Below, one piece after another: positions 1 to 64,000 of a stretch of DNA of 64,000 bases (position 1 is its first letter; every line of letters begins with the position of its first letter). The stretch covers positions 80,072 through 144,071 of the forward strand of contig JBHLMQ010000006.1 in NCBI GenBank assembly GCA_048938005.1, read 5' to 3'. The notes below the pieces were generated by a model. It saw only the letters and a program-made list of their open reading frames with translations. It was not told where the DNA came from and did not search any database. The stretch comes from Promethearchaeota archaeon. Its GTDB lineage: Archaea > Asgardarchaeota > Lokiarchaeia > Sigyniarchaeales > SOKP01. A program made the position numbers and the translations under genes.

Positions 1-760
1 ATTTTGCCTCATTCTTATCTATAAAAAACTTTCCGCTTACACCTTCTACTTCAGGAGAAGAAGCAAGATAAATTGAAGTCTTAGCTCCTTCTTCTGGGCT
101 CTTAGCAAGACTAAAGATAATTTTTGTAAAAAATTTAATGATTCCTTTATAATAGCGAGTAATATTGGTCTTTATGAATCCTGGATGAAGACAATTTACT
201 GTAATTCCAGTACCTTTTAACCGCCTAGCAAATTCATATGTGATAAGAATAAGAGCAGTTTTGGATCGAGAATACGCCTTCCATGATCTAAAGTATTTTT
301 TAGATTGAAGTTTTTCAAAATTAATAGATTTGCTTTGCACATTCGATGCAACATTAATTACTCTAGCAGGGCTACTGTTTTTTAGAGTTGGAATTAACAA
401 ATTTGTTAGTAAAAAAGGGGCTAAAGTGTTAATAGCAAATGCTTTTTCAATACCATCCACTGTTTCATATCTTTTACTGGGATTGACTCCTGCATTATTT
501 ATTAGGACATTTAATTTATCATATTTTTTTTTGAAATCTGAAACAAAGTCTCGAATAGATTGCTGTGAAGAAAGATCTGCTAGCATTAATTCAATTAACT
601 CATTTCCACTTTCATTTATTATTTCAAACTGTGCTTCTTCGCCTCGAGATTTATCGCGACAAAGCATTATAATATGTGCTCCTAATTGAGCCAGTCCTAA
701 TGCTGTTGCTTTACCTATTCCTGAATTAGCTCCTGTTACAATACAGATTTTATCTTTCAT
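1..760 (-). CDS. Short-chain dehydrogenase/reductase, retinol dehydrogenase (RDH11-14/WWOX)-like; truncated at the window edge
   Basis: Translated by hand (not in the ORF track): MKDKICIVTGANSGIGKATALGLA..., with TGxxxGxG, NNAG, YSRSK (YxxxK) and LHPGFIKT motifs. Confidence 0.9.
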   Translation of the reverse strand, partial: MKDKICIVTGANSGIGKATALGLAQLGAHIIMLCRDKSRGEEAQFEIINESGNELIELMLADLSSQQSIRDFVSDFKKKYDKLNVLINNAGVNPSKRYETVDGIEKAFAINTLAPFLLTNLLIPTLKNSSPARVINVASNVQSKSINFEKLQSKKYFRSWKAYSRSKTALILITYEFARRLKGTGITVNCLHPGFIKTNITRYYKGIIKFFTKIIFSLAKSPEEGAKTSIYLASSPEVEGVSGKFFIDKNEAK

Positions 761-889
761 GTAATTAGATATTTAGTTACTAAAAACTGTAGTTATTAAA
801 TCCCTAGGTATGAATAAATTAAAATATTTCTGATTTCAAAATGAAGAGAGAAAAATTAAAGATTTTAAATAGGACTCTTAGTGTATTGA

Positions 890-1837
890 TTATTTCCTCG
901 CAGCTTTTCTAACATTCTTTACTATATAACCCCAAAAATTATCTTTATCCAATTTACCATTAAAGTTGATTTTATCTCCTTTTTTAAAACTGTTTTCACT
1001 CTGTAGTTTTTCACTAATTCTCACTTTTAAATTTTCAACATTTTCGATATCTTCTTCACGATAATCACTTGCTTTTTTCAATTTAGGACCAAACTTAATA
1101 TTTTTAAGCGAAGCTATAAAAAATCTTGTTATATTCCCTTGAAATTCAGATTCTCTTTCAAGGATCTCCGTAATTTCACCTTCATATACAGTTATAGATG
1201 AATTAAGAAAATTCATTAATTTGGCGCCCGACGATGTCTCATCGATAAGAACTGCGGCTTCTTGTATTTTCTCAACTTTTTCCCCAACTTGCGCTCCTGC
1301 AAGTTTAATAGTTTTAATTTTTTCTTCAAAATCATCCGGTATAGCAGTTAAAGTCCAATCTTTAAGTTTAAACCAATTTTGTTTTAATGAAAAAATAAAT
1401 CCAATCCAAAAATGACTGCAAAATCCCATATTCGCCCCAATCCGACAATCGCAATCACGCTCAGGATTATCTATATTTTTTGGAGTAATGGATAAAAATG
1501 ATTGTACTTCCCAATTCCACCCTTTAAATAATAACTCAATTTCATGATCATCAGGATTTACTATTTTTATTTCGGCGATACTTTCTCTATTTTCACCATT
1601 AATTTTCTTTATTGCTAAATCAATTCCATTAGATATTATTTCAATTTCTTTTTGTTGTAATAGTTCATTATATTCTTCTTCTGCTAACGAATCAAGAATA
1701 TAATCAATTAATTCCAATTTCTTAAGCTTTGAAAATCCTTTAATTTCAAAATCTCGGCATATTTGTTTCAAATTATCCAAATTTAAGTATTGTAAAAGAA
1801 AATTCAAGTAAGTTCTATTATCTATAGATCTATTCAT
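890..1837 (-). CDS. SWIM zinc-finger protein with N-terminal Rho_N/SAP-like helix-extension-helix and probable C-terminal OB fold
   Basis: CDCRIGANMGFCSH fits CxC-x(n)-CxH; N-terminal LKQICRDFEIKGFSKLKKLELIDYI; C-terminal beta-rich ...FKKGDKINFNGKL. Confidence 0.7.
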   Translation of the reverse strand: MNRSIDNRTYLNFLLQYLNLDNLKQICRDFEIKGFSKLKKLELIDYILDSLAEEEYNELLQQKEIEIISNGIDLAIKKINGENRESIAEIKIVNPDDHEIELLFKGWNWEVQSFLSITPKNIDNPERDCDCRIGANMGFCSHFWIGFIFSLKQNWFKLKDWTLTAIPDDFEEKIKTIKLAGAQVGEKVEKIQEAAVLIDETSSGAKLMNFLNSSITVYEGEITEILERESEFQGNITRFFIASLKNIKFGPKLKKASDYREEDIENVENLKVRISEKLQSENSFKKGDKINFNGKLDKDNFWGYIVKNVRKAARK

Positions 1838-2050
1838 TTTATTTCAAGCCCAATAATTATAAAATACTAATTCTCCAAGAATTATTTTGATTTATTGCTT
1901 ATAATTATAACTGCTGTAAAAATTCTTTCATCATATTATTATTAGAAAATCTAATTGTAGTAAAGCGTGAAAATGATAGGAATCTCCCAAAAAAGTGTAA
2001 TTTAAGCGGGATCAATTTTTTAAATATAAAGAAAGTAAAATAAAAATCGT

Positions 2051-2665
2051 TTAATCTGTCATAGTCCCTCTAACAAGAAAATCTGTCAGATTCTTAATAA
2101 GTTTTTCCTCTTCAAGTTCAAAATCACTCCGAATCCACCAATTAAATACTCCCAGTACTGTAGATGTCCAAACTCTAGCTGTTACACTGGGATTTTGGCT
2201 ACGAGCTCCATATTCTACTAGCTTTAAGATAATTTTTTCTACTTCATCTGTAAACTTATCAATAATCTCATTTCTTTTCGCTCTGTATTTATTATTAATC
2301 CCACCCATTTGTTCAAGAAAAATGAGGAAAGTCTCTTTTTTTGCTTTAAATATCTTTGCATATCCTCGAAAGAGGTTCTTAACAGCAGAGATTGGGGGGA
2401 TTCTATTTTCTTGGAAATAAATGAATAATTCTCTAAACTTCCCGATCATAAGCTCAGCTAATCCACTAATTATGACTTCAAATATTTCCTCCTTACTTTT
2501 AAAATAATTATAAAAATTTCCTACTGAAGTTCCAGCCTTTTTTGTAATATCTTTTATCCGAGTGTTATTAAATCCTTTTTCTTCAAAAACAGAGAGTGCT
2601 GATATTAAATATAGGTTTCTCTTTTCCTTCTTAATTATTTCAGACTTTCTTGCTCTTAAAGACAT
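2051..2665 (-). CDS. TetR/AcrR family transcriptional regulator (FadR-like)
   Basis: HTH segment FEEKGFNNTRIKDITKKAGTSVGNFYNYFKSKEEIF. Confidence 0.92.
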   Translation of the reverse strand: MSLRARKSEIIKKEKRNLYLISALSVFEEKGFNNTRIKDITKKAGTSVGNFYNYFKSKEEIFEVIISGLAELMIGKFRELFIYFQENRIPPISAVKNLFRGYAKIFKAKKETFLIFLEQMGGINNKYRAKRNEIIDKFTDEVEKIILKLVEYGARSQNPSVTARVWTSTVLGVFNWWIRSDFELEEEKLIKNLTDFLVRGTMTD

Positions 2666-2918
2666 TTATAATCATCTCAAAAAATATTATATAATTTATA
2701 TCAAAGCAAAATTCATTAGAAATGTTATTACATGTTAAGAAATTAAGTTAAAATTTATTACTTTTTATTTTTCAAATTTCAATAGGTTTATTAATTTTCT
2801 TACAATTTTTTAATAAAATTCGATTAATGGAAGTAGGAAAATGATGAGAATTATATAAATGTGCTATTTTAATATCTTTTCTAAAATAATTCGTTGTAAA
2901 ATAAAGATAAGGATCTAA

Positions 2919-2936
2919 TGAATGAATATTCATTCA
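2919..2936. promoter_or_regulatory. Perfect 18-bp palindrome, probable TetR (FadR-type) operator
   Basis: TGAATGAAT|ATTCATTCA lies in the divergent intergenic region upstream of the TetR gene; a degenerate second copy TGAATGACGATTC starts at 2939. Confidence 0.75.
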
Positions 2937-3075
2937 GTGAATGACGATTCGGAAAAATCCACCATTGGAAGCGTATGAAAATATTTATATAGTAAAGTAT
3001 CTTTCTTATTAAAAAATAATTATTTAATTAAAAAAACATTTGAATAAAAGATTAACACTAAAGGTGAAAATATAA

Positions 3076-3285
3076 ATGAGTATTCTGAACCCGGATTTCT
3101 TATTAAAGTTTGGCGAGATAAAATTCGCGGAAGAAAATAGTATTCTTATTAATGATTTTGAGCTTTCTTTAAAGAAATATTTATCGACCCGCGATAAAAT
3201 TCCACGAGGACGTTATAAGTTCGGTGAAATTGACAATTCTGCTGTAAAGGATTTTACACGTTCATTTTTGAGTTATTTTGAATAA
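3076..3285 (+). CDS. Small hypothetical protein (69 aa)
   Basis: SD-like AAGGTGA before the ATG, TTTATATA at 2984-2991, T-rich 3' tract; internal repeat KFGEI twice. Confidence 0.6.
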   Translation: MSILNPDFLLKFGEIKFAEENSILINDFELSLKKYLSTRDKIPRGRYKFGEIDNSAVKDFTRSFLSYFE

Positions 3286-3432
3286 ATTTTTAATATTATT
3301 TTTTAACCAACTTAAATAATATTTTTCTTGTTTTTATTTACTTATTTCTGATATTGAAAACATTAATTTAAAGAATGAATTCTTTAAATTTATAATTACT
3401 TTTCTAAAAAATATATTATCAGGTAAATTTAA

Positions 3433-4269
3433 ATGGAATATATGAATGAAATAGAAGAAGTTTTTATTGAAACCAATGGAATTAAACTTCATACTATCAT
3501 TGTTGGATCTGGAGAACCCTTAATCTTACTACATGGCTTTCCAGAGTTTTGGTATTGTTGGTCAAAAGTAATCCCCTTCCTTAAAGACGACTTTAAATTG
3601 ATAATCCCCGATATGAGAGGGTATAATTTATCTGAAAAACCTGAAAGCGTTGAAAATTATAAGGTAGAAATTCTAATAGAAGATATTAAAGGATTGAGTG
3701 AATCATTGAAATTAGGAAAGTTCAATCTTGCGGGACATGATTGGGGAGGTACTGTAGCATGGATATTTGCCGAAAAATATCCTGATCTATTAAATAAGTT
3801 AATTATATTGAATGCTCCACACCATAAAATTTTTCAACATTTATTAAGAACTAATAAAGAGCAGCAAGAAGCAAGTTACTATATTTTTAAGTTTTTAAAG
3901 CCAAATGGAGAGAAGTTCATAATTGAGAATGACTATGAAGCACTGAAAGAAGTAGTATTTACAGAAAGCTTTACTGAGTTTGATAAAGAAAAATACCTTG
4001 AAGCGTGGTCTAAACCTGGGGCAATACTGGGAGGAGTGAATTATTACAGGGCAAATACAAGCTTTAAGCAATGGACAGGTATCATTGAGACACCTACATT
4101 AATACTTTGGGGAATGAATGACATTGCTTTAAAACCTCAATTATTAGATGGATTGTCCGATTATGTTAAAGATTTAAGAATAGAACGTAATGAAGAATCT
4201 TCTCATTGGATTACTCACGACGCTCCTAAATTTGTCTCTTCAAAAATCCGGGAATTCATTCAAAATTAA
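3433..4269 (+). CDS. Alpha/beta hydrolase, epoxide hydrolase type
   Basis: HGFPE oxyanion motif, GHDWGG nucleophile Asp, NYYRAN, WGxxD, SHW. Confidence 0.92.
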   Translation: MEYMNEIEEVFIETNGIKLHTIIVGSGEPLILLHGFPEFWYCWSKVIPFLKDDFKLIIPDMRGYNLSEKPESVENYKVEILIEDIKGLSESLKLGKFNLAGHDWGGTVAWIFAEKYPDLLNKLIILNAPHHKIFQHLLRTNKEQQEASYYIFKFLKPNGEKFIIENDYEALKEVVFTESFTEFDKEKYLEAWSKPGAILGGVNYYRANTSFKQWTGIIETPTLILWGMNDIALKPQLLDGLSDYVKDLRIERNEESSHWITHDAPKFVSSKIREFIQN

Positions 4270-4489
4270 TTATCTTTAGGGAAAACCTTTTTATTTTTAT
4301 TTAAAATATTTTTCATACAAAATCTTTGTAAGATGGCAAAATATATGAGAAGATAACCTGACATTGGATATTATAGAATGAAATCAATAAATTTATAAGT
4401 TTCATTTATTGGTTACAATATAATAAGCTTTGAAAAAATTTTAATTCTTATTTTGAATTCTATCAATTAGATAAAAAAACATATTAAAA

Positions 4490-4957
4490 ATGGAAGAAGA
4501 CAATAAACAATTCTCTTGGACGACAAAACTCGATTGGTTAAATATTTTATCAAAGCTTAACCTAGGGAGTATTAGCCAGATTCCAGAATTCAAAAGGGAT
4601 AAAGCACTCAGAAGAATTACTAAGTTCTATGGTACAGAAGCACTTATGGAATTTGAACCAAATTATTTAGATAAACTTGTTGTAAATGAATTAAAAGAAT
4701 TAATGAAAAAAGAATTACTACTAAATGTGAGAAAACAAGAAAGAATAGAAAAAGACATTCGGAATAAAATAATCCCAATGAAAAGGGGTGGTATTATTAG
4801 GCTTGATCCTAATGATCTTAAAGACTTTAAAGGAGATCCTGAGGAAATTCAGGATATGTTGAAATATTTCTATAAAAAGTTCCTAGGAAAGGACGATGAT
4901 GATAATGATGACGAAAGGGATAATTACAAGGAAGATAATACAGGATATTACATTTAA
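4490..4957 (+). CDS. Hypothetical protein with acidic tail ending in YYI
   Basis: 155-aa ORF with genome-typical codon usage; ends DDDDNDDERDNYKEDNTGYYI. Confidence 0.75.
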   Translation: MEEDNKQFSWTTKLDWLNILSKLNLGSISQIPEFKRDKALRRITKFYGTEALMEFEPNYLDKLVVNELKELMKKELLLNVRKQERIEKDIRNKIIPMKRGGIIRLDPNDLKDFKGDPEEIQDMLKYFYKKFLGKDDDDNDDERDNYKEDNTGYYI

Positions 4958-4999
4958 AAAACTTACTTCTTAAAGTTAATAAAAAATTAATAAAAAAAA

Positions 5000-6604
5000 T
5001 TAATATATTTTACGATTTAACAGCTTTAAATCTACTCGTTTTATCTTTCTATAACTAAAAAAGAAAATTAGATAAATAAATCCCGACCAAATCATCCACG
5101 ATAAAACTTGGTATACATCCATGTTTAAAATATAATTAATAAAATCCTCCAAAACATAAAATCCAAAATCATTCAAATCGCTAGGAAAGTCTACTATTTT
5201 TGGATTCAGATCAATCGCAATAACTTCATGTGTATTATTTTTTAAAGTTTCAAATACGTTAGCTATAGTTAGATTTGTTGGATCAGCTAACCTCACTTTA
5301 ATAAATGTATTTAAATCCTCATTTGAATGAATATCACTACCTCCTATACATGTTAGATTATTATTTAAACAATAAGTCCTTATTTGTTGATATTTAGTAC
5401 TATAACTACCGCCATTTACAATTTCAAATCCATCAATACCCCAATCTCTTAATTGACTTAGATTATATGGAATCCCATATCCTCCATGTGGATTTGGATC
5501 ATAATTATAATGATTTACAGTTATATATCCTCCCTGTGATTTCACATAAGCTATCAAATCAGACGCGTTCATCGCAACCGGTCCTCCAGGAGTATAAGAT
5601 TCAAGTGGTACAATTTCTTCAGCAATCCCAAAATAATTCATATGAATATCATTCTCGTGATCTGTCCATTCTTCTGCTATGAACACAACAAAATTCAATC
5701 CATGTTGAGCTACATAATTTTGAGCCATTGTAGCACCTCTTATATTATCATGGTCAGAAAAAGCAGCCCCTGATATGCCTTGTTGGATGTACCAATGAAT
5801 TCTTTCTTCAACTGTTAACCATCCATCTGAAAATGTAGTATGAACATGAAAATCGAATAAAAATTCATCATCATCGAGTGGTCCTATAGGAACTATTTCG
5901 TGGGGTGTAAAAGGAGTAGAGATTAAAACGATATTACTGCAAATTAGTAAAGCACCAATTCCAAAGTAAAAAATTGTTTCTCGCATTACTCGCTTTTTTA
6001 CTTTCTTTCTTGTTTTTCGGAATAAGGATTTCTTAGATAAGTTAAGTGTAAGGTTTGGATGCAATAATTTGATAATAGTATAAGCTACTTTTATGAAAAT
6101 GAGAATAAGGCTAATATGAAATCCTAATTGAATAGGCACCATAAAATTTCTACTTACAAAGAAATAACCTTGAAAAGCATAACCAATAAGAATGTATATT
6201 CCAATTATCAAAACAGCTAGCATCAACACTTTAAAAGAAAAAGAAATGATATCTGCTAAGGGGTAAGTGATATATCTATATTTCTCTGAATTAAACTTAC
6301 CCCTTCTTTTTAAGTATAAATAAATTCCTCTTAGAATCGGATAAAAAATCAAAAAAAGATACATCCATGTAAATTCATACTCTAAAACATAGGCAATTGC
6401 ATAAAAAGGCTCTATAAAATATCTTTGCACTGGCAATTCACTTGAAAATTCTGACGAAACATCGACTTGTCCAAGAGCATCATAGAATATTACCGTTCTT
6501 TGACCAATGATTGATAAAACAACGAGGAAAACAAGCCATACTAAGAAAGCAACAGAAATAATCGTGAAAAATTTATTATTTTTTATTAAAGATCGAATCT
6601 TCAT
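5000..6604 (-). CDS. Multi-pass membrane protein with PHP-family metallophosphoesterase domain
   Basis: DFHVHTTFSDG, SDHDN, NH, EIVNG, GGSDIH; several N-terminal and one C-terminal hydrophobic helices. Confidence 0.85.
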   Translation of the reverse strand: MKIRSLIKNNKFFTIISVAFLVWLVFLVVLSIIGQRTVIFYDALGQVDVSSEFSSELPVQRYFIEPFYAIAYVLEYEFTWMYLFLIFYPILRGIYLYLKRRGKFNSEKYRYITYPLADIISFSFKVLMLAVLIIGIYILIGYAFQGYFFVSRNFMVPIQLGFHISLILIFIKVAYTIIKLLHPNLTLNLSKKSLFRKTRKKVKKRVMRETIFYFGIGALLICSNIVLISTPFTPHEIVPIGPLDDDEFLFDFHVHTTFSDGWLTVEERIHWYIQQGISGAAFSDHDNIRGATMAQNYVAQHGLNFVVFIAEEWTDHENDIHMNYFGIAEEIVPLESYTPGGPVAMNASDLIAYVKSQGGYITVNHYNYDPNPHGGYGIPYNLSQLRDWGIDGFEIVNGGSYSTKYQQIRTYCLNNNLTCIGGSDIHSNEDLNTFIKVRLADPTNLTIANVFETLKNNTHEVIAIDLNPKIVDFPSDLNDFGFYVLEDFINYILNMDVYQVLSWMIWSGFIYLIFFFSYRKIKRVDLKLLNRKIY

Positions 6605-6661
6605 AATAACTATTTTTATTGAACTTATTAATAAACTTTAAAACAAAGTCAACTGAGGTAA

Positions 6662-7879
6662 CTAATCTAATGGAGCTACTATATAATTGTCTAATGTTGT
6701 TAACGAAGACTCAAATTTTTGGTAAATTTTAATATCTATAATAGGGAATGTATTACAAAGTTTTCTTCTTAAATCTTTTTCGTTAATCTTGCATGATTTA
6801 GAAGGTTTTTTACCTTTTAGAATCAGATATAATACTGGCATTTGAGGGTTAGATGGATGAAGATCATAATTCAGATAATTTATTGAGGATGATAATTTTT
6901 CATTTAAATATGGTTCAATATCATTCTTATTTCTTATTTCAAAATTGAAATTAATTGTTACCCAGAGATATTTTCGATTAATTAAACGAATTTTTTTAAC
7001 TTGTTTTACGAATTTTTCAAATTTTTTTGAAATTTCTACTAAAAAAATACCTCTTTTAAAGGAATTATCTATGGAACATACAGCCTCTGAAGATCCTGGG
7101 TTATATATCCAATCTTCAAGAACAAATTGTTTATGGAAATGACCTAAAGCTAAATAATCAACCCGATGTCGTAAGGGGTGGATATCTTCTAATTTGATGC
7201 CGGAAACATTTTCCATTTGACCTTCGATGCCAAAATGCTGTAAAAGAATGTTAAATAGACCATTATCCTTTATTATCGCCTTTCTTATTCTTGAAAGATA
7301 AGAAATTGGCTGTTCACCAAGATAGCGAGTACCATAAATCATTACATTTTTAACTTGTATTTTACCCCCTTTTTTTGTATTAAAACAAAAAGGCTTAAAC
7401 ATCTCTTCAGAAGGCGCTTCTAAATCAGCATCAAGAAGGATTATCAATCCTAAACTATTTAAAAGTTTTAACCATGACTGACCTCGTCTTTCGAATCTAA
7501 CTCCTCTTGAAAATTTACGGATATCATGATTACCCTCTATTGCTATGATTAAAATAGTTCCATTTGTAAATTCTTTGAAATCCTTCAATATATTAACAAT
7601 TTTAGTTAATTTTCCTGGTAAGATTTCTAATGAAGTAAATACATCTCCACCTAATAAAATAAAATCAACATGATGCTTAATTGCTAATTCTAATATTTCT
7701 TGGAAAGCTTGAATAAAATCATTTGATCTATAATCGTTGCGATATTGAGCAGCGCCGAGATGTATATCACTGGCATGAATAAATTTAACCGAATCATGGT
7801 TTGTATATTTTAGAACTATTGAATTTCCTAATTTCGTTTCAAAACAGTTCTCGATTGTCATAAATAAAAAATGGTTCAA
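6662..7879 (-). CDS. mre11: Mre11/SbcD-family nuclease (start codon uncertain)
   Basis: Phosphoesterase motifs SDIHLG, GGDVF, GNHD, LGHFH, YNPGS. Confidence 0.8.
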   Translation of the reverse strand: MNHFLFMTIENCFETKLGNSIVLKYTNHDSVKFIHASDIHLGAAQYRNDYRSNDFIQAFQEILELAIKHHVDFILLGGDVFTSLEILPGKLTKIVNILKDFKEFTNGTILIIAIEGNHDIRKFSRGVRFERRGQSWLKLLNSLGLIILLDADLEAPSEEMFKPFCFNTKKGGKIQVKNVMIYGTRYLGEQPISYLSRIRKAIIKDNGLFNILLQHFGIEGQMENVSGIKLEDIHPLRHRVDYLALGHFHKQFVLEDWIYNPGSSEAVCSIDNSFKRGIFLVEISKKFEKFVKQVKKIRLINRKYLWVTINFNFEIRNKNDIEPYLNEKLSSSINYLNYDLHPSNPQMPVLYLILKGKKPSKSCKINEKDLRRKLCNTFPIIDIKIYQKFESSLTTLDNYIVAPLD

Positions 7880-8037
7880 TTTTTTATGTACAATTAATAA
7901 TTATATCAGAACCAGCTTTTTAAGTAATAAAAGTCTAAAAAAGTAGTGAAGAGTAAGTAACTGAAATTACAAACAAAATTATTATTATTTTTAAAATTAT
8001 TCGACTTACTATAATCTAAATCTATTTGAAAATCAAA

Positions 8038-8613
8038 ATGGAAAGTGAAGAATCTAAGTACGAAATTGGTGTGATTCATGGAAGATTCCAAGTTTTGCAT
8101 AATGACCATATAAAATATCTTCTAGCGGGTAAAAAATTATGCAACCATCTTATAGTGGGTATTACAAATCCAGATCCTTCCTTAACAAGAGATTCAGAAG
8201 CAAATCCTCATAGGAGTACTCCCATAGCGAATCCATTAACTTATTATGAACGTTATATAATGGTACAAGATGCACTAATAGAGCAAGGTTTAAAATTTCC
8301 GGAGTTTTCCATTGTGCCATTCCCAATAAATATTCCAGACCTTATTAAATATTATGTCCCAATCAACGCTATTTTCTTTCTAACTATATATGATGATTGG
8401 GGTCGTCTAAAAAAGAATTTTTTAGAATCATTAGGGTTGAAAATTCATGTTCTATGGGAAGTAACTCTCGAGAATAAAGGACTTAGCTCAAGTGATATTC
8501 GTGAAGCCATGATTCAAGGTAAACAATGGGAACAGTTCGTACCAATAAGTGTGGCAAGACTTATGAAAGAATGGAATATAATTACTCGTCTTAAAAAATT
8601 AAGTCGATTATAA
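8038..8613 (+). CDS. Cytidyltransferase-like nucleotidyltransferase (NMN/NaMN adenylyltransferase-like)
   Basis: HGRFQVLHNDH (HxGH variant), NPLTYYER, SSSDIR. Confidence 0.85.
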   Translation: MESEESKYEIGVIHGRFQVLHNDHIKYLLAGKKLCNHLIVGITNPDPSLTRDSEANPHRSTPIANPLTYYERYIMVQDALIEQGLKFPEFSIVPFPINIPDLIKYYVPINAIFFLTIYDDWGRLKKNFLESLGLKIHVLWEVTLENKGLSSSDIREAMIQGKQWEQFVPISVARLMKEWNIITRLKKLSRL

Positions 8614-8724
8614 ACATAAAAATTATACTAAGATTAATTTGTTTAATTTATAACCAAATCTGAATATTAACAAATAATTATTAATATTAATTGAACCATA
8701 TAAAAATTAAATTAAACGTTACTG

Positions 8725-9459
8725 GTGGTATCAATAGTTTTATTTCAGAATCCTATTACACGAATTATATTAGTTTACGTAATTCAAGGAATTATGCTGA
8801 TTTTTTTTTCCTCACTGGCTTACCAAATAGTAAGAAGAAGAAGACAACGCTTAAATCTAATATTTAGTGGATTCTTTATAAGTATGATTATTGCTTTTAT
8901 TCTCAATATGATTTATTTCGTTATCAACGTCGAATATGAGGAAATCGTTATATTTCTTCATTTTTTATCTTGGTTCTTTGTAACTTTTGGATTAATTTTT
9001 ATTTTAATTGTAAATATGATAATATTAGAATCAACTATTATCTTCTCAGTAAAAAGGCAAAATAGATATATTTTATTATTTGGACTATTACATTTCTTTG
9101 GGATGTTAATAATTTTATTAGTTTCCAACGGAGTTTCGATAAATCCACAAGGATATCCAGTTTGGAAACTGCAATTTTTTATTTATATGGCGTCAATCGT
9201 AACTGTGTTTGAAATTATTCCAATAATTTATACTATGTGGAAAATATATATTAGCTTTGAAACCAAAGAATTGAAGAGGAGATGGCTCTATTATTTAATA
9301 GGCTCATTAGGCTTAATTATTTGTAATTTATATTCGATAATGATATCACATTTATTGAATATTGCTGAATTTAGGGATTTTATAATGATATTAGGGGTTT
9401 CAGTTCTATTATGGGTTTCTTTGATGTATTATGGAATTGGTGCGAAATTAAAAAAATAA
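8725..9459 (+). CDS. Stand-alone seven-transmembrane protein
   Basis: Seven hydrophobic segments counted by eye, with basic loops RRRRQR, KRQNR, KRR; no soluble output domain. Confidence 0.75.
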   Translation: MVSIVLFQNPITRIILVYVIQGIMLIFFSSLAYQIVRRRRQRLNLIFSGFFISMIIAFILNMIYFVINVEYEEIVIFLHFLSWFFVTFGLIFILIVNMIILESTIIFSVKRQNRYILLFGLLHFFGMLIILLVSNGVSINPQGYPVWKLQFFIYMASIVTVFEIIPIIYTMWKIYISFETKELKRRWLYYLIGSLGLIICNLYSIMISHLLNIAEFRDFIMILGVSVLLWVSLMYYGIGAKLKK

Positions 9460-9544
9460 AAGGTTCCCCTGTGTTTATTAAAATAAATAGTATATATACT
9501 AATTAATGTTTCACGATCTTTTTATTTATTTCATGTAAAAGAAT

Positions 9545-9559
9545 CGAAAACCTTATAAA
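9545..9559 (+). promoter_or_regulatory. Archaeal BRE-TATA promoter candidate
   Basis: CGAAAA-CC-TTATAAA about 57 nt upstream of the ATG at 9616. Confidence 0.55.
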
Positions 9560-9615
9560 GACTTATATGAAGTATTAATTAGTATTTAAAGAATTCATCA
9601 CTCCACAAATTTACT

Positions 9616-10710
9616 ATGCAAACTGCCAGCAAAAAGTATATATTAACACAAGAGGATAAACTCTATTTTCAAAAATTTGTAGCTAAAGATGGAGAAGAAT
9701 ATGGATTAAGATTTGGAAATCCTAATGATGCGATAACTATTTCTAGGATCTTCAAAGAAATTTATGGTTTTGAATATGTTAATCCCATAGTATACAATAT
9801 CAATCTTTTAAAAAGAGAGTTATCAAAAAAAAATAATCTGTGGTTTATTGGTGAATCAATAAAAAATAATGAAATTGCTGGAGCGGGATTAATAGAAGTT
9901 GATAGATACATTGCACATGCCAGTAAAGCTGTAACTAAGAAAAAATATCAAGGTCAAGGAATCACAACAAAAATAGGAGCTGCGGGTATTTTAACAGTAA
10001 CAAAAATGCCTCAATTTGATAATGTGTTAAGACTTGATTCTGATGTAAGAAGCTCTTCGATTCGATCTCAAAAACTTATCGAAAATGCTGGGGCTGTGCC
10101 TTATGGTTTAATTCCTGCATATAACAATTTTGGAGATAAAAGACATTATAATTTGGATGAAAATAAGCCGTTTCCTCCACAAACAGAAGAAGGAGCATTC
10201 CTATATTCCATTTTATTTAAAAATTTATGGAATAAAAGAGATAAAAATGTCTATTTATTAAATAATGAGGACGTTATCTTTTTCTATGAATTTATTAAAA
10301 AAATATCAAAAAAAATGAATAATGATATCTTAATACTTGAAAATGGTATAAAAAATAAAGGTTATGAATTGTATGGTGTTTCTAAGGAACCATACAACGG
10401 GATTGTGAAACTATACGGCTATATTAAAGAAAAATCTTTAAACAATCTACTAAAAACGTATCGTGACTGGCGAATTATTCTATGGAGAATCCCAACAATT
10501 AAAAATGGAATTTCTTCAATGTGTCTTGCTTTAAGTAAAGGGTTTAAGATAGTTGGTTATGATATTGGCTTTAATAATATAAATTGGACATTATATGATT
10601 CGGTTATTTTTGCATATTATCCTAAATGTAATTATGGATGTTTAGAAGTAAACTGCACTAATACTCCCAAACCATTAGTAAAAAAGATAAAGGAATCATT
10701 TAGGTCTTAA
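9616..10710 (+). CDS. GNAT-fold acetyltransferase-like protein
   Basis: Motif A-like VTKKKYQGQGI; SQKLIENAGAVPYGLIP; N-terminal PNDAITISRIFKEIYGFEY. Confidence 0.7.
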   Translation: MQTASKKYILTQEDKLYFQKFVAKDGEEYGLRFGNPNDAITISRIFKEIYGFEYVNPIVYNINLLKRELSKKNNLWFIGESIKNNEIAGAGLIEVDRYIAHASKAVTKKKYQGQGITTKIGAAGILTVTKMPQFDNVLRLDSDVRSSSIRSQKLIENAGAVPYGLIPAYNNFGDKRHYNLDENKPFPPQTEEGAFLYSILFKNLWNKRDKNVYLLNNEDVIFFYEFIKKISKKMNNDILILENGIKNKGYELYGVSKEPYNGIVKLYGYIKEKSLNNLLKTYRDWRIILWRIPTIKNGISSMCLALSKGFKIVGYDIGFNNINWTLYDSVIFAYYPKCNYGCLEVNCTNTPKPLVKKIKESFRS

Positions 10711-10744
10711 AAAATTTAATCTGGTTATCCGTTATCACTTTCAA

Positions 10745-11200
10745 TTATGTTAATAAAGATACTACTTTTTCTTCCAAAGTTTGTGTACCAGTTCCGAAGA
10801 TTTTATTAATTATTATCTTAAAAGGCTCAAACTGACCAATTTTCGTAAGATTACAGCCATCATATTGAGAGATAAATCTTTTTAATAATTTTTCCAATAA
10901 GGGTAAAATAGTTTTATGTAAATATTTCTCAAGTCTATAATCCTTATCCAAAACTATGAAAGCTACGATCTCTTGTACATCCCTATATAAGTCTTTTATC
11001 GAACCTTTCTTAAAAATTATGGAATATTTATCACTTTCAAAATATTCTACTGGTTCCATTAAGCATTCAGCAAAGGATAAGAGTCCACTCATTAGCCCGC
11101 TTGAACAAACTAAATTTGTCTTTTGTTTACTAGCCCTATGATAGCTAGTGAAGATAATGGGAATTCCATGGAAGAGTATACCAGCTTCTCGAATCAACAT
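10745..11200 (-). CDS. Stand-alone longin-like domain protein (Asgard eukaryotic-signature type)
   Basis: Pattern beta-beta(GIPI)-alpha(SGLMSGLLSFA)-beta-beta-beta-alpha(LLKRFISQY)-alpha(FEPFKIIINKIF), typical of longin/AP-sigma folds. Confidence 0.7.
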   Translation of the reverse strand: MLIREAGILFHGIPIIFTSYHRASKQKTNLVCSSGLMSGLLSFAECLMEPVEYFESDKYSIIFKKGSIKDLYRDVQEIVAFIVLDKDYRLEKYLHKTILPLLEKLLKRFISQYDGCNLTKIGQFEPFKIIINKIFGTGTQTLEEKVVSLLT

Positions 11201-11282
11201 AGTGAACTATGACGTAAATTAAACCAAATCGCTATTATAATATATTCTTATAAGAATATTCCTAATACACGACGAAACTCAT

Positions 11283-11446
11283 ATATTTAAATCTAATTGT
11301 TTGTGGTAATATTCCGTCGCAATAGTACGACATTATTGTAAAAGAGAATTTTGTCGAAGAAATAATCTTAATTTATACAATATTAATTGTTTTACCAAAA
11401 ATACAAGTATGAAAAAAAGTAGAGGTAAGGATATTTAAATCTAATT
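11283..11446. repeat. 16-bp perfect direct repeat ATATTTAAATCTAATT (11283-11298 and 11431-11446)
   Basis: Read directly; on the minus strand each copy contains TATA-like TTTAAATA facing the longin gene. Confidence 0.6.
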
Positions 11447-11456
11447 CCATATAAAT

Positions 11457-12671
11457 TTAATTCATTGTATTACTATCTAAATCTGTATCTAACTTGTTTA
11501 ATGCATGGTGGCATATCTCTATACAACCATTAAGATTTTTTGACAAGCACTTTTCTGGTGTATCGGTTGAACTATGGATAAATTTTGAATCCTTTTTTGA
11601 ATTAAACCAACAAACTTGTAATTCTTTTTTTAGTTTTTTAGCAAAAAATTTAAATATTATATGGTCACTCAAAAATGATATTGATTTTGTTTCCTTTATC
11701 AAAGAAATCTCTTTCTCTCTTGCGATATCTTCTAAAATATTATTTAGACTTTTATTTAAGATAGTTTTTTTAAAAATTCCAACTTTATCAATCAATCCAA
11801 TATAAGATCCAACCATATCGATATTTATATTATAAGATTTATTGAGGTTATAATTCTTATCTAACCACTCAAAATTTCTGGCACAATAATTTTTTGTGCC
11901 CCATAACCCAAACTCTTCAGCACCAGCCCATAAAAAGATTAAATCTATATTATTAAGCGGGTTGGTATGAAAAATTTTTGCTAACTCGATTAATATGGCT
12001 GTACCACTGGCATTATCAATTGAACCATTTGATTTATTATTAATTCTAATACTAAGGAAAAATCCTAAAAAGACTAAAAATGTTATACAACTCAGTAATT
12101 TAGCAATAAAATGAAGATCTATGATATAACTTATTGGAAAATAAATGGAAAAATAAGAAACATAAATTAAAAACATGTATTTTAAGAACCTTTCAGGATA
12201 ATTAAAACAAGCGGAATCATAATGGGCAGAAAAAATAGCAACTGGTCCTTCCATAAAATTTGTTTTAGCCTTAACCTTAGTAAGAATATTTTGTGAACAA
12301 AATTGCTTTTTAAATGATCTTACTCTGCCTAAATTTGATTTATAGTCTATAAAATCTATAATGTTTTTTATGAAATAAATTACTATTAACATGAATATTA
12401 ACTTAAAAAACTCAAATCCCCCAACGAGAATACTGCTTAAAACGGCAATAAACATTAAAAAATTAACACTTAAAAAACATACCCATAAATTACGCAAAAA
12501 TGGGGGCCATAAAAAATATTCTGTTTCAAATTTTATACTTTCTTCTTTTAACATATCTTTTATATAGTTAATAGTCTTTAATTCTCCTTTAGTTCCTGCC
12601 TTTCGCCCAAATGCTAGAGATTTTACATGATTGAGTGCTGCTTGTTTGTTATATAAAGATGAAGATGAAAT
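11457..12671 (-). CDS. Membrane-bound M28 family metallopeptidase (extended upstream to a proposed ATT start)
   Basis: SAHYDS, GSIDNASG, GAEEFGLWG, NIDMVG, SDH, IHSSTD; the in-frame upstream segment HVKSLAFGRKAGTKGELKTINYI looks like the usual M28 N-terminus. Confidence 0.85.
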   Translation of the reverse strand: MSSSSLYNKQAALNHVKSLAFGRKAGTKGELKTINYIKDMLKEESIKFETEYFLWPPFLRNLWVCFLSVNFLMFIAVLSSILVGGFEFFKLIFMLIVIYFIKNIIDFIDYKSNLGRVRSFKKQFCSQNILTKVKAKTNFMEGPVAIFSAHYDSACFNYPERFLKYMFLIYVSYFSIYFPISYIIDLHFIAKLLSCITFLVFLGFFLSIRINNKSNGSIDNASGTAILIELAKIFHTNPLNNIDLIFLWAGAEEFGLWGTKNYCARNFEWLDKNYNLNKSYNINIDMVGSYIGLIDKVGIFKKTILNKSLNNILEDIAREKEISLIKETKSISFLSDHIIFKFFAKKLKKELQVCWFNSKKDSKFIHSSTDTPEKCLSKNLNGCIEICHHALNKLDTDLDSNTMN

Positions 12672-12866
12672 ATTGTATCATCTCTACATTATAAATTTCG
12701 AATAAAATATTTTGTTTCGAACTACTTTAAGAAGAAATTATTATTATAAGTTCGTAAAATTTATTGTATAAGATAATTTTCGAAGGAATAAGGCAATCTC
12801 CTAATTTTACCTTGATAATTAAAAAAAAAATAATTAAAATTTCGAAATTTTTATATGTTATATTTA

Positions 12867-13187
12867 TTATTCAGGCATTTTCATTCCTATTGTTGCCAAG
12901 GCTTCTCCTGGTTCTAACCAAACCTCATATGAATATTCAAACCCCTCGATTTCATTGTACATAGCTAAAATCTCATTACCGCGAGTTAGAGCTTCTTCGA
13001 GTTTCCCTTTATTTACTCGGGATATAGTAACAACTTTTATTCCAAATGTTGTCGTTTTAACAGCAGCATTTACAAGAGTCTCTCCTAATGATTCATCATC
13101 AGGATATTTACTTAATTGCTCTAGAAACTTTTTTGCTGCCTCGGGTGCTTTATGGCTTGGAAAGATAGCAGTTGTAAAGGTATACAT
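12867..13187 (-). CDS. Hypothetical protein, probable ferredoxin-like alpha+beta fold
   Basis: 106 aa; SD GAGGTGG upstream of the ATG. Confidence 0.75.
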   Translation of the reverse strand: MYTFTTAIFPSHKAPEAAKKFLEQLSKYPDDESLGETLVNAAVKTTTFGIKVVTISRVNKGKLEEALTRGNEILAMYNEIEGFEYSYEVWLEPGEALATIGMKMPE

Positions 13188-13383
13188 ATTTTACCACCTC
13201 TATTATTATTTTATTTTTAAATAACATTAGATTTTAAGGCAAACGTTAAATTATTTCCGTGATATAAAAATCTTTACATTTTTAGCAAAAATGAAGAAAT
13301 GGAATGTCATTTAAAAACAAAAAGAAACCGATCTAAAATGAAAGATATAGCTCTAGTTGATAAATCATTAATCATAACTCTAT

Positions 13384-14502
13384 TTATTTATTTTTTAGTT
13401 TATTTTTTTCCACTAGAATCATATTGTAAAGATCATCCATAGTTTGAGGAGGAACATATTGTTCTTCCTTTTTCTGAAGTGATATAGCTTCAGAAGGACA
13501 TACAGCAACACAATTCCCGCAACCAATACATCGCTTTCTTTCTATTGAAGAAATGTCATCCTTTAATGTTATAGCTTTTAACTGGCATCGATCGATACAT
13601 GTTTCACATCCGGTGCATAAATCAGGATCTACTTCAGCATAATAATTAGAAACCACATAATTTGCAGGATCTGGTACTTTTAATAAACCTCCTATCCCTC
13701 CATCACAACAATAGCAGCAACTACATATAAAGTCTATGTTTTGAGCATTATTTGGTCGAAAAATCAAGCCCTCTTCCTGATTTTGGTGTAATATTTTAAG
13801 AGTTTCTTCTTTGCTAATTTGGGTACCCCATCCCTGATCAATATAATGTTGAGCCATATTCCCGAAGGTAATACAATTACTTTTGTGATTAGTCATTTTA
13901 CATGGTTCTCCGTGGATTTCCATTTCTTGACGGCAAATACAATTAACTTTAAGAAAAGGACCTTCATGTTTTTCTATGATTTTTTTTACATTATCATAAG
14001 GGGCAATATAATGCTCTGGTATAATGTCAATATCAACTGGAATAATACGCAACTGCCCATAATCCGTTGGGTTAGCTTTTTCTCGCCATATTTCACTTAA
14101 ATACTCATTTAAATCCTTTAAAAATTCCTTCGTAAGACTATTAACTTGGTATTCATACATACCGACTATTAATGGTGCAGTACCGAAAAATTTCTTATTT
14201 TCAACTCGTTTAGATATGATGGAACCCTTTTTTGCCATGATATCCAAAATTTTTTCTAATTCTTTTAAAGTTATTCCCGTATTCTTAGTTTGTTCATAAA
14301 TTTGATCTAATGCCTCTATATCTCTATACCAGCCAAAATTTAAAAATGTAGCAATTTTGGCTTCTTCAGGTGTAAAAAGATGCCTTAGAACGCGAATGTC
14401 TGATCCTGATTCTGCGCGAGGGAATCCAATTGGCATTTGATCTAGATGCTTTTGTAATTTTCTATAAACATCAAGATCCTCAACATTATTTCCTTCAGCC
14501 AT
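13384..14502 (-). CDS. Fe-S protein with N-terminal winged-helix-like region and C-terminal 2x[4Fe-4S] ferredoxin domain
   Basis: CICR, ICSCCYCC, CTGCETCIDRC, CIGCGNCVAVCP. Confidence 0.9.
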   Translation of the reverse strand: MAEGNNVEDLDVYRKLQKHLDQMPIGFPRAESGSDIRVLRHLFTPEEAKIATFLNFGWYRDIEALDQIYEQTKNTGITLKELEKILDIMAKKGSIISKRVENKKFFGTAPLIVGMYEYQVNSLTKEFLKDLNEYLSEIWREKANPTDYGQLRIIPVDIDIIPEHYIAPYDNVKKIIEKHEGPFLKVNCICRQEMEIHGEPCKMTNHKSNCITFGNMAQHYIDQGWGTQISKEETLKILHQNQEEGLIFRPNNAQNIDFICSCCYCCDGGIGGLLKVPDPANYVVSNYYAEVDPDLCTGCETCIDRCQLKAITLKDDISSIERKRCIGCGNCVAVCPSEAISLQKKEEQYVPPQTMDDLYNMILVEKNKLKNK

Positions 14503-14703
14503 ATTTTATTCATCCTAGTAATATTCGATTTACAAATTACGTAATATTCTTAGTCTGCTTTTTATAAATTCTTTTTCATTTTGAAAAAGAAGATGAGCTC
14601 AACTAGAACTAATTAATAAAAATTCTAAAAAAGTTGAATTATGTAAATTTTATCCATGTCTTACATAAATAAATAAAAAATATAAGAAAAAAATGTAATA
14701 AAT

Positions 14704-16143
14704 TTATTTCTTCTTCCTTTTAGGCTCAATTTTCTTAATTATAATTGATTCTGCGTGGATCTTGCAGTTTTTAAGGATTACTTTAAAACCTCCAGCACCA
14801 CCTACTCCAGGGATTGTCATTCCAACAGTTCCCATTGGAACCATCGCACCCTCTTCTTCCCATTCCTCTTCTACTTCTTCTACACCACCAATAACAGCCT
14901 TAAACTCTTCAGTTTCTATAATTGGATGACCAACTTTTTCCAACCATGATGGTAATTCACTCAAATCAGAAACATCCTCTTCAGTTGCAATTTTATCCCT
15001 TAAATCTTCTGGAAGGAATTCATATACTCGATCCTTAACTGTTTTACCCATCCATACGATTGTATAAATTCCTCCATCCAATCCTGATTTTATACCATCA
15101 TATTTCTGGTATTTAGGTGAAATAATGTATTGTATGCTTATACCGTTAAAACCAGGCATTTGTTTTCCTCCACCTGTCTGATTAGCCATTGCACTAAAAG
15201 GTAAACCATTAATAGCAACTCCATCAAAACTTCTATCGATAATTCCATGACCTGCTCCTGTCTCTGGAATAAAGAAATCAATTGCTTCAAAACAACCGCA
15301 TGAGGTATGGGGATATTCCATTCCCGAATAAAGATAAATTCTATTGATTTCTCCTAGTGATCGCTTTTTTATCATCTCGTTAACTCCAGAAAATTCACCC
15401 GCTAATTCGTTTAAACATTCACCCATTGGAACTTCAAAAAGAGGTCCTTTCGGATCGACTCTAGCTGCAGCTCTTGCATCAAACCATGAAATAGAGCCAC
15501 ATAAACTCATCCGATTTGGTGTTATGCAACAAGCATGAGTCGGAGCGAAACTCTGACATAAAACACACCCATAAAACATATCAACATCTTCATCATTGAT
15601 GCTTCGGGCTCTTTCATCTCTTTTCTTATAAATTTCTAATGCAAAATCATATGGTTCTTTAATTTTTTCAGGATCAGTATAGAATGTAACTTGAGCTTTT
15701 TTAATAATTGGAAGTTCAGCTTTATACAGTCTAATTAAAATAGTTCCAAGCATCTGAAAATTATCAAATCCTTTTTCTACAGCAGATTTAGAAATTCGCA
15801 TCCAATTGGTATATCTTTGGTTTAAATGCATTATTCCATTTACAAAATTGCAAAACTCATGAACCCTCCTTTCAAATACAGCTTCTAAATCTTCTTCAAG
15901 CTCAGGTCCGGCAACTTCTACCAAAATTCCAATAGGATGTCTTGATCCTACTTCCATTTCTTTTATATCAGGTCCAATGAGAGTTACCTTTCCATCTTCA
16001 ATTTCTTTGTCTGGTTTTACTCTTACGAGCTCAAAATGCCGTTCTATTTTTGGACCACCAAGTTCAACATACATTTGGTTTCCTCGAATTCTTTCACCTT
16101 CATAAACTGGTCCAACATCTACAGGCATGTCAGCAAAACTCAT
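14704..16143 (-). CDS. cdhC: Acetyl-CoA synthase, ACDS beta subunit
   Basis: DVGPVYEGERIR, CVLCQSFAPTH, PHTSCGCFE; archaeal acidic linker and KIHAESIIIKK tail. Confidence 0.97.
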   Translation of the reverse strand: MSFADMPVDVGPVYEGERIRGNQMYVELGGPKIERHFELVRVKPDKEIEDGKVTLIGPDIKEMEVGSRHPIGILVEVAGPELEEDLEAVFERRVHEFCNFVNGIMHLNQRYTNWMRISKSAVEKGFDNFQMLGTILIRLYKAELPIIKKAQVTFYTDPEKIKEPYDFALEIYKKRDERARSINDEDVDMFYGCVLCQSFAPTHACCITPNRMSLCGSISWFDARAAARVDPKGPLFEVPMGECLNELAGEFSGVNEMIKKRSLGEINRIYLYSGMEYPHTSCGCFEAIDFFIPETGAGHGIIDRSFDGVAINGLPFSAMANQTGGGKQMPGFNGISIQYIISPKYQKYDGIKSGLDGGIYTIVWMGKTVKDRVYEFLPEDLRDKIATEEDVSDLSELPSWLEKVGHPIIETEEFKAVIGGVEEVEEEWEEEGAMVPMGTVGMTIPGVGGAGGFKVILKNCKIHAESIIIKKIEPKRKKK

Positions 16144-16178
16144 ATTTAAATTCTCCTCATATATTTTTGTTTACATTT

Positions 16179-16718
16179 TTATAATTTTTCAATTAAATTT
16201 TCTAAAAATATTTTCCATTCTGCATCACTTAAATTTGGCAAGCTAAATCTTGCATTTGGATGAGAATATTTATCTAAATCAATTGTTTTTACCCAATTTG
16301 TGAAATTTTTCAGCCGAGATAATGTTTGAGAGACATAAAAAACTAAATGACCTCCAAAAATTGCCATAGAATATTGTCCTTCTCCATCTAATCCAAGCCA
16401 ATCTTTATCACACAATCGATTTGTGATATTTATCAAAGACATATCGTATAATTTGTCATCAGTTATTCTCTCCTTTAAATATACATACGAATGACCTGTA
16501 GCAACTACATGACAGTCTATCTTATTGGCAATTTCTACAAAGTAATCTACAACTTTTTTACCATTGAGTTCCCAATTTAGGCATTCTGCGCCTATGACAA
16601 AAATCTTCTTCTGTGGATTCTTCAAAAAATTAGCCATGACTGTTGGATCAGAAACAGATGTACCCATTTCAGGGCCTGGAATGTTTGCTTTTTGATATGG
16701 ACGTGCCATTTCACTCAA
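16179..16718 (-). CDS. cdhB: CODH/ACS complex epsilon subunit
   Basis: PYQKANIPGP, WLGLDGEGQY, SQTLSRLKNF, HPNARFSLPNL; adjacent to cdhC. Confidence 0.92.
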   Translation of the reverse strand: MSEMARPYQKANIPGPEMGTSVSDPTVMANFLKNPQKKIFVIGAECLNWELNGKKVVDYFVEIANKIDCHVVATGHSYVYLKERITDDKLYDMSLINITNRLCDKDWLGLDGEGQYSMAIFGGHLVFYVSQTLSRLKNFTNWVKTIDLDKYSHPNARFSLPNLSDAEWKIFLENLIEKL

Positions 16719-16862
16719 TTTCCTCTGTTTTTATTTTTAAATAGAACTTTTAAAATACTTATTATACTTAGAATTATTAAAGACAATTTAAAAAAATTGT
16801 TTTTATTAAGTTTAAGCTAAAATAAATAGTCTTATAAGTATTACAAAAGTGTAAAATTAATC

Positions 16863-17162
16863 ATGTGTGAGTTTAAAATAATAAATGAAACCGATGATTC
16901 TCAAATAGGAGAGGATATTTTAGTTTTATCATATACAGAAAATAACGAATTGATATTTAAAGATGTATTAGGGATGGGTGAAAAATTAGAGTCTGCGCTA
17001 ATATTGGATGTAAATACCTTAAATCAGACTTGTATTGTTCTCCAACATCCTCTTATTAGAGAATTTTTGGATTTAATACGTAGTATGGACGCTCAAAACG
17101 TCTATAAAGTTAAAATTGAAAAATTCATAAAAAGCCTTGAAGATCTTAAGAAAACTCTTTAA
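16863..17162 (+). CDS. cooT: CooT-like nickel-binding accessory protein
   Basis: N-terminal MCE, EDI, DVLG pattern; divergent from cdhBC. Confidence 0.7.
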   Translation: MCEFKIINETDDSQIGEDILVLSYTENNELIFKDVLGMGEKLESALILDVNTLNQTCIVLQHPLIREFLDLIRSMDAQNVYKVKIEKFIKSLEDLKKTL

Positions 17163-17227
17163 AATTAATAAAAAAGTAAATTTGTTAATCTTAGAACTTT
17201 TTAATGAAGTTTTCTTCTTAGATAAAT

Positions 17228-18085
17228 ATGGAAGTCAAGTTCTATGAAGATATTAATAAATTTTATAATCTTGTTTACGATTTCTTAGTGAAGAAGGAAG
17301 CTGAAAACAACTTGATTTTTTCAATTCTTAATACTATTAAAATTAATCCTAAAAGATATGGAGAAGAAAAGCCAATTTTAATAACTGTAAGTGAAAAAAG
17401 CGACCTAAAACTTGTATCTTTGAGAACTCCGCCTTATAATCAACTTCTTTCCTATACAGATGATTTAAAATCTATTGACATATTAGCCGAAATCCTTCTT
17501 CAAAAGAAGATGGAATTACCTGGTGTTTTGGGCTTAAAAGAGGGAGCAAAAAAATTTGCTCAATTATGGTGTGAAAATAAAAAATTGAAATCTCAACTAA
17601 TTAGAAATGAAAGAGTTTACAAATTAGAAAAAGTTGCTGCTGAAACTTTAGGAAGTAGAGATTTCATTATAGGATCTGAAGAGGATCAATTAATAATATT
17701 AAATTGGGCAAAAGATTTTATTCTAGAAGCGTTACCCGAAAGAGATGAATCTCATTTAAAAAAATCTCAAGAAGCCCTTATAGATGATATTAAAAATGAA
17801 AAGATTTTCTTGTTGTTGGATAGTAATAAAGTAGTTTCGATGGCTAGAAAGGCTGGTAAAACACCTAATGGAAATTTAGTGAATTTAGTCTATACACCAC
17901 GAGAATTAAGAAGAAGGGGATATGCAACTGAATGTGTAGCGAAACTTAGTAAACATCTTTTGGACGAGGGAAATAAATTTTGTTTTTTATTTACTGATTT
18001 AATGAATCCCGTCTCTAATAGTATATATCAAAAAATTGGTTATCGTCCTATAATTGATATTGATGAATATAAATTCACAATATAA
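17228..18085 (+). CDS. GNAT family acetyltransferase
   Basis: VYTPRELRRRGYA, LFTDLMNPVSNSIYQKIGY. Confidence 0.92.
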   Translation: MEVKFYEDINKFYNLVYDFLVKKEAENNLIFSILNTIKINPKRYGEEKPILITVSEKSDLKLVSLRTPPYNQLLSYTDDLKSIDILAEILLQKKMELPGVLGLKEGAKKFAQLWCENKKLKSQLIRNERVYKLEKVAAETLGSRDFIIGSEEDQLIILNWAKDFILEALPERDESHLKKSQEALIDDIKNEKIFLLLDSNKVVSMARKAGKTPNGNLVNLVYTPRELRRRGYATECVAKLSKHLLDEGNKFCFLFTDLMNPVSNSIYQKIGYRPIIDIDEYKFTI

Positions 18086-18175
18086 TAAATAAAGCATTAA
18101 AACAATAAAATAAAAAAAAAAGACACGAGAAAGTCTCCTGATTTTCTCCTGAATATTATTAGTAATTTTCTTTCT

Positions 18176-18457
18176 TTATTTTTTTGGAGGAAGAATTTCA
18201 ATCTCAATCGATGATACATTGTTACTACTGCCATCGCTATTTGTTATAGTTTCAGTTCCGATTAATATTTCCCCATAGGTACATCCTTTCACAAATTTAT
18301 TAATCAGAATTTCCGCTACATCTACAGCTCGGGAAATTGAGCGTCCTCGAGCTAATAGTCTAACTGGTTTCTCATTCAAAACTACCATTGCAGCCATTAC
18401 ATAACTCATTGATTTTTTTCTGCCAATAAAAACTTTTGAATCATCTTCTTTAGCCAA
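18176..18457 (-). CDS. albA: Alba chromatin/RNA-binding protein
   Basis: VFIGRKKSMSYV, ARGRSISRAVDVAE, NVSSIEIEI; TTG start after SD AAGGTGA. Confidence 0.95.
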   Translation of the reverse strand: MAKEDDSKVFIGRKKSMSYVMAAMVVLNEKPVRLLARGRSISRAVDVAEILINKFVKGCTYGEILIGTETITNSDGSSNNVSSIEIEILPPKK

Positions 18458-18679
18458 AATTTGTCACCTTATCACTGATTTGCTTTAATTATTCTTTCTT
18501 TTAGTTTAATTCTTTTGTTTTCCTTTGTTATTGTTTACAATAGGTTAATTATCTATAGATAATTAAGTTCTATAAAATAAGTTTAGATTTTAATATTACG
18601 CAATTTCAAATTTATTTTTTCAATATGATATAACAAAAAACAATTAAAAACTAAAACAAAAATTTAAAAAAAAATTTTA

Positions 18680-20362
18680 TTATGCATCCCAACCTCCTTT
18701 TGCTCGCGCTTCTTCAATATCTTTTTCCACACGTTCTTTTAATACAACATAATCTGTTTTAGCGACTCTATTTAAGGGAAATTCATCCAAGAATACAACC
18801 AAGGAGGGCCTCTTATAAGCGGCCATGCCTTTACAATGTCCATATACTTGTTCCTCCGTTAAGGTTTCGCCTTCTCTAACTTTAATATACGCTACAATTC
18901 CATCTGTAAATACTTCATGTTTCGCACCAACCACACCAACAAACTCAACTTGTGGTATTTCAGCAATAAATCCTTCAACCTCTGGGGGAAAGACTTGAAA
19001 ACCCTTAGGCTTAATAAGGTATTTTCGTCGACCTGAGAGATGAAGTCCGCTTTCATCTTTAAAACCTAAATCGCCAGTATAGAGTACTCCATCTGTAGAT
19101 AAGGTAGCTCGTGTAGCCTCTTCGTTTCCAAAATACCCAAGAAAGTTTTGTGGTCCTTGAAAGCAAATCTCCCCAATTTCTCCATCTGGTAATTCCTCAC
19201 CTGTAGATCCATCTTCTTTCATAGGTTTTCGTATGCTCATAGGATAAATTGGATAATCTGTCCCTAAGCCAGCAAGTATATCATCAACAGTTCCATCTAA
19301 AGGAGTAAATGTACAAAATCCTGATGATTCCGTTAGCCCAAAACCGCTACCAAATTTAGGTGCCATTGATGATAGCCTCTCAAGGAAGGGTCTATCTACT
19401 GCTTGACCTCCATAAAGTGCAAATTTTAAGGAACTTAGATCATAATCACTGTAATTCGGTAATCGCCATTCCATTACAAATAGCGCCGGGATTTGACCAA
19501 ATGTTGTGATTTTATATTTCTGTATAGCATCTAAAGTTTTTACCGGATCAAATATATGCAAAACTACGCAAGTTGCACCAGCGAACATAGGAGTCATAAA
19601 TTGTTCCGTAGTTCCACCCACATGTGAAGGGGGGAGGTTTACGAGCATTTTATCGTCATCTTCGATATCAAATCCTTTTGCCAAGCACATATTTTGGCAA
19701 GTTATGCTTTTATTAGTCAACATTGCTGGCTTAGGCCAACCTGTAGAGCCTGTCGTGAAGACAATCATAACTGGATCTTCTTCTCCTACTTTAACACATT
19801 CTTCCATAAATCCTTTCATAGATTCAGGATTTTTCATAGCTTCTATAATCTCATTTCTCGCCTCTTCTGCAATTTGATACGCTGGAATTATTCCGCTTCT
19901 ATATTTATCATCTGGAGCACTAAATTGTACTACATATTCTAACCAAGGATTATTCTTTTTTACAGCTGCTCCAATCATCCCAAAATTCGCAGCTGAAGTT
20001 TTTCCAAGATGGCAATACATCTTACATTTCTCCTTTAGTAAATCTAAGTTCTTCATTATTTCTGGTGGTTTTAATCTTAAGTCCATTGGAGTCCACATTA
20101 CACCCAATTTAGCACAGGCATATCCTAAAATAATATGTTCATATAGGAATGGTAGAGATGTTGCTATTATATCTCCCTTTCTAAAGCCCATGTTATAAAG
20201 TTTGAACGCCATTCCTGTAATCGCTTCATTAAACTCCTTATATGTTACCTCTTTTTCAGTATCATAAATTATAAATGCGGTTTTATCAGGTCTTTCTTTA
20301 GCCCATTTTTCGATCACACTACAGATTGTATGGGGATGTTGATTAAATTCTTCCCAAGACAT
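18680..20362 (-). CDS. Acyl-CoA synthetase (AMP-forming)
   Basis: FTTGSTGWPK, FGLTES, YTGDLG, catalytic Lys in NRVAKTD. Confidence 0.93.
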   Translation of the reverse strand: MSWEEFNQHPHTICSVIEKWAKERPDKTAFIIYDTEKEVTYKEFNEAITGMAFKLYNMGFRKGDIIATSLPFLYEHIILGYACAKLGVMWTPMDLRLKPPEIMKNLDLLKEKCKMYCHLGKTSAANFGMIGAAVKKNNPWLEYVVQFSAPDDKYRSGIIPAYQIAEEARNEIIEAMKNPESMKGFMEECVKVGEEDPVMIVFTTGSTGWPKPAMLTNKSITCQNMCLAKGFDIEDDDKMLVNLPPSHVGGTTEQFMTPMFAGATCVVLHIFDPVKTLDAIQKYKITTFGQIPALFVMEWRLPNYSDYDLSSLKFALYGGQAVDRPFLERLSSMAPKFGSGFGLTESSGFCTFTPLDGTVDDILAGLGTDYPIYPMSIRKPMKEDGSTGEELPDGEIGEICFQGPQNFLGYFGNEEATRATLSTDGVLYTGDLGFKDESGLHLSGRRKYLIKPKGFQVFPPEVEGFIAEIPQVEFVGVVGAKHEVFTDGIVAYIKVREGETLTEEQVYGHCKGMAAYKRPSLVVFLDEFPLNRVAKTDYVVLKERVEKDIEEARAKGGWDA

Positions 20363-20439
20363 TTTTTATTTCACTTTATTTTAATTTAATTTGGATTGAG
20401 TATATAAAATTAAGATATAAGACTAAAAAAATGTTTTTT

Positions 20440-21216
20440 TTAATAGAATTGTTTTTTAAAATCCTTAAGATATTGATCTTTATCTTCATGCTCATACCAT
20501 GCTGAACCAATTTTCTCTAATTCATAAGCTTCATTATAAGATTTGTCTGCCAAATGATTACTGCATAATTTAATAGCATTCATAACTGTTTGATTTTTAG
20601 TAAAAAGAAATTTGGCTTTATCCAGCGCAACTTTCATTAACTCATCCCGATCTTCTACAATCTGATCTATCAAACCGATTTCTAATGCTCTTTCAACACT
20701 GATTTTTTCAGCAAACATTAGTATTTTTTTTGTCCAGGGGATCCCAATGACTCTTGTCATTAATACAATAATACCTGTACCTGGAAAAATACCTAAGTTG
20801 ATCTCGGGCATCATGAAAAAAGATTTTCTAATAGCTATCTTATAATCTGAACAAAGTGCATACGCAACTCCATCACCCATAGCTTTACCATTAATAGCAC
20901 ATACAACAGGTTTTCCATAATATAACAAATCTTGGATAGATTTTGCCGTTTTTTCATATTCTTTTACAGCAACTTGGTCACTTCCATCAATTTCATCAAT
21001 ATCCATGCCTGTCGTGAAAGATGATCCATTTCCAGTTAATATTATTCCTCTAATTTTTTCTGAATTTTGGCAGAATTCTATTGTTTTTTTAAGATTCTTT
21101 AACATTTCGGTAGTAATCGCGTTTCCTCTATGAACTCGATTCAATTTTATAATTCCAAACTTTTTTTTTATTGAAAATTCAATAAAAACTCCAAAATCAT
21201 TAGTTTCTGATGACAT
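20440..21216 (-). CDS. Crotonase family enoyl-CoA hydratase/isomerase (tandem paralog 1)
   Basis: FTTGMD, AINGKAMGDG, MPEINLGIFPG. Confidence 0.9.
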   Translation of the reverse strand: MSSETNDFGVFIEFSIKKKFGIIKLNRVHRGNAITTEMLKNLKKTIEFCQNSEKIRGIILTGNGSSFTTGMDIDEIDGSDQVAVKEYEKTAKSIQDLLYYGKPVVCAINGKAMGDGVAYALCSDYKIAIRKSFFMMPEINLGIFPGTGIIVLMTRVIGIPWTKKILMFAEKISVERALEIGLIDQIVEDRDELMKVALDKAKFLFTKNQTVMNAIKLCSNHLADKSYNEAYELEKIGSAWYEHEDKDQYLKDFKKQFY

Positions 21217-21238
21217 ATTAATTCAATTTAAATTTTTC

Positions 21239-22015
21239 TTACTCAAATTTTATTTTAAAATCCTCAATATATTTTTCTTTATCTTCATATTCATACCAAG
21301 ATGAACCATATTTCTCAATTTCGTAAGCTAGAGTATAGGATTTATCGGCCAAATGGTTACTGCATAATTTGATAGCATTTAGAACTGTTTGATTTTTTGT
21401 AAAAAGGAACTTAGCTTTATCTAATGCTGCTTTCATCAAATTTTCTTTATCGCTTACAATTCGATCTATCAGTCCTATTTTCAGAGCTTTTTGAGTATCA
21501 ATTCGCTCAGAAAACATACACATTTTTTTAGTCCAAGGAATTCCAAGTATTCTTGAAAAAAGGACCAAACATGCGGCACCAGTAAAGATTCCAGAAAATA
21601 TCTCTGGCATTTGAAAAAAACTTTCCTTAGTAGCAATTCGATAATCGCAACTTGTTAAAAACACTACACCTTCACCCATGGTTCGTCCATTTACCGCACA
21701 AATAGCTGGTTTACCATAATAGATTAATTTACAGATATTTGCCGCAGTCCCTTCCAAATATTTCACTGCTTCATGATCGCTCCCATCAATAGCTCCTAAG
21801 TCAACTCCAGTACTAAAAGAAGTTCCATTATTTGTTAGAATTAATCCCCTTATTTTATCTTCTTTTTGGCAGTATTCTACAGCTTTTTTTAAATTTTCGA
21901 ATTGTTTAATATCAAATGCATTTGATCTATGAAGTCTATTAAGTGTTATAATCCCAAATCGCTTTTTTACTGTGAAATCGATATATTCTCCAAATTGTAA
22001 ATTATTAGAAGACAT
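21239..22015 (-). CDS. Crotonase family enoyl-CoA hydratase/isomerase (tandem paralog 2)
   Basis: FSTGVD, AVNGRTMGEG, MPEIFSGIFTG. Confidence 0.9.
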   Translation of the reverse strand: MSSNNLQFGEYIDFTVKKRFGIITLNRLHRSNAFDIKQFENLKKAVEYCQKEDKIRGLILTNNGTSFSTGVDLGAIDGSDHEAVKYLEGTAANICKLIYYGKPAICAVNGRTMGEGVVFLTSCDYRIATKESFFQMPEIFSGIFTGAACLVLFSRILGIPWTKKMCMFSERIDTQKALKIGLIDRIVSDKENLMKAALDKAKFLFTKNQTVLNAIKLCSNHLADKSYTLAYEIEKYGSSWYEYEDKEKYIEDFKIKFE

Positions 22016-22127
22016 AATTTACATTAATTTTCAATTAATAAAAAACAATAATAAATTAATTCAATATAAATGATTTATGGAGAAGTAAAACTTGATAGAA
22101 AACAAAAACTCATTAAATTAAATATAG

Positions 22128-24209
22128 ATGCCAGTTCATATCACTGATTTTATTGAGGAAGAATCTGGTGTAATAAAAAAAAGAGATTTAAAGAAATCAT
22201 CAAACTTAAAACAAGTCTTTTCATTAATAAATCAACATTTATATGGAAAGCTAAAATACACCGATACCGATACTAGAACACGTTCTAAACAAATTATAAA
22301 CCTTCTATTATGCAAGTTAGTTGATGAAATTAATAAAAAATCTGAAGAAGAAGTTGAATTTTTTATAAGAATTGGCGAATCTGATAAGCAGTTATTAAAA
22401 AGAATTCAAGCCTTTTTCAATGTAAATGTACGAGAGAAATATAAAGATATAATTGATGAAAATGAACAAATCAAATTAAATAAAGAACTTGTACATTTAG
22501 TTGTAAAAGAATTAGAGTATATCTCACTTCTTCAATCATCTAAAGATATTTTAAGTGATGCTTTCGAAATTTTTGTTAGTAAGATTTTAAAAGATGAAGC
22601 AGGGCAATTCTTTACCCCTCCCAATATAATAAAATTTATGGTAAATTATTTAGATCCTGTTGTCGATTCAAAAATTTTAGATCCTGCATGCGGTCATGGA
22701 GGTTTCCTACTTGAAGCAAAAGATCTATTATGGTCTAAAATTGAATCAGAAGAAAAAAGAATTGAATCAATCTCAAACCTCTTTGGCATTGATAAGGATT
22801 TATTTCTGGCAAAAATTAGTAAATTATATTTAGAAATATTAAGTAATGGAAAATCTAACATTTTTTGTGAAGATTCTTTAGATTCAAAAAGCTATAGACC
22901 TCCAGCAAAGCAAATAATAAAAAATGATACATTTGATTATATTTTTACTAATCCACCATTCGGTGTCAAAATTCCAATAAATAATAAAGAAATTTTAACC
23001 GATTATCGACTAGGACATGCTTGGAAAAATATTGATGGCAGATGGAAAATGCAAAATAAATTAATGAAACAACAAGCTCCTCAAGTTTTGTTTATTGAAA
23101 GGTGTATTCAATTACTTAATAATGGTGGCAAATTAGGTATAGTTTTGCCAGAAGGAATATTCGGAAATCCTACAGATCGCTATATTTGGGAATATTTAAT
23201 TACTAATGGTAAAATATTAGCTATAGTTTCTTTAGATCAGAATACATTTCAACCTTATACATGCAATAAAACAAGTATTCTATTTTTTCAAAAATTAAAT
23301 AATGTTCCAGAGGATTATATAATTGATTTTGCAATTGTAGAAAACGTTGGACATGATAAAGATGGTAAAATTTTATACAAACTGAATAATGATGGAAGCA
23401 AAAAATTAGATTCTAAAGATAATCCGATAGTAAATGATGATCTCATAGATTTACATTTAGCAATAAAAGATGCTGAAGAATTTAATTATTTAAAGGAACA
23501 AAAAATCTTTAAAATTAAATACAGCCAAGTTAAAGATAAAATTTTCATCCCCATTTATTATACTGGGGTAGAAAAAACTTTAAAGAAGCTTGAAAATGAT
23601 AAGAATTTCACTCTTGCTACAATTCAAGATTTGGTGGATAAGAAAATAATCTATAGTAATAAAGGTGGTTATCTCCCTCGAGGAGATGAGATTGGTTCAC
23701 ATGTATATGGCTTAGGTGATATCCCTTTTATTCGAACAAGCGAATTAAACAACTGGGAGATAAACTTAGATTCCTATAAAAAAACTAGTGAGGAAGTATA
23801 TGAACAGTACAAATCTAAGCAGAACATTGAAGCAGGTGACATTCTAATAGTTAAAGATGGTGGCCCTAATTTAATAGGTAAAACAGCATATATAACAGAA
23901 CTGGATACTAAAATAATTATCCAAAGCCATATATTCCAGATTAAAACTTTAGAGAATGATGAATTCATCGATTCCTACCTATTACTATACTTATTAAATT
24001 TAGAAATTGTCCAAAAACAAATACAAGCAATAACCTTTGTTCAGGGTACGATAGCCACTATAGGCAATCGAATAATGGAATTAGGTTTACCTATACCTTC
24101 TGATTTTAATAAAAGGAGGGAAATATCAGATTATATAAAAAAAATTATAAAATCTAAAATAGAAATCAAAAAAGAAATTCAAAAAATATCACATTATCAT
24201 GAATATTGA
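22128..24209 (+). CDS. N6-adenine DNA methyltransferase (HsdM-like) fused to one HsdS-like target recognition domain
   Basis: GQFFTP, LDPACGHGGFL, FTNPPFG; C-terminal PFIRTS, GDILIVKDG...IGK, LPIP; no HsdR in the window. Confidence 0.9.
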   Translation: MPVHITDFIEEESGVIKKRDLKKSSNLKQVFSLINQHLYGKLKYTDTDTRTRSKQIINLLLCKLVDEINKKSEEEVEFFIRIGESDKQLLKRIQAFFNVNVREKYKDIIDENEQIKLNKELVHLVVKELEYISLLQSSKDILSDAFEIFVSKILKDEAGQFFTPPNIIKFMVNYLDPVVDSKILDPACGHGGFLLEAKDLLWSKIESEEKRIESISNLFGIDKDLFLAKISKLYLEILSNGKSNIFCEDSLDSKSYRPPAKQIIKNDTFDYIFTNPPFGVKIPINNKEILTDYRLGHAWKNIDGRWKMQNKLMKQQAPQVLFIERCIQLLNNGGKLGIVLPEGIFGNPTDRYIWEYLITNGKILAIVSLDQNTFQPYTCNKTSILFFQKLNNVPEDYIIDFAIVENVGHDKDGKILYKLNNDGSKKLDSKDNPIVNDDLIDLHLAIKDAEEFNYLKEQKIFKIKYSQVKDKIFIPIYYTGVEKTLKKLENDKNFTLATIQDLVDKKIIYSNKGGYLPRGDEIGSHVYGLGDIPFIRTSELNNWEINLDSYKKTSEEVYEQYKSKQNIEAGDILIVKDGGPNLIGKTAYITELDTKIIIQSHIFQIKTLENDEFIDSYLLLYLLNLEIVQKQIQAITFVQGTIATIGNRIMELGLPIPSDFNKRREISDYIKKIIKSKIEIKKEIQKISHYHEY

Positions 24210-24636
24210 AACATTTTCAATAAAATATTATGAGAAAGTTATTGAACTTTGGAGAAAAACTGGAATCAGTCTAGGATCTTCTGACACTAAAGAAGGACTC
24301 GAGAGAATGGTTCAACGAAATCCTAAACTCTTTTTAATTGGTAAAATAAACGAAAAATTGATAAGTGTAGTTATGGGTGGATTTGATGGGAGAAGAGGAT
24401 ATGTTCATCATCTAGCAGTAGATCCAGCTTATCAAAAGAAAGGATATGGTAAGTTGATGATGGATGAATTAATGAAGAAATTTCAGGAATTGGAAGTTCA
24501 TAAAGTTCATTTATTTATTGAAAAACATAATAAAACAGTCGTTGATTTTTACCAAAATTTGGGATGGGACATTAGAGATGATTTGATGATGATGAGTTAT
24601 ATCCCAGATAAAAATTTATACAAAATGAGAATATAG
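24199..24636 (+). CDS. GNAT acetyltransferase, YpeA-like
   Basis: MGGFDGRRGYVHHLAVDPAYQKKGYG, FYQNLGW; overlaps the methyltransferase stop by 11 nt. Confidence 0.92.
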   Translation: MNIETFSIKYYEKVIELWRKTGISLGSSDTKEGLERMVQRNPKLFLIGKINEKLISVVMGGFDGRRGYVHHLAVDPAYQKKGYGKLMMDELMKKFQELEVHKVHLFIEKHNKTVVDFYQNLGWDIRDDLMMMSYIPDKNLYKMRI

Positions 24637-24758
24637 TAACTAAACAGTTTTCGATTTCTACGAAATTTGTATTTCAGTTTTAGATTATTTTTAAAATTTT
24701 ATATAATATTGAAATGAATAATATTACATATTCTTACAAAATTCAAATTTGATTGAAA

Positions 24759-26540
24759 ATGAGTGATGAGATTACAGAATACTGGATGAAAAATTGGCCA
24801 AAAGAAACACCTAGAAATATTGATTATGATGAGATTCCTTTAGGGGACCTTTTAAGTAGAACTGCGTTAAAATATCCCGATTCGCAAGCGGTTTTTTTTG
24901 AGGGGTTTCGAATGACATATCTCGAATTAGATACACTAGTGGATCAATTTGCTACTGGACTATCTAAATTGGGAATAACAAAAGGAGATGTAGTATGTAT
25001 TGACTTACCTAACGTTCCTCAATACGTGATCGCCCATTGGGCAGTTATTAGACTTGGAGCAATTTCGAATCCTATCCTTCCAGTTAATAGATTTGTAGAA
25101 ATTGCGCATCAAGTTAACGATTCAAAAGCCAAAATTTTGATAATCTTAGATTTTTTATACGAAGAATATATTCTTGGAAAAGACCTTAGTAAAATGTCTA
25201 CAATAAAAAGCATAATATTAACTGGCAGTGCAGAATACTTACCTAAAATGAAAGCTAAGATAGGAACTGCTTTAGGAATAGTTCCAAGAATGAAAAAGTG
25301 GCCAGAAAAAGTTAATAACATCATGTTTCATAAATTTCAAGATGTTTTGCAAAGTGGGCTACCGATAAATGTGCCTAAAGTAGATATTGATATCAAGAAA
25401 GAATCTAGCATTTTAATATATACTGGTGGAACAACCGGGGTTCCAAAAGGGGTTATGACTTCTCATTTTAATATGATCGCAAATACTATACAAATTGTTA
25501 CATGGGCATATACTCAAGTACCTGAAATGGAAGCAGTAAAAGGAAAAGGAGGAATGTTGCTCGTAGTACCATTAGCTCATTCTTATGGAAATATAGCAAT
25601 GACTGTTGCTATACATCAAGGATGGAAATTGATCCTAGTACCACGTCCGCCAGATAAGATATCAAATATTTTAAAAATAATTATGAAAGAGAAAGCTACA
25701 TATATGCCTGGAGTTCCTACACTTTTTATAAAAGTTAATCAAGACCCTGATTCCGCCAAATATAAGAATAAACTTAGCTCACTAATAGCCTGTATAAGTG
25801 GTGCTTCTGCTTTGCCTTTTGAAGTTAAAAATACATTTGAAGAACTGACGAGTGCCATTATTGTTGAAGGTTACGGAGTGTCAGAATGTTCTCCCATAAT
25901 AACCATAAATCCATTCATAAAAGTACTTCAAAAAATAAACACTGTTGGTTTTCCGCTGTCCGACACGTTAATTAAGATTGTTGACATTGAAGAGGGAAAA
26001 AAAATTCTCCCCCAATGTCCTAACGAAAATTGTGATAAATGTGGAGAAGATGAGCAACAATATATAGGAGAAATATGCGGATCTGGACCACAGGTTATGC
26101 TAGGTTACTTAGGAAGAAAAGAAGATACGGATTATGCATTAAGAAAAGATTCAAAAGGAATAATCTGGTATTATACAGCGGATATAGGCTGTATTGATAA
26201 AGAGGGATATTTACATATCAAAGATAGAAAACGTGATATGATAAAAAGAAAGGGTCACGCTGTATTCCCTAGTGAGATAGAAGATCTAATTTATATGAAT
26301 GAAGCTGTGAATGAAGTAGGGGTTATTGGTGTCCCTAATCCAGAAACTGGACAAGAAATAAAAGCATTTATATCGTTAAAATCTGAATATCAGGGGAAAA
26401 TAATTGAAGAAGATATTTTAGAATGGTGTAAGGCAAATATCAGTCCGTTTAAATATCCTAGAATAATTGAGATCGTATCCGAATTACCTAAATCTGTGAT
26501 TGGTAAAATTTTAAAAAGAGAATTACGAAAGGAAGAGTAA
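24759..26540 (+). CDS. Long-chain acyl-CoA synthetase with Cys-rich insertion
   Basis: YTGGTTGVPKG, EGYGVSE, YTADIG, PKSVIGK; insert CPNENCDKC. Confidence 0.93.
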   Translation: MSDEITEYWMKNWPKETPRNIDYDEIPLGDLLSRTALKYPDSQAVFFEGFRMTYLELDTLVDQFATGLSKLGITKGDVVCIDLPNVPQYVIAHWAVIRLGAISNPILPVNRFVEIAHQVNDSKAKILIILDFLYEEYILGKDLSKMSTIKSIILTGSAEYLPKMKAKIGTALGIVPRMKKWPEKVNNIMFHKFQDVLQSGLPINVPKVDIDIKKESSILIYTGGTTGVPKGVMTSHFNMIANTIQIVTWAYTQVPEMEAVKGKGGMLLVVPLAHSYGNIAMTVAIHQGWKLILVPRPPDKISNILKIIMKEKATYMPGVPTLFIKVNQDPDSAKYKNKLSSLIACISGASALPFEVKNTFEELTSAIIVEGYGVSECSPIITINPFIKVLQKINTVGFPLSDTLIKIVDIEEGKKILPQCPNENCDKCGEDEQQYIGEICGSGPQVMLGYLGRKEDTDYALRKDSKGIIWYYTADIGCIDKEGYLHIKDRKRDMIKRKGHAVFPSEIEDLIYMNEAVNEVGVIGVPNPETGQEIKAFISLKSEYQGKIIEEDILEWCKANISPFKYPRIIEIVSELPKSVIGKILKRELRKEE

Positions 26541-26591
26541 TATTATATAATCATTTATTTTTTTTATTTAAGAAAAGAAAAAATAATAATT

Positions 26592-27614
26592 TTAAGATAT
26601 ATTCGAACATAATTTTTTCAATAATATTTCTGCTTTTTTTGTATAGCCACTAACAATATCATCAACATTGAGTATAGAATCGATTAAACCACACGTTTGT
26701 CCTACTGGAACAGCTCCATCAACTACATCGCCTTTTGTATACACTATTTCATAAGCAATAAGGTCTTTTAGGTATTCATCCATCTCGTAAGCTAATTCTT
26801 GCGCTATTTTTTCTTCTTTCGTCATTACTTTACCATGTTCTAAGCAATATTTATTTTTCAATAATCTAATAGGTCCAAAACCTCCGGTAGTAAGCATCGT
26901 ATCTCGAGCTGTAGCAGGAAGGATTAGATCTTTGTAGTTTTGCCGGAATTCACTTTGATTAGAAGCGATAAATCGTGTTCCCATGGCAATAGCATCAGCC
27001 CCCATAGCCAACCCCGCCGCTACTCCCTCTGGACTAGCAAAACCTCCACATCCTACCAATAATTTATTGGGGTATTTCTGAGCAACTTGTTGTAATAAAA
27101 CTAATGTAGTTACACCTTCATAACTTTGGTGGCCACCACCTTCAGTTCCTGTTGCCACAATGCCATCGCAACCTGATTCTACTATCTTATCCACTAACCA
27201 TAAAGCGGGTCCAACATGAAAATGATACATATCAGGTGCTTTTTCTTTCCACATTTTGCCTGCTAAACGGGGACCTCCAGCACTAGTTAAACCATATATT
27301 AATTGTTCCCTTAGTTTAGGGTTCTCATTACGCCATTGTGGAATCCTTCTTAGCAAAGCTCTATGATCTGTCTGAATTCGAGCAACACGAACGTTTAAAC
27401 CAAATGGTTTATCCGTATGTTCGATAACATAATCTAATTGCTCTTTGAAATCTTTAACTGAATTTTTTCCTCTTAATGTAGCATGACTTACAACTCCTAA
27501 TCCACCCGCCTCAGAAACTGCAATAGCTAATTCAGTTGTATAGAATGGACCCATTGGAGCACTAATAATAGGGTATTTTATCCCAAACTTTTCAGTTATT
27601 CTTGTTTTAATCAT
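26592..27614 (-). CDS. Nitronate monooxygenase / FabK-like FMN enoyl-thioester reductase
   Basis: YPIISAPM, EAGGLG, GTEGGGH, MGTRF, GQTCGLI. Confidence 0.9.
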   Translation of the reverse strand: MIKTRITEKFGIKYPIISAPMGPFYTTELAIAVSEAGGLGVVSHATLRGKNSVKDFKEQLDYVIEHTDKPFGLNVRVARIQTDHRALLRRIPQWRNENPKLREQLIYGLTSAGGPRLAGKMWKEKAPDMYHFHVGPALWLVDKIVESGCDGIVATGTEGGGHQSYEGVTTLVLLQQVAQKYPNKLLVGCGGFASPEGVAAGLAMGADAIAMGTRFIASNQSEFRQNYKDLILPATARDTMLTTGGFGPIRLLKNKYCLEHGKVMTKEEKIAQELAYEMDEYLKDLIAYEIVYTKGDVVDGAVPVGQTCGLIDSILNVDDIVSGYTKKAEILLKKLCSNIS

Positions 27615-27758
27615 TTTTTATTATACCTTAAAAATTAAAATAATAATTGAATATAACTTCCTTTTTAATAATAAAAAAGCTATCTAAATTAATTATGTTG
27701 AATGATAAGGTTTACTTTAAAATTAATAAAAATGGGATAATAAATAAAAATAGATTAG

Positions 27759-28385
27759 TTAGAATTTATAACCACATTTCTTGCAGACATTAATTTTGGA
27801 ATATAGTGGGCTGTGTCCGACGTAGCTAAGCACTTTACTTTTATCTTCTTCTACTTTTAAATCCTTCCCTCTTGCGCCGCACATTGGACAAATCAAGCGT
27901 TCTTTACTGGTATATTCCATTGGTTCGGCTGGTTTTAATGCGGACAATTCTGTTTCTGCCTTTTCTAGTTTAACTTTTTGTTCATCAAAAGTTTTTTCTT
28001 TTTCTTTAAGATTTTCATTCAATTTCGTTATTTCTTGCTTTAAATCATCCATTTCTTGTTTTAAATCATTTATTTCTGCGTTTAATTTATTCAATTCATC
28101 ATCTTTTAAAGTAATTGTTTTTTTCAAATCATAAATTTCGCTGTTTAATTTATCAATTTTGTTAGCCGTATTTTCTAGCTCAGAGATTTTTCCTCTAGTA
28201 TCTTCTAATTTAGAACTCAAAATATCTCTTGATTTTCCTAAGTTTGCTATTTCTTCATCCTTCTTTGCTAAAATGTCTTTAAGTTCACTAATCTCTGCTT
28301 CATACGTACTAACTTTATTTTGTAATGCTTTTACTATTTTATTATCTAGATCAGTAGTAAGATCTTTCATTTCATCTTGAGAAAT
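27759..28385 (-). CDS. Coiled-coil protein with C-terminal zinc ribbon
   Basis: Long heptad-rich E/K/L region; CPMC...CKKCGYKF; SD GAGGTG lies 8 nt before the ATT at 28385 (alternative ATG at 28370). Confidence 0.8.
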   Translation of the reverse strand: MSQDEMKDLTTDLDNKIVKALQNKVSTYEAEISELKDILAKKDEEIANLGKSRDILSSKLEDTRGKISELENTANKIDKLNSEIYDLKKTITLKDDELNKLNAEINDLKQEMDDLKQEITKLNENLKEKEKTFDEQKVKLEKAETELSALKPAEPMEYTSKERLICPMCGARGKDLKVEEDKSKVLSYVGHSPLYSKINVCKKCGYKF

Positions 28386-28671
28386 AACTACTACACCTCT
28401 ATCGCATCTCAAATAATTAATATAATTGTAATTAAAATTTGGAATTTGATTAATTGAAATTTTTAGCAATATACTATATATATTTACAAGAATTTTATAA
28501 TAGAATTTATATTTAAGCTTTTATTTTGCGATGTTTTCTATGATAAAAAAGATATTTGACTTTACTGTAATACTATTTGCCAGATTTTTGAGAAATTAAA
28601 TATTAATTAAACATTTGAAATTATAATTACACAATATAAAAGTAAAAAAATATTGAATTAGTGAAGAATAA

Positions 28672-29928
28672 TTGAGAAAAGTAGCAATTATTGGAATAGG
28701 AATTACACCTTTTAAAGCAAGGTATTTAGATAAAACTTATTTTGAATTAGCTTATGATGCTACAAAATTAGCACTCGAAGACGCTAATAAAAACGGAGCA
28801 GAAATCATACACAAAGATCTCCAATCGACGGTTTATGGAATTTATAATGAGTTATTTGAGCGACAATTTATGCCGGATATCTTTACAAATTCATATTTAG
28901 GTATGAATAATAAACCGGGAACCAGAGTTGCCACAGGAGGCGCTACAGGAGGATATACAGTTCGAATGGCTTATGCTGAAGTAGCTTCTGGATTGTCTGA
29001 TTTATGTCTTTGTATCGGTCTTGAAAAATGTAATGATTGTTATGATGAACAGACAGGAACTACCACCCCTGAAGTTCTTAATGCTATTGCTTACTCTTCA
29101 GATATGACTTATGAGTACCCAATGGGTATGATGGCAGCAAGCTCTTATGTATCGATGGTAAATGCACATTATGAAGAATTTGGCAATCCTACCGAAGAAC
29201 AAATGGCGTATGTGAGTGTGAAAAATCATGGTAATGCAATGCTAAATCCTAAAGCCCAATCTCCAATGAAGCTGACTATTGAAGATGTGATATACTCAAG
29301 AATTATTTGTTATCCGTTTAAAATGTTGGATTGTTGTCTCTATTCTGAAGCATCTGCAGCATTAATTCTAGCCAATGAAGAAAAAGTTAGAGAATTAGGA
29401 GTTGAGAATCCAATATGGATTACAGGAGTTGCAGCTGCGAACACAGATTGCTTCATTGGTAATCGAGAAAGTGTAGGGAGGCTATATTCTAATATTTACG
29501 CAGCAAAAGTAGCATATAAAATGGCAGGTCTTGATTATAATAAAATTAAGGAACAAATTGATGTTGCAGAATTACATGATGCCTTTAGTGGACAAGAAGT
29601 AATTTCTTATGAGGAACTAGGATTTGTACCATTTGGAGAGGGTGGTCCATGGATTGAAAACTCTTTTGAAAAGCCCGGTGAAGGCCCTTGGTTGGAAGGA
29701 GAATTACCATGTTGTCCTTCAGGAGGATTAATTGGTTGTGGACATGCCGTTGGGGCTACAGGAATCATGTCAACTGGTGAAGCGGCACTTCAACTAAGAG
29801 GCAAAGCAGGCAAACATCAAGTATCCATTGAAAAGGGCAGAGCAATATCTCATTCTATAGGGGGTCCTGGAGCAGCGTATGCTGCTGTTATTGTAATGAC
29901 AAATGAGGAGGGGTTGAAAAAGCCATGA
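28672..29928 (+). CDS. SCP2-type thiolase-fold protein lacking the nucleophilic Cys
   Basis: VKNH, ELHDAF, GHAVGATG; RVATGGATGG in place of xxACASG. Confidence 0.88.
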   Translation: MRKVAIIGIGITPFKARYLDKTYFELAYDATKLALEDANKNGAEIIHKDLQSTVYGIYNELFERQFMPDIFTNSYLGMNNKPGTRVATGGATGGYTVRMAYAEVASGLSDLCLCIGLEKCNDCYDEQTGTTTPEVLNAIAYSSDMTYEYPMGMMAASSYVSMVNAHYEEFGNPTEEQMAYVSVKNHGNAMLNPKAQSPMKLTIEDVIYSRIICYPFKMLDCCLYSEASAALILANEEKVRELGVENPIWITGVAAANTDCFIGNRESVGRLYSNIYAAKVAYKMAGLDYNKIKEQIDVAELHDAFSGQEVISYEELGFVPFGEGGPWIENSFEKPGEGPWLEGELPCCPSGGLIGCGHAVGATGIMSTGEAALQLRGKAGKHQVSIEKGRAISHSIGGPGAAYAAVIVMTNEEGLKKP

Positions 29929-30419
29929 GTGAAAAATTTGAAGCACATGAAATAAGAGATAAAATTGTCATAAATTATAAATATACAATGGGTGGACATT
30001 CCAAATTTTTCATTGAGTTAATGAATAATAAAAAAATTTTAGCAACAAAATGTAAGAAATGCGGTAAAGTATGGATGCCTCCAAGAATTAATTGTTCCGA
30101 TTGCTTCGAAGACACTGAATGGATAGAATTAAAACCTGAAGGTGAAATTTTGGTCAGCACGATTGCTTGGTTTACAACCTCCGCTTTTATTCAAAATGTA
30201 CCCTATGCAATGGGTTTCATTAAGTTGAAAGGTGCCGACACTGGAATGCTCCAAGGTATCTTTTCGGAAAATTTAGTTCCTATTAAAATTAAAAAAGGGA
30301 AGAAAGTTAAGGCAGTATTCAATAAGAATAGAGAAGGAATTATGACTGATTTCTTTTTCGTACCAGAAGAAGAATATGAGAGCTGGATTAATAAACCAGA
30401 GTTCGAGGGAGGTGGATAA
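29925..30419 (+). CDS. DUF35 Zn-ribbon/OB-fold protein
   Basis: CKKC...PPRINCSDC, PYAMGFIKLKGAD; ATGA overlap with the upstream gene. Confidence 0.93.
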   Translation: MSEKFEAHEIRDKIVINYKYTMGGHSKFFIELMNNKKILATKCKKCGKVWMPPRINCSDCFEDTEWIELKPEGEILVSTIAWFTTSAFIQNVPYAMGFIKLKGADTGMLQGIFSENLVPIKIKKGKKVKAVFNKNREGIMTDFFFVPEEEYESWINKPEFEGGG

Positions 30420-30422
30420 AAA

Positions 30423-30794
30423 ATGGATACTGTAAAAGATAATTTAAAAAAAATACTTTTAGGAATGGAAGATAATTTAAAAGTAGAGGACATGTTTACC
30501 ACTAATGTTGGTGGAAAAGACGTTGCTTGGGATAAGATATTCCAATTCAACTTGGATAATGAGGATCCATTCTTTTTAGTAATTAAAGACAAAAAAGTGA
30601 AAATTACAGATGGCACAGTCTTAGATCCCGATGTTATATTAACAGGTGATCCAAATTCGATAGTAAACATATGCAATGGGAAGGGAGACTTTACTCATGC
30701 TATTTCTAGAGAAGAGATAAAAGTAGCAGAAGGTAAAGTAATGGATGTCATCCGACTTACTAAAGCTATAACAATTGTTTTAAAAACTAAATAA
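30423..30794 (+). CDS. SCP2 sterol/lipid-binding domain protein
   Basis: FQFNL...DGTVLDPDVIL...AISREEIKVAEG. Confidence 0.8.
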   Translation: MDTVKDNLKKILLGMEDNLKVEDMFTTNVGGKDVAWDKIFQFNLDNEDPFFLVIKDKKVKITDGTVLDPDVILTGDPNSIVNICNGKGDFTHAISREEIKVAEGKVMDVIRLTKAITIVLKTK

Positions 30795-31076
30795 TTTTTT
30801 TTTACAATTTTTTAATTGCTCATTTGTTATCAAACCTGTAAATTCAGAATAGGTGTGATAGGTTCACTATCTGATTACTTTATTTTATCTTCTCAAGAGT
30901 TTTTTATCTCATCTTGTTAGTTTGTAATATAAGTTCTATGATTAAAAATTATCTATATTTTCGACTAAAGAATAGAAATATTTATATATTTACCTATGAA
31001 ATATATCCACACTAGAATTTATCCAAAAATAATTTTTTTATTTATATAATTTAATTAAAATTTGAGGTTATTATAA

Positions 31077-31898
31077 ATGAGAAGAGAAATAGCTGTAATA
31101 GGGATGATAGTTTGCGTAGCAGGAGGATTACTAGGGGGATGGTTTATACCTTCACCTATTACTGCACCATCGTCAAGATTAGTAGATCTAATAAAACAAC
31201 GAGGTAAACTGATTGTTGGAACTAGTGCTGATTACCCTCCCTTCGAATTTTGGAACTTAACTAAAATACCAAATGAGATTGAAGGTTTTGATATTGACTT
31301 AAGTCAGTTGATTGCTGATGCACTTGGCGTTACTCTTGAAATGACTGACATTAGTTTTGATGCCTTGATTGGGAGTTGTCAAGCAGGCACAATCGACATG
31401 ATTGCGGCTGCAATGACCTACGATCCTACGACAGAAGTAGGACAACAACGCGCAAAACAACTTGCACCTTCTATACCTTATATTAGTGTAGCTCAGGTTG
31501 TCATCGTAGTGGATTCTTCACCACTCACAACAATTGATAGTTTAGATAATCTTACTGGATCGGGATTGAATATTGGCTGCCAATCGGGTACTGTAATGCA
31601 AGCTGAATTGGCTCTTATATCCGGTATTACTGTCACAGCATTTTCTAGTGCTATCTTGCTTATTCAAGATCTAGTCAGTGGTACGGGTATAGACGCAGCA
31701 TATGTAGATGAACCAATTTTTGACGCGTGGAATGCTACATATAGCCTTAGGGTCATCTTAACAACGGGAACTGATCCTCTATCACTATGGTGCAGACATG
31801 AGAATCCAGACTTGTTGTACATAATTAACACAGCCATCCTTGATGCATCTGTACCGAATGGAACACTGTTTGAAATAATAGACAAGTGGTTTGGATAA
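31077..31898 (+). CDS. Polar amino-acid ABC transporter substrate-binding protein
   Basis: GTSADYPPFE, GFDIDL, IIDKWFG; N-terminal membrane anchor. Confidence 0.93.
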   Translation: MRREIAVIGMIVCVAGGLLGGWFIPSPITAPSSRLVDLIKQRGKLIVGTSADYPPFEFWNLTKIPNEIEGFDIDLSQLIADALGVTLEMTDISFDALIGSCQAGTIDMIAAAMTYDPTTEVGQQRAKQLAPSIPYISVAQVVIVVDSSPLTTIDSLDNLTGSGLNIGCQSGTVMQAELALISGITVTAFSSAILLIQDLVSGTGIDAAYVDEPIFDAWNATYSLRVILTTGTDPLSLWCRHENPDLLYIINTAILDASVPNGTLFEIIDKWFG

Positions 31899-31903
31899 GC
31901 TAT

Positions 31904-31954
31904 GTTCTAATCCTCCCTGAAATAATTTTTCATATTTCAGTAAGAGGATAGGAC
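31904..31954 (+). terminator. Imperfect stem-loop immediately after the substrate-binding gene
   Basis: GTTCTAATCCTC-C-CTGAAATA...TATTTCAG-TAA-GAGGATAGGAC arms can pair. Confidence 0.5.
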
Positions 31955-32152
31955 GTAATTATACTATTCACAGCATTTGGTCTATTGATGAGATCTATAC
32001 AGGTTATATCAAAGACTAATTTTTTTTTTTTTATATTCATAAATATTAAAAAAACTATAACTATTAATTTAACCAAACAAGGTTTTTCTTATAAGACTAT
32101 GTTTAATACTCAAAAATTATAAAGAAAAAATTTTCATTATTAGGTAACAACC

Positions 32153-33247
32153 ATGTTGTTTCAAGCTGAATTAGAATTTACCCGGTTATTTATAGGAATA
32201 GTCATTTCTATTATTATTTTTGCATTTGGTATTTTCGGCATGAGATGGTATGCAAGGAAAAAATATAGATCTTCTGATGAAGTATGGGATACTTCTCTCA
32301 AGACGGCGTTTGTAGTAAATACAATTTGGCTGATAATAGATATTCCCATTATTATTCTGTTTAGTTTCCTGTTTACTGAAAACCTACTTCTTTATCTTAT
32401 AATACAATTTTATAAATATATTATAATTGATCTCTTTATTGGTACTTTAGCTGTTACTAAATTTTATAAAAAAAAACTAGCAGAAGCATTTGATTTTGTT
32501 ATAATCGTTCAGCTCACACTTTTTGTCATATCTATTATTTTAATAATAACTTTCACTTCAATCCCTAATTTTTTATATATACCATTAATTTTTAGATATA
32601 TTGTGACAATAGGATTGCCCTATACAATGCTTTTAACTGCTCTAGGTCTATTATGTGGATTTGGATTGGGTATATTGCTAGCAATTATGCGTGTTTACGG
32701 GGGTATAGAGCTCAAATGGTTTTCAAGTGGATACGAAAAATTATTCCGTGGTATTCCACTTCTGGTTCTGATTTATATCTTTGTTTTTGGAATGCCGGGC
32801 TTATTTTGGTATTTAGCACCACTTGATGCAAGGCTTGCTAGTGTAGTTTTAGCACTTGCACTTCGTAGTGGTGCCTACCAGTCTCAGATCTTTCGCGGGG
32901 CTATCTTGTCCGTGAATCCTGGACAGATGGAAGCAGCTCGTGCATTGGGTATGAAAGGTTTCCAAGCTTTCCGACACGTTGTAATGCCTCAAGCCTTAAG
33001 GTTAGCTGTACCCAGCTGGTCCAATGAATATGCGGTGGTTATTAAAGATTCATCCTTCGCTTCTGCAATTGGAATTATTGATATGACACAAGTGGCTTAT
33101 CTTTTTTCTCTAGGTTACCATGAGCTCTGGGCTTTATCGTATGGCGTTCTCGCTGTCCTATACTTACTGTTTACTTATCCAGTAACTAAAGTGTTTGGTG
33201 AACGACAATCTAAAAAACTTAAGAATTTAGGAATGGGAGGTGGTTAG
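32153..33247 (+). CDS. Amino-acid ABC permease (HisM/GlnP type) with extra N-terminal membrane domain
   Basis: FRGIPLLV, SGAYQSQIFRG, GQMEAARALGM (EAA loop), KDSS. Confidence 0.92.
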   Translation: MLFQAELEFTRLFIGIVISIIIFAFGIFGMRWYARKKYRSSDEVWDTSLKTAFVVNTIWLIIDIPIIILFSFLFTENLLLYLIIQFYKYIIIDLFIGTLAVTKFYKKKLAEAFDFVIIVQLTLFVISIILIITFTSIPNFLYIPLIFRYIVTIGLPYTMLLTALGLLCGFGLGILLAIMRVYGGIELKWFSSGYEKLFRGIPLLVLIYIFVFGMPGLFWYLAPLDARLASVVLALALRSGAYQSQIFRGAILSVNPGQMEAARALGMKGFQAFRHVVMPQALRLAVPSWSNEYAVVIKDSSFASAIGIIDMTQVAYLFSLGYHELWALSYGVLAVLYLLFTYPVTKVFGERQSKKLKNLGMGGG

Positions 33248-33261
33248 AAATAGTTGAATCT

Positions 33262-34041
33262 ATGCTACGTGTATTAGATGTGTGGAAATCATATGAAGAT
33301 TTGCAGGTCCTTAAGGGAGTCTCATTCGAGTTAGCAGAGAGAGAGGTTAAAGTTATCTTTGGACCGAGTGGTTCTGGAAAAAGCACACTTCTCCGTTGTA
33401 TTAATATGCTGAATCCACCAGATAAAGGTCAAGTATATCTCCGCGGACAGGACATTACAGTTCCTGGAGTCGATATTAATGCGGTGCGGACTAGAATTGG
33501 TATGGTGTTCCAACATTTCAATCTATTTGCTCACCTTAAAGCAATAGATAATGTTAGTATTGGTCTTCGTAGAGTTAAAGGTCTATCAAAGGAATTAGCA
33601 CACCAGAAAGCGCTTGAGGTCTTACATCGTGTCAAAATGGCAGAGTGGGCTGATCATTATCCCGCAGAACTGTCTGGGGGTCAACAACAACGTATAGGTA
33701 TTGCACGTGCCTTAGCCATGGAGCCGGATGTGATTTTATTTGATGAACCAACCTCTGCTTTAGATCCTGAATTGATCGGTGAAGTGCTTCAAGTAATGTT
33801 AGAGATTGCTAAAGCTGGAACCACAATGATAGTTGTTACTCACGAAATGGGATTCGCTAAAGCTGTCGCATCAGAAATGATTTTTCTTGATGATGGAATA
33901 GTCATTGAACGTGGAACTCCAAAACATTTCTTTGTTTCGCCTAAATCTGAACGCGTGAAGCACTTCCTCAAACAAATTAATGTTTTATATGGAACTCATG
34001 AAGAACTTCTAAAGTTATCTAACGAGGAGGAAAGTAAGTGA
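33262..34041 (+). CDS. Amino-acid ABC ATPase (GlnQ type); possible ATA start at 33250
   Basis: GPSGSGKST, LSGGQQQR, LFDEPTSALD, VTHEMGF. Confidence 0.95.
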   Translation: MLRVLDVWKSYEDLQVLKGVSFELAEREVKVIFGPSGSGKSTLLRCINMLNPPDKGQVYLRGQDITVPGVDINAVRTRIGMVFQHFNLFAHLKAIDNVSIGLRRVKGLSKELAHQKALEVLHRVKMAEWADHYPAELSGGQQQRIGIARALAMEPDVILFDEPTSALDPELIGEVLQVMLEIAKAGTTMIVVTHEMGFAKAVASEMIFLDDGIVIERGTPKHFFVSPKSERVKHFLKQINVLYGTHEELLKLSNEEESK

Positions 34042-34856
34042 AAATCTTATCCAAGATTATAATAATTTTTTCGGTACTTTCCATTACAGTTTTATTATTT
34101 TGGGTATTTTGTAGCGTACTTGAATTGGACTTTTGTATCGACTTCTATTCTATATTATATTATTGGGATCATATTTTCTCAGGATTTTTGTTGACAATGT
34201 GGTTGTATGGATGGGCGCTTATAATGGGCTTTTTCCTTGGTCTTATGCTGGCAATTCTCCGCCAATATGGAGGTCCAATTCTTTCACGAGTTGCTACGGG
34301 ATATATCGAAATTATGCGTGGTACTCCTTTGCTTGTACAATTACTATTTTTATACTTTCTCCCTTCTAGTCTAAATATCCCTGTTGGGGATTGGAGTTTA
34401 GAGGCCAGCTTCAGAATGCTAGATAGAGATATCACTATCATCCTCTTGAACCACCGAACTTTAATTGGTCTCCTTACGCTAGGTCTTAATAGTGCTGCCT
34501 ATCAAGCAGAATACCTTCGTGGGGCAATATTGTCTGTTGGTAGTGATCAATTAATGGCTGCACAATCGTTAGGTATGTCTCGTTTAGCTGGTATTCGGCA
34601 TGTCGTATTACCGCAAGCTCTCCGTCGGGTTATCCCTGCTTGGTCTAATGAAGCTGCTTATCTTCCGAAGTATACTATTGTTGTTTATTTCATTGGAGTG
34701 CAGGATCTTTTTGCCGAATCACACTATACAGTTGCATTTACATTTCTACCACTTGCTACATATGCCCTTACCGCTATCATCTTTTTAGTTATAATTACTA
34801 TCATCTCCAAGGTATTGGATACTATTCACAAACGGACAATGATTCCCGGCTTATAG
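34038..34856 (+). CDS. Amino-acid ABC permease
   Basis: MRGTPLLVQL, NSAAYQAEYLRG, QLMAAQSLGM. Confidence 0.92.
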   Translation: MKILSKIIIIFSVLSITVLLFWVFCSVLELDFCIDFYSILYYWDHIFSGFLLTMWLYGWALIMGFFLGLMLAILRQYGGPILSRVATGYIEIMRGTPLLVQLLFLYFLPSSLNIPVGDWSLEASFRMLDRDITIILLNHRTLIGLLTLGLNSAAYQAEYLRGAILSVGSDQLMAAQSLGMSRLAGIRHVVLPQALRRVIPAWSNEAAYLPKYTIVVYFIGVQDLFAESHYTVAFTFLPLATYALTAIIFLVIITIISKVLDTIHKRTMIPGL

Positions 34857-34963
34857 TCTTTCAAAATATAACCGAAATTTATATTTATCTTTTTTAATTC
34901 TTTTTAAATACTTCTGATAATTCGATATCTGAATTTTTTTTTAATAAAATAATTCATTTAAAA

Positions 34964-35804
34964 ATGAAATCAAAAATTTATGTAATTAAAAGAGAATCAC
35001 GTGAAGCTACTCAAGCGTTAGTTTTGAGAACCCTAAAATTGATATCTTTAAAAGATATTATCAATAATTTAGAGGAAAAGATCTTAATAAATCCAAATTG
35101 GTTAGCCCTAGATCATTTTAGTACCGGAAACATAACTTCAAAGGACACATTAGAAGGAATTATTCTTTACCTCATAAAAGAGGCTAATGTAGAGCCAAAA
35201 AAGATTATTGTTGCTGATGGTGGTTCCTTTGGAGTATTGGATAAAATTTTTTGAATTAAATGAGATTAATCGATTGGAGGAATATGGAATTAAAATTAAG
35301 AACTTGAACGGTGATGAATTTAAAAAAAATATCAAAATCGACAATTCTCTTTCATTAAAAAGTGTAAATATCGCAAGAACGGCTTTAGACGCGAGTTGCA
35401 TTATTTCGGTTCCCTCATTAAAAACACATAATATGGCTAAAACAACATTAAGTATGAAAAATATGATGGGGACTATTATGCCTAAAAGTATAATGCATTC
35501 TAACATCCATAAAAAAATAGCAGATTTAGTCTCTATATTGCGGCCTAAAATGAAATTTCAAGTTATTGATGGAATTATTGGCTCAAATGGATGGGAATTA
35601 GGAGGAAAGCCAATTCAAATGGATCTAATTATTGCTGGAGAAGATCCTGTAGTTGTTGATAGAGTAAGGAGTGCTATAATGGGATATGGGATGGATAAAG
35701 TGAAATATTTGAAATATGGTGAGCAGAAAGGACTTGGTACAGCAAATTTAGACAATATTGAAATAATAGGAAAAACCATAGATGAAGTTCATCATAAGTT
35801 TTAG
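34964..35804 (+). pseudogene. DUF362 family Fe-S protein split by a one-base frameshift in a T6 run (35247-35252)
   Basis: First frame KILINPNW...IIVADG...KIF*; second frame FELNE...ISVPSLKTH...LSMKNMMG...VIDGIIG; removing one T fuses the two. Confidence 0.8.
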
Positions 35805-35877
35805 TTTTTTCTTTAACCTCTTGTTATATAATTTTTATAATACTTTTTTATTTTTATGAAACATTATAGAGATTTAA

Positions 35878-36951
35878 TTGATTATTGATAAAGTCTTGAT
35901 TAAATTGAGAATTGTTGATTTACGTTCTGATACCGTAACAAAACCATCTCCCGAAATGTGGGAAGCATTAAAATCGCTAGATAATTCTAAATTAGGTGAT
36001 GATGTTGAAAGAGAAGACCCTACTGTAAATGAGTTAGAAGAAAAATCTGCAAAGATTGTTGGAAAAGAATCTGCTCTCTTTGTAACTTCTGGTACTCAAG
36101 GCAATCTTATATCATTACTATCTCAAACTAATCCAGGAGATCAAATTATGGTTGAAAAACTTAGCCATATTATTGGACATGAGGTTGGAAGTGCTGCTAG
36201 GATTGGTGGATTGACGATTTATTCATATCCTTCTGATAAAGGTGTTCCTGATTTAGATGAACTTCAAGAAATGATCACAGATCGAGAAGATATACATGAA
36301 CCCCCAACAAGCCTTTTATGTGCTGAGGATACCCATAATTTTCATGGAGGTATAATAATTGAACCAGAAGAATTGAGGAAAATGATGCAATTTTCTGAAA
36401 AAAATGACTTAAGATTTCATCTTGATGGAGCAAGAATATTTAATGCTTCTGTAGCTCTTAATAAACCTGTTACGGATTTTACTCAATATGTTGATAGTGT
36501 GATGTTTTGTTTATCAAAAGGGCTCTCATGTCCAGTTGGTTCTATTGTTGCCGGATCTCATGACTTTATTGAAAAAGCTAGGAGATACCGTAAAATGTTA
36601 GGTGGTGGAATGAGACAAGCAGGAGTCATTGCATGTTTTGGTTTAGTTGCTCTTGACACTAATTGGATAAAACGGTTAGCAGAAGATCATAAAAACGCAA
36701 AGCTACTTGCTGAAGGAATAGAAGGATATAAATTATCTATTCAAGTTCAAATTCCAGAAACAAATATCTTTTGGGTAAGTTTCCCAAAAAATGCTCCAAT
36801 GGACAAAATAATGGCTGAATTTTATCAAAATGGCATTAAAGTTTACAATTTCAATTATAATGTTCGTTTTGTTACACATTATGGAATAAATGAAGAAGAT
36901 ATCCGATATAGTATAGAAAAGATTGAACAAATTTTAAAGAAGTTTTTATAA
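35878..36951 (+). CDS. ltaE: Low-specificity L-threonine aldolase (PLP); start uncertain
   Basis: DLRSDTVT, SGTQGN, HLDGARIFNA, CLSKGL, LGGGMRQ. Confidence 0.95.
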   Translation: MIIDKVLIKLRIVDLRSDTVTKPSPEMWEALKSLDNSKLGDDVEREDPTVNELEEKSAKIVGKESALFVTSGTQGNLISLLSQTNPGDQIMVEKLSHIIGHEVGSAARIGGLTIYSYPSDKGVPDLDELQEMITDREDIHEPPTSLLCAEDTHNFHGGIIIEPEELRKMMQFSEKNDLRFHLDGARIFNASVALNKPVTDFTQYVDSVMFCLSKGLSCPVGSIVAGSHDFIEKARRYRKMLGGGMRQAGVIACFGLVALDTNWIKRLAEDHKNAKLLAEGIEGYKLSIQVQIPETNIFWVSFPKNAPMDKIMAEFYQNGIKVYNFNYNVRFVTHYGINEEDIRYSIEKIEQILKKFL

Positions 36952-37001
36952 TAATTTTCACAAAAAATTTTAGATCAATAAAAAAGAAAAAATTTATTTG
37001 T

Positions 37002-37532
37002 TTAATCTTTACGTAAATCCAAGTCTTTAGCATCATCTTCAATTGCATCATAGTATTCAATATCCATCATTCCACCCTTAATATCTTCTGCCCAATGAAC
37101 TTTTATTGGCATCCCTATATAAGTTTCCTTAAATTCAACATTGGGATCTAATTGTGAGGGGTAAGATGTATCTGCTCCATCTAATTGCGCACAAACTATA
37201 GGTCTTTCTATAACTTCACCAGTCTCAGGATCTTTTAAATAACTTACAGTATATGAAGCTACTCTTCCAGTTTCACGCAAATCTACCCATCTATCAGGTT
37301 TAACGAGACATTTACCACAGATTTGGCGAGGTGGAAAATATATTCGATTGCAACTACTACATTGTAAGCCTATTAACTTTTTTTGTTTTAGCTTATCCAG
37401 AAATGGTTTCATATGAGTGATATTAAATTTAAATTTATAATTGGACAAATACCAACTTGCTGGCATAGTTCTTGTTCTAATATATTCTTTTTTAACATAA
37501 TCCATTGTTTTTCTTAATATTCTTTTAGACAT
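37002..37532 (-). CDS. DUF35 Zn-ribbon/OB-fold protein
   Basis: CSSC...PPRQICGKC, LDGADT, IGMPIKVHW. Confidence 0.93.
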   Translation of the reverse strand: MSKRILRKTMDYVKKEYIRTRTMPASWYLSNYKFKFNITHMKPFLDKLKQKKLIGLQCSSCNRIYFPPRQICGKCLVKPDRWVDLRETGRVASYTVSYLKDPETGEVIERPIVCAQLDGADTSYPSQLDPNVEFKETYIGMPIKVHWAEDIKGGMMDIEYYDAIEDDAKDLDLRKD

Positions 37533-37551
37533 TTTATATTACCTCCATTTT

Positions 37552-38799
37552 TTATTTAATTTTTCTAACTGGTTCATCAGCCATAACCATCATTGTAACC
37601 AAATTAACCCAACCACCCCATCCATGACCAATTGCGGTATGAACTGTCTTTGGAACTTGATTGCTTGCTTTCCCCATAATCTGTAAAGCTGCCTCTGCAG
37701 GCCTTTCCATTGCTGCTGCTCCTATAGCGTTTGTGGAATTAACACCTCCAGAACAACATATTGGTAATTCACCATTTAACGCAGTTACTCCAGTTTCATA
37801 CATTTCTGAAGCTTTATTTTCTTCGAACAGACCCAATTTTTCAACCCACATAAGCTCTTGGTTAGGAAATGGTGAATACACCTCAGCATAATCAATTTCT
37901 TTTCTTGGAAAAGAAACACCCGCTTGTTTAAACGCTAATTCAGAAGTTTTTTGAGCACCTAATTGTTCAGAAAGGTCTAATTGTCCTGATCCACTTCCGT
38001 TAAAACCAAGAAGGGCTGTTTCAGTTGCTATACTGCCTACTCCATTTACATAAACAGGAATTTCACATAAATCTTTAGCTTTTTCCTCAGTCGTAAATAA
38101 CATTGCACAAGCTCCATCGGATGCTGGGCATACCATTCCATACCTTAGGGGGTATGAAATATAGGGAGTATCTAAAACATCTTCAATTGTAAGATCTGGC
38201 ATTTTAAGGTGAGCCCACCATGTTTTTGCGGCATTATGTCTATTCTGAACGACGACTCTAGCTAAGTCTTCTTCTGTAATTTTACTTTTTCGCATATAAT
38301 TAGTAGCCTGATAAGAAGCAATTCCTATAGCCGCACCACCAGACAAAATAGTTGTCAATTGATCCAAAGGAATACCTAATGAATTCATTACAGAAATTTC
38401 ACCATATGCTACACTTGCAAGTCCCGTAGTTGTATTACCTTGAGATTGTTGTTCAAAAGCTACAGCTAATACTGTATCTATTCCAGGTAAACCAGCAGCA
38501 ACCGAATAATATCCTGCGATAGCTACAGAACCACCTGTAGTACCTCCTGTTGTGACTCTCATTAATGGTTTATTGCGAGCACCCAACCAATCTGTCATCC
38601 ATAGTTCAGGAATATTTGAACCTTCAAATGCTGGCATATTCCCATTTACAGAAGCATCAATATCTTTAATATCAAAACTTGGAATTTTTTTTAAGCAATC
38701 TTCTATCGCTTCATTTATCAATTCTGGCATGCTTACATCTGAACGTTTTGAAGCATGTTCACTGAACCCAGCACTTGCAACACATACTTGTCTTCCCAT
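37552..38799 (-). CDS. ltp3: Ltp3-like thiolase-fold retro-aldolase subunit
   Basis: KRSDVSMPEL, FEGSNIPELWMTDWLGARNKPLMRVTTGGTTGGS, AEVYSPF, STNAIGA resemble actinobacterial Ltp3 as I recall it; no nucleophilic Cys. Confidence 0.8.
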   Translation of the reverse strand: MGRQVCVASAGFSEHASKRSDVSMPELINEAIEDCLKKIPSFDIKDIDASVNGNMPAFEGSNIPELWMTDWLGARNKPLMRVTTGGTTGGSVAIAGYYSVAAGLPGIDTVLAVAFEQQSQGNTTTGLASVAYGEISVMNSLGIPLDQLTTILSGGAAIGIASYQATNYMRKSKITEEDLARVVVQNRHNAAKTWWAHLKMPDLTIEDVLDTPYISYPLRYGMVCPASDGACAMLFTTEEKAKDLCEIPVYVNGVGSIATETALLGFNGSGSGQLDLSEQLGAQKTSELAFKQAGVSFPRKEIDYAEVYSPFPNQELMWVEKLGLFEENKASEMYETGVTALNGELPICCSGGVNSTNAIGAAAMERPAEAALQIMGKASNQVPKTVHTAIGHGWGGWVNLVTMMVMADEPVRKIK

Positions 38800-38801
38800 T
38801 T

Positions 38802-39944
38802 CTAATTACCTCCCTCTAATACATATACTATATTATTTTGGGCACACATACCTATTTGACCTGTAGCAATAGCTTTTTTAGCTCCCTTAACTTGATAACC
38901 ATCTGCTTCTTGCTTAAGTTGTTTAGCAGCTTCAATAATTCTAATCAATCCTGTAGCACATGGTGGATTCCCCCCAAGAGCACCTCCAGAAGGATTGATT
39001 GGAAGTTCACCATCAATTTCAGAATTTAATTTTACGCCATTACCCTTCTCTGCAAATCCTAAAGCTTCAGAAAAAATTAATTCTTCATGTGCATAGCTTT
39101 CAAATACCTCAGCAACATCAATTTCATCTTTCGGATTTTTGATTCCTGCTGCATTAAATGCCATTTTCCCTGCTAATTCCATAGATTTACTAATAGATAA
39201 ATCTCGATCTCCAAGATAATAGGCTTCTTGACTATAGCCTACGCCAGTAATCCAAACTGGATTATCTATAATCTTTAATGCTTGCCTTTCTGGAGCTAAT
39301 AATAACGCAGCTACTCCATCACAAGGTTCAGCTACCATTAGTTCTGTTACCGGATCTGCATAAATCTCAGAATCTAGGACTTCTTTTGCAGTTATATTTG
39401 CATTTTGCGCTTCTGCTAAAGCTAAGGGATTCCTAGCTGCATTTTTTCTATTTTTGACAGCAACTTTCGCTATATCTTCAACACCCACTCCAAATCTTTC
39501 CAAATATGCCCTCATCTGAAAACCAGCAGAAGTGATGTCATTTACATATGCAAGAGGGCGTTCCCATGTGGGATCTGTCTCATATAAACGAGTAGAATGG
39601 TAAGGAAAACATGATGCCATGCTTCCACCCCAGACAACCGCCAATTTATGATTACCAGATAAAATCCTCATTAAACCATATAAAACAGCATGAGCACCAT
39701 CCATTTCCACCTTAGACTCATCTACTAAGTATCCTCCCCCCACTTCTACAGTTAAAGAATTTGATATAGTCCGTCCATCATAATAATCATTTGTAGCTGA
39801 GATTACAGTAGATATATCTTTCTTTTTCAAACCTGCACTATCTAAAGCTCCTCGTACAGCCTCAAAAATCATTTCATATCTCCCATAATTAGCATCTGAA
39901 TACAACTTCACTTGATTATATCCTACAATTCCAACTCTCTCCAT
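38802..39944 (-). CDS. ltp4: Ltp4-like thiolase-fold subunit
   Basis: DYYDGRTIS, ESKVEMDGAHA, NPSGGALGGNP resemble Ltp4; no catalytic Cys/His. Confidence 0.8.
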   Translation of the reverse strand: MERVGIVGYNQVKLYSDANYGRYEMIFEAVRGALDSAGLKKKDISTVISATNDYYDGRTISNSLTVEVGGGYLVDESKVEMDGAHAVLYGLMRILSGNHKLAVVWGGSMASCFPYHSTRLYETDPTWERPLAYVNDITSAGFQMRAYLERFGVGVEDIAKVAVKNRKNAARNPLALAEAQNANITAKEVLDSEIYADPVTELMVAEPCDGVAALLLAPERQALKIIDNPVWITGVGYSQEAYYLGDRDLSISKSMELAGKMAFNAAGIKNPKDEIDVAEVFESYAHEELIFSEALGFAEKGNGVKLNSEIDGELPINPSGGALGGNPPCATGLIRIIEAAKQLKQEADGYQVKGAKKAIATGQIGMCAQNNIVYVLEGGN

Positions 39945-39952
39945 TTATGGTA

Positions 39953-40420
39953 TCACCTCTCATTCCTCACGAAACCCTTTATATCTGAAGGATCTCCTTT
40001 TGGTATTTCCTCCCACTGGATTCTTAATTTCATTCCTGTTTTTACTTCTTCTTGTTCAAGATCTAATAGGCGGTAAATTATTGCCGTATTACTTCCATCA
40101 ATTTGTACCATACCAATAATTTGAGGTTTTTTAACTTTTCTACAAGCTCTATCATTAACCTTATAATGGGTTATTGTATAATTCTTTAGGGTTCCAGTAT
40201 CAGGCAAATCCACCCAATTCTCTTCAAAATGTATTTTTTCATTACATTTTCCACAAATTTTTCTTGGTGGAACAAAAACATCTCCACATTTGGGGCATTT
40301 ATTTCCAATTATTTTTTTATTTTTAAGAGTATCATAAAATTTGTCCAAGTAACGACCAACCCAAAAAGCAAATTCCGCTCTTATAAACCCCTTATTAGCA
40401 ACAATTATTTTATCAGTCAT
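39953..40420 (-). CDS. DUF35 Zn-ribbon/OB-fold protein
   Basis: CPKC...PPRKICGKC, IDGSNT, TGMKLRIQW. Confidence 0.93.
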   Translation of the reverse strand: MTDKIIVANKGFIRAEFAFWVGRYLDKFYDTLKNKKIIGNKCPKCGDVFVPPRKICGKCNEKIHFEENWVDLPDTGTLKNYTITHYKVNDRACRKVKKPQIIGMVQIDGSNTAIIYRLLDLEQEEVKTGMKLRIQWEEIPKGDPSDIKGFVRNER

Positions 40421-40594
40421 AATGTTAATTTTTTTTCAAATGTAATTTTAATAATGATTAATATTGTGATGAGTGGTATTTATAATTTTGAAAACATCCA
40501 ATTCCAGATTCTTTTATTTTTATTGACTTATTAAATAATTTTAAGAGAAATGGTCAATATTAACACTAAAAGAATTTAATTTATATTTTAAGAG

Positions 40595-41884
40595 TTGACT
40601 AAATTGGTTATAAAAAAAGGAAATGTACAATGTATTAATGATGAGATACTTGAAAAATTATCTTTAAAGAATCGTTATAAATTTTTGAATTACAATTTGA
40701 TGTCTTATTTGCCAAAAGAACAGTTTGATTTTCTTAATAAAACTCAAAAGTTTTTATTAGATTTTGAAAAGAAGAAGAGTATCACTCATAATGAAGATTT
40801 TTATGATTGGATTCCCGAAATCGGTAAGGAAGGCTTGGTTACCCGAATAAGTAATTTCGATTTTCTTGATTTGAATTATGAACCTTATGGGCTAACAGCT
40901 GAATTTATGAGAATATTAGCTACTGATTTTTTTGATCCACAACTTACAATGGGAATGGGAGCTAACGTTTTAGCAATTAATCCCCTATTAGTACATCACG
41001 AGAATGTTGGGATTCGCTTAAAAGCATTGAAAGAATTAATATTGGGGCAAAAAGTTGGTTGTATATGTATAACGGAACCCGAACGTGGTTCTGATGCAGT
41101 TCATATGCTTACTACTTGTGATGAACAAGAAGATGGAAGTTTTATTGTAAACGGAGAAAAAATTTATCAAACAAATGGAGCAAAAGCAGATTGGGCAGTA
41201 ATGTATGCTGTCGCTGAAAAGAATAATGGCAATACGATGGCACAATTTTTGGTTGATACATCTTGGAATGGCTGGAAAGTAGAGAGAATAAATATCCCTT
41301 GGACTCCACGAATTTATCTTGGTAAAGAGACTTTTACAAATTTAAGAATCCCTTCTGAATATGTTTTGGGCAAACCAGGTAAAGGTAGAGAACATCTTTT
41401 TGAAGGATTGAATTTGGAACGATTAGGAATTGTCATTCTTAATGCAGCAGAATCTTGGAATGCTATAACTCATGCTGTCATTTATGCAAACATGAGAAAA
41501 CAATTTGATCAGGAAATTTTAAAATTCCAGGGAGTTGGATTTCCTTTAGCAGATTTATGGGCAGAGACTATGAATCTTACTCTATCCACTTTAAATGTAT
41601 GCCAAATGGTAGATAAAAAAGTAGAACAATTTGGAGCCCTTCCTAAGGAATTTAGCTTGGCTTTAATGGCTACAGCATCTCAATTAAAATCAATAAGTGC
41701 TAAATTAAGTCAAAAGGCAGCATACGAATGTGCAAATCTCATGGGTGGTGCAGGTGTATGTGATAACACATTAATGCAAGATTTACTAGGTGTCACTAGA
41801 ATACAGGAAATTGGAGGGGGAACAAGACAAATTCAGCAATATATCATGAGTTTAACTCTACGACAATTATTTAAATTACTCTGA
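40595..41884 (+). CDS. Acyl-CoA dehydrogenase, isovaleryl/citronellyl-CoA type active-site signature
   Basis: ITEPERGSD, NGEKIYQTNG, GLNLERLG, RKQF, MGGAG, EIGGGT. Confidence 0.92.
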   Translation: MTKLVIKKGNVQCINDEILEKLSLKNRYKFLNYNLMSYLPKEQFDFLNKTQKFLLDFEKKKSITHNEDFYDWIPEIGKEGLVTRISNFDFLDLNYEPYGLTAEFMRILATDFFDPQLTMGMGANVLAINPLLVHHENVGIRLKALKELILGQKVGCICITEPERGSDAVHMLTTCDEQEDGSFIVNGEKIYQTNGAKADWAVMYAVAEKNNGNTMAQFLVDTSWNGWKVERINIPWTPRIYLGKETFTNLRIPSEYVLGKPGKGREHLFEGLNLERLGIVILNAAESWNAITHAVIYANMRKQFDQEILKFQGVGFPLADLWAETMNLTLSTLNVCQMVDKKVEQFGALPKEFSLALMATASQLKSISAKLSQKAAYECANLMGGAGVCDNTLMQDLLGVTRIQEIGGGTRQIQQYIMSLTLRQLFKLL

Positions 41885-42128
41885 TATAATTTCCTTTATT
41901 TTTTTTTCCTATTTTCTAAAATCATTTTATAAATTTAATCTAACTTTCTAAGATTGATATAACATTATAATAATTGATAATAATGGGAATCTTTTAATTT
42001 AGTTTTTTGAGAAGATATAATATAGAAGTCTTAAAAAAAAAAGTCAATTTTTATAAACTTTCATGAACATAGTAAATAATTGGTTACCATATTTTAATAC
42101 AAAAAATTTCTAAAAAGTGATAATTTAG

Positions 42129-43862
42129 ATGAGTCAACAAACTAGTAATGAAAAATTTTGGTTAAAATCCTATGATAAACATGTTCCTCCAACATTAACT
42201 TATCCAACAGAGGATCTTGGGACATTATTAACTCAAAATATGAAAAACTATGCTGATAAAGTAGGTTTTTATTTTATGGATCGCACTTTTCTTTTCACAG
42301 AAATTTTGGAATATTCCCAAAAATTTGCTACATTTTTACAAAAAAATGGTATGAAAAAAGGTGATGTATTAGCCATTGCTTTACCAAATACTCCTCAATA
42401 TTTATTTTCTGTTTATGGAGCTTATATAGCAGGAGGTACTGTTACAGGATGTTCACTCCTATTAAGTCCAGATGAAATTGCATATCAAATGAAAGATTCA
42501 GGTGCTAAATTTCTAGTTACTATGGATATTGTTCATGAAATGCTATTTTCAAAGATCTATGATCGCTTACCAGATTTGAAAGTGATAGTTCCAACAAATA
42601 TTGCAGAATTTATGGGTATTTCAAAGATTAAATTGTTCATGGGAAAATTATTTAAAAAGGATCTAAGGGAAAAACTACGTAAGGGTAAAATTATCCCTTG
42701 GCCAGGAAAAACTGTAATCCCATTTCTAAAGGCATTAGATACTGAAATTGATTTGGAAAAAGTTGATATCGATCCTAAAAAAGATTTGGCTTTGATAATA
42801 TATACGGGTGGCACTACAGGAGTTCCTAAAGGAGTAGAAGTTGTTCACTCGAATTTGATAGCAAATCTTCATCAATTTGATGTCTGGCTCAATAGAGAGA
42901 AAGGTAAAGAAATACTTCTTGCAGCATTTCCCTTCTTTCACATTGCTGGATTCATTACTGGTCTTTTCTTGAACTTTTTAGGCGGAGCACAAATATTAAT
43001 AGCAGATCCAAGAAATAATGATCATATAATAAAGGAAATCATTGATAAGAAACCTACAAGTTTTGGAAATGTGCCAACTCTGTTTTTAATGATTCAGAAG
43101 AATCCACTATCGAAAAAAATCCCACCAGAAGTATTAGATAACATTTCATTATATGTAAGTGGTGCTGCACCCTTTCCAGCAGAAGCAATAAGAGAATTTG
43201 AGAGACAATTCCATACAGAAAATAAGTTTTTAGAGGTTTACGGATTGACTGAAACTGCGATAGTAACCGGTAATCCTATGTTTGGTGAGAAAAAGCTTGG
43301 AACTGTTGGATTACCATGGCCAGATACAGAGATTAAGTTAATAGATTTAGATACTGGAGAAGAAATAAGAGAGATTGGGCAAACAGGTGAAATTTTAATA
43401 AAAGGTCCTCAAGTTGTTAAGCAATATCATAATAAACCTGAAGCTACTGCTGCTGCATTTGATAATGAGGGTTATTTCCACTCAGGTGATGTTGGTGTTT
43501 TCGATGATGATGGCTATTTAAAGATTGTTGATCGTACGAAAGACATGCTTAGTGTAAGCGGTTTTAAGGTGTATAGTGTCCATGTTGAAGAAGTAATGAC
43601 TAAACATCCTGATATTCAAATCCTCGCAATAATAGGAGTTCCTAATCCTGATAGACCTGGAGCTGAAATAGTAAAGGCAATTATTCAATTAAAAGAAGGT
43701 GTTGAAGCAATTGATAAAGTTAAAGATAGTATTAAAAAATATGCTGAAGAAAACCTTTCAAAATACGAAGTTCCTAAGATCTGGGATTTTCGGGAAGAAC
43801 TTCCTTTAACTATGGTTGGTAAAGTAAAGAAAAAAGCACTTCGCGAAGAATTAAAAAAATAA
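42129..43862 (+). CDS. Long-chain acyl-CoA synthetase
   Basis: YTGGTTGVPKG, VYGLTET, FHSGDVG, PLTMVGK. Confidence 0.94.
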   Translation: MSQQTSNEKFWLKSYDKHVPPTLTYPTEDLGTLLTQNMKNYADKVGFYFMDRTFLFTEILEYSQKFATFLQKNGMKKGDVLAIALPNTPQYLFSVYGAYIAGGTVTGCSLLLSPDEIAYQMKDSGAKFLVTMDIVHEMLFSKIYDRLPDLKVIVPTNIAEFMGISKIKLFMGKLFKKDLREKLRKGKIIPWPGKTVIPFLKALDTEIDLEKVDIDPKKDLALIIYTGGTTGVPKGVEVVHSNLIANLHQFDVWLNREKGKEILLAAFPFFHIAGFITGLFLNFLGGAQILIADPRNNDHIIKEIIDKKPTSFGNVPTLFLMIQKNPLSKKIPPEVLDNISLYVSGAAPFPAEAIREFERQFHTENKFLEVYGLTETAIVTGNPMFGEKKLGTVGLPWPDTEIKLIDLDTGEEIREIGQTGEILIKGPQVVKQYHNKPEATAAAFDNEGYFHSGDVGVFDDDGYLKIVDRTKDMLSVSGFKVYSVHVEEVMTKHPDIQILAIIGVPNPDRPGAEIVKAIIQLKEGVEAIDKVKDSIKKYAEENLSKYEVPKIWDFREELPLTMVGKVKKKALREELKK

Positions 43863-43980
43863 GGAACTAAATAATTAAACTTTTTTTTATATCTTTTCTT
43901 TAAATGGGCTATAAGCTTAAGTATAAATATTCAAAAATTGAAAAATTATTCATTATTAAAAATAAATTTTTATTATAATT

Positions 43981-44796
43981 ATGCGAATAGAAGATTTTGA
44001 AGATATTATTTATGAAAAGGAAGATAATGGTATATGTACAGTAACTATTTCAAGACCTGAAGCTAGGAATGCCGTAACGCATATTACTTTCTTAGAAATA
44101 TATACAGTTTTAGAAGATATAGAGAATGATAAAAATGCTAAAGTGCTTATAATTACAGGAGATCCTAAGGGAAATGCTTTTACATCTGGAGGTTATTTTA
44201 GAACAGAAATGCTTGAAAAGATGAAGAAATATCCTGAAATAGACCTTATGGATATTGCTCAAAAAAAAGTGTGTATGAAATTTTGGAATTTCACGAAACC
44301 TGTCATTGCTGCAATTAATGGAATGGCAATAGGGGGTGGTATTACAATGCCCTTAGCTGGTGCTGATCTTATCTACATGGCAGAGGATGCATGGTTTGGA
44401 TTTTATTTCAGTAAAAGAGCAATTATCCCTGAATTTGCAAGTACCTTTCTTTTGCCCTTTTATATTGGGTTTCAAAAAGCTAAAGAAATCATCTATTTTG
44501 GACAAAAATTAACCGCTCAAGAATCCTATGAGCTTGGAATTGTGAATAAAGTTTTACCAAAGGAAGAATTGATACCATATGCTAAAGAACAAGCGTTAAA
44601 ACTAATCCCCCCTAAAGGCCCAATTCTAGCAATTAAACTAATGAAAAAAACAATGCATTCATATTTTAGGGAGATTTTAGATAAAACTTTAGATTTGGAA
44701 AACAGAGCGTTAAGAAAAACATTTTCATCTTATGATTTTAACGAATCAATGAAGGCTCTTAAGGAGAAAAGAGATCCTATTTTTAAAGGTTGTTAA
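43981..44796 (+). CDS. Crotonase, delta3,delta2-enoyl-CoA isomerase (ECI2/PaaG)-like
   Basis: AINGMAIGGG; both hydratase Glu positions missing; IIPEF Glu in the ECI2-type position. Confidence 0.85.
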   Translation: MRIEDFEDIIYEKEDNGICTVTISRPEARNAVTHITFLEIYTVLEDIENDKNAKVLIITGDPKGNAFTSGGYFRTEMLEKMKKYPEIDLMDIAQKKVCMKFWNFTKPVIAAINGMAIGGGITMPLAGADLIYMAEDAWFGFYFSKRAIIPEFASTFLLPFYIGFQKAKEIIYFGQKLTAQESYELGIVNKVLPKEELIPYAKEQALKLIPPKGPILAIKLMKKTMHSYFREILDKTLDLENRALRKTFSSYDFNESMKALKEKRDPIFKGC

Positions 44797-44908
44797 AATT
44801 AATACTATTCTGAAGTTTAAAATCAGAACCATAAAATTTTATAAAATTCTTAGTTGAATAATAATAACACTTTAATTATTTTGATTTTATAATAAAAGGG
44901 ATTTTTAT

Positions 44909-46462
44909 ATGGAAAATATAGATTTTGATGAAAGGCAGGTAATTTCAACTTATCCTGTTATTGTTATTGGTGCCGGTTTAGGTGGACTAGGCGCTGCATG
45001 TCAACTTGCATCTCTCGATAAAAAAGTTCTATTACTTGAAAAGCATAATGTACCTGGAGGATTTGCAACTTCATTTGTGAGGGGACGATTTGAGTTTGAA
45101 GGTGCATTACATGAAATAAGTGATATTGGTACTGAAGGAAATAGAGGTAGTCTATATCGATTTTTCGAGAGAATCGGTGTTGTTCCTGACAAAATTAAGT
45201 TTAAACAAATTCCAGAATTTTATCGTAGTGTATTTTTAGATGGATATGATGTGACTATGCCTATTAATTTAGAAGAATATACTAATAAATTGATTGAGCT
45301 CTTTCCTGGAGAAAAAAAAGGAATAGAAGATTTCATGGAAATGTGTCAAGCTGTATTCGAAGGAATTAAATTTGTAGCTCGCGCTAGAGGAAGGTTTTCT
45401 CCACCGGAAATCTTAAAAGAGCATCCATGGTTAGCCCGTATATCTGGTCTTACGTTATCTGAAGTATATCAGAAATTTTTCAAAGATGAGAGGCTAATTG
45501 CTGTAGTATCTCAATTATGGGGTTATTTAGGCCTCCCACCTTCCAGAGTAAATGCCTATGCTTATATTGCCATGCTAATTATTTATTTAATCCATGGTGC
45601 TGCTTTTCCTATGGGAAGATCTCATGCTCTAACTAGCGCAATGGTAAAATCTTTTGAAGAATTAGGTGGTGAAATCAGATATAACGCACTAGTAAATCGT
45701 ATTCTCGTAGAAAATGGAAGGGTATGTGGAATAGAGCTGTTAAATGGAGATATATATCGCTGTGAAGCTGTAATTTCAAATGCGAATCCAATTTGTACAA
45801 CAATGAAAATGTTACCAGAAGATATCGTTCCGGTAAGTTATAAAAAAAAAATCTATGCTGCTGATATTGGACCATCAGGATTTTCAGTATATATAGGCCT
45901 TAATGCTTCATATAAGGAATTAGGATTTACTGCTCATGAAACCTTTATTAACGAAACATACAATTTAGAAGAAGGTTATAAATCATTCACTAAATTAGAA
46001 CCTCCTAATTACATGGTTGCGGCCTGTTATAATCATGTTTATGAAGATATATCTCCTCCTGGAACAACACAACTTGTTCTTACTACTTTACAAATGGGCA
46101 AATTATGGCAGAGTGTCGCCCCTGATCAATATTATAAAATTAAGGACTTCATTGCCGACAAAATGGTAAATTTGGTTGAGAAGACGATTTGTCCTAATAT
46201 TCGGGATTATATTGAAGTCGCTGAAGTAGCAACCCCACTTACTTATTATCGTTATTCAAAGAATTTAGAAGGAGCGATCTATGGGTATACTCAGGATATT
46301 TTGAATGGCCCAACACTGAGACTGAAAAGCAGAGGTTCAATTCCAGGTTTGTATCAAGCTGGAGCTTGGACAAATATTGGAGGGGGATATTCATCATCCA
46401 TTCTTGGAGGTAGGATTGCTGCTGGAATGTATTTAAGAGATAAGAAAGAGGGGAGGTGGTAA
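44909..46462 (+). CDS. CrtI/retinol-saturase-like FAD oxidoreductase (phytoene dehydrogenase-related)
   Basis: IGAGLGGL, EKHNVPGG, ATPLTYYRY...GAIYG, LYQAGAW..GGG. Confidence 0.88.
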   Translation: MENIDFDERQVISTYPVIVIGAGLGGLGAACQLASLDKKVLLLEKHNVPGGFATSFVRGRFEFEGALHEISDIGTEGNRGSLYRFFERIGVVPDKIKFKQIPEFYRSVFLDGYDVTMPINLEEYTNKLIELFPGEKKGIEDFMEMCQAVFEGIKFVARARGRFSPPEILKEHPWLARISGLTLSEVYQKFFKDERLIAVVSQLWGYLGLPPSRVNAYAYIAMLIIYLIHGAAFPMGRSHALTSAMVKSFEELGGEIRYNALVNRILVENGRVCGIELLNGDIYRCEAVISNANPICTTMKMLPEDIVPVSYKKKIYAADIGPSGFSVYIGLNASYKELGFTAHETFINETYNLEEGYKSFTKLEPPNYMVAACYNHVYEDISPPGTTQLVLTTLQMGKLWQSVAPDQYYKIKDFIADKMVNLVEKTICPNIRDYIEVAEVATPLTYYRYSKNLEGAIYGYTQDILNGPTLRLKSRGSIPGLYQAGAWTNIGGGYSSSILGGRIAAGMYLRDKKEGRW

Positions 46463-46465
46463 TAA

Positions 46466-47665
46466 ATGGAGAAAGACATAATGGCAGATATAAAAAAATA
46501 TCAAAAAGCTGAAAAGTTAAAAAAGTGGCGAGATGAAGTCCAACCAATACCATGGTATTTTGATGGTTTAGAAAATCTCTGTGACAGAATTCACCCAGAA
46601 AAGCAATCAGTACAAATTTCTGATATAAAACAACTTTCTTGGGATACAAAATTATATAGACTCATTTCGGCTAATCCAAACAAACTACTTGCTCCTTTCA
46701 GAGCTGGATATTATATTGGTATTAATGTAGAAATAAATGATGTTCGAACCTCACGTCCTTATTCACTTGTATCTTCACCAAATCAATTAGCATATTATGA
46801 CGTAGCTATTAAAAGAAAAGAGGGAGGTTTTGTAAGCCCCTATATTCTTGATAATTTAAAGGAAGGCGATGTTTTAGAAATAACAGAACCTATGGGAAAT
46901 TTCTATTATAATAGAATATTCCATGGAAAAAATTTAGTGTTTATCGCGGGGGGTTCTGGCATAGCTCCTTTTATTTCAATATTAAGGGATATTTCTGAAA
47001 GAGCTTTACCTTTAAATGTATGGTTGATTTTTGGCTGTTTAACAGAGAAAGATATTTTATTCAGGGAAGAGCTTGAAGATATACAAGTTAGGCGCCCAAA
47101 TATTCGGATTAAATATATCCTATCAGAACCTGGACCAGATTGGACTGGAACTTGTGGATTTATTACTAAAGAAGAGATCCTAAAAGAAATTGGATCAAAA
47201 CACAATAAATTTTTCTACGTGGTAGGAAATCGCCCGATGTATTTCTTTATACAGGAACAATTAGGAGCAATGGGAGTTCCTATTCATCGTGTTATTTATG
47301 AATCCTATGGTGTCCCAGATAATGTTACAGAAGTAATAGGCTGGCCTGATGGCATAAATGCTTTAAAAAATGTCCAAATAACAATCGAATTTATGAAACA
47401 AGGAAAGAAATTTAAAGAAGTGTTTAAGGCACCTTGTGGTGAACCAATCTTAAATAGCATTGAACGAGAAAAAGTACTAGAACAAGAAATTAATAATGGC
47501 TGTCGTTCAGGCGCCTGTGCTTTGTGTAGAACTAAACTTATATCGGGTAAAGTATTTGTGCTCCCAGAAGTGACGATAAGAGAAATTGATCAAAAATTTG
47601 GGTTTATCCACCCTTGCGTGTCATATCCACTTACTGATATTCATCTAGATTTATCCTTAACCTAA
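46466..47665 (+). CDS. FAD/NAD(P)H ferredoxin reductase with C-terminal [2Fe-2S] (KshB/PaaE-like architecture)
   Basis: RPYSLVS, GFVS, AGGSGIAPF, GCRSGACALC...HPCVS; 3 nt after the CrtI-like gene. Confidence 0.92.
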   Translation: MEKDIMADIKKYQKAEKLKKWRDEVQPIPWYFDGLENLCDRIHPEKQSVQISDIKQLSWDTKLYRLISANPNKLLAPFRAGYYIGINVEINDVRTSRPYSLVSSPNQLAYYDVAIKRKEGGFVSPYILDNLKEGDVLEITEPMGNFYYNRIFHGKNLVFIAGGSGIAPFISILRDISERALPLNVWLIFGCLTEKDILFREELEDIQVRRPNIRIKYILSEPGPDWTGTCGFITKEEILKEIGSKHNKFFYVVGNRPMYFFIQEQLGAMGVPIHRVIYESYGVPDNVTEVIGWPDGINALKNVQITIEFMKQGKKFKEVFKAPCGEPILNSIEREKVLEQEINNGCRSGACALCRTKLISGKVFVLPEVTIREIDQKFGFIHPCVSYPLTDIHLDLSLT

Positions 47666-47762
47666 ATAAAAAAAATTGAAATCTTATATTATTTTTTAAC
47701 AAATAATAATACAATTAATCATAATAAATAGAATAACATACTTTTAAAATGAAAAAAATTAA

Positions 47763-48179
47763 GTGAAAAGAATGACAGTGAAAGTGTTATCAAAAGAATG
47801 GGTTGAAGCTGTTTGTAAAGCTATAAATAATAATCCGAATTATAAACCATCAGCGCTTACTTGGGAAGGAGATGTGCTTCTTGTTTTCGAACCAAGTGGT
47901 AATTTGGATCATGAAGTGAGAGTATTTCTTGGATTATATCATGGAGAATGTACAGGAACTAGATTAATACCAGAGGGTGAAGAAGTAGAAACGGAGTTCA
48001 TAATGTCCGGACTTTATCTTAATTTTGTATCAGTTGTCAAAAAAGAAATCGATCCAATTCGGGCTTTAATGTCTGGTAAGTTAAAACTTGAAGGTGACAT
48101 GGCAAAATTAATGCGGAATGCTAAAGCAGCTTTAGAAATGGTGAACAGCTTTGCAAATGTAGATACCGATTATATATAA
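47763..48179 (+). CDS. SCP2 sterol/lipid-binding domain protein
   Basis: SKEWVEA, LYHGEC, DPIRALMSGKLKLEGDM. Confidence 0.9.
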   Translation: MKRMTVKVLSKEWVEAVCKAINNNPNYKPSALTWEGDVLLVFEPSGNLDHEVRVFLGLYHGECTGTRLIPEGEEVETEFIMSGLYLNFVSVVKKEIDPIRALMSGKLKLEGDMAKLMRNAKAALEMVNSFANVDTDYI

Positions 48180-48295
48180 AGATATCCTAATTTTACTTTT
48201 TTTTCTTAGAATGTATTTTTCTTAGTAATTTAAATTTAAATGAAATTGAAGAAGTATATAAAAGAAATTTTATATCAATTGTTATGTGAAAAAAT

Positions 48296-49495
48296 ATGTG
48301 GTTTTTTTCTAGTCCAAATATAATTTATGGAGAAGATAGTCTAGATTTTATCCAAAATATCAAGGGAAACAAATGTTATATTGTTACTGATAAAATCATA
48401 GAGGAATTAGGTTATCTCAAAATATTAACAGAAAAATTAGAAAAAAGCGGTAAAGAATATCAAGTTTTTAATGAGGTTATCCCAGATCCTAGAGAAGATG
48501 GCGTCTTAAAGGCGAGAGAACAGTTTATAGCTTATTCTCCAGATTTAATAATTGCATTAGGTGGAGGCTCGGTAATAGATACCGGAAAAACAGCTTGGGT
48601 TTTATATGAATTTCCAGAATTGAACATTGGTGATATTCATCTATTTAGATCTGATTTGTATGAAACAGGTAAAAAAGCTAAATTTGTAGCAATACCAACT
48701 ACTTCGGGAACAGGTTCAGAAGCAACAAATGGAACAATAATTTCTCGATTGGAGGATGGTATATGGAAGAAGTTTATTTATGCTCATAGGGGAATTACTC
48801 CTACTTATGCTATAGTTGATCCTATATTTCCGAAAGGAATGCCTCGAGAATTAACAATTAATACAGCTTTTGATGCATTATCACATGCTATTGAGGGAAT
48901 GGTATCTAATTGGAAGAATGAGTTTTCTAATGGAATTGGTTTAAAGGCTATAGATCTCATTTTTAAATACTTGCCAATTATCTGTAAAGATAGCAAGAAT
49001 ATGGAAGCTAGGGATTATCTACACCAAGCAGCAACCATGGCAGGTTTAGCTTTTAGTAATTCTCAAGTTCATATTGGGCATGGTATGGGACATGCATGGG
49101 GAGCAGTTTTCCATACTCATCATGGAAGAATAGTTGGAGTATTACTCCCATATATCACACAGTTTTGTTTAAATAATCCAGATAAAGAAAATGATACTCT
49201 AGGAATATGCTCTAAGATAGCTAAGCAACTAGGATGGGCTAAATGGGATGATGATAATAAAACTGCCGCTTTTAAGGTTATCGATAAAATTAAAGAGTTA
49301 CAGAATGAGGTTGGTTTTCCAACAAAATTAAAAGATATGGAAATCACTAGGGAGGAGTTAGAAAATAATATTGAAATGTTAGTTGCTTGTTGTTTTGAAG
49401 ATGCCACTGCTGTAATGACACCTAGAGCAATTACCGATGAATACTATCGAAAAATCTATGACTATGCATTCGAGGGGAAAGATATTGACTTTTAA
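48296..49495 (+). CDS. Iron-containing alcohol dehydrogenase
   Basis: GGGS, PTTSGTGSE, DALSHAIE, HGMGH...HHG. Confidence 0.95.
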   Translation: MWFFSSPNIIYGEDSLDFIQNIKGNKCYIVTDKIIEELGYLKILTEKLEKSGKEYQVFNEVIPDPREDGVLKAREQFIAYSPDLIIALGGGSVIDTGKTAWVLYEFPELNIGDIHLFRSDLYETGKKAKFVAIPTTSGTGSEATNGTIISRLEDGIWKKFIYAHRGITPTYAIVDPIFPKGMPRELTINTAFDALSHAIEGMVSNWKNEFSNGIGLKAIDLIFKYLPIICKDSKNMEARDYLHQAATMAGLAFSNSQVHIGHGMGHAWGAVFHTHHGRIVGVLLPYITQFCLNNPDKENDTLGICSKIAKQLGWAKWDDDNKTAAFKVIDKIKELQNEVGFPTKLKDMEITREELENNIEMLVACCFEDATAVMTPRAITDEYYRKIYDYAFEGKDIDF

Positions 49496-49531
49496 CCTTA
49501 TTTTTTTTATTAAAATAAGGAGAATTTTATC

Positions 49532-51379
49532 ATGAGTTCATTGAAAGGATTTATAGGTAAACTTCTTTCAGTTAATCTTAGTGAAAAAGAGATTTCTGAA
49601 GAATTGTTGAATGAAGAAATTGCCAAAGATTTTCTTGGTGGCGCTGGATATTGTTGTCGGTATCTCTATGATTATATTGATAAAGATACTGATGCTTTAT
49701 CTCCCGAAAATATATTAATGTTTATGACTGGTCCGTTCTGCGGTTCTCCTATTCCAACTAGTGGTAAATTCGTTGTATGTGCCAAATCTCCATATACAGG
49801 AATCTGGGGTGAATCCAACTGCGGGGGATATTTTGGTCCTGAACTTAAAAAAGCAGGCTACGATGGGATTATTATTAATGGTGCTTCAAAAAGTCCTGTA
49901 TATCTTGAAATCACAGAAAATAAAGCTGAAATTAGGGATGCTTCATTTTTATGGGGAAAAGGTATTATTGAAACTTCAAAGATTTTAAAGGAACAATCAG
50001 CTTCGCCATTAACAAGGATAGCTTGTATAGGTCAAGCAGGTGAAAATTTAGTTAAATTTGCAATAATTGCTTCTGAAGAAAAAGCTGCCGGAAGAACTGG
50101 AATGGGAGCTGTAATGGGATCAAAAAAATTAAAAGCTATAAGTGTTCGAGGCAAAAAAAGGCAATTTGAGGTAGCAGACCCAGATAAGTTTAAAAATATA
50201 GTTCAAAAAGCTTTAAATGATATAAATCAAGCGTTTACTTCTAAAATGTATAGTGAAATTGGTACTACAGCGGGAGTAGATCTGTGGAATTCAACAGGAG
50301 AATTGCCAAAAAAATATTGGACTTATGGAAAAGAATGGGAAGGCGCATACAATATTTCTGGAGTTACTGCTAAAGAAAAATTTGTTACAAGGAAATATCC
50401 TTGCTTTTCCTGTCCAATAGGATGTGCTAAAAAGGCAATTGTAAAAGAAGGAGAATATCAAACTGAAGGGGAAGTAGAATCTCCAGAAGTTGAAGCTATT
50501 GCTGGTTTTGGTTCAATGATCCTAAATGATAATCTTGAATCAATTGTGAGAGCAAATGTCTTATGCAATAATTATGGAATTGATACTATAAGTACTAGCA
50601 GTATTATAGCGTTTATATATCATTTATATAATAATAAAAAAATTACCTCTGAAAAAATTGATAATATTAACCCTAAATGGGGAGATATTAAACCAACTTT
50701 AGACCTGATTAAAAAAATATCATTAAGAGAAGGTATAGGTAATTTATTAGCTGAGGGATCAAATGCAATAGGGAAAAAATTTAATATTTCTCAAAATGAA
50801 ATCGCGACTGTTTATGGAATGGAAGTTCCATATCACGATTTACGGTCAAATTTCGGAATGTCAATAGCATATGCTTTAGGTACTCCAAGAGGACCTTGCC
50901 ATAATTCTTGTGATATGTATACAATTTCATTAGGAATTCCACTAGATGAATTTGGAATAGCAACCGTTGATAGATATAAAGATGATTCAGAAATGGCTAT
51001 AATGTGTGCGCGGTTGCAAGATTATCGTGCTCTTTATAGCTCATTGACTTTATGCGTATTCGCCAATCCATTACCTTCCATTATTGCTGAATTAGTACAA
51101 ACATGTACGGGTTTAGATTGCGATATAGAAAAATTGAAAATCTATGGTGAAAGAATTTTCATGATAAAACGATTGTTTAATCTAAAGATGGGGATTTCTC
51201 CGGAAGATGATCGATTACCTAAAATATTGCTTAATCCATTAGAAGGAACGGAAAGTGCAGGCAAATCACCTAACTATGAACAATTAAAGAATGAGTATTA
51301 TAAATATAGACAATGGGATATGAAAACTGGAAAGCTTAGTCAAGAAAATCTGAAAAGACTAGGTCTAGGAGAACTTTAA
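49532..51379 (+). CDS. aor: Tungsten aldehyde:ferredoxin oxidoreductase family protein
   Basis: KSPYTG, ESNCGG, GRTGMGAVMGSKKLKAI, CFSCPIGC, GIDTIS, DDRLP. Confidence 0.95.
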   Translation: MSSLKGFIGKLLSVNLSEKEISEELLNEEIAKDFLGGAGYCCRYLYDYIDKDTDALSPENILMFMTGPFCGSPIPTSGKFVVCAKSPYTGIWGESNCGGYFGPELKKAGYDGIIINGASKSPVYLEITENKAEIRDASFLWGKGIIETSKILKEQSASPLTRIACIGQAGENLVKFAIIASEEKAAGRTGMGAVMGSKKLKAISVRGKKRQFEVADPDKFKNIVQKALNDINQAFTSKMYSEIGTTAGVDLWNSTGELPKKYWTYGKEWEGAYNISGVTAKEKFVTRKYPCFSCPIGCAKKAIVKEGEYQTEGEVESPEVEAIAGFGSMILNDNLESIVRANVLCNNYGIDTISTSSIIAFIYHLYNNKKITSEKIDNINPKWGDIKPTLDLIKKISLREGIGNLLAEGSNAIGKKFNISQNEIATVYGMEVPYHDLRSNFGMSIAYALGTPRGPCHNSCDMYTISLGIPLDEFGIATVDRYKDDSEMAIMCARLQDYRALYSSLTLCVFANPLPSIIAELVQTCTGLDCDIEKLKIYGERIFMIKRLFNLKMGISPEDDRLPKILLNPLEGTESAGKSPNYEQLKNEYYKYRQWDMKTGKLSQENLKRLGLGEL

Positions 51380-51406
51380 AAAAATAAGAAAAATAAGGAA
51401 AATTTT

Positions 51407-52231
51407 TTATTTCCATCGCCATTTAGGCATAGTTTTTGTTAAGCGAGCGACAGCAGCATTTTGGGCATCTTTCGTTTGAAGTAATTGTGAACTTACAAGA
51501 GTCTCCAATTCTAACCCAAAAGCAGTATCCTTACCATAACAATCATCTATTAACTTTTTTGCAAGCCCTACAGCTAAAGGGCCACTGGTTATGAGATCAT
51601 CAGTATACATTTTAATAATTGAATCTAATTCTTCATGGTTTTTAGCAACTCGATTTACAACTCCGATCCTATAAGCTTCTGCTCCATCAAATTGGCGCCC
51701 AGTTAATATAATATCTTTAGTATTTTGGATCCCCACAAGCCTCGTTAGCCTTATAGTGCCCCCTACGTCTGGATTCATACCTATCTTTGATTCCAACATA
51801 TGGAAATCAGCTGATTCGGTACAAAATCGAAAATCACATGCTAATGCCAATTCAAATGCCATCCCATAACAATATCCATTTATTTTAGCAATCACAGGTT
51901 TTTCCATCTTTTCAATTTTTATGAAAATTGGATGGATCCAAGTATTTGCAAAATACCTAAAATTTCTCGGGATTCGTAGATCAGGGATAAAACCTTCAGG
52001 ATCTTTATCTCGACCTGTTAAAAAGTTTAAATCTATACCTGAACTAAAGAAATCGTTTCCCCCCGTGATGATAACTACTCTAGTATTAGTTCGCTCGACT
52101 TTATCAATTGCTTTTTGAAGTCCCACCATTAAATCATAATTCATAGCATTTTTTTTATCTAAACGATTCATTCTAATTGTTGTTATCGTTTTTTCTTCAT
52201 TCTCTTCTATTAAAACAACATTTTCACTCAT
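51407..52231 (-). CDS. Crotonase family enoyl-CoA hydratase with both catalytic Glu (also an ECH1-like Asp)
   Basis: FSSGID, GMAFELALACD, LESKIGMNPDVGG. Confidence 0.92.
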   Translation of the reverse strand: MSENVVLIEENEEKTITTIRMNRLDKKNAMNYDLMVGLQKAIDKVERTNTRVVIITGGNDFFSSGIDLNFLTGRDKDPEGFIPDLRIPRNFRYFANTWIHPIFIKIEKMEKPVIAKINGYCYGMAFELALACDFRFCTESADFHMLESKIGMNPDVGGTIRLTRLVGIQNTKDIILTGRQFDGAEAYRIGVVNRVAKNHEELDSIIKMYTDDLITSGPLAVGLAKKLIDDCYGKDTAFGLELETLVSSQLLQTKDAQNAAVARLTKTMPKWRWK

Positions 52232-52353
52232 TTTTTTCTACCCATTTTTTTGTTATTTAATTTATTAAATTCTTAATCTTCTTTTTAACTTATTAGAATA
52301 AAAAATTCTCATTAAAATTAATTGAAAAAAGAAAAAAGTCTTTTTTTTGATTT

Positions 52354-52803
52354 TTAAATCAGTCGAAAGTATTCAATATCCAATATTCTTTTTCTTGGTT
52401 TTTCTTTAAAAACAGCTTCAACTCGCATACCGACTTTAATTTTTTCTGGATCTCCTTCATTTATAATATGTACAAAATCGGTGTCCGCACCGTCAAGTGT
52501 AATTATCGCATAAGCAAAAGGAGGATCCAAAGGCATAACAGGTGTTGAATGGGTTATAACCGTAAAGCCTTTAACAATTCCTTGATTTCCAACCTCTGCC
52601 CATTCTTCCATTTTTTCGAAGCATTTAAAGCAAATCATTTTTGGAGGTACAAATATTTTACCGCACTTTGGGCATTTTACTCCCATTATTTTATTATTTT
52701 TTCCGATTTCTGTTATAAATTTTTCGACATAAGCTCCTGCTGTATGTTTATAAGGAACTTTAATCCTTCCTCTATACACTTTTTTTTCTATCTCTTCACC
52801 CAT
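52354..52803 (-). CDS. DUF35 Zn-ribbon/OB-fold protein
   Basis: CPKC...PPKMICFKC, LDGADT, VGMRVEAVF. Confidence 0.93.
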   Translation of the reverse strand: MGEEIEKKVYRGRIKVPYKHTAGAYVEKFITEIGKNNKIMGVKCPKCGKIFVPPKMICFKCFEKMEEWAEVGNQGIVKGFTVITHSTPVMPLDPPFAYAIITLDGADTDFVHIINEGDPEKIKVGMRVEAVFKEKPRKRILDIEYFRLI

Positions 52804-52805
52804 TA

Positions 52806-53297
52806 TTATCCCTCCGATTCCTCTTTTACAATTCTAAAATATGGAATATCCCCAATATTTCCTTCTCTTTTCTCTTTAAAAACAGCTTCTACACGTTGTC
52901 CTATTTTGAATTTAGTAGGATCAATCTCATCAACAAAATGCATCATATAAGTATCAGCACCATCTAATTTGAATATACCATAACCATAAGGGAATGGGCG
53001 CATACCCCCCGTAGTTGGATCGATAAATGGATAATTTACTACGGTGAAACCTTCTAGTGTACCTCTTGGAGATAGCTCTATCATATCCTCAATTGTCATT
53101 CCTACTAAACAGTCTGCACAAACTGCTCTCGGTGGCATATGAACTTTCCCACATTTGGGACATTTGCTTCCCATGATTCTCTTATTTTCCTTAAGTTCCT
53201 CAAAATATTTAACTGCTAATTTTCCTATAGAATAGTTATAAGGTAAGTCTGTTTTCCATTTAATTTGAAATTCTTTTTGTTTCTCTTTTTTTCCCAA
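52806..53297 (-). CDS. DUF35 Zn-ribbon/OB-fold protein
   Basis: CPKC...PPRAVCADC, LDGADT, IGQRVEAVF. Confidence 0.93.
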   Translation of the reverse strand: MGKKEKQKEFQIKWKTDLPYNYSIGKLAVKYFEELKENKRIMGSKCPKCGKVHMPPRAVCADCLVGMTIEDMIELSPRGTLEGFTVVNYPFIDPTTGGMRPFPYGYGIFKLDGADTYMMHFVDEIDPTKFKIGQRVEAVFKEKREGNIGDIPYFRIVKEESEG

Positions 53298-53303
53298 ATT
53301 TTA

Positions 53304-54476
53304 TCACCTCAATGGATTTGGATCTTTTCCTAATATTGCTAGTTCTGTCCAAAGACTTCCTCCGAAACCCATACCTAATGCAGTTTCGGCATCGGGCACT
53401 TGTCGTTTCCCACCCCTACCCATAATTTGAATCGCAGCTTCGGCAAACCGAACTAAAGCTGTCGCACCAATTGGGTTAGTACTTAATACTCCACCAGAAG
53501 GATTCACTGGTAATTCTCCACTCATTAAAGTTATTCCTTCATCCAGTAATTTTCCACCACCCCCTAGTTCAGCAAAACCTAATGCTTCAGTCCAGCTTAA
53601 TTCTGACCATGAAGTTGGTTCATAAATCTCCGCTACATCAAGATCTTTTATAGGATCTCTGATTCCAACTTTCTTATATACATTTTTCGATGCTATCGTT
53701 GCGGTTGGGAGGTTATACATAATATCATCAGTACCAAACGTGTAGTAATGAGCTGTTGAAACACCTTTAAACCATGCTGGATTATCTGTTACTTTTTTAG
53801 CTTCTTCTTCGTTTGCATAAATAACAGCACATGCTCCTTCACTTTGAGGACAGCAATCATGTAATCTTAAGGGATAAGAAATCATTTGAGAATTCATAAC
53901 ATAATCTAAAGTAATATCAGGCATTTGTAAATGTGCGAATGGATTATTTGCAGCATTACTTCGATTTTTAACAGTGACTTTTGCTGCTTGTTCTGATGTA
54001 ATTCCGTATTTCGCAGCATAAATATTAGCCATTAATGCAAGCGGTCCTAGGGCTCCTGCTAATGAGGGGCGTTCCCATACTGGGTCAAATGCAGTAATTA
54101 TTCCTGTAGTAGCTCCTCCTTCATTGAGTTTTTCCCAACCAACAACTAAAACATTTTTATAGATTCCAGAAGCTATGTTGTAATATCCACAAATTCCTAA
54201 AGATGAGCCTGTTGTACCACCAGTCGCAATTTTTACAACAGGTTTTAGATATCCAGGTGCTGCGTCAATTCCACACCACATTTCTGAGAAATTAATGCCC
54301 TCAAAATGATCCATATTGCCAATGAGAATAGCGTCAATATCTTGAGGTTCCATTTGAGCATCATCAAGAGCCATTTTAACAGCTTCATAGATCATTTCCG
54401 GTATATTTACATCTCTCCTTTTACTTCTAAACTTCGTTTGACCTACTCCTACTATTGCTACATCATGTTTTGGAAT
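53304..54476 (-). CDS. ltp3: Ltp3-like thiolase-fold retro-aldolase subunit (start moved to ATT at 54476)
   Basis: In-frame upstream IPKHDVAIVGVGQTKFRSKRRDVNIPE is the conserved first strand; KIATGGTTGSS, AEIYEP, STNPIGAT. Confidence 0.82.
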   Translation of the reverse strand: MPKHDVAIVGVGQTKFRSKRRDVNIPEMIYEAVKMALDDAQMEPQDIDAILIGNMDHFEGINFSEMWCGIDAAPGYLKPVVKIATGGTTGSSLGICGYYNIASGIYKNVLVVGWEKLNEGGATTGIITAFDPVWERPSLAGALGPLALMANIYAAKYGITSEQAAKVTVKNRSNAANNPFAHLQMPDITLDYVMNSQMISYPLRLHDCCPQSEGACAVIYANEEEAKKVTDNPAWFKGVSTAHYYTFGTDDIMYNLPTATIASKNVYKKVGIRDPIKDLDVAEIYEPTSWSELSWTEALGFAELGGGGKLLDEGITLMSGELPVNPSGGVLSTNPIGATALVRFAEAAIQIMGRGGKRQVPDAETALGMGFGGSLWTELAILGKDPNPLR

Positions 54477-54479
54477 TCT

Positions 54480-55622
54480 TTATTCACCTCCAAATATTAG
54501 TACACAATTTCCCTGAGAACAGATACCATTCATTCCATATACTAATCCTGTTTTTGCTCCAGTAACTTGTCGCTTACTAGCTTTACCTGTTAATTGTAAG
54601 AAAATCTCTGCCGCTCGAATCAATCCATTAGCCATTGCTACATTGCTGGATAATACACCTCCAGAAGGATTGACCGGAATTGATCCTTCCATTTGTGTTT
54701 TTCCGCTATCGATGAATTTACCCCCTTCTCCTTTTCCACAGAAGCCTAAAGCTTCATAGATCATAAGTTCATGAGCAGAAAAAGCTTCAAATACCTCTGC
54801 AACGTCTAAACCTTTAACTGGATCTTTAATCTCAGCCATTCTATAAGCTCTTTTAGCAGCTAATTCCAATCCGATTAAATCAGTCATGGTTCGATGTCCA
54901 AGATAATAGGCATCAGTACAGTTTGCATATCCTTTCAACCATACGGGTGTGTCAGTAAATTTCCTTGCATTCTTCTCATTAGCAAGAAGCATTGCTACTG
55001 CTCCATCACTGTAAGGCGGAAAATCTAATTCTTTTAAAGGATATGCCAACATTGGCGACTTTAAAACATCCTCTCTAGATACTTCCTTTTGTAGATGGGC
55101 ATAAGGATTATTAACTGCATTTTTTCGATTCTTTACAACAACTTTAGCAGCTTGTTCTTCACTAACACCATATTTACTCATATACATATTAGCCATTAAA
55201 CCAGCAGAAGAAATTTGATCTAAACCTAAGTGTCGTTGATAAAAGGGATCAAATATGGAATTATTTATAAGATATTGATCCCCTTCCGAGCATTTAGAGT
55301 GTGAAACAACCAAGACAGTATCATATTCTCCAGATAAGATTCGCATAGCGCCATATACATAGGCAAAAGCCCCATCCCCTGAAACTCGAGATTCTGATTT
55401 TCTCACAGAGCCCACAGCATCTTGAATTGCCATATTAGCTATTGTTCGGCCATCATTGAAATCATTAGAACTAGAGATTACGCAACCAATATCATCGTTT
55501 GTAATTCCCAATTCATTATGGAGTTTTTTAACAACTTCAAAAACTAGTTCTGAAATTGTTAAATTAATTTTTTCTGCTTCATATTTTGTTTGAGCACATC
55601 CTACTATCGCTACTTTATCCAT
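54480..55622 (-). CDS. ltp4: Ltp4-like thiolase-fold subunit
   Basis: ELGITNDDIG, DFNDGRT, ESRVSGDGAFA, LSGEYDTVLV, NPSGGVLSSN. Confidence 0.82.
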   Translation of the reverse strand: MDKVAIVGCAQTKYEAEKINLTISELVFEVVKKLHNELGITNDDIGCVISSSNDFNDGRTIANMAIQDAVGSVRKSESRVSGDGAFAYVYGAMRILSGEYDTVLVVSHSKCSEGDQYLINNSIFDPFYQRHLGLDQISSAGLMANMYMSKYGVSEEQAAKVVVKNRKNAVNNPYAHLQKEVSREDVLKSPMLAYPLKELDFPPYSDGAVAMLLANEKNARKFTDTPVWLKGYANCTDAYYLGHRTMTDLIGLELAAKRAYRMAEIKDPVKGLDVAEVFEAFSAHELMIYEALGFCGKGEGGKFIDSGKTQMEGSIPVNPSGGVLSSNVAMANGLIRAAEIFLQLTGKASKRQVTGAKTGLVYGMNGICSQGNCVLIFGGE

Positions 55623-55785
55623 TTTTAATTTTCCCTTGTTTTTTTTATTTTTGCTAAGAATAAATATAATATTGATAAATTCATCTATGAATAATTTTTA
55701 AATAGCAAAATTATTTAGAGAAACAAACGTCGACTTAAGAACATTCTTAAAAATTAAAAAAAAAAAAAGAAAAACATAATTAAAT

Positions 55786-56754
55786 TTAAAAGTTGACTTT
55801 ATCTAATCCTTTAAGACCCAACATTTTCCTAGCTTCATCAGGAGTAGCTATTTCTCGCCCTAGATCATTAACTATCCTAACCATTTTTTCAACTAAATCA
55901 GCATTACTTTTTGCAAATATTCGTTCTTTCTTTTCAGGATCATATCCCACATAAACATTGTCTTCTAAGCCAACTCTTATATGTCCCCCCATGGTAGCTG
56001 ATATAGCTCCTAGGTGAAATTCTCGTGGATATCCAAGGCCAATAACCGACCATGTGAAGTTTCTCTCTCCGAATAACCTTGTAGCTTCATTATACATATG
56101 TATTAGCTCCCAAGGTGTGTTTCCAGTTCCCCCTAGCACACCTAGAACAAATTGCATATGTATAGGGAATTTGAGCCATCCAAAACGGAGCATAGCTCCA
56201 GCGTTCCAGATTCCACTAGTACTATAAATCTCAAGTTCAGGTTTTACATTATTCTCATACATAGTTTTCACAAAAAGCTCGAGATCATTGAATGTGTTTT
56301 GAAATGTATATCCCTTACTCATTTTTACAAGAGCTCCTTCCCATGGATACTTCCACTCTTTATATCGTTCTGCTAAAGGATGTATTGAAAAATTCATTGA
56401 TTCGCAATTAAAAGAACACATTTCTGGTTTAAATTCCGGAGCTACCGAAATTCTTTCCTCTGGTGTCATCCCAGCAGCTCCACCAGTGGTGACACAAACG
56501 ACTACATCTGTTTTAGCCTTAATTTTTTCAAGGTTTTCTCTCCAAATTCCCAAATCTGCAGTAGGCATTCCTGTTTTTGGATCTCTAACATGAACATGAA
56601 CGACTGCAGCACCCGCATCACGAGCTTTTTTAGCTTCATCAGATATCTGATCTGGTGTTATTGGTAAATAAGGAGTTTGTGTTGGTAATGTAACTGAACC
56701 AGTAAGAGCACAAGTAATTATACATTTATTTCTCCAAGCTGTAAGTACAGACAT
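55786..56754 (-). CDS. BKACE (DUF849/Kce family) beta-keto acid cleavage enzyme
   Basis: TCALTG, PITPDQI, VHVHVRD, SMNF, KPELE, QFVLG, RVGLEDN. Confidence 0.93.
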   Translation of the reverse strand: MSVLTAWRNKCIITCALTGSVTLPTQTPYLPITPDQISDEAKKARDAGAAVVHVHVRDPKTGMPTADLGIWRENLEKIKAKTDVVVCVTTGGAAGMTPEERISVAPEFKPEMCSFNCESMNFSIHPLAERYKEWKYPWEGALVKMSKGYTFQNTFNDLELFVKTMYENNVKPELEIYSTSGIWNAGAMLRFGWLKFPIHMQFVLGVLGGTGNTPWELIHMYNEATRLFGERNFTWSVIGLGYPREFHLGAISATMGGHIRVGLEDNVYVGYDPEKKERIFAKSNADLVEKMVRIVNDLGREIATPDEARKMLGLKGLDKVNF

Positions 56755-56866
56755 TTTTAATTCTCTTTTTTTAATTATTTATTAAAGTCTTTGATTTATT
56801 AGATTATAAGACAAGTATTAAGTTTAATGTCTATAATGTAGATTTATAATATATCAGAATTAAAAA

Positions 56867-56891
56867 ATATAAAGGTTTTTTCCAACGTCGA
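56867..56891 (-). promoter_or_regulatory. BRE-TATA candidate for the leftward BKACE gene, preceded by a TCGACGTT motif
   Basis: Minus strand reads TCGACGTT-GG-AAAAAACC-TTTATAT. Confidence 0.45.
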
Positions 56892-56982
56892 TAAAAGCGC
56901 TTTTAATAGAAAAAGTTAAAAAAAATAAATAAGAATAATTAATGTAATCTAATGTAATAATTTCCTAAATCAAACCCTAAAT

Positions 56983-57876
56983 ATGATTAAAATGTTAGAA
57001 GAAGACTTATCAAACAAATTAGTAATAACTGCTGCTCTTGCGGGAAATTTTACATCTAAGAAACAAAATCCAGCGATTCCATATACTCCTGAGGAATTTG
57101 GAAATGAGGCAAAAAAATGTCATGATGCTGGAGCTGCCATAGTTCATATCCATGCAAGAGATCCTGAAACAGGATGGGCAACTCCTGATTTAAAGACAAC
57201 AAAAGCAGTTATTGATAATATACGCGAAAAAGCCCCAGATCTTATAATTAATTTAAGCACTTCCATGGGGTTCCGTACAACTCAAGAACAAAGAATTGCT
57301 CCAATTCAGACCTATAAGCCTTTACTTGCATCACTAAATACTAATTCAATGAATTTTGGAATAGGAAATTTTAAAACTGGAGAACTTATGGGAAGAGCTG
57401 ATGGTATTTTTAATAATAATTTTGAAATGATTCAGAATTTTGCTAGAGTAATGAAAGAAGTTGGAACAAAACCAGAGATTGAGATCTATGATTTTGGAGG
57501 GCTATATAACATCTTATTTCTTAATAAGCAAAATGAACTCTTTGAAGAACCATTACATTTTCAATTTGTATTTGGTGTCTTAGGAGGAATTCCATTTTCT
57601 TATCATAATCTAGGACACCTTCTCAATTTAATACCTATAGGGTCAACATGGAGTGTGTGCGGAGTAGCAAAGGATCAATTTAGAGCGGGATTATGTGCGG
57701 CAGCAACAGGAGGGCATATTAGGGTTGGTTTAGAAGATAATATCCGTACTCCAGACGGTCGTTTAGCTAAAGGATCTTGGGAACAAGTAGAATGGGCTGC
57801 AGAAGTTACAAAACTTGCGGGAAGAGAAGTAGCAACATCGAAAGACGCTCGTAAAATTTTTAATATGGTACAATAA
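56983..57876 (+). CDS. BKACE (DUF849/Kce family) beta-keto acid cleavage enzyme
   Basis: NPAIPYTPEE, VHIHARD, NSMNF, KPEIE, QFVFG, RVGLEDN. Confidence 0.93.
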   Translation: MIKMLEEDLSNKLVITAALAGNFTSKKQNPAIPYTPEEFGNEAKKCHDAGAAIVHIHARDPETGWATPDLKTTKAVIDNIREKAPDLIINLSTSMGFRTTQEQRIAPIQTYKPLLASLNTNSMNFGIGNFKTGELMGRADGIFNNNFEMIQNFARVMKEVGTKPEIEIYDFGGLYNILFLNKQNELFEEPLHFQFVFGVLGGIPFSYHNLGHLLNLIPIGSTWSVCGVAKDQFRAGLCAAATGGHIRVGLEDNIRTPDGRLAKGSWEQVEWAAEVTKLAGREVATSKDARKIFNMVQ

Positions 57877-58001
57877 AAACTCAAAGTCTAAATCTTTATA
57901 ATACCATAAGAGCTAAATCTTCATAAAATAAAAAAGTTAAAACAAATAAATTAAATTGTAATTAAAATAGTTTTTAAAAAAAAAGAGTAATAGAAATATA
58001 A

Positions 58002-58604
58002 TCAGAATGTAAAACCTTCTGGTAGTTCTGATTCTTTTGTACCTTCAACAACAAACATTAAATCCATAATTGTATAGGTTGGGTTCTTGGTCCGAAAGAT
58101 TGGTATAACTCTTTTTCCAATTTCAGGTTCTCCGACAACTAACACGCTCATAAGAATAGTGACAACTTCTTCATCAAATTCTACATTTATAAATTTGATT
58201 GGTTTTGGTAGTGTATTAAAAGCTCCAGAACGATGAGTAATAATAAATGAGTGAACTTTTGCAGTTTTCTGAGCTTTTTCAGTAATATCTATAACGGTAT
58301 TTTTTCTTAGGCAATCTGGGCAAAAAATCCTAAATGGTTCATAAATTGATCCTTTTGTTAAACATTTTTCATTATCACATCTAGAAGCCATAAGTTTACC
58401 TTTACCTAGAGACCCAAAAAATACTGCTTCTCCACCGTATGAATGTATATAAGTCATATCTCTAGGATTTGTAACTCCAGCTAATTTTCCTGTATCCTTA
58501 TTGAAAATAGGTTGATTTTTCTCAATTATATGAAAAGTCCCTTTAGGTTTATATCTTTTGTTGACAATATCTACAAAACCTTTTTCTTGTTCTGTTTTTG
58601 GCAT
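58002..58604 (-). CDS. DUF35 Zn-ribbon/OB-fold protein (Cx4C variant)
   Basis: RCDNEKC...FRIFCPDC; OB strands ending IGKRVIPIF. Confidence 0.85.
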   Translation of the reverse strand: MPKTEQEKGFVDIVNKRYKPKGTFHIIEKNQPIFNKDTGKLAGVTNPRDMTYIHSYGGEAVFFGSLGKGKLMASRCDNEKCLTKGSIYEPFRIFCPDCLRKNTVIDITEKAQKTAKVHSFIITHRSGAFNTLPKPIKFINVEFDEEVVTILMSVLVVGEPEIGKRVIPIFRTKNPTYTIMDLMFVVEGTKESELPEGFTF

Positions 58605-58608
58605 TTTT

Positions 58609-60030
58609 TTAATCCTCCTTTAACAAATTATTTGGATTCATTAAAATAGTGCATGTTACATGAGAACCGACACCAGCATGAGAAATAGCTAATCCTCTTT
58701 TTGCTCCTTTAACTTGCAAACTTGTCCAATCTTTTGGTTTTTCTCTCTCAAATTTTTTCCATTTTTCTTCTGGTTCGTGGATCTCATCCCATCGATTCCA
58801 AATATGATATCCAATTTCCGCAATTTGCATAAGACCTGTTGCTCCTACTGCATGCATGCACCCAATCAATCCACCACAGGGATTACTTGGTAATTTTCCT
58901 GGCCTTTTTGTATTTGGATTAATAACATAAGCATCACCAGATTCAATATAGTCTCTTCCTTCACCATACGGTCGAATACCTATATCCTCATATGTTTGTA
59001 TATCACTAATTGTAAATGCATCATGTAATTCAACTACATCTAGATCTTCAGATGGATCTATTACTCCCGACATATTGTATGCATAATATGCAGACATTCT
59101 AGCTGCTAAAAAACTAGAAAAGCCAGGGTATCTATCTCCTCCCGGAAATCTTTTTCCTAGATCATCATATTGATCTGTTCTTTCATTTGGTAAAAGAGGT
59201 ATTTTCATATCTCTTCGATCAGCTACTCTTAGAGTATGACTTCCTGCCGCAATATAAATCCTGAGTGGTTTATCAGTTATTTCATATGCTGTTTTTTCAT
59301 CGCAGACAATTCCACATGCCGCTCCTACACTCATTAAGCAACAATCTAAAGCACGAAGGGGATAAGCAACTATAGGGGAGTTAAGTACATCTTCAACAGT
59401 TATTTTCAAGGGTCCTTGAGCGTGAGGATTCATTCTAGCATAACCGCGATTTTTGACAGCAATTTCTGCCATAGTATTTCTAAATGAATCTTCTTCCATG
59501 CCAAAAATTTTCCAATATCTTTGAGCCATAACTGCATAATAGCCTGTATATATATGTCCAAGGGGTGTTTCCCAATCTTTATCTGCTGCACATGAAATAA
59601 GATGGTTTCCTTCATCAGTGGGAACTTCATCCATCCTCTCCCACCCTAATGCTAGAGCACAATCACTATATCCTGAAGCTACAGTTTTAACTGCCTCCCA
59701 CATAGCAGAACCCCCTGTAGCACCGCCAGTTTTTACTCCAATATTTCCTAATGGATCTAAACCAAGTCTATCGTGAATTACTGCTTCTCCAAGTAATTGA
59801 TCTCCAAAATGATCTGCAAAATGACCATAATAACAAGTATGAATATATTGTTTTAATTCATTTGGTGTCATTTTTACGAAATCTGCTGCTGCTGTTAAAG
59901 CATCAATGCACAATTCTTCAGTTCGCGTTTCTGGAAAAGCTCTGTCAAATTTTGACATCCCTACTGTAGCTAAATAAACTGGTCGCATTAATTTCGGTAT
60001 TTTTAATTGTTTATCACTAAATTTAATCAT
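58609..60030 (-). CDS. SCP2-type thiolase-fold protein lacking the nucleophilic Cys
   Basis: GVKTGGATGGS, VKNR, ELHDAF, MHAVGATG, SHAGVG. Confidence 0.88.
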   Translation of the reverse strand: MIKFSDKQLKIPKLMRPVYLATVGMSKFDRAFPETRTEELCIDALTAAADFVKMTPNELKQYIHTCYYGHFADHFGDQLLGEAVIHDRLGLDPLGNIGVKTGGATGGSAMWEAVKTVASGYSDCALALGWERMDEVPTDEGNHLISCAADKDWETPLGHIYTGYYAVMAQRYWKIFGMEEDSFRNTMAEIAVKNRGYARMNPHAQGPLKITVEDVLNSPIVAYPLRALDCCLMSVGAACGIVCDEKTAYEITDKPLRIYIAAGSHTLRVADRRDMKIPLLPNERTDQYDDLGKRFPGGDRYPGFSSFLAARMSAYYAYNMSGVIDPSEDLDVVELHDAFTISDIQTYEDIGIRPYGEGRDYIESGDAYVINPNTKRPGKLPSNPCGGLIGCMHAVGATGLMQIAEIGYHIWNRWDEIHEPEEKWKKFEREKPKDWTSLQVKGAKRGLAISHAGVGSHVTCTILMNPNNLLKED

Positions 60031-60200
60031 AACTAATTCACTTTTTAGAGTTTCATGCCTTTTTGTTAAAATATTTAATTTTCGAAATACATTCGATATT
60101 TTATTGTTATGTTTTATTTTGATTAAAACATTTCTAATTGAATGTTAAAATAGAGATGGGAAAAAAATCCTATTTGATTTAGAAGAAAATTTAAAATTAT

Positions 60201-61514
60201 TTGAAAATTGACTTACTCATAATGGATACAAGACTCCCAGAATTTCCAAAAATAGAAATTAGTAGAAATGTACCTGAATTAGATTTAATAAATAACCCAA
60301 TATTTAACACAAAAGAAAAGACATTTTTAACTGAATTCTATGATTACATGGAAGAAAATCTTGAAAAAGATTTGAAAAAATTAGAAGAATTAAATTATTC
60401 GGCAGAGGAACCAATTCAAGAAAAGAAAAAAGGAATAGTAGTTAATTTTATGAAAAAATTAGCAGAAAAGGGTTATTATAGTACGGTAATCGATTTTGAG
60501 GATCATGATATTGGTAATGTAACCAGAAATGCTCTTATTGCATTAGTATTATGTGGTGGCTTTTGGTCTTCAAATAGCGATAGATATGTGAATGGGAATT
60601 GGAGTATAGAAATGGGCAGATTAGCGGGGGGAACTCTTTATTGCAATCCCGTCAATTATAAGGCTAACGAATATCAAAGAGAGAAATATCTTATCCCCGT
60701 TGTAAAAGATGGCTTGATGGCAGCTTCTGCTATGACTGAATTTAATGCTGGTAGTGATATCGTTAGAATTGAGTTAATACTTGATGATAAAGGAGATAAA
60801 GTTATCGCGAATGGGAAAAAACTTTTTATTACTAATGGAATGTTGGCAGATTATATTATTCTTTATGGTAGATTAAATAGTGGAAGATTAGGGGGAATTA
60901 TAGTAGATACAGAATATCAGCAATTAAAAAATTTCGAATCTTCAAGAGTAAGAACTTATGGAATGAATGATGCTTTTGTTAGTCGTTTAGTTTTTGATGA
61001 TGCTGAACTTCCTAAAGAAAATCTTCTAGAAGGAGATGGTTTAGATATTATGTTTCATCAATTGACTGAAGAAAGATTAGTTATTAGTGCTGAGGCTATA
61101 GGTGATTGCATCAAAAAGTTATTCTTTTCTCATAGTTTTGCTCTTCAACGTGAACAATTTGAACGAAAATTACACCAATATCAAATAATTAGATTTCCAA
61201 TCGCTCAAAATCTGCGTCAAACGAATTTATTCCTTTCAGCTCTAATAAATTACGCTCGTGAGATTGATAAACGGACAAATATGGCTAGTTCTAAAATAAT
61301 GGCTTCTCAAATTATGGGATTAAAAATTCAAACATGTGAATTAGCATTTCAGAGTTCCATTGATTTATTTAGAACAATGGGAGGACGTGCTTTCACTGAA
61401 CAATACCGTAATCAATTTGGTCTCCTTGATGCATTTTGCATGGTACATGGTGGTGGAAGTCATTATGTGTTAGGAGATGCTGAATCAAGAAGATTATTTA
61501 AAACTAAAAAATGA
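60201..61514 (+). CDS. Acyl-CoA dehydrogenase, AtuD/IVD-like signature (start may be ATG at 60222)
   Basis: AMTEFNAGSD, NGKKLFITNG, QLTEERL, REQF, MGGR, VHGGGS. Confidence 0.9.
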   Translation: MKIDLLIMDTRLPEFPKIEISRNVPELDLINNPIFNTKEKTFLTEFYDYMEENLEKDLKKLEELNYSAEEPIQEKKKGIVVNFMKKLAEKGYYSTVIDFEDHDIGNVTRNALIALVLCGGFWSSNSDRYVNGNWSIEMGRLAGGTLYCNPVNYKANEYQREKYLIPVVKDGLMAASAMTEFNAGSDIVRIELILDDKGDKVIANGKKLFITNGMLADYIILYGRLNSGRLGGIIVDTEYQQLKNFESSRVRTYGMNDAFVSRLVFDDAELPKENLLEGDGLDIMFHQLTEERLVISAEAIGDCIKKLFFSHSFALQREQFERKLHQYQIIRFPIAQNLRQTNLFLSALINYAREIDKRTNMASSKIMASQIMGLKIQTCELAFQSSIDLFRTMGGRAFTEQYRNQFGLLDAFCMVHGGGSHYVLGDAESRRLFKTKK

Positions 61515-61673
61515 AGAAGTTCTTTATTCACCCTCGATTTCTATTTCTAATTCGCAGTATTTTCACCTTTAAAAATGTATAATAATAGAATTATTCTACT
61601 GAAATGCTTTACTTTTATTAAAAATCTCAAGAGAATACATTATTAAATAAAATATCTTAATTTATTATAGACA

Positions 61674-62648
61674 ATGGATTACTACAAATTCGAAAGCTTC
61701 GACGTTACGCCATTAATAAAACAATATCGTGGAAAAAGATTAGAAGATTTATTTAATAAGCACTATCGAATTATTGAGAACAAAATGGGCGAATTTATTG
61801 AATTCTTTTGGGAGGAAAAAGATATTCCTTCTGAAATAGATTTGATAAAAACCCAGAAAAAGATGACATATAATCTTAAGACAGTAAATTTCATTGGAGA
61901 ATATATCGAAAAAAAATTAAAAAAAAGAGGAATAAACACTCTAAAAGATTTAAAGTATAATTTGAACTTTAGTAGTTCAGCTAGCAAAATTTTAGATTTA
62001 ATAAGGAAAAAAGATTATAAAATCCTTAAAACAAATAGATACATTAATGATCTAGATGTTAGTTTTTGTTTCAAAATTGAAGACTTTCTTTTTATAGATA
62101 TTGAAACACTAGGAATTATTGATAGTCCTATTATTATTGTAGGGATTGGATTTTTTGAAAATGAGCAATTTAAGATAGAAATTTTCTTCGCAAGAGAATT
62201 AGAAGAAGAAATCGCAATTTGCGAACACCTTAAAACACAAATTCTTCCAAATTTTAAATGTTTTGTTTCTTATAATGGAAAAACATTCGATATCCCCTTT
62301 TTAGCAAATCGATTTTTGTATTTTTTTGAAGAAAATCCAATGGTTTCAGAAGATGATCCACCTTATGAAAAATGTAATACAAAACTTCATCATATAGATT
62401 TATATCATCATTGTCGTCGGTTGTTTAAAGGGAAATTTTACAATTATACTTTAACAAATATTGAAGATAAGTTATTAAATTGGAAAAGACAAAATGAGCT
62501 ACCAAGCAATCTTGTTGGATTATGTTACCGCAAATATAAGGAAAATCCAGAAAGATATATTGGTTTAATGAAGGAAGTTATCGAGCATAATTATTATGAT
62601 ATTTATTCAATGCCTTTAATTCTTAAAACGCTATTAGAAAATTTTTAA
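61674..62648 (+). CDS. YprB/MrfB-like RNase H-superfamily 3'-5' exonuclease with HhH segment
   Basis: FIDIETLG, SYNGKTFDIP, HIDL, LTNIE, HNYYD; HhH-like FIGEYIEKKLKKRGI. Confidence 0.85.
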   Translation: MDYYKFESFDVTPLIKQYRGKRLEDLFNKHYRIIENKMGEFIEFFWEEKDIPSEIDLIKTQKKMTYNLKTVNFIGEYIEKKLKKRGINTLKDLKYNLNFSSSASKILDLIRKKDYKILKTNRYINDLDVSFCFKIEDFLFIDIETLGIIDSPIIIVGIGFFENEQFKIEIFFARELEEEIAICEHLKTQILPNFKCFVSYNGKTFDIPFLANRFLYFFEENPMVSEDDPPYEKCNTKLHHIDLYHHCRRLFKGKFYNYTLTNIEDKLLNWKRQNELPSNLVGLCYRKYKENPERYIGLMKEVIEHNYYDIYSMPLILKTLLENF

Positions 62649-62660
62649 AAAGAAGTTAAT

Positions 62661-63035
62661 TTAGGCTTTTAAAAAGCGTTCAATTGTTCGATAAACATCT
62701 TCCTCTTTGAAAGGTTTTTTAATGTAATCTTTAGCCCCCTTTTCTGTTGCCTCAAGAATTGTTAGCTCCTGCCCCATTGCGGATATTACAATTATATTAG
62801 CTTTTTTATCGAGTTTCATAATTTCCTCAATTGCTTTTATACCATCTGCATTTGGCATTATCAGATCCATTGTAACTAAATCTGGTTTCAATTCTTTGTA
62901 TAAAGATACTGCTTCAATTCCATTTGAAGCTTCACCGACTACTTCAGCAAAATCAATTTTTTCTATTACTTTTTTGATTCGATTTCTTACAAATTGAGCA
63001 TCATCTACCACAAGAATTCCTTTTTTCTTTGGCAT
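62661..63035 (-). CDS. cheY: Single-domain CheY-like response regulator
   Basis: VVDD, TMDLIMPNADG, SAMGQ, GAKDYIKKPF. Confidence 0.85.
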   Translation of the reverse strand: MPKKKGILVVDDAQFVRNRIKKVIEKIDFAEVVGEASNGIEAVSLYKELKPDLVTMDLIMPNADGIKAIEEIMKLDKKANIIVISAMGQELTILEATEKGAKDYIKKPFKEEDVYRTIERFLKA

Positions 63036-63230
63036 GGTATAATATCCTTTTTTTGATGCAAAAATTAGCTGTACTTATATATCAACTTAATTTGCTATTA
63101 TAAAGTTTTACTTTTAGAAAAAATATGTTTTATCCACACGAATAATTGAATTTTATGAACAATGTAAGATTAATTTTTAGTCTGTTTAGTCATATCCAGA
63201 AAATTAATTTAGATTCGACAATTTTTCAAA

Positions 63231-64000
63231 ATGATAGATATGGAAGATTTAGAAAAGAAACTATTTAATCAATCTTGGAATTATAAAAATAGAAATGAAA
63301 TCATAAAAAGACTGCAGGAAGCAGATTACGATATTGTAATTATTGGGGCGGGGATTACAGGAGCAGCAGTTGCTAGAGAAGCATCAATGAGGGGATTAAA
63401 AGTTGCTTGTGTCGATATGCAAGATTTTGCTGCTGGTACATCTTCAAGAAGTTCAAAAATAGCTCATGGAGGATTAAGATATATCGCTCAAAGTGAAATG
63501 GATTTGGTAAGAGTAGCGTCAAGAGAAAGAAATTGGATGCGAGTACAAATACCTCATTTAGTCAGGCCAATACCATTTCATATACCCGTAATAGAGGGAG
63601 CAAAGTTTAAAAAAAGACAATTAGCTGCAGCACTTAAAATTTACGATTTTCTAAGTGATGATAAATCTGAATTTATAAATTTTAAAAAACATAAGTGGCA
63701 CTCTGCTGAGGAAATTTTCGAATTAGAACCCGAATTTTTAAGAGATGGAAACTTAGGAGGAGCTATCTATTATGATACTAATATCGATGATGCTAGATTG
63801 ACAATTGAAATATTAAAAGAAGCTGTTATAAGGGGAGCTGATGTTCTAAATTACTGTAAAGTAAATGGATATATCAAAAAAGATAACATAATTATAGGGG
63901 TTAAATGTAAAGATTTAGAAAATAATAACGATTTTGAAATCAAAGGGACTTTGGTTGTTAATGCAACAGGAACTTGGACAGATGAATTGCTTGAGCTTTA
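63231..64000 (+). CDS. glpA: FAD-dependent glycerol-3-phosphate dehydrogenase (GlpA/GlpD family), truncated at the window edge
   Basis: Translated by hand: DIVIIGAGITG...RGLKVACVDMQDFAAGTSSRSSKIAHGGLRY...DDARL...VNATGTWTD. Confidence 0.9.
   Translation, partial: MIDMEDLEKKLFNQSWNYKNRNEIIKRLQEADYDIVIIGAGITGAAVAREASMRGLKVACVDMQDFAAGTSSRSSKIAHGGLRYIAQSEMDLVRVASRERNWMRVQIPHLVRPIPFHIPVIEGAKFKKRQLAAALKIYDFLSDDKSEFINFKKHKWHSAEEIFELEPEFLRDGNLGGAIYYDTNIDDARLTIEILKEAVIRGADVLNYCKVNGYIKKDNIIIGVKCKDLENNNDFEIKGTLVVNATGTWTDELLEL

What the first reader, a model, noticed from the sequence alone, without database searches (positions are those of the whole stretch)
28672..61514. Candidate anaerobic retro-aldol pathway for beta-methyl-branched (isoprenoid/steroid-side-chain) lipids in an Asgard-like archaeon
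Seen: across the window, the lipid genes include Fe-ADH, AOR, 3 acyl-CoA ligases, 2 ACADs, 4 crotonases, 6 thiolase-fold proteins (each matched by a DUF35), 2 SCP2, 2 BKACE and a CrtI/RetSat-like enzyme. There is no 3-hydroxyacyl-CoA dehydrogenase and no Cys-bearing thiolase in the 64 kb. Known: Cys-less thiolase-fold proteins with DUF35 partners (Ltp2-ChsH2) are retro-aldolases acting on 3-hydroxyacyl-CoAs with a tertiary alcohol, Ltp3/Ltp4 are proposed to do the same, and such substrates cannot be oxidised to 3-oxo. Inference: isoprenoid alcohol -> aldehyde -> acid (ADH, AOR) -> CoA ester -> beta-methyl enoyl-CoA (IVD-type ACAD) -> 3-hydroxy-3-methylacyl-CoA (crotonase) -> acetyl-CoA plus a methyl ketone (aldolase-DUF35). 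A beta-keto acid derived from that ketone could then be cut by BKACE. This would bypass the beta-methyl block without alpha-oxidation or O2. For phytanyl/phytol chains it predicts 6,10,14-trimethylpentadecan-2-one, a known sediment phytol product. Automated pipelines would label all this as ordinary beta-oxidation.
Basis: partly seen in the sequence, partly recalled or inferred. Interest (0 to 1): 0.9.

Follow-up and report, generated by a model that had tools for sequence, protein, structure and literature searches.

The report
Cys-less thiolase-like aldolase gene cluster
An Asgard archaeon carries a conserved lipid-breakdown gene cluster whose six thiolase-like proteins all lack the catalytic cysteines; four of them are relatives of the bacterial sterol side-chain "aldol lyases" Ltp3/Ltp4, which suggests an unusual way of cutting branched lipids without oxygen.

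Summary
Pfam confirms the whole gene inventory. All six thiolase-fold proteins lack both catalytic cysteines, and each has a DUF35 partner. The window holds 6 of the genome's 7 DUF35 genes and no 3HCDH-type dehydrogenase.

New here: four of the six form two paralogous modules, each with an A subunit, a B subunit and two DUF35 genes. A subunits carry an invariant Gly/Tyr-x-Pro/Asn signature in 67 of 67 sequences. B subunits are variable. The modules are homologues of the actinobacterial Ltp3/Ltp4/double-DUF35 locus, which papers call aldol lyases for C24-branched sterol side chains.

The module is conserved at 74-95% identity in Promethearchaeota and at about 50% in Syntrophales and Desulfobacterales.

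A retro-aldol role is therefore plausible but untested. The isoprenoid-to-methyl-ketone-to-BKACE scheme stays speculative. The genome has no acetone-type or biotin carboxylase. It has six HADH genes and six Cys-thiolases elsewhere, and the bacterial versions sit beside HADH and true thiolases.

Verdict: real, a new variant of a known kind, moderately to highly interesting.

The parts
28672..29928 (+). T1, Cys-less thiolase-fold protein of the HDAF type (nucleophile Gly, HDAF, GH His kept)
   Evidence: Pfam Thiolase_C_1/Thiolase_N; residues; best PDB hits are archaeal thiolases 7yvy and 6esq at 147-148 bits, against Ltp2 6ok1 at 69.5
29925..30419 (+). D1, DUF35 partner of T1 (4-nt overlap with T1)
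   Evidence: Pfam zf-ChsH2 and OB_ChsH2_C; CxxC...CxxC zinc ribbon
30423..30794 (+). SCP2a, sterol-carrier-protein-2 family
   Evidence: Pfam SCP2; the SCP2a-D1-T1 order recurs in L042 and partly in L013
37002..37532 (-). D2, DUF35 of module 1
   Evidence: Pfam
37552..38799 (-). T2, A-type subunit (Ltp3-like) of module 1: Gly / YSPF / Asn
   Evidence: best NCBIfam hit PRK08313 at 360 bits, below the cut-off of 514; falls in the A clade
38802..39944 (-). T3, B-type subunit (Ltp4-like) of module 1: 3-residue deletion in the nucleophile loop, FESY, Asn
   Evidence: PRK07937 at 196 bits over its full length; falls in the B clade
39953..40420 (-). D3, DUF35 of module 1
   Evidence: Pfam
40595..41884 (+). 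ACAD1, acyl-CoA dehydrogenase with Gly in place of the YEGT Glu and a Glu in the 'LNLERL' stretch
   Evidence: Pfam; alignments; no NCBIfam equivalog above 99 bits
42129..43862 (+). LIG3, AMP-forming acyl-CoA ligase, nearest to long-chain fatty-acid ligases
   Evidence: [quoted passage not shown]
43981..44796 (+). ECH3, crotonase-fold protein lacking both hydratase Glu residues
   Evidence: Pfam ECH_1; alignment. The positions of the Glu residues are recalled; they were checked for ECH4 only
44909..46462 (+). CrtI-family FAD oxidoreductase
   Evidence: Pfam Amino_oxidase/NAD_binding_8; NCBIfam crtI_fam at 150 bits, below the cut-off of 238; best PDB hit CrtI 4dgk at 89.5 bits
46466..47665 (+). 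FNR-like reductase (FAD_binding_6, NAD_binding_1, 2Fe-2S) paired with the CrtI-family gene
   Evidence: Pfam; the pair is conserved in 22-24 of 43 archaeal loci and in the Syntrophaceae locus L049
47763..48179 (+). SCP2b
   Evidence: Pfam SCP2
48296..49495 (+). Fe-dependent alcohol dehydrogenase
   Evidence: Pfam Fe-ADH and ADH_Fe_C
49532..51379 (+). Aldehyde:ferredoxin oxidoreductase (AOR)
   Evidence: Pfam AFOR_N and AFOR_C; found in 8 of 43 archaeal loci, so it is accessory to the core
51407..52231 (-). ECH4, crotonase with both catalytic Glu; last gene of the T5-T4-D4a-D4b-ECH4 run
   Evidence: Pfam; Glu residues aligned to 5zai and 3kqf; follows the module in 21 of 43 archaeal loci
52354..52803 (-). 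D4b, second DUF35 of module 2
   Evidence: Pfam; corresponds to one half of the fused double-DUF35 proteins of Nocardia and Streptomyces
52806..53297 (-). D4a, first DUF35 of module 2
   Evidence: Pfam
53304..54476 (-). T4, A-type subunit (Ltp3-like) of module 2: Gly86-87 / Y285-E-P287-T / N334; ATT start
   Evidence: PRK08313 at 340 bits; 40% identical to the N. farcinica PRK08313 protein
54480..55622 (-). T5, B-type subunit (Ltp4-like) of module 2: loop deletion, FEAF, Asn
   Evidence: predicted to pair with T4
55786..56754 (-). BKACE1, beta-keto acid cleavage enzyme
   Evidence: Pfam BKACE; nearest NCBIfam model is 3,5-dioxohexanoate:acetyl-CoA acetone transferase at 361 bits, below the cut-off of 430
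56983..57876 (+). BKACE2
   Evidence: Pfam BKACE; nearest NCBIfam model is the 3-keto-5-aminohexanoate cleavage enzyme at 258 bits, below the cut-off of 382
58002..58604 (-). D6, divergent DUF35 partner of T6
   Evidence: Pfam 20 bits; hhalign probability 92.7% over 122 columns
58609..60030 (-). T6, Cys-less thiolase-fold protein of the HDAF type with two insertions
   Evidence: Gly/HDAF/His in 17 of 17 orthologues; NCBIfam PRK06365 at 676 bits, just below the cut-off of 695
60201..61514 (+). ACAD2, divergently transcribed from T6-D6; Gly in place of the YEGT Glu, Glu in 'LTEERL'
   Evidence: Pfam; ACAD2 stands next to T6 in 17 archaeal loci
18680..22015 (-). LIG1, ECH1 and ECH2: an outlying ligase and two tandem crotonase paralogues that each keep only the second Glu
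   Evidence: Pfam; alignment
24753..26540 (+). LIG2, AMP-forming ligase nearest to long-chain fatty-acid ligases
   Evidence: Pfam; NCBIfam

Best explanation
The window holds a conserved accessory catabolic cluster of an Asgard (Promethearchaeota) archaeon for CoA-activated, probably long and branched or otherwise blocked, lipids.

Its core is two paralogous modules. Each has two thiolase-fold genes and two DUF35 genes: D3-T3-T2-D2 and T5-T4-D4a-D4b. They are homologues of the actinobacterial Ltp3/Ltp4/double-DUF35 locus.

I propose that each module forms a heteromer:
- an A subunit (T2, T4) that is catalytic, with no Cys and an invariant Tyr-x-Pro and Asn;
- a B subunit (T3, T5) with a degenerate active site;
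- two zinc-ribbon/OB DUF35 proteins that clamp the dimer.

Proposed route: a ligase makes the acyl-CoA. An ACAD with a helix-G Glu makes the 2-enoyl-CoA. The crotonase ECH4 hydrates it. The heteromer then cleaves the 3-hydroxyacyl-CoA by a retro-aldol reaction into acetyl-CoA (or propionyl-CoA) plus a carbonyl compound. This replaces oxidation by HADH and thiolysis. Any aldehyde formed would go to AOR or Fe-ADH. The rest of the chain would be handled by the ordinary HADH and Cys-thiolases encoded elsewhere.

Shown: gene content, loss of the thiolase residues, homology to the Ltp3/Ltp4 locus, conservation and synteny.
Inferred: the heteromer, the aldolase chemistry and the order of steps.
Unresolved: the substrate, and the roles of the HDAF pairs (T1-D1, T6-D6), the BKACE genes and the CrtI/FNR pair.
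For: 1. Thiolysis is excluded. In all six proteins the nucleophilic Cys and the HDCF Cys are replaced. The Cys-bearing paralogues C6_10473 and C12_4202 of the same genome keep both.

2. The A-type signature is invariant. Gly at the nucleophile position, Tyr-x-Pro at the HDCF position and Asn at the GH position occur in the window's T4 and 66 of 66 relatives from loci. One of these is gapped at the Gly column. The same position in B types varies (Y/S/F/D/L/G/C). The Tyr sits where Ltp2 (YDHF) and Sal (YDCY) have their catalytic base (passages of PMC12329534).

3. Homology to Ltp3/Ltp4. In Nocardia farcinica the gene order is: TIGR03559 'F420_Rv3520c', then a 340-aa protein with two DUF35 domains, then PRK07937 'lipid-transfer protein' (596 bits, above cut-off), then PRK08313 (750 bits, above cut-off).
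- The PRK08313 protein has Gly/YVPF/Asn and is 40% identical to T4.
- The PRK07937 protein shares the loop deletion and is 31% identical to T5.
- The Streptomyces and Rhodococcus A and B proteins fall inside the A and B clades, with support 0.96-0.99.
- PRK08313 is the best NCBIfam hit of T2 and T4.
- Papers name ltp3 and ltp4 as adjacent aldol-lyase genes for C24-branched sterols.

4. Heteromer.
- A and B are sister clades with parallel bacterial and archaeal branching.
- The order T5 then T4 is kept in 59 of 64 loci.
- The T5 stop and the T4 start are 3 nt apart.
- Complex prediction for T4 with T5: score 0.95, best of 3 controls 0.00. That mark was reached by 58 of 80 solved complexes and 2 of 110 mismatched pairs. 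The runs agree in at least 94% of contacts and the partner's pLDDT is at least 93. Thiolase dimers are solved structures, so this pass may reflect likeness only.
- One library protein of 731 aa fuses a thiolase-fold domain to two DUF35 domains.

5. Context.
- ECH4 with both Glu residues follows the module.
- Of 43 archaeal loci, 0 have an HADH or a Cys-thiolase within 10 kb.
- In Rhodococcus qingshengii the A gene follows an ACAD pair and a MaoC pair, as in steroid side-chain operons.

6. Selection. T4 is 74-95% identical across Loki-, Hermod-, Hod-, Jord- and Freyarchaeota records.
Against: - No Ltp3/Ltp4-type protein has, to my knowledge, been assayed in vitro. 'Aldol lyase' rests on genetics cited in the passages I read.
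- The A subunit lacks the general acid of both solved aldolases. It has Pro where Sal has Cys304 and Ltp2 has His296. It has Asn where, by spacing only, Ltp2 has Tyr344 and Sal has Gln352. I could not see that alignment.
- By sequence the six proteins are closer to true thiolases and to the uncharacterised 4yzo (167-169 bits) than to Ltp2 (68-88 bits) or Sal (75-78 bits).
- In 10 of 21 bacterial loci a Cys-thiolase lies within 10 kb of the module, in some immediately upstream. In 5 of 21 an HADH lies nearby. There the module adds to beta-oxidation rather than replacing it.
- The genome has six HADH genes and six Cys-thiolases elsewhere.
- The distribution is patchy: 64 of 400 genomes of the phylum, and 13 of 53 in the genus.
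- A retro-aldol step loses the thioester of the remaining chain, which costs a new ATP-dependent activation. It can therefore only be an occasional step.
- The HDAF pairs, the B subunits, the BKACE genes and CrtI/FNR have no assigned role.
Confidence: 0.5

Rival explanations
1. An isoprenoid alcohol (phytol or archaeol chains) is oxidised by ADH and AOR, activated, dehydrogenated and hydrated to a 3-hydroxy-3-methylacyl-CoA. This is cleaved to acetyl-CoA plus a methyl ketone. The ketone is carboxylated to a beta-keto acid, which BKACE cleaves.
For: - Ltp3/Ltp4, the homologues of T2-T5, are linked in the literature to removal of a branch on the beta-carbon (C24) of sterol side chains.
- Both ACADs have their Glu at the helix-G position and Gly in place of the YEGT Glu. 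I recall this as the isovaleryl-CoA and long-chain type.
- A CrtI-family flavoprotein with its own reductase is syntenic in 22 of 43 archaeal loci and in a Syntrophaceae locus. Amino_oxidase-fold flavoproteins also accompany the bacterial modules.
- SCP2 proteins and ligases nearest to long-chain ligases point to hydrophobic substrates.
- A BKACE gene lies next to the module in 25 of 43 archaeal and 3 of 21 bacterial loci.
- The genome has no biotin carboxyltransferase, so the known carboxylation route around a beta-methyl group is not available.
Against: - No Hydantoinase_B (acetone-carboxylase type) gene and no Carboxyl_trans gene was found in the 95%-complete genome. The ketone-to-beta-keto-acid step therefore has no candidate enzyme, and BKACE has no supplied substrate.
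- Without that step, only one acetyl-CoA would be gained per chain.
- The nearest models of the BKACE proteins act on 3,5-dioxohexanoate and 3-keto-5-aminohexanoate.
- AOR is present in only 8 of 43 archaeal loci.
- The ACADs are as similar to medium-chain and butyryl-CoA dehydrogenases as to IVD.
- No gene is specific to isoprenoids.
- My search for the ketone with phytol and 'anaerobic' found only 3 unrelated papers. The sediment chemistry is therefore recalled, not checked.
Confidence: 0.13
2. A Sal-type, aldehyde-forming side-chain cleavage. A secondary 3-hydroxyacyl-CoA (for example from a phenylpropanoid, a steroid or bile-acid-like side chain, or another chain whose 3-oxo form cannot be thiolysed) is cleaved to acetyl-CoA plus an aldehyde. 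AOR oxidises the aldehyde to the acid with reduction of ferredoxin, and a ligase re-activates it.
For: - AOR and Fe-ADH lie directly beside ECH4 and module 2 in the window. AOR occurs in 8 of 43 related archaeal loci and Fe-ADH in 15.
- Three ligases are in the window.
- The proteobacterial Shy-Sal pathway does exactly this: hydratase, then a DUF35-bound Cys-less aldolase, then aldehyde oxidation (abstract and passages of PMC12329534).
- The genome has 15 AOR-like ORFs.
Against: - The A subunits belong to the Ltp3 lineage, not the Sal lineage, and lack Sal's essential Cys304.
- AOR is missing from most related loci.
- Re-activation costs ATP.
- No aromatic or steroid ring-degradation genes were seen in the window.
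Confidence: 0.2
3. Ordinary beta-oxidation. The Cys-less proteins are non-catalytic scaffolds or regulators, or subunits that assemble with true thiolases. HADH and Cys-thiolases encoded elsewhere do the chemistry.
For: - Six 3HCDH genes and six Cys-thiolases lie elsewhere in the genome. On contig C22 an HADH, an ECH and a thiolase lie within 8 kb.
- In bacteria a Cys-thiolase precedes the module in one run of genes.
- The B subunits have no conserved active-site residues.
- DUF35 is a known scaffold in thiolase complexes (passages of PMC10398937).
Against: - The A-type residues Tyr, Pro and Asn at the active-site positions are invariant in 67 of 67 sequences across two domains of life, and identity is 74-95% within Asgard archaea. 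That is not expected of a mere scaffold.
- Of 43 archaeal loci, 0 have an HADH or a Cys-thiolase nearby.
- The solved relatives that lack the Cys (Ltp2, Sal) are enzymes.
Confidence: 0.12
4. Biosynthetic direction. The complexes catalyse aldol addition of acetyl-CoA to a ketone or aldehyde, to build branched or extended lipids.
For: - Aldol reactions are reversible.
- Archaeal thiolase/HMG-CoA synthase/DUF35 complexes are biosynthetic (title of reference 18 in PMC12329534).
Against: - The companions are catabolic in type: AMP-forming ligases, ACADs, a hydratase, AOR.
- The actinobacterial homologues sit in catabolic clusters.
- The distribution is patchy, as for an accessory pathway.
Confidence: 0.04

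Closest known systems
Ltp3/Ltp4 with the adjacent double-DUF35 protein of actinobacterial sterol catabolism (NCBIfam PRK08313 and PRK07937). That the gene numbers are Rv3523, Rv3522 and Rv3521 is recalled.
   Same: - Two adjacent thiolase-fold paralogues, a longer A and a shorter B.
- A has Gly / Tyr-x-Pro / Asn.
- B has a 3-residue deletion in the nucleophile loop.
- There are two DUF35 domains.
- A and B fall in the same clades as T2/T4 and T3/T5.
- They sit among ligase, ACAD and hydratase genes.
   Different: - The two DUF35 domains are split into two genes.
- The hydratase is a crotonase, not a MaoC pair.
- Identity is only 31-40%, and scores are below the NCBIfam cut-offs.
- The host is a strictly anaerobic-type Asgard archaeon with CODH/ACS and no carboxylase.
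- The companions are AOR, BKACE and CrtI/FNR.
- The biochemical activity of Ltp3/Ltp4 themselves has not been shown in anything I read.
TcLtp2-ChsH2(DUF35) steroid C3 side-chain aldolase (PDB 6ok1)
   Same: - Thiolase fold without the catalytic Cys.
- Bound to DUF35.
- Tyr at the first position of the HDCF-equivalent motif, as in T2 and T4.
- Acts after a hydratase.
   Different: - The motif is YDHF with a second catalytic Tyr344. T2 and T4 have Y-x-P and Asn.
- It is a homodimer, not an A/B pair.
- HMMER scores are 46-88 bits, against 127-169 bits for thiolases and 4yzo.
CtSal-Shy(DUF35) bile-acid C5 side-chain aldolase (PDB 9myr)
   Same: - Cys-less at the nucleophile position (Gly).
- Tyr base.
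- DUF35 partner.
- Its aldehyde product is oxidised next.
   Different: - Its essential Cys304 (YDCY) is Pro in T2 and T4.
- It forms a separate clade according to the paper.
- Scores are 55-78 bits.
[quoted passage not shown]
   Same: - Nearest characterised relatives by sequence, especially of T1 and T6.
- DUF35 partner.
- T1 and T6 keep both His residues.
   Different: All six window proteins lack the nucleophilic Cys and the HDCF Cys, so thiolysis and Claisen condensation are excluded.
PDB 4yzo, 'putative acyl-CoA acyltransferase' (uncharacterised)
   Same: - Best PDB hit of T4 and T5 at 167-169 bits.
- In the printed alignments it too lacks Cys at the nucleophile position (Ser) and has HDMA in place of HDCF.
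   Different: - It keeps the GH His.
- Its function is unknown. A search for '4YZO' found 4 papers (3 listed), none of them about its function.

Membership tests
Ltp3/Ltp4-type module (PRK08313 + PRK07937 + two DUF35 domains) | The A subunit scores above the curated cut-off of NCBIfam PRK08313, and the B subunit above that of PRK07937 | tested here: not met
   T2 scores 360 bits and T4 340 bits against a cut-off of 514; this is their best hit. T3 and T5 score 196-197 bits against a cut-off of 419, over the full length but not as their best hit. The Nocardia proteins pass with 750 and 596 bits.
Ltp3/Ltp4-type module (PRK08313 + PRK07937 + two DUF35 domains) | A and B fall in the same clades as the actinobacterial A and B proteins | tested here: met
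   FastTree of 157 sequences: A clade 0.987 and B clade 0.963, each including the Streptomyces and Rhodococcus proteins. The Nocardia proteins were compared by alignment only.
Ltp3/Ltp4-type module (PRK08313 + PRK07937 + two DUF35 domains) | Shared active-site pattern: A has Gly / Tyr-x-Pro / Asn; B has a 3-residue deletion in the nucleophile loop | tested here: met
   Nocardia A has YVPF and Asn; Nocardia B has 'EMDAAW---'. T4 has YEPT and Asn; T3 has 'EMDGAH---'.
Ltp3/Ltp4-type module (PRK08313 + PRK07937 + two DUF35 domains) | Two DUF35 domains encoded beside the pair | tested here: met
   The 340-aa Nocardia protein and the 339-aa Streptomyces protein each match D4a and D4b twice (residues about 35-165 and 190-312). 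The window has two separate genes per module.
Ltp3/Ltp4-type module (PRK08313 + PRK07937 + two DUF35 domains) | Retro-aldol cleavage of a beta-branched 3-hydroxyacyl-CoA | not testable with these tools
   This needs enzyme assays. Even for Ltp3/Ltp4 I saw only genetic attribution.
Ltp2 steroid aldolase | YDHF motif (Tyr base, His oxyanion hole) plus a second catalytic Tyr344 | tested here: not met
   The Tyr is present in T2 and T4 only. The His position is Pro. The Tyr344 position is inferred by spacing to be Asn. The alignment to 6ok1 itself was not displayed.
Sal bile-acid aldolase | YDCY motif with an essential Cys304 | tested here: not met
   Pro, Ala or Ser stands at that position in all six proteins.
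True thiolase (SCP2 or archaeal type) | Nucleophilic Cys, the HDCF acid/base Cys, and the GH His | tested here: not met
   Both Cys are absent in 6 of 6. The His is kept only in T1 and T6.
Canonical beta-oxidation operon | A 3-hydroxyacyl-CoA dehydrogenase and a Cys-thiolase encoded with the ACAD and the hydratase | tested here: not met
   PF02737 has no match on contig C31. No Cys-thiolase lies in the window. Of 43 related archaeal loci, 0 have either. An SDR of unknown specificity lies at 2-760.
Isovaleryl-CoA-dehydrogenase-type ACAD | The catalytic Glu is on helix G instead of in the C-terminal YEGT motif | tested here: met
   ACAD1 has 'GGGT' and ACAD2 'GGGS' where 1buc and 5lnx have 'YEGT'. 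Both have Glu in 'L-x-x-E-R-L' where those structures have Gly. That this is the IVD/LCAD position is recalled.
Isovaleryl-CoA-dehydrogenase-type ACAD | Specific overall similarity to IVD | tested here: not met
   For ACAD2, IVD scores 96 bits and other ACADs 92-95. For ACAD1 the best hits are 5lnx and butyryl-CoA dehydrogenase at 90-96 bits, with IVD at 83. No NCBIfam equivalog scores above 99 bits.
BKACE | Pfam PF05853 over its full length | tested here: met
   321 and 299 bits, covering positions 1-274 of 274. Both proteins are below the cut-off of every NCBIfam equivalog.
Limonene dehydrogenase CtmAB-type allylic methyl hydroxylase | A heterodimer of two related flavoproteins with covalent flavin | not tested
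   No CtmA or CtmB sequence was at hand. The window has one CrtI-family gene plus an FNR-like reductase. Its best PDB hit is CrtI. The idea came from recall and from passages of PMC11061730.

The most novel reading that the evidence does not exclude
Asgard archaea, and the syntrophic Deltaproteobacteria that share the module, bypass the beta-methyl block of isoprenoid chains (phytol, archaeal or other polyprenyl lipids, branched sterol side chains) without O2, without carboxylation and without a 3-hydroxyacyl-CoA dehydrogenase. They hydrate the 3-methyl-2-enoyl-CoA and cleave the tertiary alcohol with an Ltp3/Ltp4-like A/B/DUF35 heteromer. This releases acetyl-CoA and the isoprenoid methyl ketones known from sediments. 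The Cys-less HDAF pairs and the BKACE proteins would be further new C-C enzymes acting on the products.
Probability: 0.13. Interest if true: 0.85.

Novelty: new variant of a known kind. Interest (0 to 1): 0.62.

Why it matters
How branched (isoprenoid, sterol side-chain) lipids are broken down in anoxic sediments is poorly known. The known ways around a beta-branch need O2 or a biotin carboxylase, and this genome lacks the carboxylase.

This work shows four things:
- The genetically defined but biochemically untested Ltp3/Ltp4 'aldol lyase' pair is one branch of a much wider A/B/DUF35 family with an invariant Tyr-x-Pro/Asn site.
- That family reaches into Asgard archaea and syntrophic bacteria.
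- In Asgard archaea it sits in a strongly conserved cluster without HADH or a true thiolase.
- Automated annotation calls these proteins thiolases, and so would overstate ordinary beta-oxidation capacity in Asgard metabolic reconstructions.

The finding gives a concrete four-gene target for expression and assay.

Tried and rejected
- RNA evidence: the look-up of sequencing runs listed no RNA holder for 51407-55622. Read laying was therefore not used. This is no evidence either way.
- Placing the six proteins in a tree with Ltp2, Sal, SLP, BbsB and 4yzo: not possible. PDB sequences are not stored proteins, and I did not type them. I used HMMER scores against the PDB instead, plus a tree with sequences from fetched loci. 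The alignment of T4 to 6ok1 was never displayed because only the top alignments are printed. The equivalence of Asn334 with Ltp2 Tyr344 and Sal Gln352 therefore rests on spacing.
It was not testable and is weakened by the single-gene layout and the CrtI best hit.
- Lysine fermentation as the role of BKACE: considered, not followed.
- Threonine-aldolase-like lyase (35878-36951) plus an amino-acid ABC transporter as a source of aldehydes for AOR: noted, not tested.
- The protein-atlas search on T4 gave only generic thiolase-named clusters.
- HMG-CoA synthase is not next to the Cys-thiolase/DUF35 pair on C6; the PF08540 match is on C60.
- Literature, all negative:
  - 'DUF35, thiolase, archaea, beta-oxidation': 3 papers, none on this.
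  - Asgard, thiolase, AOR, beta-oxidation and Lokiarchae terms: 7 papers, none of whose titles or abstract openings, as listed, concern these proteins; none was opened.
  - Trimethylpentadecan-2-one, phytol, anaerobic: 3 unrelated papers.
  - I found no paper on Cys-less thiolase-fold/DUF35 modules in Asgard archaea with these searches. Papers outside the library are not covered.
- Papers, and how much of each I saw:
  - PMC12329534: outline, abstract and passages.
  - PMC11061730, PMC6593523, PMC10398937, PMC13753135: passages only.
  - Wilbrink 2012: seen only as a citation.
  - Supplements were not opened. Fig. S8 and Table S4 of PMC12329534 would bear on the residue equivalences.
- No structure prediction or fold search was run.

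Full report
**What is there.** The window is G000:C31:80072-144071 of a 3.72-Mb genome that is 95% complete, with about 30% G+C. I ran Pfam on 59 ORFs of at least 100 aa.
- Fe-ADH and AOR;
- three AMP-forming ligases;
- two ACADs;
- four crotonases;
- six thiolase-fold proteins (T1-T6);
- six DUF35 proteins;
- two SCP2 proteins and two BKACE proteins;
- a CrtI-family flavoprotein.

The sixth DUF35 (58002-58604) is weak in Pfam. A profile comparison with the other five gives probability 92.7%, E 4e-7. An FNR-like reductase (FAD, NAD and 2Fe-2S domains) directly follows the CrtI-family gene. The window also carries CODH/ACS subunits.

The organism is an Asgard archaeon. Orthologues with 83-95% identity come from records titled Promethearchaeota or Promethearchaeia. 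The genome also encodes an actin that scores 442 bits against Pfam Actin.

**Catalytic residues.** I aligned the six proteins with each other, with all thiolase-fold ORFs of the genome, and with solved archaeal thiolases.
- The nucleophilic Cys ('ACAS') is Gly in T1, T2, T4 and T6. It falls in a 3-residue deletion in T3 and T5.
- The acid/base Cys of the HDCF motif is gone in all six: HDAF in T1 and T6, YSPF in T2, YEPT in T4, FESY in T3, FEAF in T5.
- The His of the GH motif survives only in T1 and T6. The other four have Asn.

A profile of the six found 14 thiolase-fold ORFs among 4,695 ORFs of the genome. Of the eight outside the window, six keep the nucleophilic Cys (C6, C12, C53, C65_9386, C11, C22) and two do not (C65_397, C97). 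PF02737 finds six full-length 3HCDH genes, none of them on the window's contig. Of seven DUF35-like ORFs in the genome, six are in the window.

One correction concerns T4. It begins at ATT 54476, three bases after the stop of T5 and behind a GGAGGTGA Shine-Dalgarno sequence. The upstream frame encodes the conserved N-terminus. Of 26 orthologous loci, 20 have ATG, 5 have ATA and 1 has ATT at that codon.

**Two kinds of Cys-less protein, and an A/B module.** T2-T5 form two paralogous four-gene modules: D3-T3-T2-D2 and T5-T4-D4a-D4b. A scan of one genome per species found 64 loci with a T4 relative. By record title, 43 are archaeal: mostly Promethearchaeota, plus Hermod-, Hod-, Jord- and Freyarchaeota, some 'uncultured archaeon', and one titled Thermoplasmata. 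The other 21 are bacterial: Syntrophaceae, Syntrophales, Desulfobacterales and others.

The neighbours T5 and DUF35 are present in 40 of 43 archaeal loci. In the 21 bacterial loci T5 is present in 19 and DUF35 in 20. In bacteria the gene order is DUF35-T5-T4-DUF35.

Across the window's T4 and 66 relatives, the A type always has Tyr-x-Pro at the HDCF position and Asn at the GH position. It has Gly at the nucleophile position in all but one gapped sequence. The B type varies at the first motif position (Y, S, F, D, L, G, C). T6 orthologues are Gly/HDAF/His in 17 of 17.

In trees, A and B are sister clades (support 0.96-0.99). Each contains bacterial and archaeal sequences in parallel order. The HDAF proteins group instead with the Cys-bearing archaeal-type thiolases (0.82), so the cysteines were lost at least twice.

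A complex prediction for T4 with T5 gave a score of 0.95, with the best of 3 controls at 0.00. That mark was reached by 58 of 80 solved complexes and by 2 of 110 mismatched pairs. The runs agree in at least 94% of contacts, and the partner's pLDDT is at least 93. Thiolase dimers are solved, so this pass may only show likeness.

A search of 1.84 billion cluster representatives with the T4 profile found 1,241 proteins at E up to 1e-30. Of the 120 full-length proteins among the best 150, 18 carry Gly/Tyr-x-Pro/Asn and 22 are true Cys/His/Cys/His thiolases. One 731-aa protein fuses a thiolase-fold domain to two DUF35 domains.

**Link to Ltp3/Ltp4.** T4 has about 40%-identical relatives in Actinobacteria. 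In an unannotated Nocardia farcinica record the gene order is:
1. a TIGR03559 protein, a family named 'F420_Rv3520c';
2. a 340-aa protein made of two DUF35 domains;
3. a PRK07937 'lipid-transfer protein' (596 bits, above cut-off);
4. a PRK08313 protein (750 bits, above cut-off).

The PRK08313 protein has Gly/YVPF/Asn. The PRK07937 protein has the loop deletion. From memory, Rv3521, ltp4 (Rv3522) and ltp3 (Rv3523) follow Rv3520c in that order. The papers I read confirm only two things: that ltp3 and ltp4 are adjacent, and that they are called aldol lyases for C24-branched sterol side chains, citing Wilbrink 2012.

PRK08313 is the best NCBIfam hit of T2 and T4. PRK07937 aligns over its full length with T3 and T5. 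All four scores are below the curated cut-offs.

Streptomyces clavuligerus has the same three-gene layout. In Rhodococcus qingshengii the A gene follows an ACAD pair and a MaoC pair, as in steroid side-chain operons.

The window's modules are therefore distant members of the Ltp3/Ltp4/double-DUF35 kind, with the DUF35 domains split into two genes.

**Relation to the solved aldolases.** Ltp2 uses the Tyr of YDHF as its base and Tyr344 as its acid. Sal uses the Tyr and the Cys of YDCY. Both lack the nucleophilic Cys and bind DUF35 (PMC12329534, abstract and passages). T2 and T4 share the Tyr but have Pro at the third motif position and, by spacing, Asn at the Tyr344/Gln352 position. A general acid is therefore not identified.

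By HMMER the six proteins are closer to thiolases and to the uncharacterised 4yzo than to Ltp2 or Sal. They work, at most, like Ltp2 or Sal. They are not members of those families.

**Context and pathway.** The Asgard synteny is ACAD2, T6-D6, BKACE, (ligase), T5-T4-D4a-D4b, ECH4, (AOR, Fe-ADH, SCP2), FNR-like, CrtI-like, ECH3, ligase.

Counts among the 43 archaeal loci, which have unequal lengths:

| Gene | Loci with it |
|---|---|
| T6 | 17 |
| BKACE | 25 |
| ECH4 | 21 |
| CrtI-like | 22 |
| FNR-like | 24 |
| Fe-ADH | 15 |
| AOR | 8 |
| HADH | 0 |
| Cys-thiolase | 0 |

- ECH4 keeps both catalytic Glu residues. ECH1 and ECH2 keep one, and ECH3 keeps none. The Glu positions are recalled and were checked for ECH4 only.
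- Both ACADs have Gly where butyryl-CoA dehydrogenase has the YEGT Glu, and a Glu in an L-x-x-E-R-L stretch where those enzymes have Gly. I recall this as the IVD/LCAD arrangement. Overall similarity is not IVD-specific.
- LIG2 and LIG3 are nearest to long-chain fatty-acid ligases.
- In bacteria the module is accompanied by ACADs, ligases, Amino_oxidase-fold flavoproteins, MaoC and an alpha/beta-hydrolase. A classical Cys-thiolase occurs in 10 of 21 loci and an HADH in 5 of 21.
- One Syntrophaceae locus (L049) has the full set: module, ACAD, ligase, ECH, CrtI-like and FNR-like.

The core idea is supported by homology and context: these are not thiolases, and they probably cleave 3-hydroxyacyl-CoAs that cannot or need not be oxidised. 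It remains biochemically untested.

The specific isoprenoid scheme is weak in three ways.
- The genome has no Hydantoinase_B and no Carboxyl_trans gene (completeness 95%). A methyl ketone could not be carboxylated by the known enzyme types, and BKACE has no supplied substrate.
- The nearest models of the BKACE proteins act on 3,5-dioxohexanoate and 3-keto-5-aminohexanoate, and both proteins are below those cut-offs.
- AOR is an accessory neighbour, not part of the core.

An aldehyde-forming, Sal-like reading fits AOR, ADH and the ligases equally well.

The T4 orthologue is patchy. It occurs in 64 of 400 genomes of the phylum at E up to 1e-100, in 55 of 134 other genomes of the family, and in 13 of 53 of the genus. 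This fits an accessory catabolic trait.

Because a retro-aldol step discards the thioester of the remaining chain, it can only be an occasional step. The HADH and Cys-thiolases elsewhere in the genome would do the rest.

**Verdict.** The cluster is best described as a new archaeal (and deltaproteobacterial) variant of the Ltp3/Ltp4-type thiolase-fold 'aldol lyase' system. It has an A/B/2xDUF35 architecture and an invariant Tyr-x-Pro/Asn site.

The substrate and the roles of the HDAF pairs, the BKACE proteins and CrtI/FNR remain open.

Noticed in passing
window 54474-54476 (- strand): T4 starts with ATT, 3 nt after the TAA stop of T5 and 7 nt behind a GGAGGTGA Shine-Dalgarno sequence. Of 26 orthologous loci, 20 have ATG, 5 have ATA and 1 has ATT at the same codon. 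Standard ORF callers truncate the gene by 27 residues.
   Followed up: yes
window 14704-16718 (- strand), 13384-14502: CODH/ACS beta (CdhC) and epsilon subunits lie next to a 4Fe-4S protein, so the Wood-Ljungdahl machinery is encoded 12 kb from the lipid cluster.
   Followed up: no
window 22128-24636: A 693-aa N6 DNA methyltransferase (N6_Mtase/Eco57I type) and a GNAT acetyltransferase sit between the ECH1/ECH2 pair and LIG2. They may be a restriction-modification insertion in the lipid region.
   Followed up: no
window 20440-22015 (- strand): ECH1 and ECH2 are tandem crotonase paralogues that keep only the second of the two hydratase Glu residues. ECH3 (43981-44796) keeps neither, yet it is conserved beside the CrtI-like gene in 20 of 43 archaeal loci. 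They may be isomerases or other crotonase-fold enzymes.
   Followed up: partly
window 28672-30794: The order T1 - DUF35 - SCP2 recalls the thiolase-plus-SCP2 make-up of eukaryotic SCPx (recalled), but here the thiolase-like part has no catalytic Cys.
   Followed up: no
window 31077-36951: An amino-acid-type ABC transporter (SBP_bac_3, two permeases, an ATPase), a DUF362 fragment and a 357-aa Beta_elim_lyase (threonine-aldolase size) lie between T1 and module 1. The lyase and the transporter recur next to ECH3/LIG3 in loci L029 and L030.
   Followed up: partly
window 61674-62648: A 324-aa RNase_H_2-superfamily protein is syntenic with ACAD2-T6-D6 in about 17 archaeal loci. Its role beside lipid genes is unexplained.
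   Followed up: no
genome G000, contigs C9 (78.8-80 kb) and C13 (16-34 kb): Further BKACE genes lie next to 3HCDH-type dehydrogenases. The genome holds about 15 AOR-like ORFs, 25 crotonase ORFs and 5 BKACE ORFs by phmmer with the window's proteins.
   Followed up: partly
protein P0072 (731 aa): A natural fusion of one thiolase-fold domain (1-385) with two DUF35 domains (421-569, 588-720). P0116 (775 aa) has a thiolase-fold domain plus an unassigned C-terminal half.
   Followed up: partly
L058 (Deltaproteobacteria MAG), 1103-4426 and 8361-11648: Two complete A/B/DUF35 modules lie in one bacterial locus. Each is preceded by a classical thiolase gene, with two Amino_oxidase-fold flavoproteins, an alpha/beta-hydrolase, an HADH, a 601-aa ACAD and a MaoC dehydratase around them.
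   Followed up: partly
PDB 4yzo (alignments): The best PDB hit of T4 and T5 is deposited as 'putative acyl-CoA acyltransferase'. In the printed alignments it has Ser at the nucleophile position and HDMA instead of HDCF, so it too may not be a thiolase.
   Followed up: partly
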